Shown here: one piece after another, positions 1-64,000 of the stretch
How the letters are laid out: each line of letters opens with the position of its first letter
Numbering within the stretch: position 1 is the stretch's first letter
DNA from: Mobula hypostoma
Taxonomy: Eukaryota
Direction: 5' to 3'
DNA length: 64,000 nt
NCBI RefSeq assembly: GCF_963921235.1
Contig: NC_086097.1
Coordinates: forward strand, 111,106,001 to 111,170,000
Notes under the pieces: generated by a model
Told to the model about the DNA's origin: nothing
Seen by the model: only the letters and a program-made list of their open reading frames with translations
Database searches by the model: none
Made by a program: the position numbers and the translations under genes

Positions 1-217
1 GCCAATCAACTGTCCAGCTCTTGGCTCCATCCCTCCTCCTCCTGTCTTCTCCTATCATTTTGGATCTCCCCCTCCCCCTCCCACTTTCAAATCTCTTACT
101 CGCTCTTCTTTCAGTTAGTCCTGACGAAGGGTTTCGGCCTGAAACGTCGACTGTACCTCTTCCCAGAGATGCTGCTTGGCCTGTTGCGTTCACCAGCAAC
201 TTTGATGTGTGTTGCTT
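1..217 (+). mobile_element. Penelope-like element 3' repeat (runs off the window start)
   Basis: Near-identical to the tail that follows the RT/GIY-YIG ORF at 24085-24476. Confidence 0.9.
117..152 (+). ncRNA. Minimal type-I hammerhead ribozyme motif (Penelope-borne)
   Basis: AGTC CTGACGA AGGGTTTCGGCCT GAAA CGTC GACT. Stem I is AGTC/GACT, with the CUGANGA and GAAA boxes and a GUC cleavage triplet ending at 148. Confidence 0.8.
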
Positions 218-852
218 AGTAATAAACAGATCACACAAAGGAGAGCTGGTGGATGTGTTTACTTGGATTTTCGCAAGGCCACTGACATATGTCCCTCTGA
301 ACCTTGAGGCTGTGTCTCCTAGTTCCAGTCTCACCTACCATGGGGGGGGTTCCAGGCCTGGCTGCAAAAGGAGGTTGTTTAGGCATGAGAGTAGCAACCC
401 CATCCCATAAAAAAAACCAGTGTGACAGAAACATCAGAAGTTCCAAAGACCTCATCCCTCGCAGAGGAAGGATCTTCAAATATGGGCTATACCTTGAAAG
501 GCTGGCTTGGGACAAAGGACTCTGGTGAGTTGCTTTCAGCCTATGGCACAATAGGAGTGACGGGGTGGTGAAGAAGTGACTTTTATACCCTTGACTACCA
601 AAATTCCTAGAGTATTCAGTTTTTTGTATTCCTTTAGCTCTAAGAATACTTCAGCTTAAGAGCTGAAGGATTCTGCAATCGTTTCCAACAAGTGTTTTCT
701 GAACTTTGAATGGTTTGCATCAAATTTTAAGGTTCACAGTTCTCGACTAAATGCTAATTCCATCTAACCTTTTATTAAATGTTAAACACCTCAATTAAAT
801 TATACCTTAATTGCCTTTACTTAAAGGAATCCAAATTGATGCAAGTAGTTAC

Positions 853-927
853 CTCAACTTCATTAACAGCCATATAATTTTGATCAATCTTCGTTGTGCT
901 CCCATTGAAGTCAGTACCTTTCCTGCA
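853..927 (-). CDS. Possible further GOLGA4 exon (75 nt), CRKGTDFNGSTTKIDQNYMAVNEVE
   Basis: TTCTCTAG| acceptor, GAG|GTAACT donor, open phase 0/0, in non-repeat DNA. No convincing protein similarity. Confidence 0.3.
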
Positions 928-2026
928 CTAGAGAATCCAACACAAAATTCCAGATGGGACCTCCAACAATTAATGTTGATGTTTTTGGGGGAAGGGAGGG
1001 GGGTGAACGGTCAGTTAATAGCTCTCACATAGTGCAAACTCTGGGAAGTTTGCACAATGTACCAAACTTCAAGGTCCTTTCAGCCCATCAGTCCAATTAA
1101 ACACAACATATCTGAGGGGTCCTTGTGTAGCCCAGTGAAGCAACAATTTTCGTTATCCCAAAGTAGAGGCCGAGGGTAACAAGGGAGTTAGAATCCAGTT
1201 AATGCTACAAATTCAATTGACACAGCAACTCTATTTACCAAGTCTTGTTCAACGTCTTTCAAAGGGAAAAAATTCTGAGAAAGGATCCAGGACGGAAACA
1301 TTCGCAGTCTTCTTTCCATAGATACCACCTGACCTGCTGAGTATTTCCAGCAACGTCTGTTTTTGTATGAAACAGGATTTTCAAAATGACGTCTTAAAGA
1401 AATGCGGCTAATGTCGATAACTGCTAGGCTGAGGGGCAAGCTTCAGCACTCTAGCGTTCTATAAATAATTGTTAGCATTTACAATTACACTCCTTGACAG
1501 ACATTGTCAATTGGTTTCAATTTAATGTTACATCAGATGTGCTACAGTAAGGCAATGAAATAGTCATTTAATAGCTCAGTCTATCTAAGTTTAATAAAAT
1601 ACACAACATAACCAAGCTCAAGATGTTAACATTAAGTTAGTCTTTGCTTTGATGTATTAATTTATAAAACATGCATTTGTGGATATTATTCACGTCAGCT
1701 GGTATTCAAAAGCAATACCTGGTTAATATTCTACAGCAAACCATATATTGATTATTTAAGGGTTTCATTATTCTGTTGGAGGTAAGAGCTTACAATTCCC
1801 ATATTTGAAGTTCCCATTCTCCAAATCTGAACAGACACTTAAAGCACTATTTGAGTATGTTTGCAAAGTAGACATCAACAATACTTATTGAAACCCCTAG
1901 ATAAACTCAAGGTTCAGTACTAAATGCCTTGGAAAAAAAAATGCAAGCTTCAAGCAACATAATTTTCTCTTCCAAAATGCTTCTCCTACACTACCATGGC
2001 ATTGCTGGTAGGGTGGGAGGACTCAC

Positions 2027-2125
2027 CACATTGATATTCAGCGGTTTAAGCCGCTTGATGCTTTCCAGAGCAAAGATAGTGTACTCAGAGAGAAAAGCAG
2101 GCTCTGTTATCATCTCGGCCAACAG
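2027..2125 (-). CDS. GOLGA4: GOLGA4 99-nt exon (probably alternative), LLAEMITEPAFLSEYTIFALESIKRLKPLNINV
   Basis: Pyrimidine tract plus CAG| acceptor, GTG|GTGAGT donor, phase 0/0. The peptide matches the recalled LLAGMIAEPAFLSEYTIFALD segment of some vertebrate GOLGA4 isoforms. Confidence 0.85.
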
Positions 2126-2889
2126 CTGTCTCGTTCACAAACAGAAAGGGAAACAAAGAAATACTCAGGAAATTATGGAAATCTCAGTAATAAAATAACA
2201 ATGCGTTAGACCGTATGTTCCACACATTCTATTAGAATTTGGCTTTTCTAAAGATCCACTGAGTTGGACAAAAGAAAATCATTTTTGCACCAGTGACAAC
2301 ATGTTCTAGATTCCTGTTATAAACAAGTTACAACAATCTCCAGACATTGCAAAAGGACAATAAGGATTTGCAGCTGAAATAAGTAAAATAGTCAAGCACC
2401 TTCAAACCAAGTAACATCATGGACGTTGTTTAAAAGGGAGCAACAGCTAAAGCATCTTGATCTTTTACGTACAAAAGGAACTCTCATTCAAATAACTACC
2501 AAAGTTTCTCTTATTAAAACCACATCACCTGACTATTCCAGCGTTAACAGAAGCTTAATTCGCATGATATGCTTTATTTAAGCCCAAACTAAGCATGAGA
2601 AAATTTTCCACTTTTCAGGAATACTACTACTGTTCAAGTATAAACAGCAAAAAAGAAAAAGGAAAATATAAATATTAAATTCTTAACAGCCAAAACAAAC
2701 CAAGAGCAGAGAGGCACAAATATGCTTCAAATAAAAAAGCAAATTAGAAAAAGTCATCAGCCCAAATATTATACCAAGTTATATCCAGACACCTTTAAAC
2801 TTCATGACATACAGATCTAGCATGTTCAGGTCTTATTTTTGATTCACCATTAAACTGCAAACCCAGGGATTCTTTAGTAAAGTGGAAAC

Positions 2890-5170
2890 TCATAAGACCA
2901 TAAGACGTAGGAGCAGAATTATGCCACTTGACCCACGGAGTCTGTTCCACAATTTGATCATGGCTGATACATTCTCCCTCTTAACCCCATTCTCCTACCC
3001 TTTGATGCCCTTACTAATAAAGAACTTATCTTTGCCCATTCTCCCAATCTGTTCAAATCATTCTATAGACTACATTTCCTCAACACTACCGATATATATC
3101 ATCCGTAAACATGACAACAAAGCAATCAATTTCATCATCCAGATTATTAACATATATTGTAACATTAAAAGTAGTGCACCCGACATTGACCCCTGTGGAA
3201 CACCACTAGTCCAAAAAGGTTCCCTTTATTTCCACTCCTTGCCAATCAGCCAATGCTCTATCCATGCAAGTATTCTTCCTGTAATACCCTGGGCTATAAT
3301 TACCCTGTAATACCTTGTTTAGCAGCCTCCTGCACACCACGAAAATCCAAGTAAACAACATCCTATGATTCTTCTTTGTCTATCCCGTTTGTTACGTCTA
3401 CAAAGAATTCCAATCCTTAAGGAAGCCGAGCTGACTTAGACCCATTTTATCATGTGCCCCCAAATACCCTGAAATTACATCCTTAGCAATCAATGCCATC
3501 AACTTCCCAACCACTGAGGTCAGACTAACTGGCCTATAATTTCCTTTCTTCTGCCTCCCTCTCTTCTCAAAGAGTGGAGTGACATTTGCAAATTTCCATC
3601 ACTCTGGAACCATGTCAGAACCTACTGATTCTTGAAAGACCATTACTAGTGGCTCTACAATCTCTTCAGCTATCTCTTTTAGAAACCTGAGATGTAGTTC
3701 ATCAGGTTTCAGACCCTTCAGTTTCCCGAGCACCATCTCCCCAGTAATAGCAACTGCACTCACTTCTGCACCTTGACACCCTCGAACTTCCAGCATACTT
3801 CTATGGTGAAGATGAATGCTAAATACTCAGTTTGTTCACCACTTCCTTGTCCCCCTTCCTATCTCCCCAGTGTTATTTTTCAGCAGTCCAATATCTATTC
3901 TCCTCCCTTTACTCTTTATATATCTGAAAAAAACTTTTGGTATTATTTTTGATATTATTGCCTAGCTTACTTTTACAATTCATCTTCCCCTCCCATGTAT
4001 TTTTAGTTACCTTCTGTCTGGTTTTTAAAAATTTCCCAATCCTCTAACTTGCAAATAATTTTTGCTCTATTATATGCCCACTCTTCTGGTTTTATGTTGG
4101 TTTTGACGTCCCTTGTCGCCCACGACTGTGTCTTCCTGCCTTTAGAATACTTCCTCTTCCTTGGGATGTATCTACCCTGCACCTTCTGAAATGCTCCCAG
4201 AAACTTCAACCACTGCTGCTCTGCCATCTTCCCCACTAGTGTCTTCTTCTAATCAGCCTTGGCCAGCTCCTCTCTCATACCTAAATCCCCTTACTCCACA
4301 ACAATACTGATACATCTGACTTTAGCTTCTCCCTCTCAAATTGCAGGGTGAATTCCATCATGTTATGATCACCATTTTCCCAACGGTTCCATTGACTTAA
4401 GCTCCTGAACCATATCTGGTTTATTTCACAAAGTTGCTGTCTCCTCGTGGGCTCAAACACAACCTGCTCCAAAAAGCCATCTAAGAGGCATTCCACAAAC
4501 TCTTTCTCTTGAGATCCAGCATCAACTTGATTTTCCCAATCTACCTGCATATTGAAATTTTCCATGACTAATATAACATTGCCTTTTTGGCATGTTTCTT
4601 CTATCTCCCGTTGTAATTTGTAGACCATATCCTGGCTACTGTTTGGAGGCCTGTAATTAACTCCCATAAGGGTCTTCTTATCCTTACAGATTCTTAACTC
4701 TACCCATAAGGATTCCTCATCATCCAATCCTATGTCACCTTTTTCTAAGATTTGATTTCTATTTTACCAGCTGAGCCACTCCTCCTCCTCATCTGCCTAC
4801 CCGCAAGTCCTTCTAATAGATTGTATAGATTATGTATCATTGGTTACTAAGCTCCCAACTACAATTGTCTTTCAGCCACATCTCAATGATACCCACATCA
4901 AACCTGCCAGTCTCTAACACTACAAGATCATCTACTTCATCCACCTTATTTTGTATTGTGCATGCATTCAAATGTAACACCTTCAATCCTTTATTTGTCA
5001 TCCTTTTCAATTGTGTCCCCCCTTACACTGCAACTCATCAAACTGACTGAATTTTACCCCATCATCTGCCTGTCCTTCCTGACAGTCTCACTTTCCACCA
5101 CCTGTGCTTGCAAACCAAAATCCCAATCCTCAGCCCCAGCACTCCAGTCCCCAACCCCGTGCCCAATTCG
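2890..5170 (-). mobile_element. Degenerate CR1 LINE ORF2 (APE endonuclease to RT) with 3' tail
   Basis: ORF fragments ESLWVEL…YRPPNS…FNMQVDW and reverse-strand GVPQGS; 8-bp repeat tail CATAAGAC at ~2891. Confidence 0.85.
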
Positions 5171-5835
5171 AAGCACAAAGGGATTTGGGAGCCCTCATGC
5201 AGAATTTCCTAAAGGTTAGTTTGCAGATTGAGTCTATGGTGAGGAAGGCAAATGCAATGTCAGCAATAATTTCAAGAGGACTAGAATACAAGAGAGGCCT
5301 CACTTGGAGCACTGAGAGCAGTTTTGGGCCCTTTATTTTAAAAAGGATGTGCTGAAACTGGACAGGGTTCAAAGGAGGTTCACGAAAATGATTCCAGGAT
5401 TAGCATTTGTTGGCTCTGGACCTGTAGTCACTGGAATTCAGAAGAATGAGGGATCACCTAACTGAATCTTATCAAATGGTGAAAGGACTTGATAGAGTGG
5501 ATGTTTCCGATGGTGGGAATGTCTAAGACCAGAGGACACAGCCTCAGAATAGAGGGGCATCCTTTTAGAACAGAGATGAGGAGGAATGTCTTTAGCCAGA
5601 GAGCAGTGAATCTGTGGAATTCTTTGCCACAGGCAGCTGTGGAGGCCAAGTCTTTATGTATATTTAAGGCAGAGGTTGATAGATTCTTGATTGTTCAGAG
5701 CATGAAGGGATATGGGGAGAAGGCAGCAGATTGGGGCAGAAAGGAAAAATGGATCAGCCACAAAGAAGTGGCACAGCAGACTCGATGGGCTGATTAGCCT
5801 GATTCTGCTCCTGTAACTTATGGTCTTATGGTCTA
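5170..5835 (+). mobile_element. CR1 LINE 3' end
   Basis: KTRGHSL…FSQRAVNLWNSLP motif and a TTATGGTC repeat tail. Confidence 0.85.
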
Positions 5836-6299
5836 AACATCCAATGACTCTCGTCTAGCCTGTCTGTTATTTCCTCAAAGTATTCCAACACTTGGGCAAG
5901 GAAACCATGCTGACTTCAGCCTGTTTTAGCGTGAGCCTCCAAAGGGCCCGAAACCACTTCCTGCCAGCCAAGAGTTTTTTTTTCCAATGTATACACTTTA
6001 GTTTCTTCCTGGAGTTTAATTATCTCAGCTGAAATGTAATTTGAAAGTATACATCATAATAAGCATCTGAAATACTTTATTAGCAGTCAGCTCCAAGTTA
6101 AGATAAAAACATCATAGATACTTCCAAAGCAGTCATCGTTAAATGTACAAGATCCTGACGGTTCCTAACGGGGTGATCAGAGCTTCATTTGGGAGCATCT
6201 GGAACTTGGGGTCATACCTCTCACTTTATACTTGCAATGACACAGGAGGCTGCCATCCAATCCACTACCTTCCGTTCTCACCCTCCATTTTCTACCGTC

Positions 6300-8700
6300 A
6301 AGCCAACTGCATATCCAATTAGCCATACCTCCCGAATCCCATGCGACCTAAAGAAACCTTAAAGGCCTTCCTGAATTCCAACTGAATCACACCTACCTTC
6401 CTGCCCTCATCCACTTTCTTGGTCACCTCATCAAAAAACTCAATGAAGTTCATAAGACATGGTCTCCCTTGCACAAAGCCACACTGACTACTGCTAATCA
6501 GCCATCCTTCTTGATATACGCACATCTTGTTCCTCAGAATCGTCTGACCCTTCCCTCCTACATAGCCGCCCTCCATTTTTCAATCATCCATGTGTCTATG
6601 TAAGAGTTTCTTAAATGCTCCGAATGTATCTGCATCTACCACCACCCCTGGCAGGGTGTTCCACCACTCTGGATAAAGAACTTAACTCTGACATCCCCCC
6701 CCCCCACCATACTTTCCTCCAACTACCTTAAATCTATGCCCTCTTTCACATTATTTTTTTATTTTTATCCATTTCTGCCCTTGGAAAAAGTCTGGCTACC
6801 TATGCCTCTCATCTTGATCACCTTTATCAAGTCACTTCTCGGTCTTCTTCACTCCAAAGAGAAAAGCCCTAGCTCACTCAACCTACCTTCATAAGACAGT
6901 CTCTCTACAGGGCTGGCTGGTGGTGCAATGACATCGGCGCCAGACCCAGGAGCAGAGGTTCCCAAGATCAAAACCAGTCGGGTCCGCTCCCGAGTACGCT
7001 TTCCAACCGTGCCGGGTTGAATGTCGAGATCACAACTCGACCTCGTCAAATAAAGGGGAAAATACTGCGAAAATGTCTGTGTGAGGAGTGGCTCGCCACT
7101 CAGTCTCTCTCTCTCGCTCCGTGCCTTGTAAAAAGCCATGAAAAAGACATCATCACAGACTCGCACACACGCACAGACTCACACGCACGCAGGCACACGC
7201 CAAAAAAAAGACATTTCCTCTACTTCGGGCAGAATCGTGGTAAATCTTCTCTGCACCCTCTCTAAAGCTTTCACATTGTTTTATAACGGGGCAACCAGAA
7301 TTGAGCACACTATTCCAAGTGTGGTCTAACCACTGTTTTATCAAGCTACAACATTACTTCACAGCACTTGAACTCAATCCCCTTACTAATGAAGACCAAT
7401 AAACCATTTGCCTTTTTAACAATCCTATCAAGTTGCATGGCAACTTTAAGGGATCTATAGTCATGGTCTAAAAGATCCCTTTGTTCCTCTACACTGCCAA
7501 GAATCCCACCATTAACCCTGTATCCTGCCTTCAGAGTGGACCTTCCAAAATGAATCACTTCTGACTTTTCCGAGTTGACCTCAATCTTCCACTTTTCAGC
7601 ACAGTTCTGCATCTTGTCAAAGCCCCAATACACCTACAATAACCCTCCACACTATCCACAACTCTACTAACCTTTCTGTGAACACAAAACGTACAAACCC
7701 ACTCTTCCAATTCTACATCCAAGTCATTTATAAAACTCACAAAAGAGCAGGGATCCCAGAAGAGATCCCTGCAGAACAGTACTGGTCAGTGACCTCCAGG
7801 CAGAATACTCTCCATCTATACCACCCTTTGCCTTCCATGGGCTATGTTTCTCTGGATCCCATGACTCTTGACTTTCTGAATGACCCTACCACAGGAGTGA
7901 GGGCTTCCGTTGGTCAAAACTGAGCATGAATATGCATCCTAGCTGTCTAGATATGCAAGCCTGGGTAGTACAATATGGAAAACAGGCTGTTTGCCCATGT
8001 AGCAAGTTCTCCCTCTCCACGCATCTGATGAACCCAAAGGAATGGCAGAGACCAATACAGCTTGTATCAGCCACATCGCAGGAATTGCCAGTCAGCATTG
8101 AACTCTATGCAGGACTCCCCTAGACTTCAGCTCCGGATTTGTCCCCCTCACGGTTTACTCCTGAAGCCTTCCCCATGAGTGGGTATAGCCACAAGGCAGT
8201 GAAGGTTTGAGATCAGGGTTTTTCCTTTACCTAGGTGAGCTGCCAACCCCCATCTCCCCTCCCACCATGGGAAACTTTACTAAAATGCATATAAACACCA
8301 CTTCCACCTCGTGAGGCTTGACCTGCCCCTCATAAAGCCATATTGGGTATCCCTAACCTTAATCAGACCATGCTTCTCCAAATGCTTGTAAATCCTGCCT
8401 CTATGAATTCTCTCAAATAATTTACCCACCACTGAATTAAGACTCACTGGTCTACAATACCCAGCATTACCCTAACTCCCTTTCTTGAGCAAAGGAGTAA
8501 CATTTTCCACCCTCTAATCATCAGGTACTATTCTTGAGGCCAGTGAGGACACAAACATTATCCCCAAAGGCACAGCAATCTCATCCTCGCTTGCTGTTGT
8601 AACCTGGGGTATATCCCATCTGGCCCCTCATAATAGCCATTTCCACCTGGGAAAAAGTCTCTGGCTATCTATGTTGCCCATCATCTTGTACACCTCTGCA
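6300..8700 (-). mobile_element. Cluster of decayed CR1 RT fragments, interrupted by a SINE and an RTE-like piece
   Basis: Fragments QCGFVQGRPCL, AEKWKIEVNSEKSEVIHFGR and LGLFSLE. Confidence 0.75.
6909..7208 (+). mobile_element. tRNA-head SINE-like insertion with CA-rich / oligo-A tail
   Basis: A-box-like TGGTGCAATGA, weak B-box-like GATCAAAAC, oligo-A end. Flanked by an imperfect 15-bp duplication (6894-6908 / 7209-7223, 12/15) within a CR1. Confidence 0.6.
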
Positions 8701-9573
8701 AAACCACCACAGTACTGAAAAAAAGTCTTCATTTCAGACTTATCTATACTGTCAGGCTCCGTGCACTGATTTTTCAAGACCCAAATCAGTCCTACTCTTT
8801 ATATGGTTCTTCTTCTGCCTTTAATATACTGGAAAAATCACCTATGGATTAACTCAATCTACCGCTTTCCTTTATTTCATTTTTATGCATCCCCTATATT
8901 TTTTATGGTCTTGATGGGTTTCCAACCTACCCCCCCCACCTTTGGCTCTCTATAGCTCCCATATGGTTCCTTTATATCATTGTACCATATGCCTGTAGAT
9001 GACTCAAGTCCAAACAATGATCCAGGAAACAACTCCTCAGCCATGAAAAGGAGGCAGTTATGGAGGACCATATCAATGACCAAATGTAGCAGACATATAC
9101 TTCCGTAGTTAGGGGAAAAAATGTCTCGTCTCTTGAATATGACATAAAATAGTATGGTCCTTTCAGAACCTCCAACACATTGGCTTTGTGTTTATTGCTT
9201 AATGTCATTCTTCAGTAAACAAGTGTAAAGGAGAACAAAATGATTGCTACTCAGGATCCAACAAAACAGACACACAGTATAAAGAACAAAAAATATACAA
9301 ATCCAAAAACAATCTGTAAGAAACAATATACAAGTAACTGTTTGTGGTTGCTTAGTCTGATTGTACATACGTAAAGTGACAGCACTCAAGATCAGGACTG
9401 AACCCAGGATCCCTAAGCTATGAAGCAACAGTGCTATCATTCTGTGGAAGCACCATAGCAACAAATAAAAGCAGTCAAGCTGCATATTAAGTGGCTGCAA
9501 ACAGTTCAATGTTAAAATTAAATATAAAACATCAACACTGATGCATATTTTATCTTAAGAAATTTGGTCTTAC

Positions 9574-9672
9574 CTCCTTGTCACCTGGAGTGAAGGTGTC
9601 TTCATTAGACTGGCCTGACAAGGGTGAGTCATAGATCCTATTTCCTGCTGATGGAGTGGACCTTGGTGTTAT
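9574..9672 (-). CDS. GOLGA4: GOLGA4 exon 2 (99 nt, phase 0/0), ITPRSTPSAGNRIYDSPLSGQSNEDTFTPGDKE
   Basis: Acceptor GTTTTCCCTTAG|, donor GAG|GTAAGA and a perfect TACTAAC branch-point motif at 9720-9714. The frame is open and continues exon 1. Resembles the recalled mammalian exon 2 (…STPTR…EGTPNRE). Confidence 0.8.
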
Positions 9673-9957
9673 CTAAGGGAAAACAGACTATTTTTAAGTT
9701 TTTTTTTATAAAAGTTAGTAAATAGTCTTGCACTCGCAACTTCAGGATTTTTATTTTACTAATCTCAGAAATTATATTTGCAAGCCTCTTAAAATAAAGA
9801 GGCTGCAAAATGAAAGGATTACTGACTGACCGATTATATATAGAAAAGTGTCGTTCCTATAAACAATCGTAAACTCGGTGAAATTTTAAAATGTTAAATC
9901 AACAAATGAATCCAGTTTCAAATACACCTTTGACATCTTGCCCATATATTCATAGTA

Positions 9958-10545
9958 TAATGCCTATAAAAAGTATTCACTCCCTTTGGAAAATTTCATG
10001 TTTTATTGTTTTACAACACTGAATCACAGTGGATTTATTATGGATTTTTTGACACTGAATAACAGAAAAAGACTCTTTTGTGTCAAAGTGGAAACAGATC
10101 TCTGCAAGTGATCTAAATGAATTACAAACATAAAACACATGATAATTGATTGCCCAAGTATTTGCTCCCTTTAATATGACACACCAAATCATCACTGGTG
10201 CAGCCAATTGGTTTCAGAAGTCACCTAATTAGTTAAATGCAGATCACCTGCGTGCAGTCAAGGTGTTTCAATTATTGCAGTAAAAATACATATGTATCTG
10301 GAAGGTCCAACCACTGGTGAGTCTGGAGATGGATATAAGAAAATTTCTAAGTCACTGAATATCTGTTGGAGTAGTTAAGTCAATCATCAAGATATGGAAA
10401 GAATATGGCACAAAGCTATAAACCTGCCTCAAAACTGAGTGACCGTGCAAGAACAGGACTAGTGAGGGAGGCCACCAAGAGACCAAGGACAACTTCGAAG
10501 GAGTCACAAGCTTCAGTGGCTGAGATGTGAGAGAGTACACATAAA
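9958..10545 (+). mobile_element. Truncated Tc1 DNA transposon (same family as 52993-54628)
   Basis: TA followed by the TIR …GCCTATAAAAAGTATTCAC shared with the complete copy; remnant of the GYKKISKSLN N-terminus. Confidence 0.85.
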
Positions 10546-10929
10546 ATAGAGACAGGAAAGTTGTATCCACTGGTAGGTAAGAACTAGAGGACATGGCCTC
10601 ACGGTTCAGGGGTGTAGATCTAGAACGGAGATGAGAATGAACTGCTTTTCCCAGAGAGTGGTGAATCTGTGGAATTCTCTGCACAATGAAGCAGTGGAGG
10701 CTACCTCAGTAAATACATTTAAGACAAAGTTGGATAGATTTTTGCATAGTTGGGGAATTAAAGGTTATGGGGAAAAGGTAGGTAAGTGGAGATGAGTCCA
10801 TGGCCAGATCAGCCATGATCTTATTGAATAGCAGAGTGGGCTCGATGGCTCAGATGGCCTACTCCAGCTCCTATTTCTTATGTTCTAAGAAATTGAAGAG
10901 AACACTTGAGAGAAATCAGGAAGGCAAAA

Positions 10930-13247
10930 CGAGGACCCAAATTTGCTGTGCATAAAATATGGTCTGATCTTCATCTAAGTCTTCAATAACAGACAAACAC
11001 AATCTGCCTAAAATAACACACAAACAATCGTACTTCTTGTCAACATTGAGTACACTATTTAAACTATCACAGTCTAGGTTCAAAAAAGAATGTGAACCTC
11101 TGGGGTAATGCCTTCTACAAAAACTATTTGGAGTCAGGTGTTCCAATCAATCAGATGAGATTGGAGGTATGGGTTGTAGAGGTGCCCTGTCCTATAAAAA
11201 GACACATGAAGTCAGGTTACTGACAGACCCTGCTCTTTTCAAGAAAGATCTGTTTATGTGCACCATGCCTCAATCCAAACAACTTTCAGAGGACCTTAGA
11301 AGAAGAATTGAAGAAATGCATGGAACTGGAAAAGGCTACAAAAGTATTTCTAAAGACCTGAGTGTTCATCAGTCCACAGTAGGAGAAATTGTCTATAAAT
11401 GGAGGAAATCAGTACTGTTGCTAATCTCTCTAGGAGTGGCCGTTCTGCAAAGATCACACCAAGAGCACAACATGCAATGCTGAAGAAGATGAAAAAGAAA
11501 CTGGGGTAACAGCAAAAGACCTGCAGTAGTCTCTAGAACATGCTAGTCTCCAATCATATATCCACTATAAGAAAAACACTGAACAAGAATAGTACGCATA
11601 TAAGGACACCATGGAAGCGACAACTGCTCTCCAAAAATAAACATTGTTACACTTCTCAAGCTTGCAAAAGACCACCTGGATGTTCCACAACACTTCTAGG
11701 ACAATTTTCTGTAGGTAGATGAGACTATATTTGGAGGAAAAAGGGCACAGCACACCAACACCAAATCCTCATCCCAACTGTGAAGCATGGTGAAAGGCCC
11801 TCACACTTCCTCCCTCACTACCATTCAGAGCCCCAGAATTCCTTCCAGGTGAGGCAACACTTCACCTGTGAGTTGGCTGGGGTGATATACTGCGTCCGGT
11901 GCTCCCGATGCTACCTTCCGTATATTGGCAAGATCCAACACAGACTGGGAGATCGTTTCGTTGAACACCTACGCTCTGTCCGCCAGAGAAAGCAGGATCT
12001 CCCGGTGGCCACACATTTTAATTCCACATCCTATTCCCATTCTGATATGTTTATCCACGGCCTCCTCTACTGTAAAGATGAAGCTACACTCAGGTTAAAG
12101 GAACAACACCTTATATTCCATCTGGGTAGTCTCCAACCTGATGGCATGAACACTGACTTCTCAAACTTCCGCTAATGCCCCACCTCCCCCTCGTACCCCA
12201 TCCGTTATTTATTTATTTACACGCATTCTTTCTCTCACTCTCCTTTTTCTCCCTTTGTCCCACTGACTATACCCCTTGCCCATCCTCTGGGATTTCCCCC
12301 CTCCCCCTTTTCTTTCTCGCTAGGCCTCCTGTCCCATAATCCTCTCACATCCCTTTTGCCAATCAACTGTCCAGCTCCTGGCTCCATCTCTCCCCCTCCT
12401 GTCTTCTCCTATCATTTCGGATCTCCACCTCCCCCTTTCAAATCTCTTACTAGCTCTTCTTTCAGTTAGTCCTGACGAAGGGTCTCGGCCCAAAATGTCG
12501 ACTGTACCTCTTCCAAGAGATGCTGCCTGGCCTGCTGTGTTCACCAGCAACTTTGATGTGTGTTGCGTGAAAGGAGCATCATGGTTTCGACGCAAACAAC
12601 ATGGTTTCAAGTTGCTTTGCTGCCTCAGGGCCTGGATAGCTTGCAATCATTGAAGGATCAATGAATTCAAAATTGTATCAAGACATTTTACAGCAGAATG
12701 TCAAGGTAGTGGTCTATCACCTGAAGCTTAATAGAAGCTACAAGACAATGATCCAAAGCTCAAGAGTAAGTCAACAACAGAATGGTTTAAGAAGAAAATG
12801 TGTTCTGGAACAGCCAAGTCAGAGTCCACACCTTAACCCAATTGAGACGCTGTAGCATGACCTGAAAAGAGCTATTCATGCAAGATATCCCAGAAATGTT
12901 GATGAACTGAAACAGTTCAGTATGGAGGAATCGTTTAAAATGCCTCCTCACTGTTGTGCAAGTCTGGTCAGCAGCTACAGGCAATGTTTGGTGGAGGTTA
13001 TTGTTGCTAAAGGAGTTTCTATCAGTTATTAAATAGAAGGATTCACATAATTTTTCCAGCCTGGGCTGTCACTAATTAAATAATGTCTTCAATAAAGTCA
13101 TGAAAATTACAATTGTTTGTGTTATAGTTTAGACAGATTGGTTTGTCTATTATTGTGACTTAGATGAAGATCAGACTACATTTTATGAGTAATTAATGCA
13201 GAACACCAAATAATTGAAAAAGGTTCACTAACTTTTTCTTGAAACTG
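10930..13247 (+). mobile_element. Degenerate Tc1 transposon (second family), split by a Penelope insertion
   Basis: MPQSKQLSEDLRRRI…GYKSISKDL, TVKHG and PSQSPHLNPIE motifs; long inverted ends (~10940-11030 vs ~13110-13200). Confidence 0.85.
11798..12566 (+). mobile_element. 5'-truncated Penelope-like element (GIY-YIG end plus tail; hammerhead mutated GAAA>AAAA at 12468-12503)
   Basis: GVIYCVRCSRC…YIG…RF.EH motif; 8-bp TSD GTGAAAGG (11790-11797 / 12567-12574). Confidence 0.9.
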
Positions 13248-13674
13248 TTGGTATTTGGATAGATAGGACCTGATTAAGGATAGTCAACATGACTGTGTTT
13301 GGTTGGAGTTTTTCCCAAGGAGGTTACCATAAATGTTGGAGGAAAGGTGCTGGATGCTACCTACGTAGACTTTGGCAAGACCTCTGACAAAGTCCCACGT
13401 GGAAGGCTGATGCAGGCCTTCATTTGCCATTCAAAAAGCAGCAAATTAAATTCAACATTGGCTTAGCAAGAAAAGACAGTGATATTAGATGGTTGTGTTC
13501 TGGCCTCTAGAGGTGCTGTTCATTTTGTATGAACATCACTGTATATCAATCTGGTTTTCACGGCATAGTTATGGAACATTGTGTATATTGCACTGGTTAA
13601 CACCAATTGTGAAAATAATCAATGGTATTTGTATATTCAGGCACACAATAATCCTATATTGAATTTATTTCCTA

Positions 13675-14768
13675 CTAGACAACAGGGTGACCCGTTCGGG
13701 CACCCTTTGAGAGAAGGGTAGTGCAGTCTGATGTGACAAGAATGAACATTAAATTTTCCTGAATGCTATTGGTATCACTTTGCTTTGGAAACTGAAGTAG
13801 AAGACCTCAATTTATTAGAGAAGAACAACACATAGCAAAGCAAGTATAGCTGCTCCTCATTTAACGAAGGACACTTTTGATGGCATCATTTCTGGTTAAT
13901 CTGACACCCTTGTGCCTCTCGTTGTCATTCTGGAGCCGTGCAGTTCTTTCATCCGCCGTCTCTTCGTCTCTTCTGTTGTTTGTTGTTTGTCTCTGATCCT
14001 GGAGACATACATGCCTCTCGTCCTCTGTCTCTTCTTCTCTCATCTTTTTTTGTCCTGACTCTTTGATCCTGGAGTCGTGCAGCCCTGGCCTCATCTGATT
14101 CTTGTTCTCTCCCTCTCCTTGCCGCTTCCCGACGACGTTTGGCATCATCTCTTGACCATAATGTCCCCCTTCCCTTTCCATGCGGCATAATTAGGCTGAC
14201 AATTTTTTTTTACCCTAATGCTGGACAGAAGATATGAAGCAGTAACACCAAAGGATGCTGATTATTCTTGATGTGGTTGGTGCTCTCCTAAATGGATGTG
14301 ATATTTTCACCATTGTCCTTTGACTGCAGCAAAGGGTTTTATGGGTGTCTCGGAGTATGTCATTACAATAAGATTTAATTATCTCTTATTGATGGGTGGC
14401 AGTTAGATCTGTCCCAATCCTGCACATGCTGATGGTGATTAGCAGAACGTGACCCCTCAAAATAGAGCTGCCCTGCCCTTTTGCTCCAGTAGGCGTCGCT
14501 GCTGAGGCTGGCCGTGTGCATGCGTCAGGCTGTCGCATCCCGATTTCCAGGATGGCGGATCAGCTCTCGGGTTAAAAGGGAGCCTGTTGATTTTTGGTGA
14601 ATGAGCAATGTTATACGAATATATAACCCTGAACTTTGCCTGCATTCTGTAAGTTAGCGCATTTTAATTTGATTTAGCCAAAAAAAAGTGCTGCTGTAAT
14701 GCACCGTTTGCGCTAATTGGAGGTCACAAACAGACATACAGAGCATGAGAGTTTTAGTAATATATAGA
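13675..14768 (-). mobile_element. Non-autonomous (internally deleted) Helitron
   Basis: 5' TCTATATATTACTAAAA and 3' CTAG, inserted between A and T with no TSD. GC-rich hairpin (13684-13706) 5 nt before CTAG. ORF remnant from 14188 has ESDEARAARLQDQR-type repeats like RepHel N-termini. Confidence 0.85.
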
Positions 14769-15483
14769 TTTTACATATTTTTCTGCAGTTTCACAAGTTC
14801 TCATTGAAAACCCTGAATAAAGCTTCCAGGTCAGTTGATTTTTGAGGTGGTGCTTAACGCCTACCTAGCTTTGTATATGCGAACTGCGAGGGCATTAGAT
14901 TTTGACTGGTGGCTTGTGACTAATGGCGTGTTGCATGGATCTGTGTTTATCAAAGATCTAGATGACAATGTGGTAACCTGGATCAACAAATTTGCAGAGG
15001 ACACCAAAATTGGGGGCATAGTGGGTGGAGAGGAACGTTATCAAAGCTTGCATCGGGATCTCAACCAACTGGAAAAATGGCCTGAAAAATGACAGATGGA
15101 TTTAAATACAGACAAGTTTCCCCCTCTTGACGTCAATAATCAGCTCCTTGGTCTTGCTTAAACTGTGTGAGAGTTGTTATTGTGGCACCACTCAACCAGA
15201 TTTTTAATCTCTCTCCTATATGCTGTCATCACCTTGATTCAGCCAATTCCAGTGGTATCGTCTGCAAAATTAAATACAGCACTGGAGCTGTGCTTAGTGA
15301 GGGCAAGGTGCTCCTTGTGGATATCGTGCAGGAGATGCTGTTGCCAATCCAAACTGACTGGGGTCTATAAGTGAGAAAATAGAGGATCCAACTGCACAAG
15401 CTGGTACTGAGGCCAAGGTCTTGAAACTTACTGAGTAGCTTTGAGGGGATGATAGTGTTGGATTCCAAACTGTAGTCGATAAA

Positions 15484-16403
15484 GATGTGGAGGCATTAGT
15501 AATGACCTTTCAAGAATCACTACAATCTGGAATGATTTAAGATCGAAGAAGGGAGGCAAAAGGCAGAAAATTTTAGGCCAGTTAGCCTGACTTCAGCGTT
15601 TGGGAAGATGCTAGAGCTCACTGTTAAGGATGAGGTTTCCAGGTACTTGGCGGCACATAATAGGCCAAAGTCAGCATGGTTTCCTTGGGGGAAATATTGC
15701 CTGACTAATCTGTTGAAATAATTTTGTGGCAGTAAAAAGCAGGATAGACAAAGGAGAGTCAGTGGGTGTTGCTCACTTGGATTTTCAGGCGGCCTTTGAC
15801 AAGGTGCTGCACACAAGGCTGCTAAATAAGAGCCCATAGTATTACAGGAAAGATACTAGCATAGACAGAAGATAGCTGACTGGCAAGAAGCAAAGAATGA
15901 GAATGGGGGGCGCATTCCTTTTCTGATGGGCTGCTCGTGACGACTGGTGCTCTGCAGGGATCGGTGTTGGGACAGCTACTTTTCACATTATATGTCAATG
16001 ATTTGGATGATGGACTTGATAGCTTTGTGGCCGAGTTTGCGACGACAGAAAGATAGGTGGAGGGGTGAATAGTGTTGAGGAAGGAGGGAATCTGCAGAAT
16101 GACTCAGACATATTAGGAGAATGGGAAAAGTAGCAGCAGATGGAATACAATTTAAAGAATTATATGGTCATACACTTTGATAGGAGGAATAAAGGTGTAG
16201 AATATTTTCTAAAGGGGGACAAAATTCAGAAATCAGAGGTACAATGAGCTTGGAAGTCCTCATGCAGAATTCCTTAAAGGCTCACATACAGGTTGAGTCG
16301 GTGGTAAAGAAGGCAAATACAATGTTAGCATTCATTTTGAGGGGACTAGAACATAAAAGCAAGGATATAATGCTGAAGCTTTACAAGGCATTTGTCAGAC
16401 CAC
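15484..16403 (+). mobile_element. Old CR1 RT fragment; continues at 30497-31020 after the nested insertions
   Basis: Ends …KLYKAFVRPH and resumes with (L)EYYEQFWAPYLRKD…FFSQRVMNLWNSLP at ~30497. Confidence 0.8.
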
Positions 16404-16621
16404 ATTTGTTTTGCAGCAGCAATTAAATTAGTAGTGCAAAAAGCCAACAACAAAAAATGAGGTAGTGTTCATGGGTTCATTTATTATCCATTCAGAAATC
16501 TGCTGACAGAGGGGAAAAGTTATCCCTAAAATGCTGAGTACCTCCGCCCTAATGGTAGCAATAAGAAGAGGTCACCTCCTGTATGAATGGGGTCTTTACT
16601 GATGGATGTCGTCTTTGTGAG
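16404..16621 (-). mobile_element. Rex1/Babar-type LINE 3' fragment; continues at 30452-30496
   Basis: Colinear with the Rex1/Babar-like copy at 46830-47140 across the LTR-element insertion point. Confidence 0.65.
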
Positions 16622-17384
16622 TGTTACATACCTCAAGGGTATCTTGTGACTGTCTTATGACCATGATGTAATTGAGTATCTGATGAGCATGATGTACTGG
16701 TCTTGTGGAGGTCACATGATGTAATTTTCCCGCCGATGTGAGGTCACGTGATGACATGTTCTCACCAAGTATATAAGGGGAGACCCCCTGGTGTGACGCA
16801 GTTAACTTTTCCAGTTGAGTTTTAAGTTTAGTTCGTTATTTCATTCGTCAGATACTCCATTATGCTGCGTATTCATCTTATGATGCAGTTTCATTTTAAA
16901 GTGGAATTCTACTTTCTATTGTAAGTAATATTGGAGAGTGAAGACCTTACTAAAGTACAGGAACTCGCAGAGTCGGGTAAAGCTGATATCGTTCAGCGGT
17001 TTCGGAGAGAATCTACCTTTACTGAATCTTCGTTCAAGAAATAGTAACCTGCATGAGATATCCTCTGCTAAAGCAGGAAGGATTGCACAGTGTCTATTCT
17101 CCAGAGGAAAAGGTCAGTTCCTTTAAACCGTATTATTTCTGTCGTCGTGAATCCTGCAGACAAGGCAGGTTCTGGCTGGGATCAGCAGTAACGTCATGAC
17201 TTCGAGGAATTCTTTACTTTAGGAAAGTCTCTCCTAACTGACTGTATAAATCCCTTGGACTTTCGAATTTACCATTCTAAGAACTGTAACAACAGGAATT
17301 CTGCAGATGCTGAAAATTCAAGCAACACACATCAAAGTTGCTGGTGAACGCAGCAGGCCAGGCAGCATCTCTAGGAAGAGGTAC

Positions 17385-17420
17385 AGTCGACGTTTCAGGC
17401 CGAAACCCTTCGTCAGGACG
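17385..17420 (-). ncRNA. Minimal hammerhead motif, intact core, sense to GOLGA4 pre-mRNA
   Basis: Minus strand reads CGTC CTGACGA AGGGTTTCGGCCT GAAA CGTC GACT. Confidence 0.75.
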
Positions 17421-18746
17421 AACTGAAAGAAGAGCTAGTAAGAGATTTGAAAGTGGGAGGGGGAGGGGAGATCCAAAATGATAGGAGAAGACAGGAGGGG
17501 GAGGGATGGAGCCAAGAGCTGGACAGGTGATTGGCAAAGGGAATCTGAGAAGATCATGGGACAGGAGGCCCAGGGAGAAAGACAAGGGGGGGGGGAACCC
17601 AGAGGATGGGCAAGGGGTATAGTCAGAGGGACAGAGGGAGAAAAAGGAGAGTGAGAGAAAGAATGTGTGTATAAAAATAAATAACAGATGGGGTACAAGG
17701 GGGAGGTGGGGCATTAGCGGAAGTTAGACAAGTCAATGTTCATGCCATCAGGTTGGTGGCTACCCAGATGGAATATAAGTGTTTTTCCTCCAACCTGAGT
17801 GTGGCTTCATCTTTACAGTAGAGGAGGCCGTGGATAGACATGTCAGAATGGGAATGGGATGTGGAATTAAAATGTGTGGCCACTGGGAGATCCTGCTTTC
17901 TCTGGCAGACAGAGCGTAGGTGTTCAGCAAAGCAGTCTCCCAGTCTGCGTCGGGTCTTCCACCCCCACCGATGACCCCTTCTCCTGTCTTCAACCTTCCT
18001 CTTCTTCATGGACACCCCGCTCTGGTCTTCTGCCTGCTCTGGATCTCTTTATCGCTAACTGCCGACGGGACATCAACCGTCACGACTTCACCACATCTTG
18101 TTCCCATTCCAACCTCACTCCTTTCGAACGATCTGCTCTCCACTCCCTCCGCACTAATCCTAACCTTACTATTAAACCGGCCGATAAGGGGGGTGCTGTT
18201 GTAGTCTGGCGTACTGACCTCTACCTTGCTGAGGCACAGCGACAACTCGTGGATACCTCCCCTTATTTACCCCTCGATCGTGACCCCACTAAGGAGCACC
18301 AGGCCATTGTCTCCCACACCATCACCGACTATATCCGCTCAGGAGATCTCCCATCCATTGCTACCTTATAGTTCCCACACCTCGCACTTCCCATTTCTAC
18401 CTCCTGCCCAAGATCCACAAACCTGCCTGTCCTGGCAGACCTATTGTCTCAGCTTGCTCCTGCCCCATCGAACTCGTTTCTGCATACCTCGACACGGTTT
18501 TATTCCCCCCTTGTTCAATCCCTCCCTACCTATGTTCATGACACTTCTCACACTCTTAAACTTTTCGATGATTTTAAGTTCCCTGGCCCCCAACGCTTTA
18601 TTTTCACCATGGATGTCCAGTCCCTATATACTTCCATCCCTCACCAGGAAGGACTCAAAGCTCTCCGCTTCTTTTTGGATTCCAGACCTAATCAGTTCCC
18701 CTCTACCACCACTCTGCTCTGTCTAGCGGAGTTAGTCCTTATTCTT

Positions 18747-21700
18747 TCCGGCGCAGACGTAGGCCCGTGACGTAGCGCGCCAAGGTTTAAAAACGGATCG
18801 CCATATACAGCGGCCATCATCAGAGTGGGCTGAGTCAGAGTGGGACGGCTTTGGCTCAAACAGGCTTCGGCAAGAACAGGCAAAGGCCAGGGTAGGTTCC
18901 GGTAAGTTTTTTTGTTCAAACTGTTTAGAGTAGAGAGAATGCCAGGCAGGATGTTGGAATGCTCCTCCTGCAGGATGTGGTAAGTCAGGGTGCCCTCCGG
19001 TGTCCCTGACAACAACACCTGCAAGAAGTGCATCCAGCTGCAGCTCCTAACAAATAGCGTTAGGGAACTGGAGCAGAAGCTGGATGACCTGCGGATTATT
19101 CGGGAGAATGAGGAGATTATAGATAGTAGCTACAGGGAGGTAGTTACGCCAAAGGAGCAGAGGACAGGAAATTGGGTCACTGTCAGGTGAGGGAAGAGGA
19201 AAGGGCAGGCAGAGCAGGGTTCCCCTGTGGCCATTCCCCTCAACAAGTATACCGCATTGGATACTGTTGTGGGGAATGACTTACCTGGGACAAGCTGCAG
19301 TAGCTGGATCTTTGGCACCGAGTCTGGCTCTGCAGTGCAGAAGGGAGGGGGGGAAAAGAGGAGAGCGGTAGTGATAGGGGACTCGATAGTTAGAGGAGCA
19401 GATAGGAGGTTCTGTGGTCGTGACAGAGAATCCAGGATGGTTTGTTGCCTCCCGGGTGCCAGGGTCAAGGATGTCTCTGATCGATTGCATGACATTCTGA
19501 AGTGGCAGGGTGATCAGCCAGATGTCGTGGTGCATATCGGTACCAATGACATAGCAAGGAAGAGTGAGGAGGTCCTGGAGAGTGAGTATAGAAAGCTTTG
19601 TAGGAAGTTGAAAAGCAGGACCTCGAGGGTGGTAATCTCAGGATTGCTACTTGTGCTACATGCCAGTGAGGGGAGGAATAGGATGCTCTGGAGGATGAAC
19701 AAGTGGCTGAGGAACTGGTGTAGGGGGCAGGGTTTCAGATTTCAGGATAATTGGGACCTCTTCTGGGGCAGGTGGGACCTGTGCAAGAGAGACGGGTTAC
19801 ACTTGAACTACAGGGGGACCAATATCCTTTCAGGGAGGTTTGTTAGTGCTATGGGGGAGGCCTTAAACTAGATTTGCAGGGGGATGGGAACCAGAGTGCC
19901 AGAGCTGACAGTGTGGCTGGGGTGAAAATAAATAATGTTAAAAGTTCAAGCAAATCCGCTAACAGAAAGGTTGTGAGTGGTGGTAAAAATCTTCTGAGGT
20001 GTATATACTTCAATGCTAGGAATATTGAGGGGAAGGTGGATGAGTTGAGGGCGTGGATTGACACGTGGAATTATGACGTTATAGCAATTAGTGAAACTTG
20101 GCTACAGGAGGGGCAGAACTGGCAGCTTAATATTCCAGGGTTCCGATGTTTCAGATGTGATCGAGGCAGAGGAATGAAAGGTGGGGGAGTAGCATTGCTT
20201 GTTAGGGAAAATATGACAGCAGTGCTCAGGCAGGACAGATTAGAGGGCTTGTCTACTGAGTCCTTATGGGTGGAGCTGAGAAACAGGAAAGGTATGGCCA
20301 CATTAGTGGGATTGTATTACAGACCATCCAATAGTCAACAAGAATTGGAAGGGCAAATCTGCAGAGAGATAGCAGGCAACTGCAGGAAACATAAAGTTGT
20401 GGTGATAGGGGACTTTAATTTTCCATATATTGATTGGGACTCCCATACTGTTAGGGGTCTAGATGGTTTAGAGTTTGTAAAATGTGTTCAGGAAAGTTTT
20501 CTAAATCAATATATAGAGGAACCAACTAGAAGGGATGCAATATTGGATCTCCTGTTAGAAAATGAGTAAGGACAAGTGACAGAAGTCTGTGTAGGGGAGC
20601 ACTTTAGTTCCAGTGATCATAACACCATTAGTTTCAACTTGATCATGGACAAGGATAGATCTGGTCCAAGGGTTGAGGTTCTTAACTGGAAGAAGGCCAA
20701 ATTTGAAGAAATGAGAAAGGATCTAAAAAGCATGGATTGGAATAGGTTGTTCTCTGGCAAGGATGTGATCGGTAGGTGGGAAGCCTTCAAAGGAGAAATT
20801 TTGAGAGTGCAGAATTTGTATGTTCCTGTCAGGATTAAAGGCAAAGTGAATAGGAATAAGGAACCTTGGTTCTCAAGGGATATTGCAACTCTGATGATGA
20901 AGAAGAGGGAGTTGTATGACATGTACAGGAAGCAGGGAGTAAATAAGGTGCTTGAGGAGTATAAGAAGTGTAAGAAAATACTTAAGAAAGAAATTAGGAG
21001 GGCTAAAAGACTACATGAGGTTGCCTTGGCAGTCAAAGTGAAGGATAATCCAAAGAGCTTTTACAGGTATATTAAGAGCAAAAGGATTGTAAGGGATAAA
21101 ATTGGTCCTCTTGAAGATCAGAGTGGTCGGCTATGTGCGGAACCAAAGGAAATGGGGGAGATCTTAAATAGGTTTTTTGCGTCTGTATTTCCTAAGGAAA
21201 CTGGCATGAAGTCGATGGAATAAAGGGAAACAAGTAGTGAGATCATGGAAACTGAAAAGATCGAAAAGGAGGAGGTCCTTGCTGTCTTGAGGAAAATTAA
21301 AGTGGATAAATCCCCGGGACCTGACAGGGTGTTCCCTCGGACCTTGTAGGAGACTAGTGTTGAAATTGCAGGGGCCCTGGCAGAAATATTTAAAATGTCG
21401 CTGTCTACAGGTGAGGTGCCAGAGGATTGGAGAGTGGCTCATGTTGTTCCGTTGTTTAAAAAAGGATCGAAAAGTAATCCGGGAAATTATAGGCCAGTAA
21501 GTTTAACGTCGGTAGTAGGCAAGTTATTGGAGGGAGTACTAAGAGACAGAATCTACAAGCATTTGGATAGACAGGGACTTATTAGGGAGAGTCAACATGG
21601 CTTTGTGCGTGGTAGGTCATGTTTGACCAATCTATAGGAGTTTTTCGAGGAGGTTACCAGGAAAGTGGATGAAGGGAAGGCAGTGGATATTGTCTACACG

Positions 21701-22865
21701 GACTTCAGTAAGGCCTTTGACAAGGTCCCGCATGGGAGGTTAGTTAGGAAAATTCAGTCACTAGGTATACATGGAGAGGTGGTAAATTGGATTAGACATC
21801 GGCTCAATGGAAGAAGCCAAAGTGTGGTAGTAGAGAATTGCTTCTCCGAGTGGAGGCCTGTGACTAGTGGTGTGCCACAGGGATCAGTGCTGGGTCCATT
21901 GTTATATGTCATCTATATCAATGATCTGGATGATAATGTGGTAAATTGGATCAGCAAATTTGCTGATGATACAAAGATTGGAGGTGTAGTAGACAGTGAG
22001 GAAGGTTTTCAGAGCCTGCAGAGGGACTTGGACCAGCTGGAAAAATGGGCTGAAAAATGGCAGATGGAGTTTAATACAGACAAGTGTGAGGTATTGCACG
22101 TTGGAAGGACAAACCAAGGTAGAACATACAGGGTTAATGGTAAGGCACTGAGGAGTGCAGTGGAACAGAGGGAGCTGGGAATACAGATACAAAATTCCCT
22201 AAAAGTAGATAGGGTCGTGAAGAGAGCTTTTGGTACATTGGCCTTTATTAATCAAAGTATTGAGTATAAGAGCTGGAATGTTATGATGAGGTTGAATAAG
22301 GCATTTGGTGAGGCCGAATCTGGAGTATTGTGTTCAGTTATGGTCACCAAATTACAGGAAGGATATAAATAAGGTTGAAAGAGTGCTGAGAAGGTTTACA
22401 AGGATGTTGCCAAGACTTGAGAATCTCAGTTACAGAGAAAGGTTGAATAGGTTAGGACTTATATTCCCTGGAGCATAGAAGAATGAGGGGAGATTTGATA
22501 GAGGTATATAAAATTATGATGGGTATAGATAGAGTGAATGCAAGCAGGCTTTTTCCACTGAGGCAAGGGGAGAAAAAAACTAGAGGACATGGGTTAAGGG
22601 TGAGGCGGGAAAAGTTTAAAGGGAACATTAGCGGGGGCTTCTTCACACAGAGAGTGGTGGGAGTATGGAATGAGCTGCCAGATGAGGTGGTAAATGCGGG
22701 TTCTTTTTTAACATTTAAGAATAAATTGGACAGATACATGGATGGGAGGCGTATGGAGGGATATGGTCCGTGTGCAGGTCAGTGGGACTAGGCAGAAAAT
22801 GGTTTGGCACAAGCAAGAAGGGCCAAAAGGCCTGTTTCTGTGCTGTAGTTTCTATGGTTCTATGG
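18747..22865 (+). mobile_element. Full-length CR1 LINE (ORF1 zinc finger + SGNH esterase ~18939-19871; ORF2 APE-RT ~19874-22791), few disablements
   Basis: CxxC…CxxC, VIGDSIVR, HIGTND and DGLH in ORF1; APE motifs NARN, ISETW, GDFN, SDH; RT motifs GVPQGSVLGP and FADD. TTCTATGG tail, with TTCTT at both junctions inside Penelope codons ELVLIL|NNFSFG. Confidence 0.95.
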
Positions 22866-24378
22866 TTCTTAATAATTTCTCCTTTGGCTCCTCCCACTTC
22901 CTCCAAACTAAAGGTGTAGCTATGGGCACCCGTATGGCTCCTAGCTATGCCTGCCTTTTTGTTGGCTTTGTGGAACAATCTATGTTCCGTACCTATTCTG
23001 GTATCTGTTCCCCACTTTTCCTTCGCTACTGCATTGGTGCTGCTTCCTGCACGCATGCTGAGCTCGTTGACTTTCTTAACTTTGCCTCCAATTTCCACCC
23101 TGCCCTCAAGTTTACCTGGTCCATTTCCAACACCTCCCTCCCCTTTCTAGATCTTTCTGTCTCTATCTCTGGAGACAGCTTATCCACTGATGTCTACTAT
23201 AAGCCTACTGACTCTCACAGCTATCTGGACTATTCCTCTTCTCACCCTGTCTCTTGCAAAAATGCCATCCTCTTCTCGCAATTATTCCGTCTCTGCCGCA
23301 TATGCTCTCAGGATGAGGCTTTTCATTCCAGGACGAGGGAGATGTCCTCCTTTTTTAAAGAAAGGGGCTTCCCTTCCTCCACCATCAACTCTGCTCTCAA
23401 ACGCATTTCCCCCCCCCTTCACGCACATCTGCTCTCACTCCATCCTCCTGCCACCCCACTAGGAATAGGGTTCCCCTGGTCCTCACCTACCACCCCACCA
23501 GCCTCCGGGTCCAACGTATTATTCTCCATAACTTCCGCCACCTCCAATGGGATCCCACCACTAAGCACATCTTTCCCTCCCCCCGCCTCTGCTTTCCGCA
23601 GGGATCACTCCCTATGTGACTACCTTGTCCATTCATCCCCCCCATCCCTCCCCACTGATCTCCCTCCTGGCACTTATCCTTGTAAGCGGAACAAGTGCTA
23701 CACATGCCCTTACACTTCCTCCCTTACCACCATTCAGGGCCTCAGACAGTCCTTCCAGGTGAGGCGACACTTCACCTGTGAGTCGGCTGGGGTGATATAC
23801 TGCGTCCAGTGCTCCCGATGTGGCCTTCTATATATTGGCGAGACCCGACACAGACTAGGAGACCGCTTTGCTGAACACCTACGCTCTGTCTGTCAGAGAA
23901 AGCAGGATCTCCCAGTGGCCATACATTTTAATTCCACATCTCATTCCCATTCTGACATGTCTATCCACGACCTCCTCTACTGTAAAGATGAAGCCACACT
24001 CAGGTTGGAGGAACAACACCTTATATTCCGTCTGGGTAGCCTCCAACCTGATGGTATGAATATTGACTTCCCCAACTTCCACTAATGCCCCACCTCCCCC
24101 TCGTACCCCATCCTTTATCTTTATACACACATTCTTTCTCTCACTCTCCTTTTTCTCCCTCTGTCCCTCTCACTATACCCCTTGCTCATCCTCTGGGTTC
24201 CCCCCCCCCGCCTTGTCTTTCTCCCTGGGTCTCCTGTCCCATGATCCTCTCATATCCCCTTTGCCAATCACCCGTCCAGCTCTTGGCTCCATCCCGCCCC
24301 CTCCTGTCTTCTCCTATCATTTTGGATCTCCCCCTCCCCCTCCCACTTTCAAACATCTTACTAACTCTTCCTTCAGTT

Positions 24379-24414
24379 AGTCCTGACGAAGGGTCTTGGC
24401 CTGAAACGTCAACT
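24379..24414 (+). ncRNA. Minimal hammerhead motif, core intact, stem I mismatch
   Basis: AGTC CTGACGA AGGGTCTTGGCCT GAAA CGTC AACT. Confidence 0.65.
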
Positions 24415-24818
24415 GTACCTCTTCCTAGAGATGCTGCCTGGCCTGCTGCGTTCACCAGCAACTTTGATGTGTGTTGATTCTAAGAACTGTGTTCGAATTT
24501 ACCACTTTAAGAACTGTTTTCACATTTACCCTTTTAAGAACTGTTCCAGAGTTGCCGAATAGCAGTTAACTTCCAGTTAAATTAGTCGTTTGAATATTTT
24601 TCAATATTGTTTGGCAGAGTTTAATAAATGTTTGTTTGTTTTTATAAAACCTGACTCAATTCGATATTCATTGTTGCCGGTCACGTGACATAACTTAGGG
24701 GCTCATAAGGATTGTTCCAATTTTGAGCCTAAGTGCTTGTTTAATTATCAATCTGATTTGGAAAAGGGAAATACGCAATTCTTTTGTTTGATTGGTCTGT
24801 GGGTAGTATTCAGCAGCA

Positions 24819-27800
24819 ATGAATATCGACAGACCCGGAGTTTTTGGCGAAGGCTAGAAAGGGTGTTATATCCGAGATTGCCAGAAGGTTGGACCTTAAA
24901 AGAATTACGAAGGTTACAACAAAGCCAGTAATTCAGAGAAAAATCGCAGCACACTATTAAAGAGTTGGGTGTTTTTGATGAAGACATGTTAGATATGTTT
25001 CCATTGAGTAATCCAGAGATGCAGTTACATATTGAACAAATACAGTTAAAGCAATTAGAGGCTGATTTGGAAAGAAGTCAGTTAGAAGCTGAAAATAAAC
25101 AGAAGGAATTCGAGTCTAAAGCCCATAGGAAAAGGGAATTTGAAGAAAGAGAAGCAAAGAAACAGAGGAAATTTGATCTAGAGATGGAGAAATTAAATTC
25201 CGAGAATCAGTCCTCTGGTTCTAGGGAACAGTTTGTTGCTTGTCGAGAGGTTATTTTGTCTCCTCCATTTAATGAAATAGAAGTGGACAAATATTTCCAA
25301 CATTTTGAAACTATTGCTCTGAGTTTAGGGTGGCCGAAAGATAGATAGCCAGTGATGTTACAGAGTGTAATGAGAGGCAAGGCCTTATACAGCTTTAATT
25401 GCAGAGCAAGCACTTGATTATGATATTATGAAGCAGCATAGATTGAAAGCGTATGAACTGGTTCCAGAAGCTTATAGAGAAAGATTCAGAAATTTGAAGA
25501 AATCTGTGGAAAAAACCTACGTGGAATTTGCCTACGAGAAATCTGTGTTTTGAGAGATGGGTTTCCTCTAAAAATGTGAATGGGGAGTATAATAAATTAA
25601 AAGAGTTGATTTTACTGGAGGAATTTAAAAGGAGCAATCCTGTTGAAGTGAGGACATACTTAAATGAAAGGGACACTGCTACATTGCAGGAGTCTGCTAA
25701 ATTAGCTGATGAGTATGCTTTAATTCATAAGAATAAATTTTCTCCAAGTAGAACTTTTAAAAGAAAAAATAGCACAGAGAGTCAAGGTAAACCAGAAATT
25801 AAATCTGTAGTTAGTGCGAAAGGTGAGGATGAAGGGAGACATGTGAAGGAAAGACATTTTAGTCCTATTTGTAATTATAGTAAGAAACCTGGACATGTAA
25901 TAGCTAACTGTTTTCGATTGAAAAAGAAAGAGGAGGAGGCAGTCCCAGATGCTTGTGTACAGCATATTGAAACATCTGTAAATCCACAGAGTTCGATAAA
26001 TACCAATGAAGTTTTGTCAGAGTCTGACCAAGTTAAGAGGGGATATGAACATTTTATAACCGAGGGATTTGGATCCTTGAAAGAGGGATCCACTCCAGTG
26101 CCAATAAGAATCCTTAGAGATACTGGAGCTTCTCAATTACCAATGTTAGACAGTGTTCTAAAGTTTAGTGGTGAATCTGATATTGGTGAGGTAAACTATA
26201 CAAGAGGAGTTGGGAGTGCCTTTATGCCGGTATATTTGCATAGAGTAAATTTAAGGTTAGGGTTAGTTACAGGGCCTGTTAAAGTAGGACTACAACCCAG
26301 TTTACCCGTGAATGATGTTTCTCTATTGTTAGGGAATGACTTAGCAGACGGACAAGTTTTTCCTGAAGTGCATTTGACAATAAAGCCTATTTCTGAGGAA
26401 CCACAGAAGGATTCTAACACAGATTCTTCCTGTGTTGTAACCCGAGCTATGGCTAAAAAGATTGATGTGCAGGATGGGTCTGTTACCCATGACTGTTCAA
26501 CTCAGGATGCGAATGTTGAGGATGGGTCAGAAACTTTCTTACCTTCATTATTTAATCAAGATTATTGTAGTAAATCCGACCACGAAGATTTGTCTTTATC
26601 TCAGAAGGAGATGATAGCAGAGCAGAGTAGAGACCCTGAGATTATCAAATTAAAGGAACAAGCTCTTCCAAATAGTGAAATTGAGAAGGTGCCAGTAAGA
26701 TATTATTTTGAAAAGGGAGTATTAATGAGGAAGTGGAGATCACCTACAATTCTTGCAAGTGATGAATGGGAAGTTAATCACCAGGTAGTAGTTCCTGAGG
26801 TTTATCGAAATGAGATTTTAACTATGGCTCATAGTATGCCTTTGGGTGGCCATCAAGGTGTAAAAAAAAACTATGAACAAGGTTTTTAAACATTTTTACT
26901 GGCCAAGTTTAAGAAAAGATGTGGCGACATTTTGCAGAACGTGTCATATTTGTCAAATTGTGGGTAAACCTATTCAAGTTACTCCAGTGGCCCCACTGCA
27001 ACCGATTCCAGCATGTGGTGAGCCATTTTCCAAAATTATTATAGACTGTGTAGGCCCATTGCCAAAAATTAAAACTGGACATCAATATTTGCTGACCATT
27101 ATGTGTACAGCGTCTAGGTTTCCAGAGGCAATACCTCTTAGGAATATAACAGCCAAAACTGCGACAAAGGCTCTTATAAATTTCTTTACTTATTTTGAGT
27201 TGCCTAAGGAAATACATTCTGATCAAGGTAGTAATTTTATGTCTGGGTTGTTCCAGCAGATAGTTTATAAACTGGGAGCAAAACAGATTACCTCATCTGC
27301 ATATCATCCAGAATCACAAGGAGCCTTGGAGAGATTCCATTCTACCCTCAAAACTATGATTAGGACGTATTGTGTGGAAAATGAAAAGGACTGGGATGAA
27401 GGCTTACTTTTACTACTTTTTTGCAGTACGGGAGGCAGTGCAAGAATCATTAGGTTTGAACTTGTGAACTTGTCCTTTTGAACTTGTGTTTGGGCATAGA
27501 GTTCGAGGACCTTTGGCCTTGTTGAAAGAACAGTGGATTAATAAAGAGTACATACTAATTTGCTGGATTATGTTTTAAAATTCAAGGAAAGATTACATAA
27601 AGTTTGTAGCTTAGCCAAGGAAATTTTAAAATCAGCTCAGGAGAAAATGAAAACTTGGTATGATAAGGAAGCTAGAATGAGGTCATTTAAGCCTGGAGAT
27701 AAAGTGTTGGTTCGTTTCCCGGTGCAAACAAACCCATTACAAGCAAAATTTCATGGTCCTTATGAGATTAAATTTAAATTAAATGATGTGGATTACGTGA

Positions 27801-29381
27801 TAAAAACCCCAGATCGAAGAAAGTCAACACAGCTATGTCATATAACTATGATAAAACCGTATTATGAGAGACAGGCTGCTACTATGACTGTTGTGGTCAA
27901 TAATAATGAGTTTGATCCCACTGGGAACTTAATGGATAATTCACCTGAAGCTCATTTTAAACCCAACATTATTTCTGCCAGATTACCAAACTCAACAATT
28001 CTGGAAAATATTGATGAGAAATTAGCTCATTTACAGCCAGAGCAGAGACAGCAGATGAAACAGTTAATTTTTAAATATAGGGATAGGGCTATATTTCCAG
28101 ACGTTCCTAGAAGAACCACCGTAGCTTCGCATGATGTAGATGTTGGAGATGCAAAACCCAGAAAACCAATAAAACAACATCCATATCGGATGAACAGGGA
28201 AAAATGTGAACTTGCTGAACAAGAAATTAAGTATATGTTCAAGACCTTCTAATTCGAATTGGAGTTCACCATGTGTTATGGTGCCTAAGCCAGACAATAG
28301 TATTCTGTTTTGTACAGATTACAGGAAGGTGAATGCTGTGACAAAAATTGATGAATATCCAATCCCTAGGGTAGATGATTGTGTGGATAAAGTTGAACGA
28401 GCAAAGATTGATTTGTTAAAAGGTTATTGGTGTGTTCCATTGACGGATAGAGGTAGAGAGATTTCTGCATTTGTGACCCCATCTGGTTTATATGAATATA
28501 ATGTTCTTCCATTTGGAATGAAGAATGTACCAGGTACTTTCCAGTGGATGATTAATAGTGTGGTTCATGGGTTAAAAGATACGGATGCCTATATTGATGA
28601 TTTAGTTACAGGAAATAATACTTGGAAAGCACATATTACTGCCGTGGAGAAACTATTTGAAAGACTTTCAAAAGCTAACTTAACTATTAACTTAGGTAAA
28701 AGTGAATTTGGTCATGCCACGGTGACCTACCTTGGTTATGTTGTGGGTCAAGAAAAATTAGCTCTGGTGCAGGCAATTTTAGAAGTACCCACTCCAACTG
28801 GTAAGAAAACTGTCAGAAGATTCTTGGATATGGTAGGAAATTACCGAAAATTTGTAAGAATTTTGTGAATATTGCTCTTCCATTAACTAACCTCTTGAAG
28901 AAAAATGAGAAGTTTGTTTGGACAGAGCCTTCCTCAAGAGGCCTTTGATAAATTGAAAACTATACTATGTAGTCAACCTGTGTTCAAATCCCCTGACTTT
29001 GAAAAACCATTTTCATTAGCTGTAGATGCTAGTGCTGAAGCTGCAGGAACAGTGTTACTTCAAAGGGATGAGGGCGATAAAGTTGATCGTCCAGTAGCTT
29101 ACTTTTCTAAGAAATTTAATTTGCATCAAAGAAATTATTCAACGATAGAAAAGGAATTATCTCTTGTTTTGGCTTTACAACATTCTGAAGTGTATGTTTG
29201 TACTACTCAGAAACCACTCATAGTTTACATTGATCATAATCTGTTAGTGTTTTTGAGTAAGATGAAAAACAAAAATAGAAGATTACTTAATTGGAGTTTG
29301 ATGTTACAGGAGTATAATATTTTGATAACTCATATTAAAGGTAAAGATAAAGTGATCGCTGATTGTCTATCTAGATGTTAA
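24819..29381 (+). pseudogene. Gmr1-like gag-pol with stops and frameshifts
   Basis: SCAN-like capsid (PEAYRERFR…LILLEEF), degenerate zinc knuckle CNYSKKPGHVIANC, protease LRDTGAS, integrase (H..GGH…C..C, IDCVGP, HSDQG, YHPESQGALER), RT AYIDD and RNase H VDAS…NYSTIEKE…VIADCLSR. Confidence 0.9.
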
Positions 29382-31387
29382 AGGTACAATGTAAATTTTT
29401 TTATCGAGTGGTATTTTAACATTTGTAACACTCCTGTATATTAGTTTGCAGGATGCTGTATGATAATACTGCGCATATTGTGCAAGTTGTAAATTTTATA
29501 CATTTGTTTTTTTTTTGTAAATATTTAATTGTTAAAATTTTGCTCCTAAAAAGACCAAAATTTTTTTTTGGGAGGGAGGTGTTACATACCTCATGGGTAT
29601 CTTGTAACTGTCTTATGACCATGATGTAATTGAGTATCTGATGAGCATGATGTACTGGTCTTGTGGAGGTCACATGATGTAATTTTCCTGCCGGTGAGGT
29701 CACATGATGACATGTTCTCACCAGGTATATAAGGGGAGACCCCTGGTGTGACGCAGTTAGCTTTTCCAGTTGAGTTTTAAGTTTAGTTTGTTATTTCATT
29801 CGTCAGATACTCCGTTATGCTGTGTATTCGTCTTATGACGCAGTTTCGTTTTAAAGTGGAATTCTACTTTCTATTGTGAGTAATATTGGAGAGTGAAGAC
29901 CTTACTAAAGTACAGGAATTCAAAGAGCGAGTAAAGCTGATATTGTTCGGCAGTTTTGGAGAGGATCTACCTTTATTGAATCTTCATTCAAGAAATAGTG
30001 ACCTGCATGAGATATCCTCTGCTAAAAGCAGGAAGGATTGCGCAGTGTCTATTCTCCAGAGGGAAAAGGTCAGTACCTTTAAACCGTATTTTTTCCGTCG
30101 TTGTGAATCCTGCGGACAAGGCAAGTTCTGGCTGGGATCAGCAGTAACATCATGTCTTCGAGGAATTCTTTACTTTAGGAAACACTCTCCTAATTGACTA
30201 TATAAATCTCTTGGACTTTCGAATTTACCATTCTAAGAACTGTGTTTGAATTTACCACTTTAAGAACTGTTTTCGCATTGACTCTTTTAAGAACTGTTCC
30301 AGAGTTGCCGCATAGCAGTTAACTTCCGGTTAAATTAGTCGTTTGAATATTTTTCGCTATTGTTGAGCTGAGTTTAATAAACGTTTGTTTGTTTGTTTTT
30401 ATAAAACCTGACTCAATTGACATTCATTATTGCCGGTCACGTGACAGTGAGGCAATGCCTTTTGAAGGTGTCCTCGATTCTGGAGAGGCTAGTGCCCACT
30501 TGGGAGTATTATGAGCAGTTTTGGGCCCCTTATTTAAGAAAAGATGTGCTAGTATTGGAGAGGGTCCAGGGGAGGTTTTCAGGAATGATGATCCGAGAAT
30601 GAATGGGTTAACTTATGAGTATTTGTTGGCACTAGGCCTGTACTTGCTGGCGTTTAGAAGAATGGAGGTGGGTGGTGAGACCTCACTGAAATCTATAAAA
30701 TATTGAAAAGCCTAGACAGAGTGGACATAGAGAAGATGTTTCCTATAGTAAGGGAGTCTAGGAGCAGAAGGCACAGCTCCAGAATAGTGGAACATTCATT
30801 TAGAACAGAGATGAAGAAGTTCTTTAGCCAGAGGGTGATGAACTTGTGGAATTCATTGCCAGAGACGACTGTGGAGGCCAAGTCATTGGATATATTTAAA
30901 GCAGAGGTCAACAGGTTCTTGATAAGTAAAGGCGTCAAAGGTTACAGGGAGAAGACAGGAGAATGGGGTTGAGAAGGAAATAAATCACCTATGACAGAAT
31001 GGCAGAGCAGACTCAATGTTCCTATCTCTCATTGATATTTCAATCTTGTTAACACAATTGCATAATGATTGAAATGTGCTAAACAGATGATAATCAATTT
31101 TAAAGTACTGAAATTCATTACTTAAATGCAGTGTCCCATTCTATCTTACAATCCACTGCAGTAAAACTGTAAAAACCCAACAGCCTTAGAAATTTGTTGG
31201 TATGTACAGTAGATTTTCCAAATAATCAAAGGTTACATCTAATAATAACCAACAGAATTTTCTTCACACGTTTTAAATATTGCACAGTAGTATAATGTGA
31301 CTGGAGGGGGAAGACTTTCAGTGCCTATGCCAGTGAGACTAAGAATAGGACAATATGGCTAATGAAAGTGTAGCTAAAAAAAATAGT

Positions 31388-31611
31388 ACAACAGGAATTC
31401 TGCAGATGCTGGAAATTCAAGCAACACACATCAAAGTTGCTGGTGAACGCAGCAGGCCAGGCAGCATCTCTAGGAAGAGGCACAGTCAACGTTTCAGGCT
31501 GAGACCCTTCGTCAGGACTCCACGAAGGGTCTCGGCCTGAAACGTCGGCTGTGCCTCTTCCTAGAGATGCTGCCTGGCCTGCTGCGTTCACCAGCAACTT
31601 TGATGTGTGTT
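31388..31611. mobile_element. ~224-bp palindromic miniature Penelope (two inverted tails; complete hammerhead at 31519-31484 on minus)
   Basis: Arms ~31420-31512 and ~31522-31613 are reverse complements. Flanked by GCT(A)8TAGT and GCT(A)7TAGT. Confidence 0.85.
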
Positions 31612-31984
31612 GCTAAAAAAATAGTGTAGTGGGCAGGAATTCAGATTAGTTTATCACTGGAATCTCTCCCAGGGCAGAGATTACACCTTTACTCTTTTGT
31701 TACACCTGAACAAAAGAGAACCAATATTGTGGTAATATTTGGTGGTGCTACAAGGGTGGGTTTAAATGAGATTTTCTATGGTGGTGTGATCCCATGCATC
31801 AGGAAGGTAAATGAGGCGGGTGACGTTACCTGGTTCAGGAGCTTGATGGTTATAGGGTAATGACTCTTTCAGAGGCACATGGCTGAAAGGAAATGGAGAG
31901 CTCTGTCGGAGTAGGTTAAAGGGTAGGCACAACACTGTGGGCTGTACTATTCTGTGTTTTTGACCAACACTTCATTCCTCAGAG

Positions 31985-32219
31985 CAGTGGTTCCCAACCG
32001 CCGGGCCGCAAAACATGTGCTACCGGGCCACGAGGAAATGATATGATTTGGCAATAAGAAATGATATGAGTCAGCTGCACATTTCCTCATTCCCTGTCAC
32101 GCACTGTTGAACTTGAACAACCCCTCCCTCATAAGCCCCCGCCCCAACGGTCGGCCGGTCCGCAAGAATATCGTCAATATTAAACCGGTCCGCAGTGGGC
32201 AAAAGGTTGGGGACCCCTG
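31985..32219. mobile_element. hAT/Charlie-like MITE
   Basis: TIRs CAGTGGTTCCCAAC / GTTGGGGACCCCTG; degenerate 8-bp TSD CCTCAGAG/CCTTAAAG. Confidence 0.8.
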
Positions 32220-32529
32220 CCTTAAAGCACGAGTTGATTGTACAGAGGTGCAAAAATAATGTGGGACATAGGTGAATGCACTCACTCCTTTCCCAGGGTT
32301 GCAGAATCAAGAATGAGAAGGCATAGGTTCAGGTTGAGAGGGGAACATATTCAGAGGAATCTGAAGGTCAACCTTCTTTTTAAAAATGCTAAGAGTGGTA
32401 TCTATGTGAAATCAGCTGCCAGTGGAAGTGGTTCAGGCGAGCACAATATCATTTAAGAGATAGTTGTGGCAGATACATGGATTGGAAAGGTGTAAAATCT
32501 TCGGAGCCAAACACCAGCAAATGGGACTA

Positions 32530-33856
32530 CGTAAACACGAGGAAATCTGCAGATGCTGGAATTTCAAGCAACACACATCAAAATTGCTGGTGAACGCAGC
32601 AGGCCAGGCAGCATCTCTAGGAAGAGGTACAGTCGACGTTTTGGGCTGAGACCCTTCATCAGGACTAACTGAAAGAAGATAGAGTAAGAGATTTGAAAGT
32701 GGGAGGGGGAAGGGGAGATCCAAAATGATAGGAGAAGACAGGAGGGGGAGGGATGGAGCTAAGAGCTGGAAAGTTGATTGGCAAAAGGAATATGAGAGGA
32801 TCATGGGACAGGAGGCCTAGCGAGAAAGAAAGTGGGAGGGGGGAAGTCCAGAGGATGGGCAAAGAGTATGGTGAGAGGGACAGAGGGAGAAAAAGGAGAG
32901 AGAGAGAAAGAATGTGTGTATATAAATAAATAACGGATGGGGTACGAGGGGGAGGTGGGGCATTAGCGGAAGTTTGAGAAGTCAATGTTCATGCCATCAG
33001 GTTGGAGGCTACCCAGACGGAATACAAGGTGTTGTTCCTCCAACCCGAGTGTGGCTTCATCTTTACAGTAGAGGAGGCCGTGGATAGACATATCAGTATG
33101 GGAATGGGATGTGGAATTAAAATGTGTGGCCACCGGGAGATCCTGCTTTCTCCGGCGGACAGAGCGTAGGTGTTCAGCAAAGTGGTCTCCCAGTCTGCAT
33201 CGGGTCTCGCCAATATATAGAAGGCCACATCGGGAGCACCGGATGCAGTACATCACCCCAGCCGACTCACAGGTGAAGTGTCGCCTCACCTGGAAAGACT
33301 GTATGGGGCTCTGAATGGTAGTGAGGGAGGAAGTGTAAGGGCATGTGTAGCACTTGTTCCGCTTACAAGGATAAGTGCCAGGAGGGAGATCAGTGGGGAG
33401 GGATGGGGGGGGAATGAATGGACAAGGGAGTCACGTAGGGAGCGATCCCTGCGGAAAGCGGGGGAGGGGAGGGAAAGATGTGCTTCGTGGTGGGATCCCT
33501 TTGGAGGTGGCGGAAGTTACAGAGAATTATATGTTGGACCTGGAGGCTGGTGGGGTGGTAGGTGAGGACAAGGGGAACCCTATTCCTAGTGGGGTGGCGG
33601 GAGGATGGAGTGAGAGCAGATGTGCATGATATGGGGGAGATGCGTTTGAGAACAGAGTTGATGGTGGAGGAAGGGAAGCCCCTTTCTCTAAAAAAGGAGG
33701 ACATCTCCCTCGTCCTGGAATGAAAAGCCTCATTCTGAGAGCAGATGCGGCGGAGATGGAGGAATTGCGAGAAGGGGATGGCATTTTTGCAAGAGACAGG
33801 GTGAGAAGAGGAATAGTCCAGATAGCTGTGAGAGTCAGTAGGCTTATAGTAGACAC
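32530..33856 (-). mobile_element. 5'-truncated Penelope-like element (RT C-terminus, GIY-YIG, tail; hammerhead 32666-32631 with GAAA>AAAA)
   Basis: YYKPTDSHSYL and GVMYCIRC…YIGET motifs; 9-bp TSD ATGGGACTA (32521-32529 / 33857-33865) inside a CR1 3' end. Confidence 0.92.
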
Positions 33857-34659
33857 ATGGGACTAGCTTGGATGGGGCAACTTGACTGCAATGGACCAGT
33901 TGGGCCAAAGAACCTGTTTCCAGTGAACCCATGGAGTTTAAAAGGAATAGGAAATTTTAAAGCACTCTGTATTTTGATTGAGTTCCTGACTCCACTGCTA
34001 GTTCTGGTTACACATCCAGCCTCAATCCAGACCCCAGCCATGATCCGCAACCTACTTGACTCTGAAAACCTGGCTCATGTTCTGGACTAATGAACAAGTC
34101 AGATTTCCAAACAAATTCAATACCTGATTAATGAAGCTTCATGACCTATAGACCATCATATTTTAATGACTTTGAACAGTTCCCCTTCAAAAGAAAGTTC
34201 TCAACACATACTGTAGACCCAGCTTTAATTTACAACTGGCTGAACGGGAACTCTTGGGAAGGAAATCAAATGGGCAAAAAGGGGAGACAGGATATCATGG
34301 CAGTTAAGGTAAAGGAGAATTATAAGCAATTCAATAAATATATTAATAATCATTTACTTATAGAGCACTTTTCATACAAACAATGTAGATACAAGTGCGT
34401 TACAATGGGATAAAATGCAAACATGAAAATAAATGACAAAAAAATGTTAGTCAAAACCAAGGTTTTAAATAGGATTTCTGGCATTTAAAAGTGTCAAATG
34501 AGTCTGCGTTCCTTATAATTTCAGGTATTGAGTTCCACAGTTCAGGAACATATTCAAAAAAGCTGACCTGCCAATTATCATTATATTATCTTAACATATT
34601 AAGAACAAAAGGACAGAGAATATATTAAGAACTATGCAGAGAATTACTATTATTTTATT

Positions 34660-35060
34660 ACTACTCATTAGACGCTGACATTTAGGGCAGCATTGAAGGT
34701 CCTCTTTCTCAGGCAGAGTTCAGGGCTTCCTTCATCACGTCAGGTGTAGGATTTCACTACTGAGAGTCATGCAAGTCCCAGGTGGAGACTCAGGAATACC
34801 ATCACATTCAGATGTGGAAAGATTCTTCATTGCTGTTTCCATAACAATTTTGTTTTGTTAGCACTGAGCTGAACCCCCAAACCTGGAGGACTGGTGGACC
34901 ACTCTAAGTATGACTTCTACCCTTTGACCTGTTTGGCATGAGTGACCGTACCAAGAGCCAAAGCATAATGCCCTGACTCCAGTCAACATAGCTCTCTGGG
35001 CCATTGAGGCACGCAAGCCTCCAAATCCTACACCAAGGTTGTGGTCATCTTGGTGGTAGG
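34660..35060 (-). mobile_element. Short RTE (Rex3/Expander-like) derived non-autonomous element
   Basis: Minus strand resembles recalled Rex3-type 5' UTRs (GGAGGCTTGCGTGCCTCAATG…GGTCACTCATGCCAAACAGGTC) joined to a short 3' end with a TAA/TAG-rich tail. Related pieces at ~330-545 and ~7900-8250. Confidence 0.5.
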
Positions 35061-36192
35061 CAGAAAACAGGTTCCCTTAAAGAACATTATCTTGTGTGCA
35101 GCCAAAAGGATATAAGCTGAATCTTAAACGAATACTTCTCATTTGTATTTACTGTGGAGAAGGTCATGGAAATGAGAGAATTTTAGGGAAGGCAACAATT
35201 ATGTCCTAAAACACATCAGTATTACAAAACAAGAGGTGCTTAGTGTCTTAAAGCTCATGAGAGTCAAAGTCGCACAACACAGTAACAGTCCATGCCAACC
35301 AAATTATCTTCTTGAGCTAATCCCATTTACTTGCATTTCACCCATAATCCACAACACCTTACTTATGTACATACCAGTTGAAACATTGGAAACACTTGCC
35401 CTTCAAGTCCCCTTTAAATCATTCTCCTGTCACCTTAAACCTATGCCCTCCAGTTTTAGACTCCCCTACCCTGGGAAAAACACTGCAATCCTCTCTACAA
35501 TTCAGCCTCACCAATGACTTATACAATTGTATCATTATGTCCCATTTCCTATACTCAATCCCTATCTGATGAAGAATAGCATGCTGAAGACATTTTTCAC
35601 CATCCTGTCTACTCATGATACCACGTTCAAAGAACCATTACTGTTCCATTATTTTTCCTACTACCATTCACACTCCAAGTCCTAAGCTGGTTTGCCAAAT
35701 TCATCACCTCACACTTGGCTATATGGCAGTACTGAAATCCAGTTGCCACTCGGTAGCCCAACTCCCTACCTGGTGGATGTCCACATAATCTACAATAACG
35801 TTCTTCACTATCAGAATGCCTCTGAATTTCAGATCATCCATTAAATTACTGATCAAGCTTCGCCTAAGTAATGAATAACAAGGGCACCAACACCAATCCC
35901 CCGTGCACACTAGTCAGCACCCTCCATTCCAGAAAACAACCTTGAATCATCACCTTGCTTCCCACTTCTGAACGATTTTGAATCCATTTAACTAGCTCTC
36001 CCTGGAATCCTTGCAGACCAGCCTACTATGTGGCACCCTGGCAGCCTTTTGCTGAAGTCCAAGTGGACAAATACCGCTGCCTACCCTGATGTAACTCTTC
36101 AAAACATCTAAAAGGTTCAGCAAGCATGACTTAGCACACGAATGCAAGCTGACTTCTAATTTTACTGTCTATCCAAATGCTGGTAGATCCTG

Positions 36193-37074
36193 CAGCATCT
36201 CTAGGAAGAGGTACAGTCGACGTTTCAGGCCGAGACCCTTCGTCAGGGACTAACTGAAGGAAGAGTTAGTAAGAGATTTGAAAGTGGGAAGGAGAGGGGG
36301 AGATCCAAAATGATAGGAGAAGACAGGAGGGGGAGGGATGGAGCCAAGAGCTGGACAGGTGATTGGCAAAGGGGATACGAGAGGATCATGGGACAGGAGG
36401 TCCGGTAAGAAAGACGGGGGGGGGGAGAACCCAGAGGATGGGCAAAGGGTATAGTCAGAGGAACAGAGGGAGAAAAAGGAGAGTGAGAGAAAAAATGTGT
36501 GTATAAAAATAAATAACAGATGGGGTACGAGGGGGAGGTGGGTCCTCTACTGTAAAGATGAAGCCACACTCAGGTTGGAGGAACAACACCTTATACTCCA
36601 TCTGGGTAGCCTCCAACCTGATGGCATGAACATCGACTTCTCTAACTTCCGCTAATGCCCCACCTCCCCCTCGTACCCCATCTATTATTTATTTTTATAC
36701 ATTCTTTCTCTCACTCTCCTTTTTCTCCCTCTGTCCCTCTGACTATACCCATTGCCCATCCTCTGGGTTCCCCCCCTCCCTTGCCTTTCTTCCCAGACCT
36801 CCTGTCCCATGATCCTCTCGTATCCCTTTTGCCAATCAGCTGTCCAGCTCTTGGCTCCATCCCTCCCCCTCCTGTCTTCTCTTATCATTTTGGATCTCCC
36901 CCTCCCACTTTCAAATCTCTTACTAGCTCTTCTTTCAGTTCGTCCTGACGAAGGGTTTCGGCCTGAAACGTCGACTGTACCTCTTCCTAGAGATGCTGCA
37001 TGGCCTGCTGCGTTCACCAGCAACTTTGATGTGTGTTGCTTGAATTTCCAGCATCTGCAGAATTCCTGTTGTTG
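36193..37074. mobile_element. Inverted-arm Penelope insertion (minus arm to ~36542, plus arm ~36543-37074) with two intact hammerhead cores
   Basis: Hammerheads at 36251-36215 (minus) and 36941-36976 (plus); imperfect 14-bp TSD GCTGGTAGATCCTG/GCTGATAGAGCCTG. Confidence 0.88.
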
Positions 37075-38619
37075 GCTGATAGAGCCTGCTCCTCAGAATT
37101 CCTCCATTACTGACATCAGGGTGACCAACCTACATTTCAATAGCATCTCCTTGTTACCCTTCTTTAAAAAAAAACTGAACATTAATCACCTTTCAGTCTT
37201 CAGGAACTTCACCAGGAGCTAAAGATCTCCACAAGTGCCTCTGCAATTTCTTCACTCACCTCTCACAAAATCTGAAAATGCACATGGTCAATCCCTGGGG
37301 ATTTATCCATCTTAATGCACTGCAAGTCTGCACAGATCTCCTCCTTGGGAATCTTAAGCAACTGTGATTTTCTCCTCATTGCACACCGAGGAGCAATACT
37401 TAGAAAAAATCTCCCCCACCTCCTACAGCTTGGGACACAGGCAGCCCTGCTGATCTCCCCAACCACCCTTTTATTCAAGTTTATCCTTTACCCTAAAAGG
37501 AACATGCTGCTGCTGGACTCTTTATATTACCCTCTTAAAAGCCTCCCACTGGCCTTTCATTCCTTTCTCTTCAGACAGTCTCACACAATCAACCTCTGCT
37601 AGATTCTGCCTAATTCACCTAAAATTAGTCTTGCTCTTGCTTAGGATCTTTTTCTGCTCTAGTCTTACCCTTTTCCATCACCATCTTAAAATTATAACAA
37701 TAGATATTTAAATAAATACAATATGATCACTCAAGGTAAAGTGCTCCCTGAATGGCTCTTCATAATTCTACAACTGAATCTGGTGCAGAAAATGCAGTCA
37801 GTTCAAAAGAATGAATGTTCATTCGGGAGCTTGAGGAAAGCTTTGCACCAAAGACCCTGCAATCTCTGAAATACAATCCCATTTATCATGCCTGTTACTG
37901 CAAGGCATCAGGCCAAATGGAATTTCTGGCATTTAACTGTCTTCCTATTATAAAACTGCCTAAATGGCCAATCACATTTAAGATCTCAAACAAGGAAGAA
38001 AGAAAAATAAATGTTTTTTTTTATTTTGATGAATATACTATTTTAAGAGAAAACAAATAAAGATGAAAACAATATTAAGGAAGAATTTGAACATTTTAGC
38101 CTTTCAAACAAATGCTAAAATGCAAATTGTATTTGGCCTTCAGTAATTTTTTTCATAGCATTCAATGACAGAGCTATACCAAAAACAAATAGATGTTCAT
38201 GTCAGTTTATTGATTTGTAATTTATTGATGATAATAGATAATGTTGCAAGCTGAACAACACTGAGTGACTCTCAACCAACAGTAACCATTTCCCCACTTT
38301 TACATCAGTGCCAAAAGATCCAAAGTCAAAGTGAAATTTATTATCAACGTACTACACTGTACATGACCTTGAGATTCATTTTTTTGCAGGCATTTACAGT
38401 GACATACAAGAATACAACAGAATTTATTAAAAACTACTTAAAGACTGGCAAAGAACTATGTGCAAAGATGACGTATTGTCAAATATAAAAATAAATGACA
38501 CTGAAAACATGAGTTGCAGATTCCATGAAAGTGAGTCTGTAGGTTGTACTGAGTAAAGTTATCCACGAATCACAGGTGTGGTGAGTCAACCTACTGGTAC
38601 ATATATATTGGGTGGTGCC

Positions 38620-39350
38620 TGAACAACAATCTCTCATCCAACGTCAGCAAAACTTAAGAGATGACTGTTGACTTCAGGAAGGGAAAGGAGGACAACTATG
38701 CACCAGACTAAATTGGGGTGGAGTAAGTCAGTAACTTTAAATTGCCGGGTATTAACATATCAGATGACCTGTCCCTGGGCCCATCACATAGATACAATCA
38801 TAAGGAAAGCATGCCAACATCTCTATTTAGGAGTTAAGAAGGTTCAGCTTGCCATCAAACACATGAACAAACTTCTACATTTGTACTGTGAAAGTATCTT
38901 GACAACCTGCATCATGGTATGGTTTAGTAATTCTGCAGAGAGTTGTGGATTCTGCCAATAAATCATGAACACATCCCTCCCCACCACTGGTAGTATCTGG
39001 AGCAGGTGATGCCTTAAGAAGTCAACATCTGTCATCAAAAATCCTCCAACATCCAAGAATTGCCATATTCTCACAGCTTCCATCAAGCATGAAGTACAGA
39101 AGCCTGAAGTCCCACAACTGTAGGTTCAAGAACAGCTATTTCCCTTCAACCATTCGGTTCATGAACCAACCACCAGAACACTAATCGCTACCGCTTAACA
39201 ACACTATTCAATAAAATTATCTTATTTTTGTTCTAATTTCCTTGTTAAAAAAGGTGTACAACTTTTGTTTGTTTTTTTCTTTCAAATGCTGTTATGTGAT
39301 TTTATGTGTCTGTGATGCTGATGCAACTAATTTTTTCACTGCACCTGTGA
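38620..39350 (+). mobile_element. Rex1/Babar-type LINE 3' fragment
   Basis: Remnants IRKACQHLY and ESILTTCIMVW. Confidence 0.7.
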
Positions 39351-39879
39351 TAAACACCAGACCAACTTTAAATTCTCCAAAAATCTTGTCTTCAAACCCC
39401 TCCAGGACATAGAATTGCAAAGATTCACCAACCTCTGATAAAAGTACCAAAGCATCTCAGTTTTAAACACACTTTAATTTTGCAACTACATTTATAACCC
39501 TCCAGCTCGTGGAATTATTGATCTAAACCCCCACCTTAAGAATCTTAAGCTTCAATAAGATCACTCCTTATTCTTCTCGATTCAATATAGATCTAATTTC
39601 TTAACACTTTCTTCCCAGGAACTAGCCTTTCGGAGCACCTCCAATGCCAGCATTTCTCTTTTTTAATAAGGTGACCAAAACAGTGGTAAGTACTCCAGTT
39701 ATGGCCACATCAACTCCCTGCATACCTGCAGGCAAGGTGACAGTCTTAATCATAAACTTCCTCCTGTCCCTTATTAGGAAATAATAAATCCTAAGGAACT
39801 TAAATATTAAACAATTGTCCGGCTCACTAGTATACAAGATATTCAGTAGGCCCACATCTTGTGTTTATGAACTGACCTC

Positions 39880-40300
39880 CGGTCCCCAATCTCACCAACA
39901 CAAAGTGACTCCCCCCATCCGCAGGCGCAGCAGGGCCAATTTAAAAGCCCTTCCCCCGTCCCACAGCACCAGTGCCTCCGGCCTCTCACCTGCCCGCTTT
40001 TGGCCGGTGACTGCTCTTCGTTAATCTTCTGCTTGAGTTTCTTGAACATGGCTGAGGCCGAAGCGGCGCAATCAGTGGATCCGCCGTTGATTCCGACGCT
40101 GTAGAACCGCCGGTTGCTGCTGCTCCAGCGGCCCAGCCGCGACTCACCCCGTGGTAACGCTACGCGCATGCGTCGGTGACGTGGCCCAAATTGCGCGATA
40201 CGGATGTGCGAGAATTCTGGGCCAGAGGGGGGCGCTGTGGGCGGGTTTGAGCCGAAATCTCCAATGCCTGTTCGGGACGTTGTCCCGGCCCGATGCAAAA
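39880..40300 (-). promoter_or_regulatory. GOLGA4 CpG-island promoter / 5' UTR
   Basis: CpG-dense non-repeat segment around the ATG. Contains NRF1-like CGCGCATGCG (40163-40172), TGACGTGGC (40177-40185), CTCF-like CCAGAGGGGGGCGC (~40222-40235), GC box GGGCGG (~40239-40244) and CCAAT (40261-40265). Confidence 0.8.
39990..40049 (-). CDS. GOLGA4: GOLGA4 (golgin-245) first coding exon, MFKKLKQKINEEQSPAKSGQ
   Basis: Translation matches the recalled GOLGA4 N-terminus MFKKLKQKISEEQ. Good Kozak context (GCCTCAGCCATG), phase-0 donor CAG|GTGAGA, and it lies in a CpG-rich island. Confidence 0.93.
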
Positions 40301-40807
40301 TTGCAGTAAGTTAAACATTCGTACCCAGATCAGACATCCTCACCTGAGAACCAAAAGTGCTGCTTCACCTGCTAAGTATTAACAGAATTTTGTTTTAAAT
40401 GCTGAAAAGTTGTCGGAATCTGCGCTTCAGCGTTAGGGATCCTTATTCCCAGCTTTTCAATAAAGGTAAACAAAACACATGCAAATAATTTCTATTTTCG
40501 CCTCAAGCCATTTGGTACTTTTGGCATAGACTGGATCTAGTTGGCAAATAAATTGAACACAATAATGAACATCAGCCAAAATATACAGACGTCGGATCCT
40601 GGTTCCCAAAATAGCTCGGAACTGAAGGGAGTTGAATGTCAATCATATTGTTTACTCTGCAGAATTTGGTTAAGAACAGATTTCACCAAATAATATTAGT
40701 GAGCCAGATCCTTTCATAAACTTAACCAAATGGCTTGGAGCATTTTTTTTTCCCACCATGATGGTGCGGTTGTAACGAAACTCAATTTCCCTCGGGATCA
40801 ATAAAGT

Positions 40808-40839
40808 TTATCTATCTATCTGTCTATCTATCTATCTAT
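40808..40839 (+). repeat. (TATC)n microsatellite
   Basis: About 8 units seen directly. Confidence 0.9.
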
Positions 40840-41229
40840 GATTTGAGATGATCCCACCGTGGAAGGCTGATCATCAGATACGACGTTTCGGAGTACAGGA
40901 AGGAAATAGAGATCTTAAAACACGTTGTCGTGACAATGGCTTCTCCCTCAATGTCAGCAAAATAAAAGCTGGTTATTGACTTTAGGAAAGTGATCAATGG
41001 ACATACTCCTGTCTACATCAGCAGTGTTGAGGTCAAGAGGGTTGAGAGTTTCAAGTTCCTTGGGGAAAGCACCACAGATAACCTGACTTGGTCCAATCAT
41101 TTTGACATCGTGGCCAAGAAAATGCACCAGCACCGATACTTCTGGAGGTGAAAGAAATTTAGCCTGTACCCTTTGACCCTCGCCATTTTTTTAAAGGTTC
41201 CCCATGGAGATCATCCTAAACAGCTGCAT

Positions 41230-42160
41230 CATTGAGCAGGAGCTATAAGAGAGTCTCCACAACTTATGCAATCTACAACAAGATCCTACCTCCAAACACA
41301 TCTTTACCTCCCCTCCCCCCCCACCACTATCTGCTTCCCATAGAGATTGCTTCCTCCTTGTCCATTCGTCACTCCCTAATAATGTCCCTCCTGGCATTTA
41401 TTCCTGTCAGTGACAAAATTGCTATACTTGCCCTTTCACCTCCTCCCTCACTTGCTCCAAACAGTCCTTCAATGCGAGGCAACACTTTACCTATGAATCT
41501 GTTGGGACCACCTGCTGTATCCAGTGCTCCTTATGTGGACTCCTCTACATTGGTGAGACCAAACATAGATTGGTGGACTGCTTTGTCGACTGCTCCTCAT
41601 CTGCAAGAAGAGGGATTTCCCGGTGCCTAACCATTTTATTTCCTATCCCCGTTCCCATTCTGATTTGTTGGCCAGTGGCCTCCTCTTCTGCCACTATAAG
41701 AGCACTCTCAGGTTAGAGGAACAACACCTCATATTCTGTCCTGGTAGCCCCCAACATTGATTTCTACAGCTTCAATTAATTCCCCCCCCCCACCTTCCCA
41801 GTTCTTCATTTCCCTACTCTGGCCTCTTTGCCTTTTCTGCTCAACTACCTATCACCTCCCCCTGGTGCCATTCCTCCTTCTCTTTCTCCCATGGTCTACT
41901 TTCCTATCAGATTCCTTCTTCTCCAGCCCTTTACCTTTCCCACCTATCACCTCCCAGCTTCTTATTTAATTCCCCCTCCCCCACTCACCTGGCTTCACGT
42001 ATCACCTTAGCTTGCCCTCCTTCCCCTCCCCCACCTTCTTATTCTGGCATCTTCCCCCTTCCTTTCCAGGCCTGGTGAAGGGTTAAAACTTGAAAATTCA
42101 ACTTTATATTCATCTCCATAGATGCTGCCTGGCCTGCTGAGTTCTTCCAACATTTTGTGT
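41230..42160 (+). mobile_element. Older diverged Penelope fragment with eroded hammerhead
   Basis: Colinear with 23520-24476; core eroded to CTGGTGA…GAAAATTC at ~42072-42099. Confidence 0.75.
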
Positions 42161-42694
42161 GAGGTGTATCATGGCTTGGTTTAGTAACTACTCTGCTGCA
42201 AGAAATCACAGAGAACTGTGCACACAGCCCATCAATCCTGGAAACCAGCCTCTGTCTCATTAACTCAGTCAGCACAATCAAAGGCCCTACCCACCCCTCC
42301 CATTGACCAGATGGTATAAAAGCTTGAAACTACAGTTTGTACCACCTGGCTGAAGGACAGGTTCCATTCTTTTGTTATGAGACTACTAAATGGCCCCCTT
42401 GAATGACAAGATGGACTCTTGACCTTCCTGACTACCTCATTATACCCTTCCACAGGACATAAAGCACACAATCTAATGCATGTGACTATTCCACTCCAAT
42501 GCCTATATCAATGAAGAGAAGGATGAGCAGCCACTGTGCTGTCAAATGCTGAAACCTCAATCAGGCTTACCCAAAACACACAAGGTTCCCATTGATTGGG
42601 TGGCAGAGCAGATGCCTCATGTCGCCAGCAATATAGAATTCAGTTGTGGTCTCCGTTGCTGCCCGTGTGCAGTTTGTATATTCTCCCTGTGACA

Positions 42695-43680
42695 GTGGGG
42701 AAAGGGAGGGGAGTACAAGCTGGCAGGTGATAGGTGAAACCAGGCTGGTGAGGTTGGGGATGGTGTGGAAGCTAGTGAAGGGAGGGTGGGGAATGAAATG
42801 AAAAGCTGAAACATGGTAAGTGGAAGAGACAAAGGTCTGAAGAATCTGATAGGAGAAGACTTTAGACTATGGAATGTAAGGAATGGAGGTGATAAACCAG
42901 ATGAAGGTTAAGGTGATAAGCATGTTTTGTGAGGATGGCAAAAGGGAAGGAGAATGGGTGGAGAAGCCTGAGGAACAAAAGGAAGTGAATTGTGGGGGAC
43001 AGGCAGGGGGTGGGGGGGTGGGGGGATGGGGACAGGGGGGAATGGAAATCAGCACTGAGCCCATCAGGTTGGAGTGGAATCATATCTGCATCTGGCCTCA
43101 GTGTGGCAGTAGAGGAAGCTGTGGACAGACATGTCACAGTGGGAATGGGAAGTGAAATTAAAACAGTTGGCCTCTGGGAGATCCTGGCTGTTGAGGTGGA
43201 AGGATTGAAGATTATCAACAAAGCAGTCTCACAGTCTGCATTGGGTCTCCCCGATATAGAGACTGCACCAGAAGGACCAAATTCATATATGAAGTGCTGC
43301 CTTATCTGGAAGGATTGTTTAGGCTCCTGAATGGGGAAGAGGGGCAGGTGTGAAACTTTGCAGGTTTGCAGGGATAAATGCTTGAAGATGGATCAGTGCG
43401 GAAGGACAAGCAGACAAGGAGATCACTGAGGGAGTAATCCCAGAGGAAAGCAGAGAGGGGTGGGGAGGGAAGGGGAAGATATGCCTGGTGGTGGCAAAGG
43501 TTGTGGAGAATGATGTGTTGGATACGGAGGCTAGTTAGGTGGTAGATGAGGATAAGGGGACTCCTATCTTTGTTATGTCAGAGGGGACATGGGGTCAGGG
43601 CAAATGTATAGGAAATTGAGGAGATACAAATGAGGTCTGCATTGATAGCAGTGTAAGGAAAACCCATTTTTTGTAAAGAG
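42695..43680 (-). mobile_element. Older diverged Penelope fragment
   Basis: Colinear with the minus-strand copy at 32700-33700. Confidence 0.7.
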
Positions 43681-44099
43681 AACAGAAGAAAAGGCCCCTT
43701 TGGACTGCAATGTTGTACCAAACTAATTAAACTCAGAATTAAATACCTAATTAAACTAATCCCTTCCACCTGCACAAATCCATATCCCCCCACCGTTCTT
43801 TGCACATTTATGTGCCAATCCAAGACCTTTATATTTGGCTCCACTACCAGCCCTGGCTGTGCATTCTCTGTGTAATAAAACTTACCCACATATCTCCTTT
43901 GAACCTGCTCCTTGTCAGCTTAATACATGCCCTCTTGAATTAAACATTCCAACCACAGGAAAAAGATACCAGCTGCCTGATCTATCTCTACCCCCTAATG
44001 ATCTTATTAACTTCAACCGACTTCCATTGCAGCTGAGTTTCGTCAACCTCTCATAAGTAGTGTTTATCCTTCAGTCCAGACAGTATTGTGGTAAACCTC

Positions 44100-44678
44100 T
44101 GAAACACTCTGGTTCTGTGGGCTGCTTAAGTCCAGGGAAGACAATCTCTGGCCCCGAAAAACGGGTGAGATTGAGGTGCGAGTCCACCCCGAAACCCCCA
44201 TTTGTGTGGGTGCTGTGTGATTTGTTACCCTGTTACAAATCAGTACCATGAAATAACAGGCAGTACACAACATACAATTAAATGATTTAGCTTTATAATT
44301 CTTAATTTGACTAAAGGGTTAGTAAAGAAAAAGCAAAAGAAAGAAAAGGGCCCATTCTAATAAAACAGTTCAGTGTGCACAAGTTGGCGCTCATGGTTTC
44401 CCCTTCGCCGATCCTCCTTCGATTTCCCCGGGCTTTGTCTTATCATGGTCCCGCTCCGGGTCAAGTCCTATGACCTCTTCTCTCCAGCATCTTCTCCCTG
44501 CATCTCCTGCCGAACAAAAGACCCAGCTCACCCCAGTGTCAGGCACACAACATGACAACACACTCCCTTCACCCAATGCTCACGTTCCAAAGCACCCATT
44601 ATCTCTAACCATAACCCAAACACTGCTTCCACAGAAAGACCATTACATCAGCCGTGAAACCTTTCTCAGGGTGTTATA
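44100..44678. mobile_element. Probable solo LTR (579 bp) inside a CR1 fragment
   Basis: Imperfect inverted ends TGAAACACTCTG / CAGGGTGTTATA and 4-bp TSD CCTC; the CR1 sequence resumes on the other side. Confidence 0.65.
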
Positions 44679-44869
44679 CCTCTTATGCACCCTCTGTAAA
44701 GCTTCTACATCCTTCCAAAAAATGAGGCAACCAGATTTGGATGCAATACTCCAGATGCAGCCTAACCAGAATTTCATAAAGCTCTTGAACCTGATGTCTT
44801 GACTAAGATAGGCAAACGTGCCATACACTTTCTTTACCACCCTCTCAAACTGTGCAGGCACTTTCAGGA

Positions 44870-45300
44870 AGTGTTTCGAGTTTAGAGGTAAACAGGCCCT
44901 TCTGTCCCCATAAGCCTCCACTGCCCACTTACATACGCCTGACCAATTAACGTATCAATCGGCATATCTTTGGAATGCGGGAAGGAACTGGAGCTTCCGG
45001 AGGAAATTCATATGGTCACAGGGAGAGTGCTGAATCTCTTTCAGACAGCAGTGATATTAAGCTGGGTTGTTGAAGCTGTAATAGCACTATGCTAATTGCT
45101 ACACTACTGTGCTGCCTAATGCGTCATTTGTGTCAATGAGCAACACAGGCCAAGGATGATTGTAAGGGATACAGCCCTCAAATGTCGCCATGCTTACAGC
45201 TCCAACATTGCGTGCCCACAGCTCACTAACCCTGATGGGATGTGGGAGCAAACTAGAGCACCCAGAGGAAACCCACACAGTCACAGGGAGAAAGCTCACA
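44870..45300 (-). mobile_element. Two V-SINE (HE1-like) remnants
   Basis: Minus-strand V-domain core GGTTTCCTCTGGGTGCTCTAGTTTGCTCCCACAT at ~45240-45275, with a second copy at ~44970-45025. Confidence 0.7.
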
Positions 45301-45966
45301 ATCGTGAAACTAGACTCCTGATCCTGCCTTTAACAGTGTACTGTCCATTTACATTTGACCTCCTAAAGTGCAACACCTCACACTTGCCTAGATTCAAGTC
45401 CATCTGCCACTTTTCTGCCCATATTTGTAATTGATTTACATGCTGCTGTATTCTTTGTATATCTTCTACTCTATCCACGACCCCGCCAATTTTTGTATGG
45501 TCTGCATGCTTACTAACCCACCATCCACGTTTTTATCCAGTATGGATCCCTGTGGCACATCACAAGCCTCGGACCTCCAGCCAGAATAACACCCATCATC
45601 CACTACCCTCTATCTTCTACGGGGAAGCCAATTGTGAATCCAAACATCCATGTCACCATGGATTCCCTGCACATTAATCTTCTGGATGAGCATCCCATGA
45701 AGGACTTTTGTCAAATGCCTTACTAAAATCCACATTGACAACATCCACTACTCTACCTTCAATCACTTTTGCACCTCCTCAAAAAAACCCAATCAAGTTT
45801 GTAAGACGGGACTTGTCCCACACAAAGCCATGCTGACTGTCCTTTATTAAGGCATGGTTTTCCAAATACTCATTAATTGTATCCCTAAAAATCCTCTGCA
45901 ATGGTTTCCCTACCACTGATGTGAAACTCAGCAGTCTATAGAATCCATGGTTATCCTTATTTCACT

Positions 45967-46459
45967 TCAAAGATGAAGCCACACTCAGGTTGGAGGAAAA
46001 ACACTTATATTCCATCTGGGTAGCCTCCAACCTGATGGCATGAACATCGACTTCTCTAACTTCCGCTAATGCCCCACCTCCCCCTTGTACCCCATATATT
46101 ATTTATTTTTATACACACATTCTTTCTCTCACTCTCCTTTTTCTCCCTCTGTCCCTCTGACTATACCCCTTGCCCATCCTCTGGGTTCCCCCCCCCCCAT
46201 CTTTCTCCCTGGGCCTCCTGTCCCATGATCTTCTCATATCCCCTTTGCCAATCACCCGTCCAGCTCTTGGCTCCATCCCTCCCCCTCCTGTCTTCTCCTA
46301 TCATTTTGGATCTCCCCCCTCCCCCTCCCACTTTCAAATCTCTTACTAACTCTTCCTTCAGTTAGTCCTGACGAAGGGTCTCGGCCTGAAACATCGACTG
46401 TACCTCTTCCTAGAGATGCTGCCTGGCCTGCTGCGTTCACCAGCAACTTTGATGTGTGT
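45967..46459 (+). mobile_element. Short Penelope 3' fragment (hammerhead 46364-46399 with GAAACATC variant)
   Basis: Near-identical to 23984-24473. Confidence 0.9.
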
Positions 46460-46799
46460 AGCATTAGCTTCTCACCAGGCCTCTGGATCTCACCTGTGGC
46501 GAGGGAGTGCACCAACATCTTGCTAATAAAGGCCCAGCATTCTTTTCTCCTGATTTTCTCAATAACCTGGGCATATCCCACGTAGCCCTGTGGACTCCTC
46601 CACCTTAAATTGTTTTAAAAGACCCAATATCACCTATTTCTTTATTTCAAAAAGCCCCATCATGTTAGCACATTCCACATTGATTTCCCTGTCCTCCACA
46701 TTCTTCTCTTCGATAAATACCAACATAAGTAAATCATTTCTGACCTCACTTACATCCATCACCTCCAAATCCCTCTTTAATCTTTGCATAGTCTTTCCT

Positions 46800-48820
46800 T
46801 ATCACAATCAGGTATGTATGTCATGAAATTTCTGTTTTGTGGCAGCAGCACAGTGCAAGACATAAATATTACTGTAAGTTACAATAAATAAATAGATAAT
46901 GCAAAAGAAGAATAGCAAGTACTCTTCAAGGGGTCATGGACAATTCAGAAATATGATAGCAGAGGAGAAGAAGCCATTGCTGAAATATTGCCTTGGGTCT
47001 TCAGATCCTGTAGCTCCTTCCTGTTGGTAGTAATGAGAAGAGAGCATGTCCTGGATGGGGAGGGTCCATAATGATGGATGTTACCTTCTTAAGGCACCAA
47101 CCCTTGAAGATGTCCTTTATGGTGGCGAGGATCGTGATGGAGCTATCTGAGTCTACAACCCTCTGTAGTATCTTTCAAACCTGCAATTTGGAGCCTCAAT
47201 AACAAACAGTGATACAACTGTCAGAATGCCCTCCCATGGTACATCTGTAGAAATTTGCCAGAGTCTTTGGTGACAAACCAAATCTCCTCAAACTCCTATT
47301 GAAGTACAGTATTTGTCTTCTTTGTGATTGCATCAATATACTAGGCCAAGGGTAGATCTCTGAAATGCTGATACCCAGGAACTTGAAGATGATCACATTT
47401 TCCACTGCTCACCCGTCAATGAGGTCTTGACTTCATATTCCTAAAGTCCACAATCAATTCCTTGGTCTTACTTACATTGAGTGCAAGGTTGTTCTTGTGA
47501 TTTCACTCAGCCAGCTGATCTCACACTCCTGTATGCCACCTCATTGTCATTTGAGGTTCTGCCAATAACAGTGGTGTCACCAGTGATCTCATAGATGGTG
47601 TTTGAGCTATGCCTAGCCACACACGCATGTAGAGTGGAGCAGAGCAGTGGGTTAAACTCGGATCCTTGAGGTGTGCCTGTGTTGTTTGTCAGTGATGAGG
47701 AGATACTATTACTGATCCACCCTGACTATGGTCTCCTTATGAGGAAGTCAATGATTCAGCTGCAGAGGGAGAGTCCTAGGTTTTGAAACTTGTTGATCAG
47801 TAGTGAGGGGATGATGCTTGAGAATACGGACCTGTCATCATTAAACAGCAACCTGCGCTACATTTTAATATTGTCCAGCCGGATGGAGAGCCAGTGAGAT
47901 TCCATCCATGGCAGACCTGTTGTCAACTTGCGGCAGGTCCAGGTCCTCGCTCAGGCAGGAGTTAATTCTAGCCATAAGCAAACTCTCAAAGCACTTCACA
48001 GCAGATGTGACAACTACACTCTCCAGCTACCCTCTTGCTTTAGATGTACTGTATGCTCGAGGATTCCCTGCAATCTGACCTACCAGGAGTTTCTCATGGC
48101 CCATCTGGGCTCTCCTAATTCCATTCCTGAGTTCTTCTCTAGTTTCTTTATAATCTGTAAGAGCACAGTTTGATTTTAGCTTCCTAAACCTTACGTACTT
48201 TTTCATCTCGACTAAATTCAATTCCACTTGATATTCAAGGTTCCCATACCTTGCTGGCATATAAAGACAGGAATCAAAGGGTTGAACATGGTGGGACTAA
48301 TGTTTTGAGTTGTGTCCATTTTTCAATGCAAGGAGTATTGTATGAAAGGCTTCGAGACCTTGGCCTCAATACCTCATTATACAATTAGATCCTCAATTTC
48401 CTCACTTGCAGGCCCCAGTCAGTTCAGATTGGCAAAAACATCACCTCCACAATCTCCATCAGCACAGGTGCACCCCAAGGCTGTGTGCTTAGTCCCTGCT
48501 CTATTCTTACGCGTACGAATATGTGACCAGGCACAGATCCAATGCCATACTTAAGTTTGCTGTTAACATCAATGTCATTGGGCATATCAAAGGTGGACAA
48601 TCTCTCACTCATTGTCAACAACCTCTCACTCAATATCAGCAAGGAGCTGATGATTGACTTCAGGAGGGAGGAAACCAAGGTCCATGAGTCAGTCCTCTTT
48701 AGGGGATCAGAGGTGGAGAGGGTCAGCAACTTTAAATTTCTTGGTGTTATCATTTCAGGGGATCTATTCTGGGCCCACTATGCATCTACAATTAAAAAGA
48801 GAACTGGGCAGCACCTCTAC
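46800..48820. mobile_element. Rex1/Babar-type LINE fragments (minus ~46800-47990, plus ~48330-48820)
   Basis: FKFLGISIS, ELMIDFRR and TGAPQGCVL motifs. Confidence 0.75.
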
Positions 48821-49310
48821 TGATCCATGCCCACCACAGCATTCTCCCCGTCCGCCAGCCCAGCTGATCCGTGCTGACCACAGTATCTCCCTGTCCGCCA
48901 GCCCAGCTGATCCGTGCTGACCACAGTATCTCCCTGTCCGCCAGCCCAGCTGATCCGTGCTGACCACAGTATCACCCTGTCCGCCAGCCCAGCTGATCCA
49001 TGCTGACCACAGTATCTCCCTGTCCACCAGCCCAGCTGATCCATGCCGACCACAGTATCTCCCTGTCCGCCAGCCCAGCTGATCCGTGCCCACCACAGCA
49101 TTCTCCCTGTCCGTCAGCCCAGCTGATCCGTGCCCACCACAGCATCTCCCCGTCCACCAGCCCAGCTGATCCGTGCCCACCACAGCATCTCCCTGTCCGC
49201 CAGCCCAGCTGATCCGTGCCCACTACAGCATCTCCCTGTCCGCCAGCCCAGCTGATCTGTGCCCACCACAGCATCTCCCTGTCCGCCAGCCCAGCTGATC
49301 CGTGCCCACC
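48820..49310 (+). repeat. Minisatellite, 43-bp unit, ~11.4 copies
   Basis: Unit CTGATCCGTGCCCACCACAGCATCTCCCTGTCCGCCAGCCCAG; spacing 48865 to 48908 is 43 bp. Confidence 0.95.
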
Positions 49311-50429
49311 AGGTATCCACATTCATACCATAATTCTCCAAGCTCTTCCCCTCCATGAACCTATCCACATGCCTTTTAAATGTTAAAATTGTGTCCAACT
49401 CATTCCAGGTTCTCACTGCTCTCTGTGTGAAGCAGTTACTTCTCAGGTCTTCTTTAAATTTCTCTGCTCTAACCTTGAATCTTTCCCTCCGGCTTTCGAG
49501 CTCCCTAATCCTGGGAAAAACAGTGTGACCATCCACCTTATACTCCAAAAGTGCGGTCTTACCAATAATTTGAGTGTACACTAATTATTTTCCCAAATTG
49601 CCAATTTCTCTCTAGAATGTACGCACCTCATATCTAGAATGTCTAACACCTTAAAGACAAGAAATTCTGCGGAGTTGGAAATCAAAAGTAATACATATGA
49701 TATTCTGGGGGAACTCAGCAGGTTAGGCAGCCTCTATGGAAATGAACAGTCAACACTTCAGGCCGAGACCTTGCTCCGGGACTAGAAAGAAAGAGAGAAG
49801 CCAAAATAAAAAGCTGTGGGAGAGGACTAACACCTTAACCAGGAATCCGTATGGTCAGTGTGGATTCTGGTGCTTTCTCACTCACTACTATTAACCCCAA
49901 AGGAAAGAAATAACACAAACTTAATATACAGTAAGACAGATCAAAAGACATTTCTTTCCTCAGAACCTTCATCAATAAATGTAAAACTTAAACAGCTAAT
50001 TTCCACAGTGAAAAAGAATTCCAAAGATTGATGGAAAAGACAAGAAGAACAATGAAGCCCAACACCATCACACACTCACACGAACTCTTAACGCCACTCT
50101 GCTTCTGAAATGCAAGAGCTCCTGGAAAAGAGCAAAATGTTTCAAATGGCCACACTCTAATCCTCTAGAGAACAGGATTCATTAAAATATCCTTCAAACG
50201 CAGAGTTCATCAACATAATAACTTTGTAATCACTCGTTCACTCATGCATGTCCTCTCGCTCCTCATGTACATCAAAGTAAACTTAAATTGCCATACCTCG
50301 TGAAATATCTTAAAACTCACAGGTTATTCAACAATTCAATGAACCCACACTCAACGATTCAGCAAAAGCTTCTTTTCCCCCATCATCAGATTTTTCAATG
50401 TTCCATGAATGCATCCTTCTTAATCCTTT

Positions 50430-50985
50430 TAATTGAATTGAATTGACTTTATTACTTACATCCTTAATATACATGAGGCGTAAAAATCTTTATGTTACAT
50501 CTCCATCTAAATGTGCAATGTGCAATTTATAGTAATTTGTAATAAAAAGTATGTACAACAGGACAATCAATATAACATAGAAATACATATATATCAGCAT
50601 GAGTTAATCAGTCTGATGGCCTGGTGGAAGAAGCTGTCCTGGAGCCAGTTGGTCCTGGCTTTTATGCTGCGGTACCGTTTCCTGGATGGTAGCAGCTGGA
50701 ACGGTTTGTGGTTGGTATGACTCAGGTTCCCAATGATCCTTCGGGCCCTTTTTACACACCTTACTTTGTAAATGTCCTGAATCATGGGATGTTCACATCT
50801 ACAGATGCGATGGGCTGTCTGCACCACTCTCTGCAGAGTCCTGTGATTAAGGGAGGTACAGTTCCCATACAAGGCAGTGATGCAGCCAGTCAGGATACTC
50901 TCAATTGTGTCCCTGTAGAAAGTTCTTAGGATTTGGGGGCCCATGTCAAACTTCCTCAACCGTCTGAGATGAAAGAGACGCATCC
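50430..50985 (-). mobile_element. Rex1/Babar-type LINE 3' end, comparatively intact
   Basis: RLFHLRRLRKF…ESILTGCITALYGNC…FQLLPSRKRYRS…SFFHQAIRLIN; AATTG repeat tail at ~50431-50445. Confidence 0.85.
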
Positions 50986-52992
50986 TCGGTGATGTGTATG
51001 CCGAGAAACCTAAAGCTTGTACTTTTGTAATTTTTGTAAAGTTTTGTGAATTGTACTTGTAAATTTTGTACTTTTATTTATTTTGTATAGTAATTTTCTG
51101 TCTTTGCTCCGTATTGCTGCCACAAAACAAGTTTCACAACACGAAAGACAGCAGTAATAAACCTGATTCTGAAACTGATTGTGACTATTCCAAATCATTT
51201 CAGAAAATAACTGGTTCCTTAAGTGTAAAACAGTTAACAAACGATCTTAAAATAAAATCATACACATCTTTTATTGGCTGACCCCTAGAAGGCAGAGACA
51301 AATAGGCACTTCTGTGGTTGGCCATCAGTGCAGAGCAGAGTGCTCCAGGGGTTGGTGCTGCGCCCTCAGCTGTTCACAATATATATTAACACTTTGGAAG
51401 AAGGGGACCAGGTGTGTTGTATCTATGTTTGCTGATGGCACTAGTTGAGTGGAAAAGCATATTGTGCAGAGGATACTGAAAGTTTGCAGAGGGGTATAGA
51501 TAGGTTAATTACGTGGGCAAGGTTTTGGCATATGGAGTTCAATACTGTATCGGTAAATGCAAGGTCATTCACTTCCATTTGGAAGGAAAAGTAGAAGATC
51601 AGACTATTATTTAAATGGTGAAATATTGCAGCTTGCTGTTGTGCAGAGGACTTAGGATAGCTTTTGCATGAATCACAAAAGGTTGATTTGCAGGTGCTAC
51701 AGGTTGTCAAGAAGGCAAATGAAATGTTGACCTTCATTGCTAGAGGGATTAAATTTAAGAGCAGAGAGGTTACACTGCAACTGTACAGGTAAGTCCGCAC
51801 CTGAAATACTGCATGCATTCCTGGTCTCCTTACTTGAGGAAAGACATACTGGCTTTGAAGGCAATGCAGAGGAGATTCACCAAGTTGATTCTGGAGAAGA
51901 ACGCTTCAGCCTATGAGGAGAGTAAGTCTTTGAGGATAATACTAGCTGGAATTCGTAAAAGGGGCAGATAAGATAGAGGAAGGAAAGCTGTTTCCACTGG
52001 CAGCTAAGACTAGAACTAGGAGAAATAGGCTGCATTTGGAGAGCTGCATTTAATTGTGATCACTCCTGTTAAGTTTTGTAACTCCAAAACATTAAACTAT
52101 TTAAAAGAAAAACACAGAGCCAGGAATAACCATAACAACTTCATCTTTAGTTTTAGCAAGGCACGCAAATATGACATGGTAGTTTCATGACTTACGCCAT
52201 TCATGTACTTTTACATATAACCCATAATTAATTTTGTAAACAAAGAACACTTAAACAATGTATTTACAATATTACGCAGATATTAATGAAGTATTGAATG
52301 CACAACACTCCTCCCTGCTTAGCTATAAACTGCAACTCAATATAGAATGCATCTCAACTCAAATATGAAACATATTGCTCTCTAAAATATATATATTTCT
52401 TACTCTTGTAGGACAACGTCTTTGCTGACAAGGGGTGTCACTCTGCTTGGCAGGAGATACTTGTGGCTGTGAAACAACACCTACGGGTTGTAGGTGTTGA
52501 CTCTGTGAGTAGAGGACGTGGTTCTGACAGCTCTCGACACCTTCCTTCTCTAACAATTGATCCGTTCTCCTCAACTGATTGATGTGTTGCCTCCGGACGA
52601 TATGAGATATGATCGCCACTGCGTAGGAGAGAGGTCCTGTTCTGTCCTTAATCTTTCCAAGTACGCATTTTTCATCACCTCTGTAGTCCCTCACCAAGAC
52701 TGCTTTTCTCGGAGTGAAATGTTGAATCTCTTTCTTTGAGGAACTCTCAATTTGTTTCAGCTGTTTGTCCTGCACACTTCTTCTGAGATTTGCTTTGAAG
52801 TGAACCAATCGTGAATGTAAGGAATGACCCAGGAACAGCCTAGCTAGTGAGTTGTTGGTTGTGGAGTGTGCAGCATTGCGATATGCAAGGAAGAAATTGG
52901 CGAGCTTCCAATTCAGTGTTAGTACAGTGTGTTCTGCTGACACTGATTGCAGTGTGTGACTACAATCAAACTTTTTCACCAAGCCATTTGTA

Positions 52993-54628
52993 GAGTACAT
53001 AAAAAAGGTATTCATCCCCTTGGAAGTTTTCATGTTTTATTGTTTTACAGCATTGAATTACAGTGGATTTACTTTGGCTTTTTTGACACTGATCAACAGA
53101 AAAGATTTTTTCTGTCAAAGTGAAAGCAAATTTCTACAAATTAAACACAAAATAATTGATAGCATAATTACTCACCCCTTTCAAGTCAGTATTTAGTAGA
53201 TGCACCTTTGGCAGAAATTATAGCCTTGAGTCTATGTGGTCAGGTCTCTATCAGCTTTGCACATCTGGACACTGCAAATTTTCCCCATTCTTCTTTACAA
53301 AACTGCTCAAGCTCAGTCAGATTGCATGGGGATTGTAAGAGAACAACCCTTTTCGAGTTCTGCCACAAATTCTCAATTGGATTGAGGTCAAGAATCTGAC
53401 TTAGCCACTACAGGACATTAATTTTGTTGTTTTTAAGCCATTTCTGTGCTAGCTTTGGCTTTATTGTTGGGGTCATTGTCTTGCTGGAAAACACATCTTT
53501 TCCCAAATCGCAGTTCTCTTGCAGACTGCATCAGGCTTTCCTCCAGGATTTCCCTGTATTTTACTGCAGTCATTTTACCCCCTACCTTCGCAAACCTTCC
53601 AGGGCCTGCTGCAGTGAAGCATCCCCACAGCATGATACAGCCACCACCATGTTTCATGGCAGGGATGGTGAGTTTTTGATGTGCGGTGTTTGGCTTACGT
53701 TAAAAATAGCATTTAGTCTGGTGGCCAAAAAGCTCAATTTTGGTTTCATCAGACCATAGAATCTTCTTCCAACTAATTTCAGAGACTCCACATACCTTCT
53801 GGCAAACTCTAGCTGAGAGTTCATGTTTTTTTCAACAGTGGCTTTCTCTTTGCCTCTTTCCATAAAGCTGCGACTGGTGAAGCACCCGGGCAACAGCTGT
53901 TGTATGCATAATCTCTCCCATCTCAACCACTGAAGCTTGTAACTCCTTTAGAGTTGTCATAGGTCTCTTGGTGGCCTCCCTCACGAGTCCTCTTCTTGCA
54001 CGGTCACTCAGTTTTTGAGGACAGCCTGCTCTAGGCAGATTTGCAGCTGTGCCATATTCTTTCCATTTCTTGATGATTGACTTAACTGTACTCCAAGGGA
54101 TTTTCAGTGACTTGGAAATTTTCTTGTATCCATCTTCTGACTTGTGCTTTTCAATAACCTCTTTGCAGAGTTGCTTGGAGCATTCTTCTGTTTTCATGGT
54201 GTAGTTTTTGCCAGGATACTGATTCACCAGCAGTTGGACCTTCCAGATACAGGTGTATTTTTACTACAATCAGTTGAAACACCTTGACTGCACACAGGTC
54301 TCCAAAAACAGATCTCCATTTAACTATTAATTAAGTGACTTCTAACACCAGTTGACTGCACCAGTGATGATTTGGTGTCATATTAAAGGGGGTGAATACT
54401 AATGCAGTAAATTATTTTGTGTTTTATATTTGTAATTAATTTTGATCACTTTGTAGAGGTCTGTTTTCACTTTAACATGAAAGAGTCTAATTAATTTAGA
54501 TAACTTTGATACAAGAGAGTCTTTTTCTGTTGATCAGTGTCAATAAAAGCCAAATTAAATCCTCTATGATTCAATATTGCAAAACATGAAAACTTACAAG
54601 GGAGGGTGAATGCTTTTTATAGGCACTG
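52993..54628 (-). mobile_element. Complete, decayed Tc1 transposon with long TIRs
   Basis: TA flanks on both sides, splitting the Gypsy integrase codons HPA|TNG. Transposase motifs GYKKISKSL, KHGGGCIMLWGCF, FQQDNDP and LNPIENLW. Confidence 0.92.
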
Positions 54629-56546
54629 TAGCTGGGTGGCACAGTACAGATGTAATATGTCTTATTCCATTCATTTTCAGAAATGACTGAAACTGTTCCA
54701 CAACAAACTGTGGTCTCTTGTCACTGACTAAGTGTTCTGGAATACAACACTTTCATTTTAACCACACCTCGATGGTGTAGCTCCTCCAACACTTTAGCTT
54801 TTATAGGTATTTTCTTTTCCAAGGGTAAATGGGACAATCCATCAGCATTTCTATGATTAGTTGTCATCATGAATTCAGTCTTGGAACTGTGACCTCCAAG
54901 AAACAGAACTCATCCATGCATTCATGCTGCGGTTGTTAGTGGAACAAATTTCTGCGGATTGAAAATGGACGCTAGTGGCTGATGAACAGTAACAGTGGTT
55001 GATGAGCATAACTCCTCTCCCATACAAGTACTTGTTGAAACTTTTTACACCCCAAACCGAACTCAAGGCCACTCTGTCAATCTGTGCAGGATTTTTCTCT
55101 GCAGCAGCAATGGAACGTATACAAAGGCTATGGGGCATTCACTTCCATCAGTCATACATGCGGCATGACTGCACCTATACCATAAGGCAAGGTGACACAG
55201 GCACGTTTCACTGCACGATGTGGTTCATAATGTGTGAGTACAGTGTCTGACATCACCATTTCCTTTACCTTTCTGAAACCCACCTCACACTGCTTTGTCC
55301 ATTGCCATTTATTCCCATTCTGTAGTAATGAGTTCAAGGGGTGGAGCACATTAGTCAGGTTTGGCAGGAACCTGTAATAACAATTGACAAGTCAAAAAAG
55401 GACCACAACTGTAACACTTACTTTGATCTTGGGGCCACTGCTTAAATTTTCTCAGCACACTTGTGTAATCTTTGTACATCAATGGTGTGACCACAGTAAG
55501 TGATGCTTGGTTTAAAGAATTCACACTTGTTGCATTGTGCTCTAAACCCATAATCTTCTAACTTTTTTAACACTGCTTTGAGATTGTAGAGATGTTCCTT
55601 GTCAGCCTTACAGGCAACAATGATGTCATCTAAATAATACTGAGTGCCAGGTCAGCTTTGCAGCATCTGGTCCATAGCTTTCTGCCAGAGTGCAGGTGCA
55701 GAAGCTACTCCAAAATATAAGCCTGTTATAGTGATAAAGCCCTTTGTGTGTGTATAGTGTGGAACACTTTGGACTCTCTTCCATCTCCATCTGTAGGTAG
55801 GCCTCAGCTAGGTGCACTTTGCTGAAATACTTCCCTCCAGAAAAGTTTGCAAAGATATCTTCTATCCTGGGCTCCACCTAAACTTGGAAAGAATTCCTTC
55901 AGCCTCCATGCACTCGAGCTCAGTGGCAACTTTATCATGATTGTACAAGGAAACAGACAGGCTTTGTAAAACTTGGGTGTGGCATTTTCATTTAACACTA
56001 TTTTTCCCTTGATATTTTTGAGTTTTCCGATGGCAACGTTGATCACTGCTGTGGCATCATCCAGTACCTTTCTTAATTTGCTTTCAGTTGACTATTGCAG
56101 GGGATGTAGTATGCAAATAATGGATGGATCTCCACTAAAGTTGCAGCTGTCACAGTTACTCATGGCCCCACAAGACTGGCTCTCCCGATTTTACCACATA
56201 CAAGCCCAATGTAGCTTGTTGGTTTCTATATTTCACTGTTACAAATGTCATTCCATAGGAGCTATCTTTTCTCTAGTTTAAGTTCTCAATTGGATATCTG
56301 CAGGCTTCAGTTCAGTGTCTTTGAAATGCCGTTCAAGCTCATTTTGTGGAATGGCTGAAACAGATCTGCTGGTGTCCAATTCCAGTTTTATTAATTTGTC
56401 ATTCACTCTGGTGTAAGTCATATTATTTATCTTTATTTTTGTGTGCCTGATATGCTCTTTGTATATGCCCTACTTTGTTGCATTTTCTGTAAGGTTCACC
56501 CTTATACCTACATTGGTTTGGTGTATGTGAGCCACTGCCACAAAGG

Positions 56547-56820
56547 CCTCCCTAGGCCTCCTGTCCCATGATCCTCTCCCTTCTTCAGCCTTGTATCCCT
56601 TTTGCCAATCAACTTTCCAGCTCTTAGCTCTATCCTTCCCCCTCCTGTCTTCTCCTATCATTTCAGATCTCCCCCTCCCCCTCCCCCTCCCACTTTCAAA
56701 TCTCTTACAATCACTTCTTTTTGTTAGTCCTGACGAAGGGTCTCGGCCCGAAACTTCGACAGTGCTTCTTCCTATGGATGCTGTCTGGCATGCTGCGTTC
56801 CACCCGCATTTTGTGTGTGT
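56547..56820 (+). mobile_element. Penelope tail of a sister subfamily (hammerhead 56726-56761, GAAACTTC variant)
   Basis: 11-bp TSD TGCCACAAAGG (56536-56546 / 56821-56831). Confidence 0.85.
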
Positions 56821-57767
56821 TGCCACAAAGGGAACTCACTTTGTTCAGCTAGGCAGGTTTCTGTTGAGAAGTTGGTAATGCTCAATTTCATTGCTGACTG
56901 AAACTCAGTTGCATCTCTGACTGCAGTTTCCTTTGATACAGCAATTTCAACTGCTCTTTTAAATGTGAGTTGTGCTTCAGTTAAGAACCATTTTTGAATG
57001 CTTTCTTGTAAGATTCCACAAACAATGATCTCTCAATGCATTATTAAGCCCATTACCAAACCAGCAATGCTCAGACAATCTATTCACTTCAGCTGCATAA
57101 GCTGAAATGGGTTCCCCTTCCTTCTGATTCCACTTATGAAACTAAACTGTTCTACAATCAACAATAGTTTCAGTTCTAAAAGTTCCTGCATTACTTTCAT
57201 GATATCAGCAAAGCTCATTTCAGCTGGTTTGCTTGGAGCAGTTAAGCTTCTGAGCAAACTATAAGCTCTTCCACCAGATACATTCAGTAAAACTGGCACT
57301 CGTTTCCTATTGGCTATTTCATTTGTTTCAAAATACTGCTCATTTGTTCAGGATACAATATCCAGTTTTTTATGCAATTGAATGCAACAATCTTTCTGAT
57401 GTAGCCAATCATTTCAGCCCTTTTTTAAATTTATGATTATTAATACTCTGTACTCACTGTTTATGAACCCATGAATTTCATTTGTTTTCTGCCTTTTTTT
57501 TAACTCAACCATCTCTCTCTCTCGCTGACCCTTGCAAAGAAAACAATGTGCTGTGCTTCAACAAGTAGGTGATAGTTTCTGGTTTGTTTTGAAACTTACT
57601 TGTCGTTACTGTTATATTTTGTAACTCCACAACATAAAACTAATTCAAAGAAGAATACGGAGCTGGGTAAAAATTATGTCTACTTTCTTTTTACTTTTAG
57701 GGAGCTGGGCAAATGTGTTCCAGTAGCATCATGACATATGCCATTCACCTTCTTTACATATAGCCCT

Positions 57768-58617
57768 TGTTACATGATCGGCAACAATGAATTATCAATT
57801 GAGGCAGGTTTTATAAACAAACATAAATATTTATTAAATTCTGCTCAATAATAGTGAAAAATATTCAACAATTAACTTAACCGTAAGTTAACTGCTATAC
57901 GGCAACTCTGGAACAGTTCTTAAAAAGGTAAATGTGAAAACAATTCTTAAAGTGGTAAATTCGAACCCAGTCTTAAAATGGTAAATTCGAGAGTCCACGT
58001 CAAAAAGGAGAGACTTCTCTGGAAACAGATTTCTTCAAAAACATGCCGTTACTGCTGATTCTCCAAAGGATTCACTATGAAGTAAATAATATGGCTTAAA
58101 GGAACTGACCTTTTCCTGGCGAGTAGACACTGCACAACTTCCCTGCTCTTGCAGGAGTTATCTCAGATACAGGTCACTATATTATGAGTAAATCCTCAAT
58201 AAGGTCAATCCTTTATAAAGCCGCCGAATGACTCCAACTTTATTCCGATCCTTCAGGTTCCCGACCTTTAATAAAGTCTTCGCCCAATACTACTGAAAAG
58301 GGAGAATTATAGATGCAACACACATAAACCTGGCAGCAATTGGCGAAACTGCCGACACCAATCTTTGCACCTTAAAATAGACAGGAAAACTCCATTTTAA
58401 AACGAAACTGCGTCATGACAAATACACAGCATAACGGAGTAGCATAACAAACTAACACAAAACTAAACTGCGTCACCAGGGTTTTCCTTTATATACCTGT
58501 TGAGAACAGGTCATCACGTGACCTCACATTGGTGGGAAAATTACATCATATGACCTCCACAAGACCATTACATCATGCTTGTAAGACAGTCACAAGACAC
58601 CCATGGGTTATGTAACA
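57768..58617 (-). mobile_element. Solo LTR related to the Gmr1-like element, inserted in the other Gypsy's 5' LTR
   Basis: Reverse complement is colinear with 29580-30446; TG…CA ends; 4-bp TSD CCCT, supported by the empty site in the LTR at ~52220. Confidence 0.9.
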
Positions 58618-59548
58618 CCCTTAATCAATTATGTAAATCAACAGTGTTTAATCAAACAATATATTTATAATATTACTAACATATTAAATACACAACAACT
58701 CACTTTATAAGAAGGATGTGGAAGCTTTGGAGTGGGCACGGAAGAGTGTTACCAGGATGCTGCCTGGATTTGAGGGCCTGTGCTATAAACTGATGTTGGA
58801 CAAACTTAGGTTCTTTGCTCAGGAAAGGCAGAGGCTGAAGGGAGATGTGATTAAGGTTTATAAGATTATGAGAGGCATAGATAAACAGCTGGTATTTTCC
58901 CCCTGAAGTCAACATGTCAAATGCTGAGGACTTTCTTTTTAAGTGAGAAAGGGCAAGTTCAATGGCCTGCCAAGTGTGGTGCTGCAGCTGAAGGTGATAG
59001 AGGGATTTGAGAGACTCTTGGACAGGCAGAATCAGATTTATTATCACCATCATATGACATGAAATTTGTGGTTTTGTGGCAGCTGTGCAGTGCAAAGCTA
59101 TAAAATTATTATGAATTACAAAAAGAAATAAATATTGCAACAAAAAAAGAATAATGAGACAGTTTTTATGAACCATTTGGAAATATGATGGTGGAGAGGG
59201 CAAAGCTGTTCCTAAATCACTGAGTATGGAGGAATATAGACATTGTGTAGGCAGAAGAGATTAGATTAATTTGGCACTTAATTACTACTTTAATTAGTTT
59301 TTTCACAATATCGTGTGCCAAAGTGTCTGTTCCTATACTACACTGTTCCATATTCTCTGTTTTTAGTATTTTCTTTCTCTATCCATTACTTGAATATTCC
59401 ATAAACTGGCTTTGAGTGAATGCATGTTAGTTATAGTTTTATTAATTAACAATATAGATTGTAGCAAATTAATTATGGCTTTAATTTTTATTGGCATTGG
59501 ATCTGGATTAAAACTAATTTACTTTCAACATAGTCAGTATTTCTAGCA

Positions 59549-60590
59549 CACTGGATTCTGGTTAATTGGGCCATGAGTTAATCGGGGCAGCCACTTATTT
59601 GAGGCAACTCTTAAAGAACAAAATCTAATTGAAAAAATAGCTGGGATTCCCCTTGTTTATTTGGGACACTATGCCAATTAATTGGGACAGGGGACTGGTG
59701 CTGAACAGTTTCTAACTAGTGTTAGTCACATGCATTTACATGGCCATTAGCCGCAATACCGTACTTTGCATGGAAGAGTTTTTAAGTACCGTCCATTGCA
59801 TGTGTTTGTGTTTAAAAAGCTGTGATTTTGTTCATTTGGCAAGATATAAGCAATAAGACAATTCAGTACTGTTTTGCTCACTGTGCTTCAAGCATTCAAG
59901 CGTGAAGATGCCAGAAACAGCCAGGAGTGAAAATAAAATGATTTCAGTACTTCAATTAGTTAAAAACCTCAAAGAATTTGAAGATATAGACAATACTCCT
60001 GAATGTTACAATGAAAATGAAGATTTAGAGAATGCAATTATCAAAAGTATTCTATGAAGGCAGTCTATTATCTGCACTAGAAGTCTGCACTGATTTTCTT
60101 CACTTACAGTCAAAGGAACATAGAAACATAGAAAATAGGTGCAGGAGTAGGCCATTTGGCCCTTCGAGCCTGCGCCGCCATTCAGTATGATCATGGCCCT
60201 GTACCTGCTTTCTCTCCATACCTCCTGATCCCTTTAGTCACAAGGTCTATATCTAACTCCCTCCTAAATATAGCCAATGAACTGGCCTCAACTGTTTCCT
60301 GTGGCAGAGAATTCCACAGATTCACCACTCTCTGTGTGTGTAAAGAACATAATGCAGATGGATTACTCTGTCGATAAGTATTAGTTTTATAGTACTGCAG
60401 CAGTATTGGTAGTGTTCTAGTTTGTTCTGTATTTCATTTAAATACACAATTTGTTACTCAGTTAAACAGTAGTTTGTCTTCTTATATACCCTTTTGACCA
60501 TTTACATGAAACTTCAGCTATTTGAAGCAGCTGCTTAATTGGGCCAAAATATAGTGGTCCCAATGTGCCCCAATTAACTGAAATCCACTG
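59549..60590. mobile_element. Tigger/pogo-like non-autonomous DNA transposon with a CR1 3' end inserted (~60116-60340, minus)
   Basis: TIRs CACTGGATTCTGGTTAATTGGG / CCCAATTAACTGAAATCCACTG, with TA on the right flank. Confidence 0.7.
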
Positions 60591-62200
60591 TACCTCTTCT
60601 TCCTTGGTGAAATTCATTACCAAATACTTACTTATACTCTAGCTGTGCCATCCACCTCCATGCGTACGTTACCCTCTTAGTCCCCTCTCAGGGCCAAGCA
60701 TACCTTTACTCCCAGCTGTTTATTAACATGCCTTCCATTTTATGTCAACCTCCATTTTATTCCCATATTCTCTCTTTGCTATCTGACATATCCTTTCACC
60801 ACTTCACTCAGTTCACCACAGTCATATCTGGTTATCACTTCATTTATTCAAATATCTTACACCACTTATTTTATTTCAAGGTTTTTTTTCTCTCCTTTTT
60901 GTCAGCTGGAATGTTGTGCTTTTTTTCCTTCCCAACTTTGCTGTTTTACCATTTTAGTTTGACCCACCAAACCTTGATTCCTTCTTCACCCACCCTCCAG
61001 TTTCCGAGTTCTGCTGAGACAACTCCTTCATCTTCTCCATTAAACACTGTCCAATGTGAAATACAAGCAGAAATATATCTGAATACAAGCCGGTCAGGGA
61101 GAAACAAAGTTTATGTTTACATGTAGAACATAAAACAGTACAGCATGGTATGGGCCCACCAGCCCATGATATTGTGTCGACCAATATGAACCAATGCCAC
61201 AATCATTTTAACATTTCCCTCTTACACAGCCCATAACCTTCTATTTTGTTTCTGTTATCCACATGCCTACCTAAGAGACTTCCAAGCGTTCATGTTGTAT
61301 CATCCTCTACCTTTGGGATAATAATCTTTCATGAAAAATGGGAAAGTTAAAAATCAGACTCAAGTTTCAGAGAGGGTGAGAGGAGCTGAGAAAACAAAAT
61401 TGAAAATCTGTATTAGGTAGAAACCAGGATAGACACAATAGAGTAGTGGTGGTAATCCCAACTTTAAAAAGGAAATTAAAGTTAGTCAATAAAAAATAAC
61501 TAGATACGTCTTGGGAAGGTACAGTATATACAGGAACAGACAAATGAAATCTCAAATTACTGGAAGGGATGAAAAGAAAACAGGATTGTGAAATCTAAAA
61601 TGGGAATGGCTGATCATCTGAAATTACTGTAATTATTGTTGAGTACAGAAAGCCTCAAGAATATTAATTGGTCATAGATAGAAACAGGCTGTTCAACCCA
61701 CCACATACTCACTGACCAGAGGGCACATTACTCTAATCTTTCAGCATTTAGCCCATCCCCTTCTATGCCTACCCAGTTCAATTACTCAGAGGCTTTTGAA
61801 ATGCTATCAGTGACCTCACTTTAGCTATTCTTCCAAGGAGTTCATTGCAGGTAGCCAGTTCTCTCTAGGTGGAAAAGGTCTCTCTCAATCCCCTGTGAAT
61901 CTCTTGTCACTGAAAATAAGTCGATACCTTGTAGCTTTATCTCCCTCTGATATGAGGATGAACTTGTAGCATATTGGTTCCCCTCAATATATCAGATATA
62001 GTACATTTTGGATCACTGGGCTTTATCCAATGACCTTTCGATGAACATCAGTCATAGCCCCCTCAACTTCTTCCACTCCAGGGAAAACAGACGAAGATTC
62101 TCCAACCTCTCAACAAAAATATAAACACTTCATCCCTTGTGACATCCTGCTGAATCTCCTCTGCACCCTCTCTAACACAATCACAACCTTCCTGAAATGT

Positions 62201-62492
62201 CAAGCACAAGAAAATCTTCAGATGCTGGAAATCCAAAACAACACACACAAAATGCTGGAGGAACTCCGCAGGTCAAGCAGCATGTATAGAAAAGAGTAAA
62301 TAATCAATATCTCAGTCCAAGACCCTTCATTCTTCACAGAGGGGGATCAGTGAGAGAGGGTTTCACTGAACTCCCAAAGGGAAGATTTAAACTTCTTCAG
62401 GGTAGGCATCCCTTTGAAGAGACTTTGCAGTGGAGTAGTTTTCATAGATGCTGGCTGGCCTGCTGAGCTCCTCCACCATTTTATGTGTGTCG
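62201..62492. mobile_element. Old miniature Penelope derivative: two inverted tails around a ~110-bp spacer
   Basis: Inverted tail sequences; 13-bp imperfect TSD CTTCCTGAAATGT/CTTCCTAAAGTGT within a CR1. Confidence 0.7.
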
Positions 62493-62813
62493 CTTCCTAA
62501 AGTGTGATGCCCAGAACTGCATGCTGTACTCCAGTTGAGGCCTATCCTAAGATTTATAAAGTTGGACGATAATCTCCCTGCTTTTGTATTCACTGCTGTG
62601 ACTAATCTGTTAATGCTGCTAACATGCCCACGTCAACCACCATTTCTGGCAGCTCAGTTCATATGCACACCATATCGCCCAGTAATTTCCATAACCTTCT
62701 ACACTGTTCAACGTGAGCAATTTTAGTGTCGTCCACAAACCTAATGACCGTGCTTTGTACATTTACATCCAAATAATTTGTATAAAATTACAAACAACCC
62801 CAGCACCAACCCT

Positions 62814-62927
62814 TGTGGCACACCTCTAAACGTGTGGCACCCCTCTAAATGTGTGGCACCCCTCTAAACGTGTGGCACCCCTCTAAATGTGTGGCACCCC
62901 TCTAAACGTGTGGCACACCTCTAAACG
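62814..62927 (+). repeat. Minisatellite, 19-bp unit x6, inside a CR1 RT remnant
   Basis: TGTGGCACCCCTCTAAA(C/T)G repeated six times. Confidence 0.95.
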
Positions 62928-63209
62928 AAGGCCTCAAGTGCAAAAAACAACCCACTACATCACCTCTGCTTCTTACTACTGAGCCAATTTTGAATCCAAT
63001 TTTCCATGTCCCCCTGGATCCCACAGAATTTAACCTTCCAGACCATGTTAAAGACCTTACTGAAGCCAATATAATTGTCCACTGCCCTTCCCTCATAAAT
63101 GCTCTTGGTTATCTCCTCAAGGAACTCCATTATATTTGTAAGAAACAGCTTCCCACACACACAGCCATGCTGATTGTCCTGAATTGGACCCCAGTCTCTC
63201 CAAATGTTG

Positions 63210-63960
63210 GAAGAAGGCATGGAGAGCCATCCTAACTGTAAACTGTGCCTACTGTTGTCAGGTCTTTTGCCATTGGCACCCAGCCAGCTGCTCCAACCCT
63301 GGGGATTGTGTCTGGCTGTCCACCTGAGATCTGCCCCTATGCACCGACTCCTGCAACCTCTCACCCCAGTTCATTGGTCCCATTAAGATTATCCCACTGG
63401 ATCAACCCAGTCACTTACTATCTACATCTGCCATCATCCCTTTGGGTCCCACATACCTTCCACATGTCCTACTTCAAGCATATTATCCACGGACCACTCG
63501 ACCCGCATGAATCTGCACCTCTGGAACCTTGGGTGGTGGAAGGTGGTCCAGTGTACACAGTTAACTGGTTGATGAATTCATGCCATTTTGGACAGGGTGT
63601 GCAGTATCTGGTTGAATGGGAAGGATATGGCTGGGGAAGAGATCTGGGGTGCCATCCAGTTACAACTTGAATCCAACCACCACACCCACCTGGATCGGCT
63701 TGGGCCATTGGGGGCCGGCCGTGGGGAGGGGAGAGGGTCCTGTCAGGTCTGCACAGGCAGGCACCTCCCAGTCTCCACCCAGCTAATGAACCACCCGCCA
63801 CTCGCTTCCAACCCATCACCTGCAGTCAGTTTAAACTCAGCTCTCACCCACAGTCCTTGTTCACTCAGAAGAACCAGCCACCCTCAACCAGATGCTCCTA
63901 GTCATCAGTTACATCTCATGATAAGTATTGGTTCTGTCATGTTTTGCCCAGGCCTGCGCC
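63210..63960 (+). mobile_element. Chromovirus-type Gypsy 3' fragment: integrase GPY/F + chromodomain, PPT and LTR start
   Basis: INPVTYYLHLP…HTFHMS and YTV…QYLVEWEGYG motifs; purine tract 63723-63737, then TGTCAGG at 63741. Confidence 0.8.
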
Positions 63961-64000
63961 CTGGAAATTTTCCTAGGTGAAAATCCATGGTCTCATGAGA

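Follow-up and report, generated by a model that had tools for sequence, protein, structure and literature searches.

Penelope-like elements (PLEs) carry a minimal kind of hammerhead ribozyme, the min-HHR. By the definition of Cervera & De la Peña (2014; PMC4209133), it has no helix III, and its 15.2/16.2 pair is palindromic. In the accessible parts of that paper, 7 of the 11 vertebrate examples read GAAA-CG-UH, an Acropora example is equally short, and the G10.1-C11.1 pair is highly conserved, not absolute, with G-U in some rows; a schistosome monomer did not cleave, and its dimers and trimers cleaved weakly. Small PLE-linked hammerheads with a short stem III cleave as dimers, as reported by Lünse, Weinberg & Breaker (2016) and summarised in PMC6765202. 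The motif of PAc (Poseidon of Anolis carolinensis; Frangieh et al. 2024, PMC11167929) is described there as cleaving only with protein and as dispensable for insertion in vitro. What hammerheads do in PLEs is regarded as open in the available text of Craig et al. 2021 (PMC8557442). In one chondrichthyan species, a preprint that searched with canonical and minimal hammerhead models describes, in the part available, non-LTR retrozymes whose type-I hammerheads are related to those of PLE pseudo-LTRs (pLTRs) (bioRxiv 10.64898/2026.07.22.740005).

The window analysed here is a 64,000-nucleotide stretch of Mobula hypostoma contig NC_086097.1, originally predicted to hold a family of hammerhead-like 36-base repeats, and all 11 of the coordinates listed carry the motif (Table 1). 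We are fairly confident that this is the known type-I min-HHR in the pLTR of a young and very abundant PLE, that any cleavage is likely to be weak, protein-aided and confined to dimers, and that the genomic copies probably derive from uncut RNA. Scored copy by copy (n=11) for core, palindrome, NUH and closing stem-I pair, 4 of the 11 are intact (117+, 17385-, 31484-, 36941+); the copy at 24379+ scores three of four stem-I pairs and was counted as damaged on its closing pair. The motifs at 31484- and 31522+ belong to a single head-to-head insertion, one on each arm, with a target duplication of ~14 bp, and an unrelated LINE insertion separates the 17955..18746 and 22867..24479 parts of one PLE. 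Further decayed copies lie near 42080, 49750 and 62290, and most genomic copies are dead passengers decaying at CpG sites. An Rfam match to MIR408 at 36508-36694 proved to be the inverted junction at 36542/36543.

Table 1. Hammerhead motifs and parts of the host element in the window (minus-strand motifs are named in the text by their low coordinate)
Feature	Position	Strand	Basis
min-HHR motif, intact; predicted cut after 148	117..152	+	sequence, copy scoring
Motif, decayed: GAAA and palindrome lost	12468..12503	+	copy scoring
Motif, intact, within inverted tail-bearing arm 17288-17957	17385..17420	-	copy scoring
Host PLE, 5'-truncated RT part; head-to-head joint with arm 17288-17957	17955..18746	+	
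Rest of the PLE begun at 17955: RT thumb, linker, GIY-YIG, 3' pLTR	22867..24479	+	
Branch-point-like TACTAAC, pyrimidine tract and CAG directly 5' of stem I	24358..24378	+	sequence
Motif, ~290 bases past ORF stop; closing stem-I pair broken (C-A)	24379..24414	+	
Long arm of head-to-head insertion, tail included; motif base 1 to +132	31388..31519	-	
Motif, intact, in long arm 31388..31519	31484..31519	-	
Short arm, motif base 8 to +100, without tail; partner of arm 31388..31519	31522..31614	+	
Motif, truncated, starting at motif base 8	31522..31550	+	
Motif, decayed (GAAA to AAAA), in copy 32534-33853	32631..32666	-	
Motif with one extra base at stem I, in inverted arm 36192-36546	36215..36251	-	
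Motif, intact, in copy 36543-37073	36941..36976	+	
Optional ~33-base PLE tail (+101 to +133), some copies only	37041..37073	+	
Motif, palindrome lost through CpG change	46364..46399	+	
Motif in a copy of greater divergence (80% to reference); palindrome lost, G-C at 10.1-11.1	56726..56761	+	

The reading as a type-I hammerhead without helix III in a PLE, with ACGU as the predicted helix-III dimer interface, stands. Like the min-HHRs set out in the accessible parts of PMC4209133, the motif lacks helix III and loop 3, is palindromic at 15.2/16.2 and carries the additional base that separates 9 from 10.1, an A in all 10 families; a pyrimidine-rich 5' flank, a place in the pLTR, mostly solo copies and close opposite-strand pairs are likewise shared, and the lengths equal those of the Acropora row in Fig. 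S3 of that paper. Two additions to that reading had to be given up. What had been called an extreme 36-nt design is actually the form by which the min-HHR is defined, examples of equal or shorter length being known from print and from the new matches, and ACGU would not be the whole dimer interface, both stems I also being intermolecular in the swapped dimer. Compared with the min-HHRs in the available part of PMC4209133, stem II here is short (4 bp), and the host is a cartilaginous fish, of which there is none among its 11 vertebrate rows. The CUGANGA and GAAA boxes and NUH are the majority state in both 40 young and 26 older copies. Position 10.1-11.1 is G-U in 30 of the 40 young copies and G-C in 10, G-U also occurring in some rows of PMC4209133 as available; among older copies it reads T in 13 and C in 11, amid CpG decay, and it is G-C in all nine other families.

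Exact pattern matches number 60,737 genome-wide and none for the reversed pattern, so that at least 60,737 copies stand here against the ~4,000 of coelacanth and ~9,000 of Xenopus given in the accessible text of PMC4209133. A structural descriptor found 44 matches in 1,214,000 bases, with 0 for its reverse and 1, 0 and 0 in block shuffles; the palindrome ACGT is present in 31 of the 44, and CpG-type changes account for 11 more. It could still be asked whether a conserved pLTR stretch merely happens to fit the descriptor. Such an accident would agree with the Rfam scan of the window, in which no hammerhead appeared at E values up to 5, with a weak fold in context (see below), and with the copies within this genome, which decay at CpG and yielded no usable covariation. 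We nevertheless give it almost no credence, the descriptor and pattern controls having returned 0-2 matches and the same core, spacing, place and compensatory stems recurring in nine related families (loci with 29-62% protein identity).

These relatives come from metagenome contigs and are more distant than the nearest (shark) proteins. Over 80 loci the descriptor gave 22 matches without helix III; 17 of these are palindromic, a property that the descriptor does not require, and 5 are not, two of the latter being the same AGGT form at one locus. For the alignment, 9 of the 22 were chosen, one per family by eye, with duplicates and five non-palindromic copies of one family omitted. Across the resulting 10 families, 97% of stem positions are paired and 30 two-sided changes occur, a result reached in 0 of 500 shuffles; the changes fall in all four pairs of stem I and in three of the four of stem II, with pairing partly built in by the descriptor. 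The 15.2-16.2 pair reads CG in seven families, GC in two and AT in one. The covariation expected in stems I and II was thus found, and the compensatory changes in both stems and in the palindrome of the nine related families lend support to a putative dimer fold. The expected excess conservation of the core over its flanks fared less evenly: the motif majority of young copies departs from that of older ones at only two places while both flanks differ, in line with it, whereas the stretch from +51 to +98 equals the core in conservation (young, 0.96 versus 0.97; older, 0.89 versus 0.89). Conservation within the genome therefore fails to single out catalysis.

The element that carries the motif has a frame of 1,043 codons with RVT_1 (E 1e-4) and GIY-YIG (E 1e-3) matches, both under the Pfam cut-offs. 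RT motifs, and at the C-terminus GIY-YIG with CCHH, are visible in the single-ORF translation, as in EN+ PLEs, and among the 22 aligned relatives all have RVT_1 and 18 have GIY-YIG. Pfam returned no families for the broken frames in the window and a PDB sequence search no matches; the nearest named proteins are from bamboo shark (73% and 69%), in keeping with the elasmobranch label first given to the motif. A CX4CX2C linker falls within the CX2-5CxxC RT-EN linker described for the Neptune/Nematis clades, which combine it with a C-terminal GIY-YIG, in the available text of PMC8557442; by its linker, the element would be of Neptune/Nematis type. This zinc-finger linker sets the protein apart from PAc as far as PMC11167929 describes it. 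Two motifs 3.5 kb apart bracket the long frame in loci L087, L088 and L095, and L093 has three in tandem, the motif standing in both pLTRs on the sense strand in all four loci. Partial tandems, an inverted 5'-truncated arm and a 30-40-bp tail, optional and at one end only, are hallmarks shared with the EN+ PLEs of PMC8557442 as available. A non-LTR retrozyme was considered and rejected: retrozymes are short non-coding tandem repeats in the accessible part of the preprint, while the motifs here are ends of an autonomous element, the window copies being truncated or inverted ends of a coding element and the tandems observed 3.5-kb coding units.

PAc resembles the present element further in having its motif near the pLTR-ORF junction, two preferred 3' ends ~35 bases apart at the tail, and no ends at the cut site, with uncut RNA as the likely template (PMC11167929, available text); the frame opens inside the motif in PAc and ~90 bases past the motif start here. 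The 3' ends of our copies fall at the two tail sites. In two contig sets of uncertain kind, loose ends occur before +2 and behind the two tail sites; contigs cannot reveal RNA ends, and these are given no weight here.

With the first base of stem I counted as +1, copies starting at the predicted cut begin at +33. Genome-wide, 339 of 90,865 copies (0.37%) do so, compared with 203 of 50,520 (0.40%) at -27 (P=0.42), and no cleavage footprint was found as an excess of 5' ends at the predicted cut. A weak footprint may still exist, because raw starts at the cut are 1.4-1.6 times those at +25 (247) and +37 (206), counts that lack their own denominators (the one for +37 is 90,865 or more). Starts at +1 number 2,137 of 82,252 (2.6%, 6.5-fold more than at -27), often in head-to-head pairs. 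Among young copies, 24 of 64 begin within -14..+15 and none within +16..+38, the 14 copies scored as starting at -149 reflecting a subfamily difference and being counted as continuing. With pairs counted once and 3 copies with starts beyond +39 omitted, 16 of 24 events lie within 30 of the 188 bases (P=4e-8). The 5' ends thus cluster at the front edge of the motif and not at the cut, which makes uncut RNA the likely template of the copies.

If the circle were religated, there would be no 5' end at the cut, and the missing footprint is for that reason compatible with a ribozyme that cuts efficiently in vivo, the unit-length RNA being circularised and copies with intact motifs arising by reverse transcription round the circle, as put forward in the accessible text of PMC4209133. 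Partial tandems and the triple tandem would suit this model, as would 9 of 32 inspected +33 starts, which are joined to an arm ending at +1. These nine junctions, however, all share the 4-base stem-I microhomology and fit a snap-back of cDNA that had ended at +1, and starts with flank only show no enrichment at +33, with 3 of 32 there against 3 of 20 at +37 and 7 of 20 at +25. The model also leaves the stop at +1 unexplained, and predicted folding disfavours the active dimer it needs; we regard it as very unlikely.

The clustering at the front edge is what would be expected if the motif were kept mainly as an RNA boundary or dimerisation element (a transcript start, splice acceptor or protein-binding site) that hardly cuts in vivo. 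RNA would then start, or be blocked, at stem-I base 1, and reverse transcription from the tail sites would run off there, yielding copies of ~100-135 bases and head-to-head pairs. In each of the 8 inverted pairs an arm with a tail is joined to one without, and long copies L086, L098 and L089 begin at +16, +11 and +53, both in keeping with such a boundary. So is the context of +1, which in both subfamilies matches an initiator consensus. The stretch at 24358..24378 resembles a 3' splice site; for splicing from one donor-like site ~600 bases upstream, 28 pattern matches were found, and none of 6 inspected carried upstream element sequence, an absence counted in favour of the boundary. The Anolis motif is also dispensable in vitro (PMC11167929, as available). 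On the other side, published relatives cleave (accessible parts of PMC4209133 and PMC11167929), and all 13 columns invariant over the 10 families are core or core-adjacent, as expected under selected chemistry, though most were fixed by the descriptor. We consider a motif kept mainly as a boundary unlikely and retain a weak, dimer-dependent ribozyme as the better account.

For such a ribozyme, two motifs, carried by a single tandem transcript or by separate RNAs, would build helix III from ACGU:ACGU, and two intermolecular stems I would complete the dimer, with a cut predicted after GUC from published relatives; the dimer cleavage of PLE-linked hammerheads summarised in PMC6765202 parallels this predicted arrangement. 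A lone motif is predicted to fold up as an inactive rod, its core GACG paired with CGUC. Nearest-neighbour energies, in a model that ignores core tertiary contacts, disfavour the active dimer: the swapped dimer comes to -9.5 kcal/mol, whereas a GUCGAC duplex spanning the cut reaches -15.3 and a pair of monomers folded as rods -20. In a 140-base context, stems I and II reach only ~0.12 pair probability (z = -0.4).

The sources available already describe this class of motif, how it works as a dimer and how weakly it acts, so that what the finding adds is a host lineage and a copy number that is unusually high. A literature search of papers outside subscription found none on a PLE hammerhead of cartilaginous fishes, the one 2026 preprint, as available, covering retrozymes. 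A search of the same kind for a front-edge pile-up gave no match, and the accessible text of PMC8557442 does not mention the crowding of 5' ends and inversion joints seen here at motif base 1. Tens of thousands of young insertions are a test bed for counting cDNA ends, which lie at the front edge and not at the cut; this agrees with the sole in vitro system, as PMC11167929 describes it, and yields a concrete 5'-end prediction. A bolder reading, speculative and in our view rather unlikely, is that the first base of the hammerhead marks the 5' end of the reverse-transcribed RNA, the min-HHR serving as a joint RNA dimerisation and boundary signal. A dimeric RT would begin at both tail sites, on a pair of uncut RNAs that the hammerhead dimer interface holds together; both nicked DNA strands would be extended, with run-off at stem I, and the two cDNAs would be joined head to head. 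If this were true, tens of thousands of genomic copies would record that reaction.

The repeated hammerhead motif is confirmed as an observation, and its original interpretation is partly supported. All 11 copies first listed are present in the window, of which four are intact (117 and 36941 on the plus strand, 17385 and 31484 on the minus strand) and seven are damaged or truncated, plus-strand copy 24379 being counted as damaged on account of its closing stem-I pair. Minus-strand copy 31484 and plus-strand copy 31522 are the two arms of a single head-to-head insertion with a target duplication. A genome-wide scan gave 60,737 exact matches to a 28-letter pattern in the 3.48-Gb genome and none to the reversed pattern, while a structural descriptor gave 44 matches in 1,214,000 sampled bases (116 stretches, the window among them; reversed, 0; shuffled, 1, 0, and 0). 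An Rfam search of the window returned no model matching the motif. An additional subfamily (genomic loci L124, L036, and L151) has an unchanged core with a different stem-II loop and 3' flank, and a Penelope-like copy near 42080 carries a decayed motif in which AATT replaces ACGT.

In hammerhead numbering, the motif runs stem I, CUGANGA, an extra A, a 4-bp stem II, GAAA, C15.2, G16.2, U16.1, C17, and stem I. The original prediction called this design extreme. It is instead the standard one, because PMC4209133, in its available portions, defines the minimal hammerhead (min-HHR) by the same form: helix III and loop 3 absent, 15.2/16.2 palindromic, and a base between 9 and 10.1. GAAA-C-G-U-H occurs in 7 of the 11 vertebrate rows of its Fig. 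S3, and the Acropora row equals the Mobula motif in its lengths; unlike the Mobula host, no row there is chondrichthyan. Several relatives' motifs are of equal length or one base shorter. The Mobula motif is thus an addition to a published class. In a literature search that took in part of a 2026 preprint (bioRxiv 10.64898/2026.07.22.740005), no publication describing a shark or ray hammerhead in a Penelope-like element (PLE) came to light; the preprint reports retrozymes in one chondrichthyan.

The CX4CX2C linker of the host element's protein places it, as judged from sequence, in the Neptune/Nematis type by the linker criterion in the available part of PMC8557442. The named proteins that resemble it most belong to a bamboo shark (73% and 69% identity), in keeping with a cartilaginous-fish host. 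Among 20 loci chosen for long frames, three (L087, L088, and L095) show a frame of at least 1,043 codons between two complete motifs ~3.5 kb apart, and L093 has three motifs in tandem. The 3' ends of copies fall at two sites, roughly +97 to +101 and +130 to +140 (the first base of the motif being +1); this is the PLE tail described in the available part of PMC11167929, where it is tied to two internal reverse transcriptase (RT) start sites. More distant Penelope-like families (66 to 69% DNA identity to the reference) lie at 41254 to 42144 and 43107 to 43677.

Copies within the Mobula genome decay at CpG sites. When 40 young copies are compared with 26 older ones, the majority sequence of the motif changes at two positions and both flanks differ, but +51 to +98 is as well conserved as the core. 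Among related elements, 80 loci gave 25 descriptor matches in 20 loci (reversed, 1; shuffled, 0 to 2). Helix III is absent from 22 of these, 17 of which are palindromic, a feature that the descriptor did not demand. For covariation of the stems, an alignment of one row per family (nine picked by eye plus window copy 117) gave 97% paired cells, in part built in by the descriptor, and 30 two-sided changes, a level reached in 0 of 500 shuffles. Positions 15.2-16.2 are CG in seven rows, GC in two, and AT in one. Metagenome loci L290, L300, and L338 share a non-palindromic hammerhead-like descriptor match on the minus strand, which may be chance in a repeat.

From published relatives (schistosome, Anolis), we infer that the Mobula motif would cleave as a strand-swapped dimer, in which ACGU would pair with ACGU as helix III, each stem I would be intermolecular, and the predicted cut would follow GUC (148). 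In the available portions of the reports, a schistosome motif showed no cleavage as a monomer and weak cleavage as dimers and trimers (PMC4209133), and the Anolis motif required protein to cleave and was dispensable for insertion (PMC11167929). In its best fold (-10 kcal/mol), the monomer has core GACG paired to CGUC, which hides both core and palindrome. In a model without tertiary contacts, the score of the swapped dimer is -9.5 kcal/mol, as against -20 kcal/mol for a pair of monomers and -15.3 kcal/mol for a GUCGAC duplex spanning the predicted cut. Such modeled folding agrees with low activity. The second palindrome, GUCGAC (146 to 151), spans the predicted cut because stem I is GUC/GAC, and it could be a source of a rival inactive duplex.

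Start counts and inspected starts show a strong stop at the motif's front edge and no clear cleavage footprint. Of 64 young copies selected solely by sequence 3' of the motif, 24 start within -14 to +15 and none within +16 to +38. With inverted pairs counted once, 16 of 24 events fall inside 30 of 188 bases (P = 4e-8); all eight inverted pairs join one tailed and one untailed arm. Genome-wide, counting copies with both native upstream pyrimidines swapped for purines, starts number 2,137/82,252 (2.6%) at +1, where the pattern lets in older copies too, versus 339/90,865 (0.37%) at +33, the first base behind the cut, and 203/50,520 (0.40%) at -27; the raw number of starts is 247 for +25 and 206 for +37. 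Among the 32 inspected +33 starts, inversions account for 26, internal changes for 3, and flank-only starts for 3. Nine of the 32 are joined to an arm ending at +1 via 4-base stem-I microhomology, as expected from cDNA snap-back. At the other positions inspected, the flank-only class made up 3 of 20 starts (+37), 7 of 20 (+25), and 6 of 12 (+1). Genome-wide counts and the 32 inspected starts thus reveal no clear footprint at +33, though there may be a weak one. Several +1-start copies (L198, L202, and L046) are preceded by a few bases repeating core +7 to +11, as if cDNA ending at +1 had been re-primed on AG at +12/+13. Our literature search found no paper on a front-edge pile-up of 5' ends.

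The stop may mark a transcript start, the context of +1 fitting an initiator consensus. It may also be a block at a 3' splice-site-like signal just upstream of stem I (see table); in Drosophila virilis Penelope, according to the available parts of the two reports, the intron ends at helix I (PMC4209133) and the start lies 46 bases ahead of the intron (PMC2377424). For one tested donor, none of 6 inspected copies among 28 candidates was spliced. In older copies the pyrimidine tract and CAG overlap stem I, and 3 of the 64 young copies have their start between -13 and -11, immediately 3' of the putative branch A.

Other sequence features of the window
Feature	Position	Remarks
Branch-point-like TACTAAC, pyrimidine tract, and CAG ending 2 bases before stem I	24358-24378	Likewise in most young copies
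LINE-like element with endonuclease- and RT-like frames	19191-22411	Interrupts Penelope-like copy 17955-24479
Broken Gypsy-like LTR retrotransposon	25498-29381	Integrase-like frame precedes RT-like frame
Tandem repeat of ~43-base units	48820-49311	

By its motifs, we take the LINE-like element to be CR1-like. The order of frames in the Gypsy-like element is presumably that of Gmr1-type elements.
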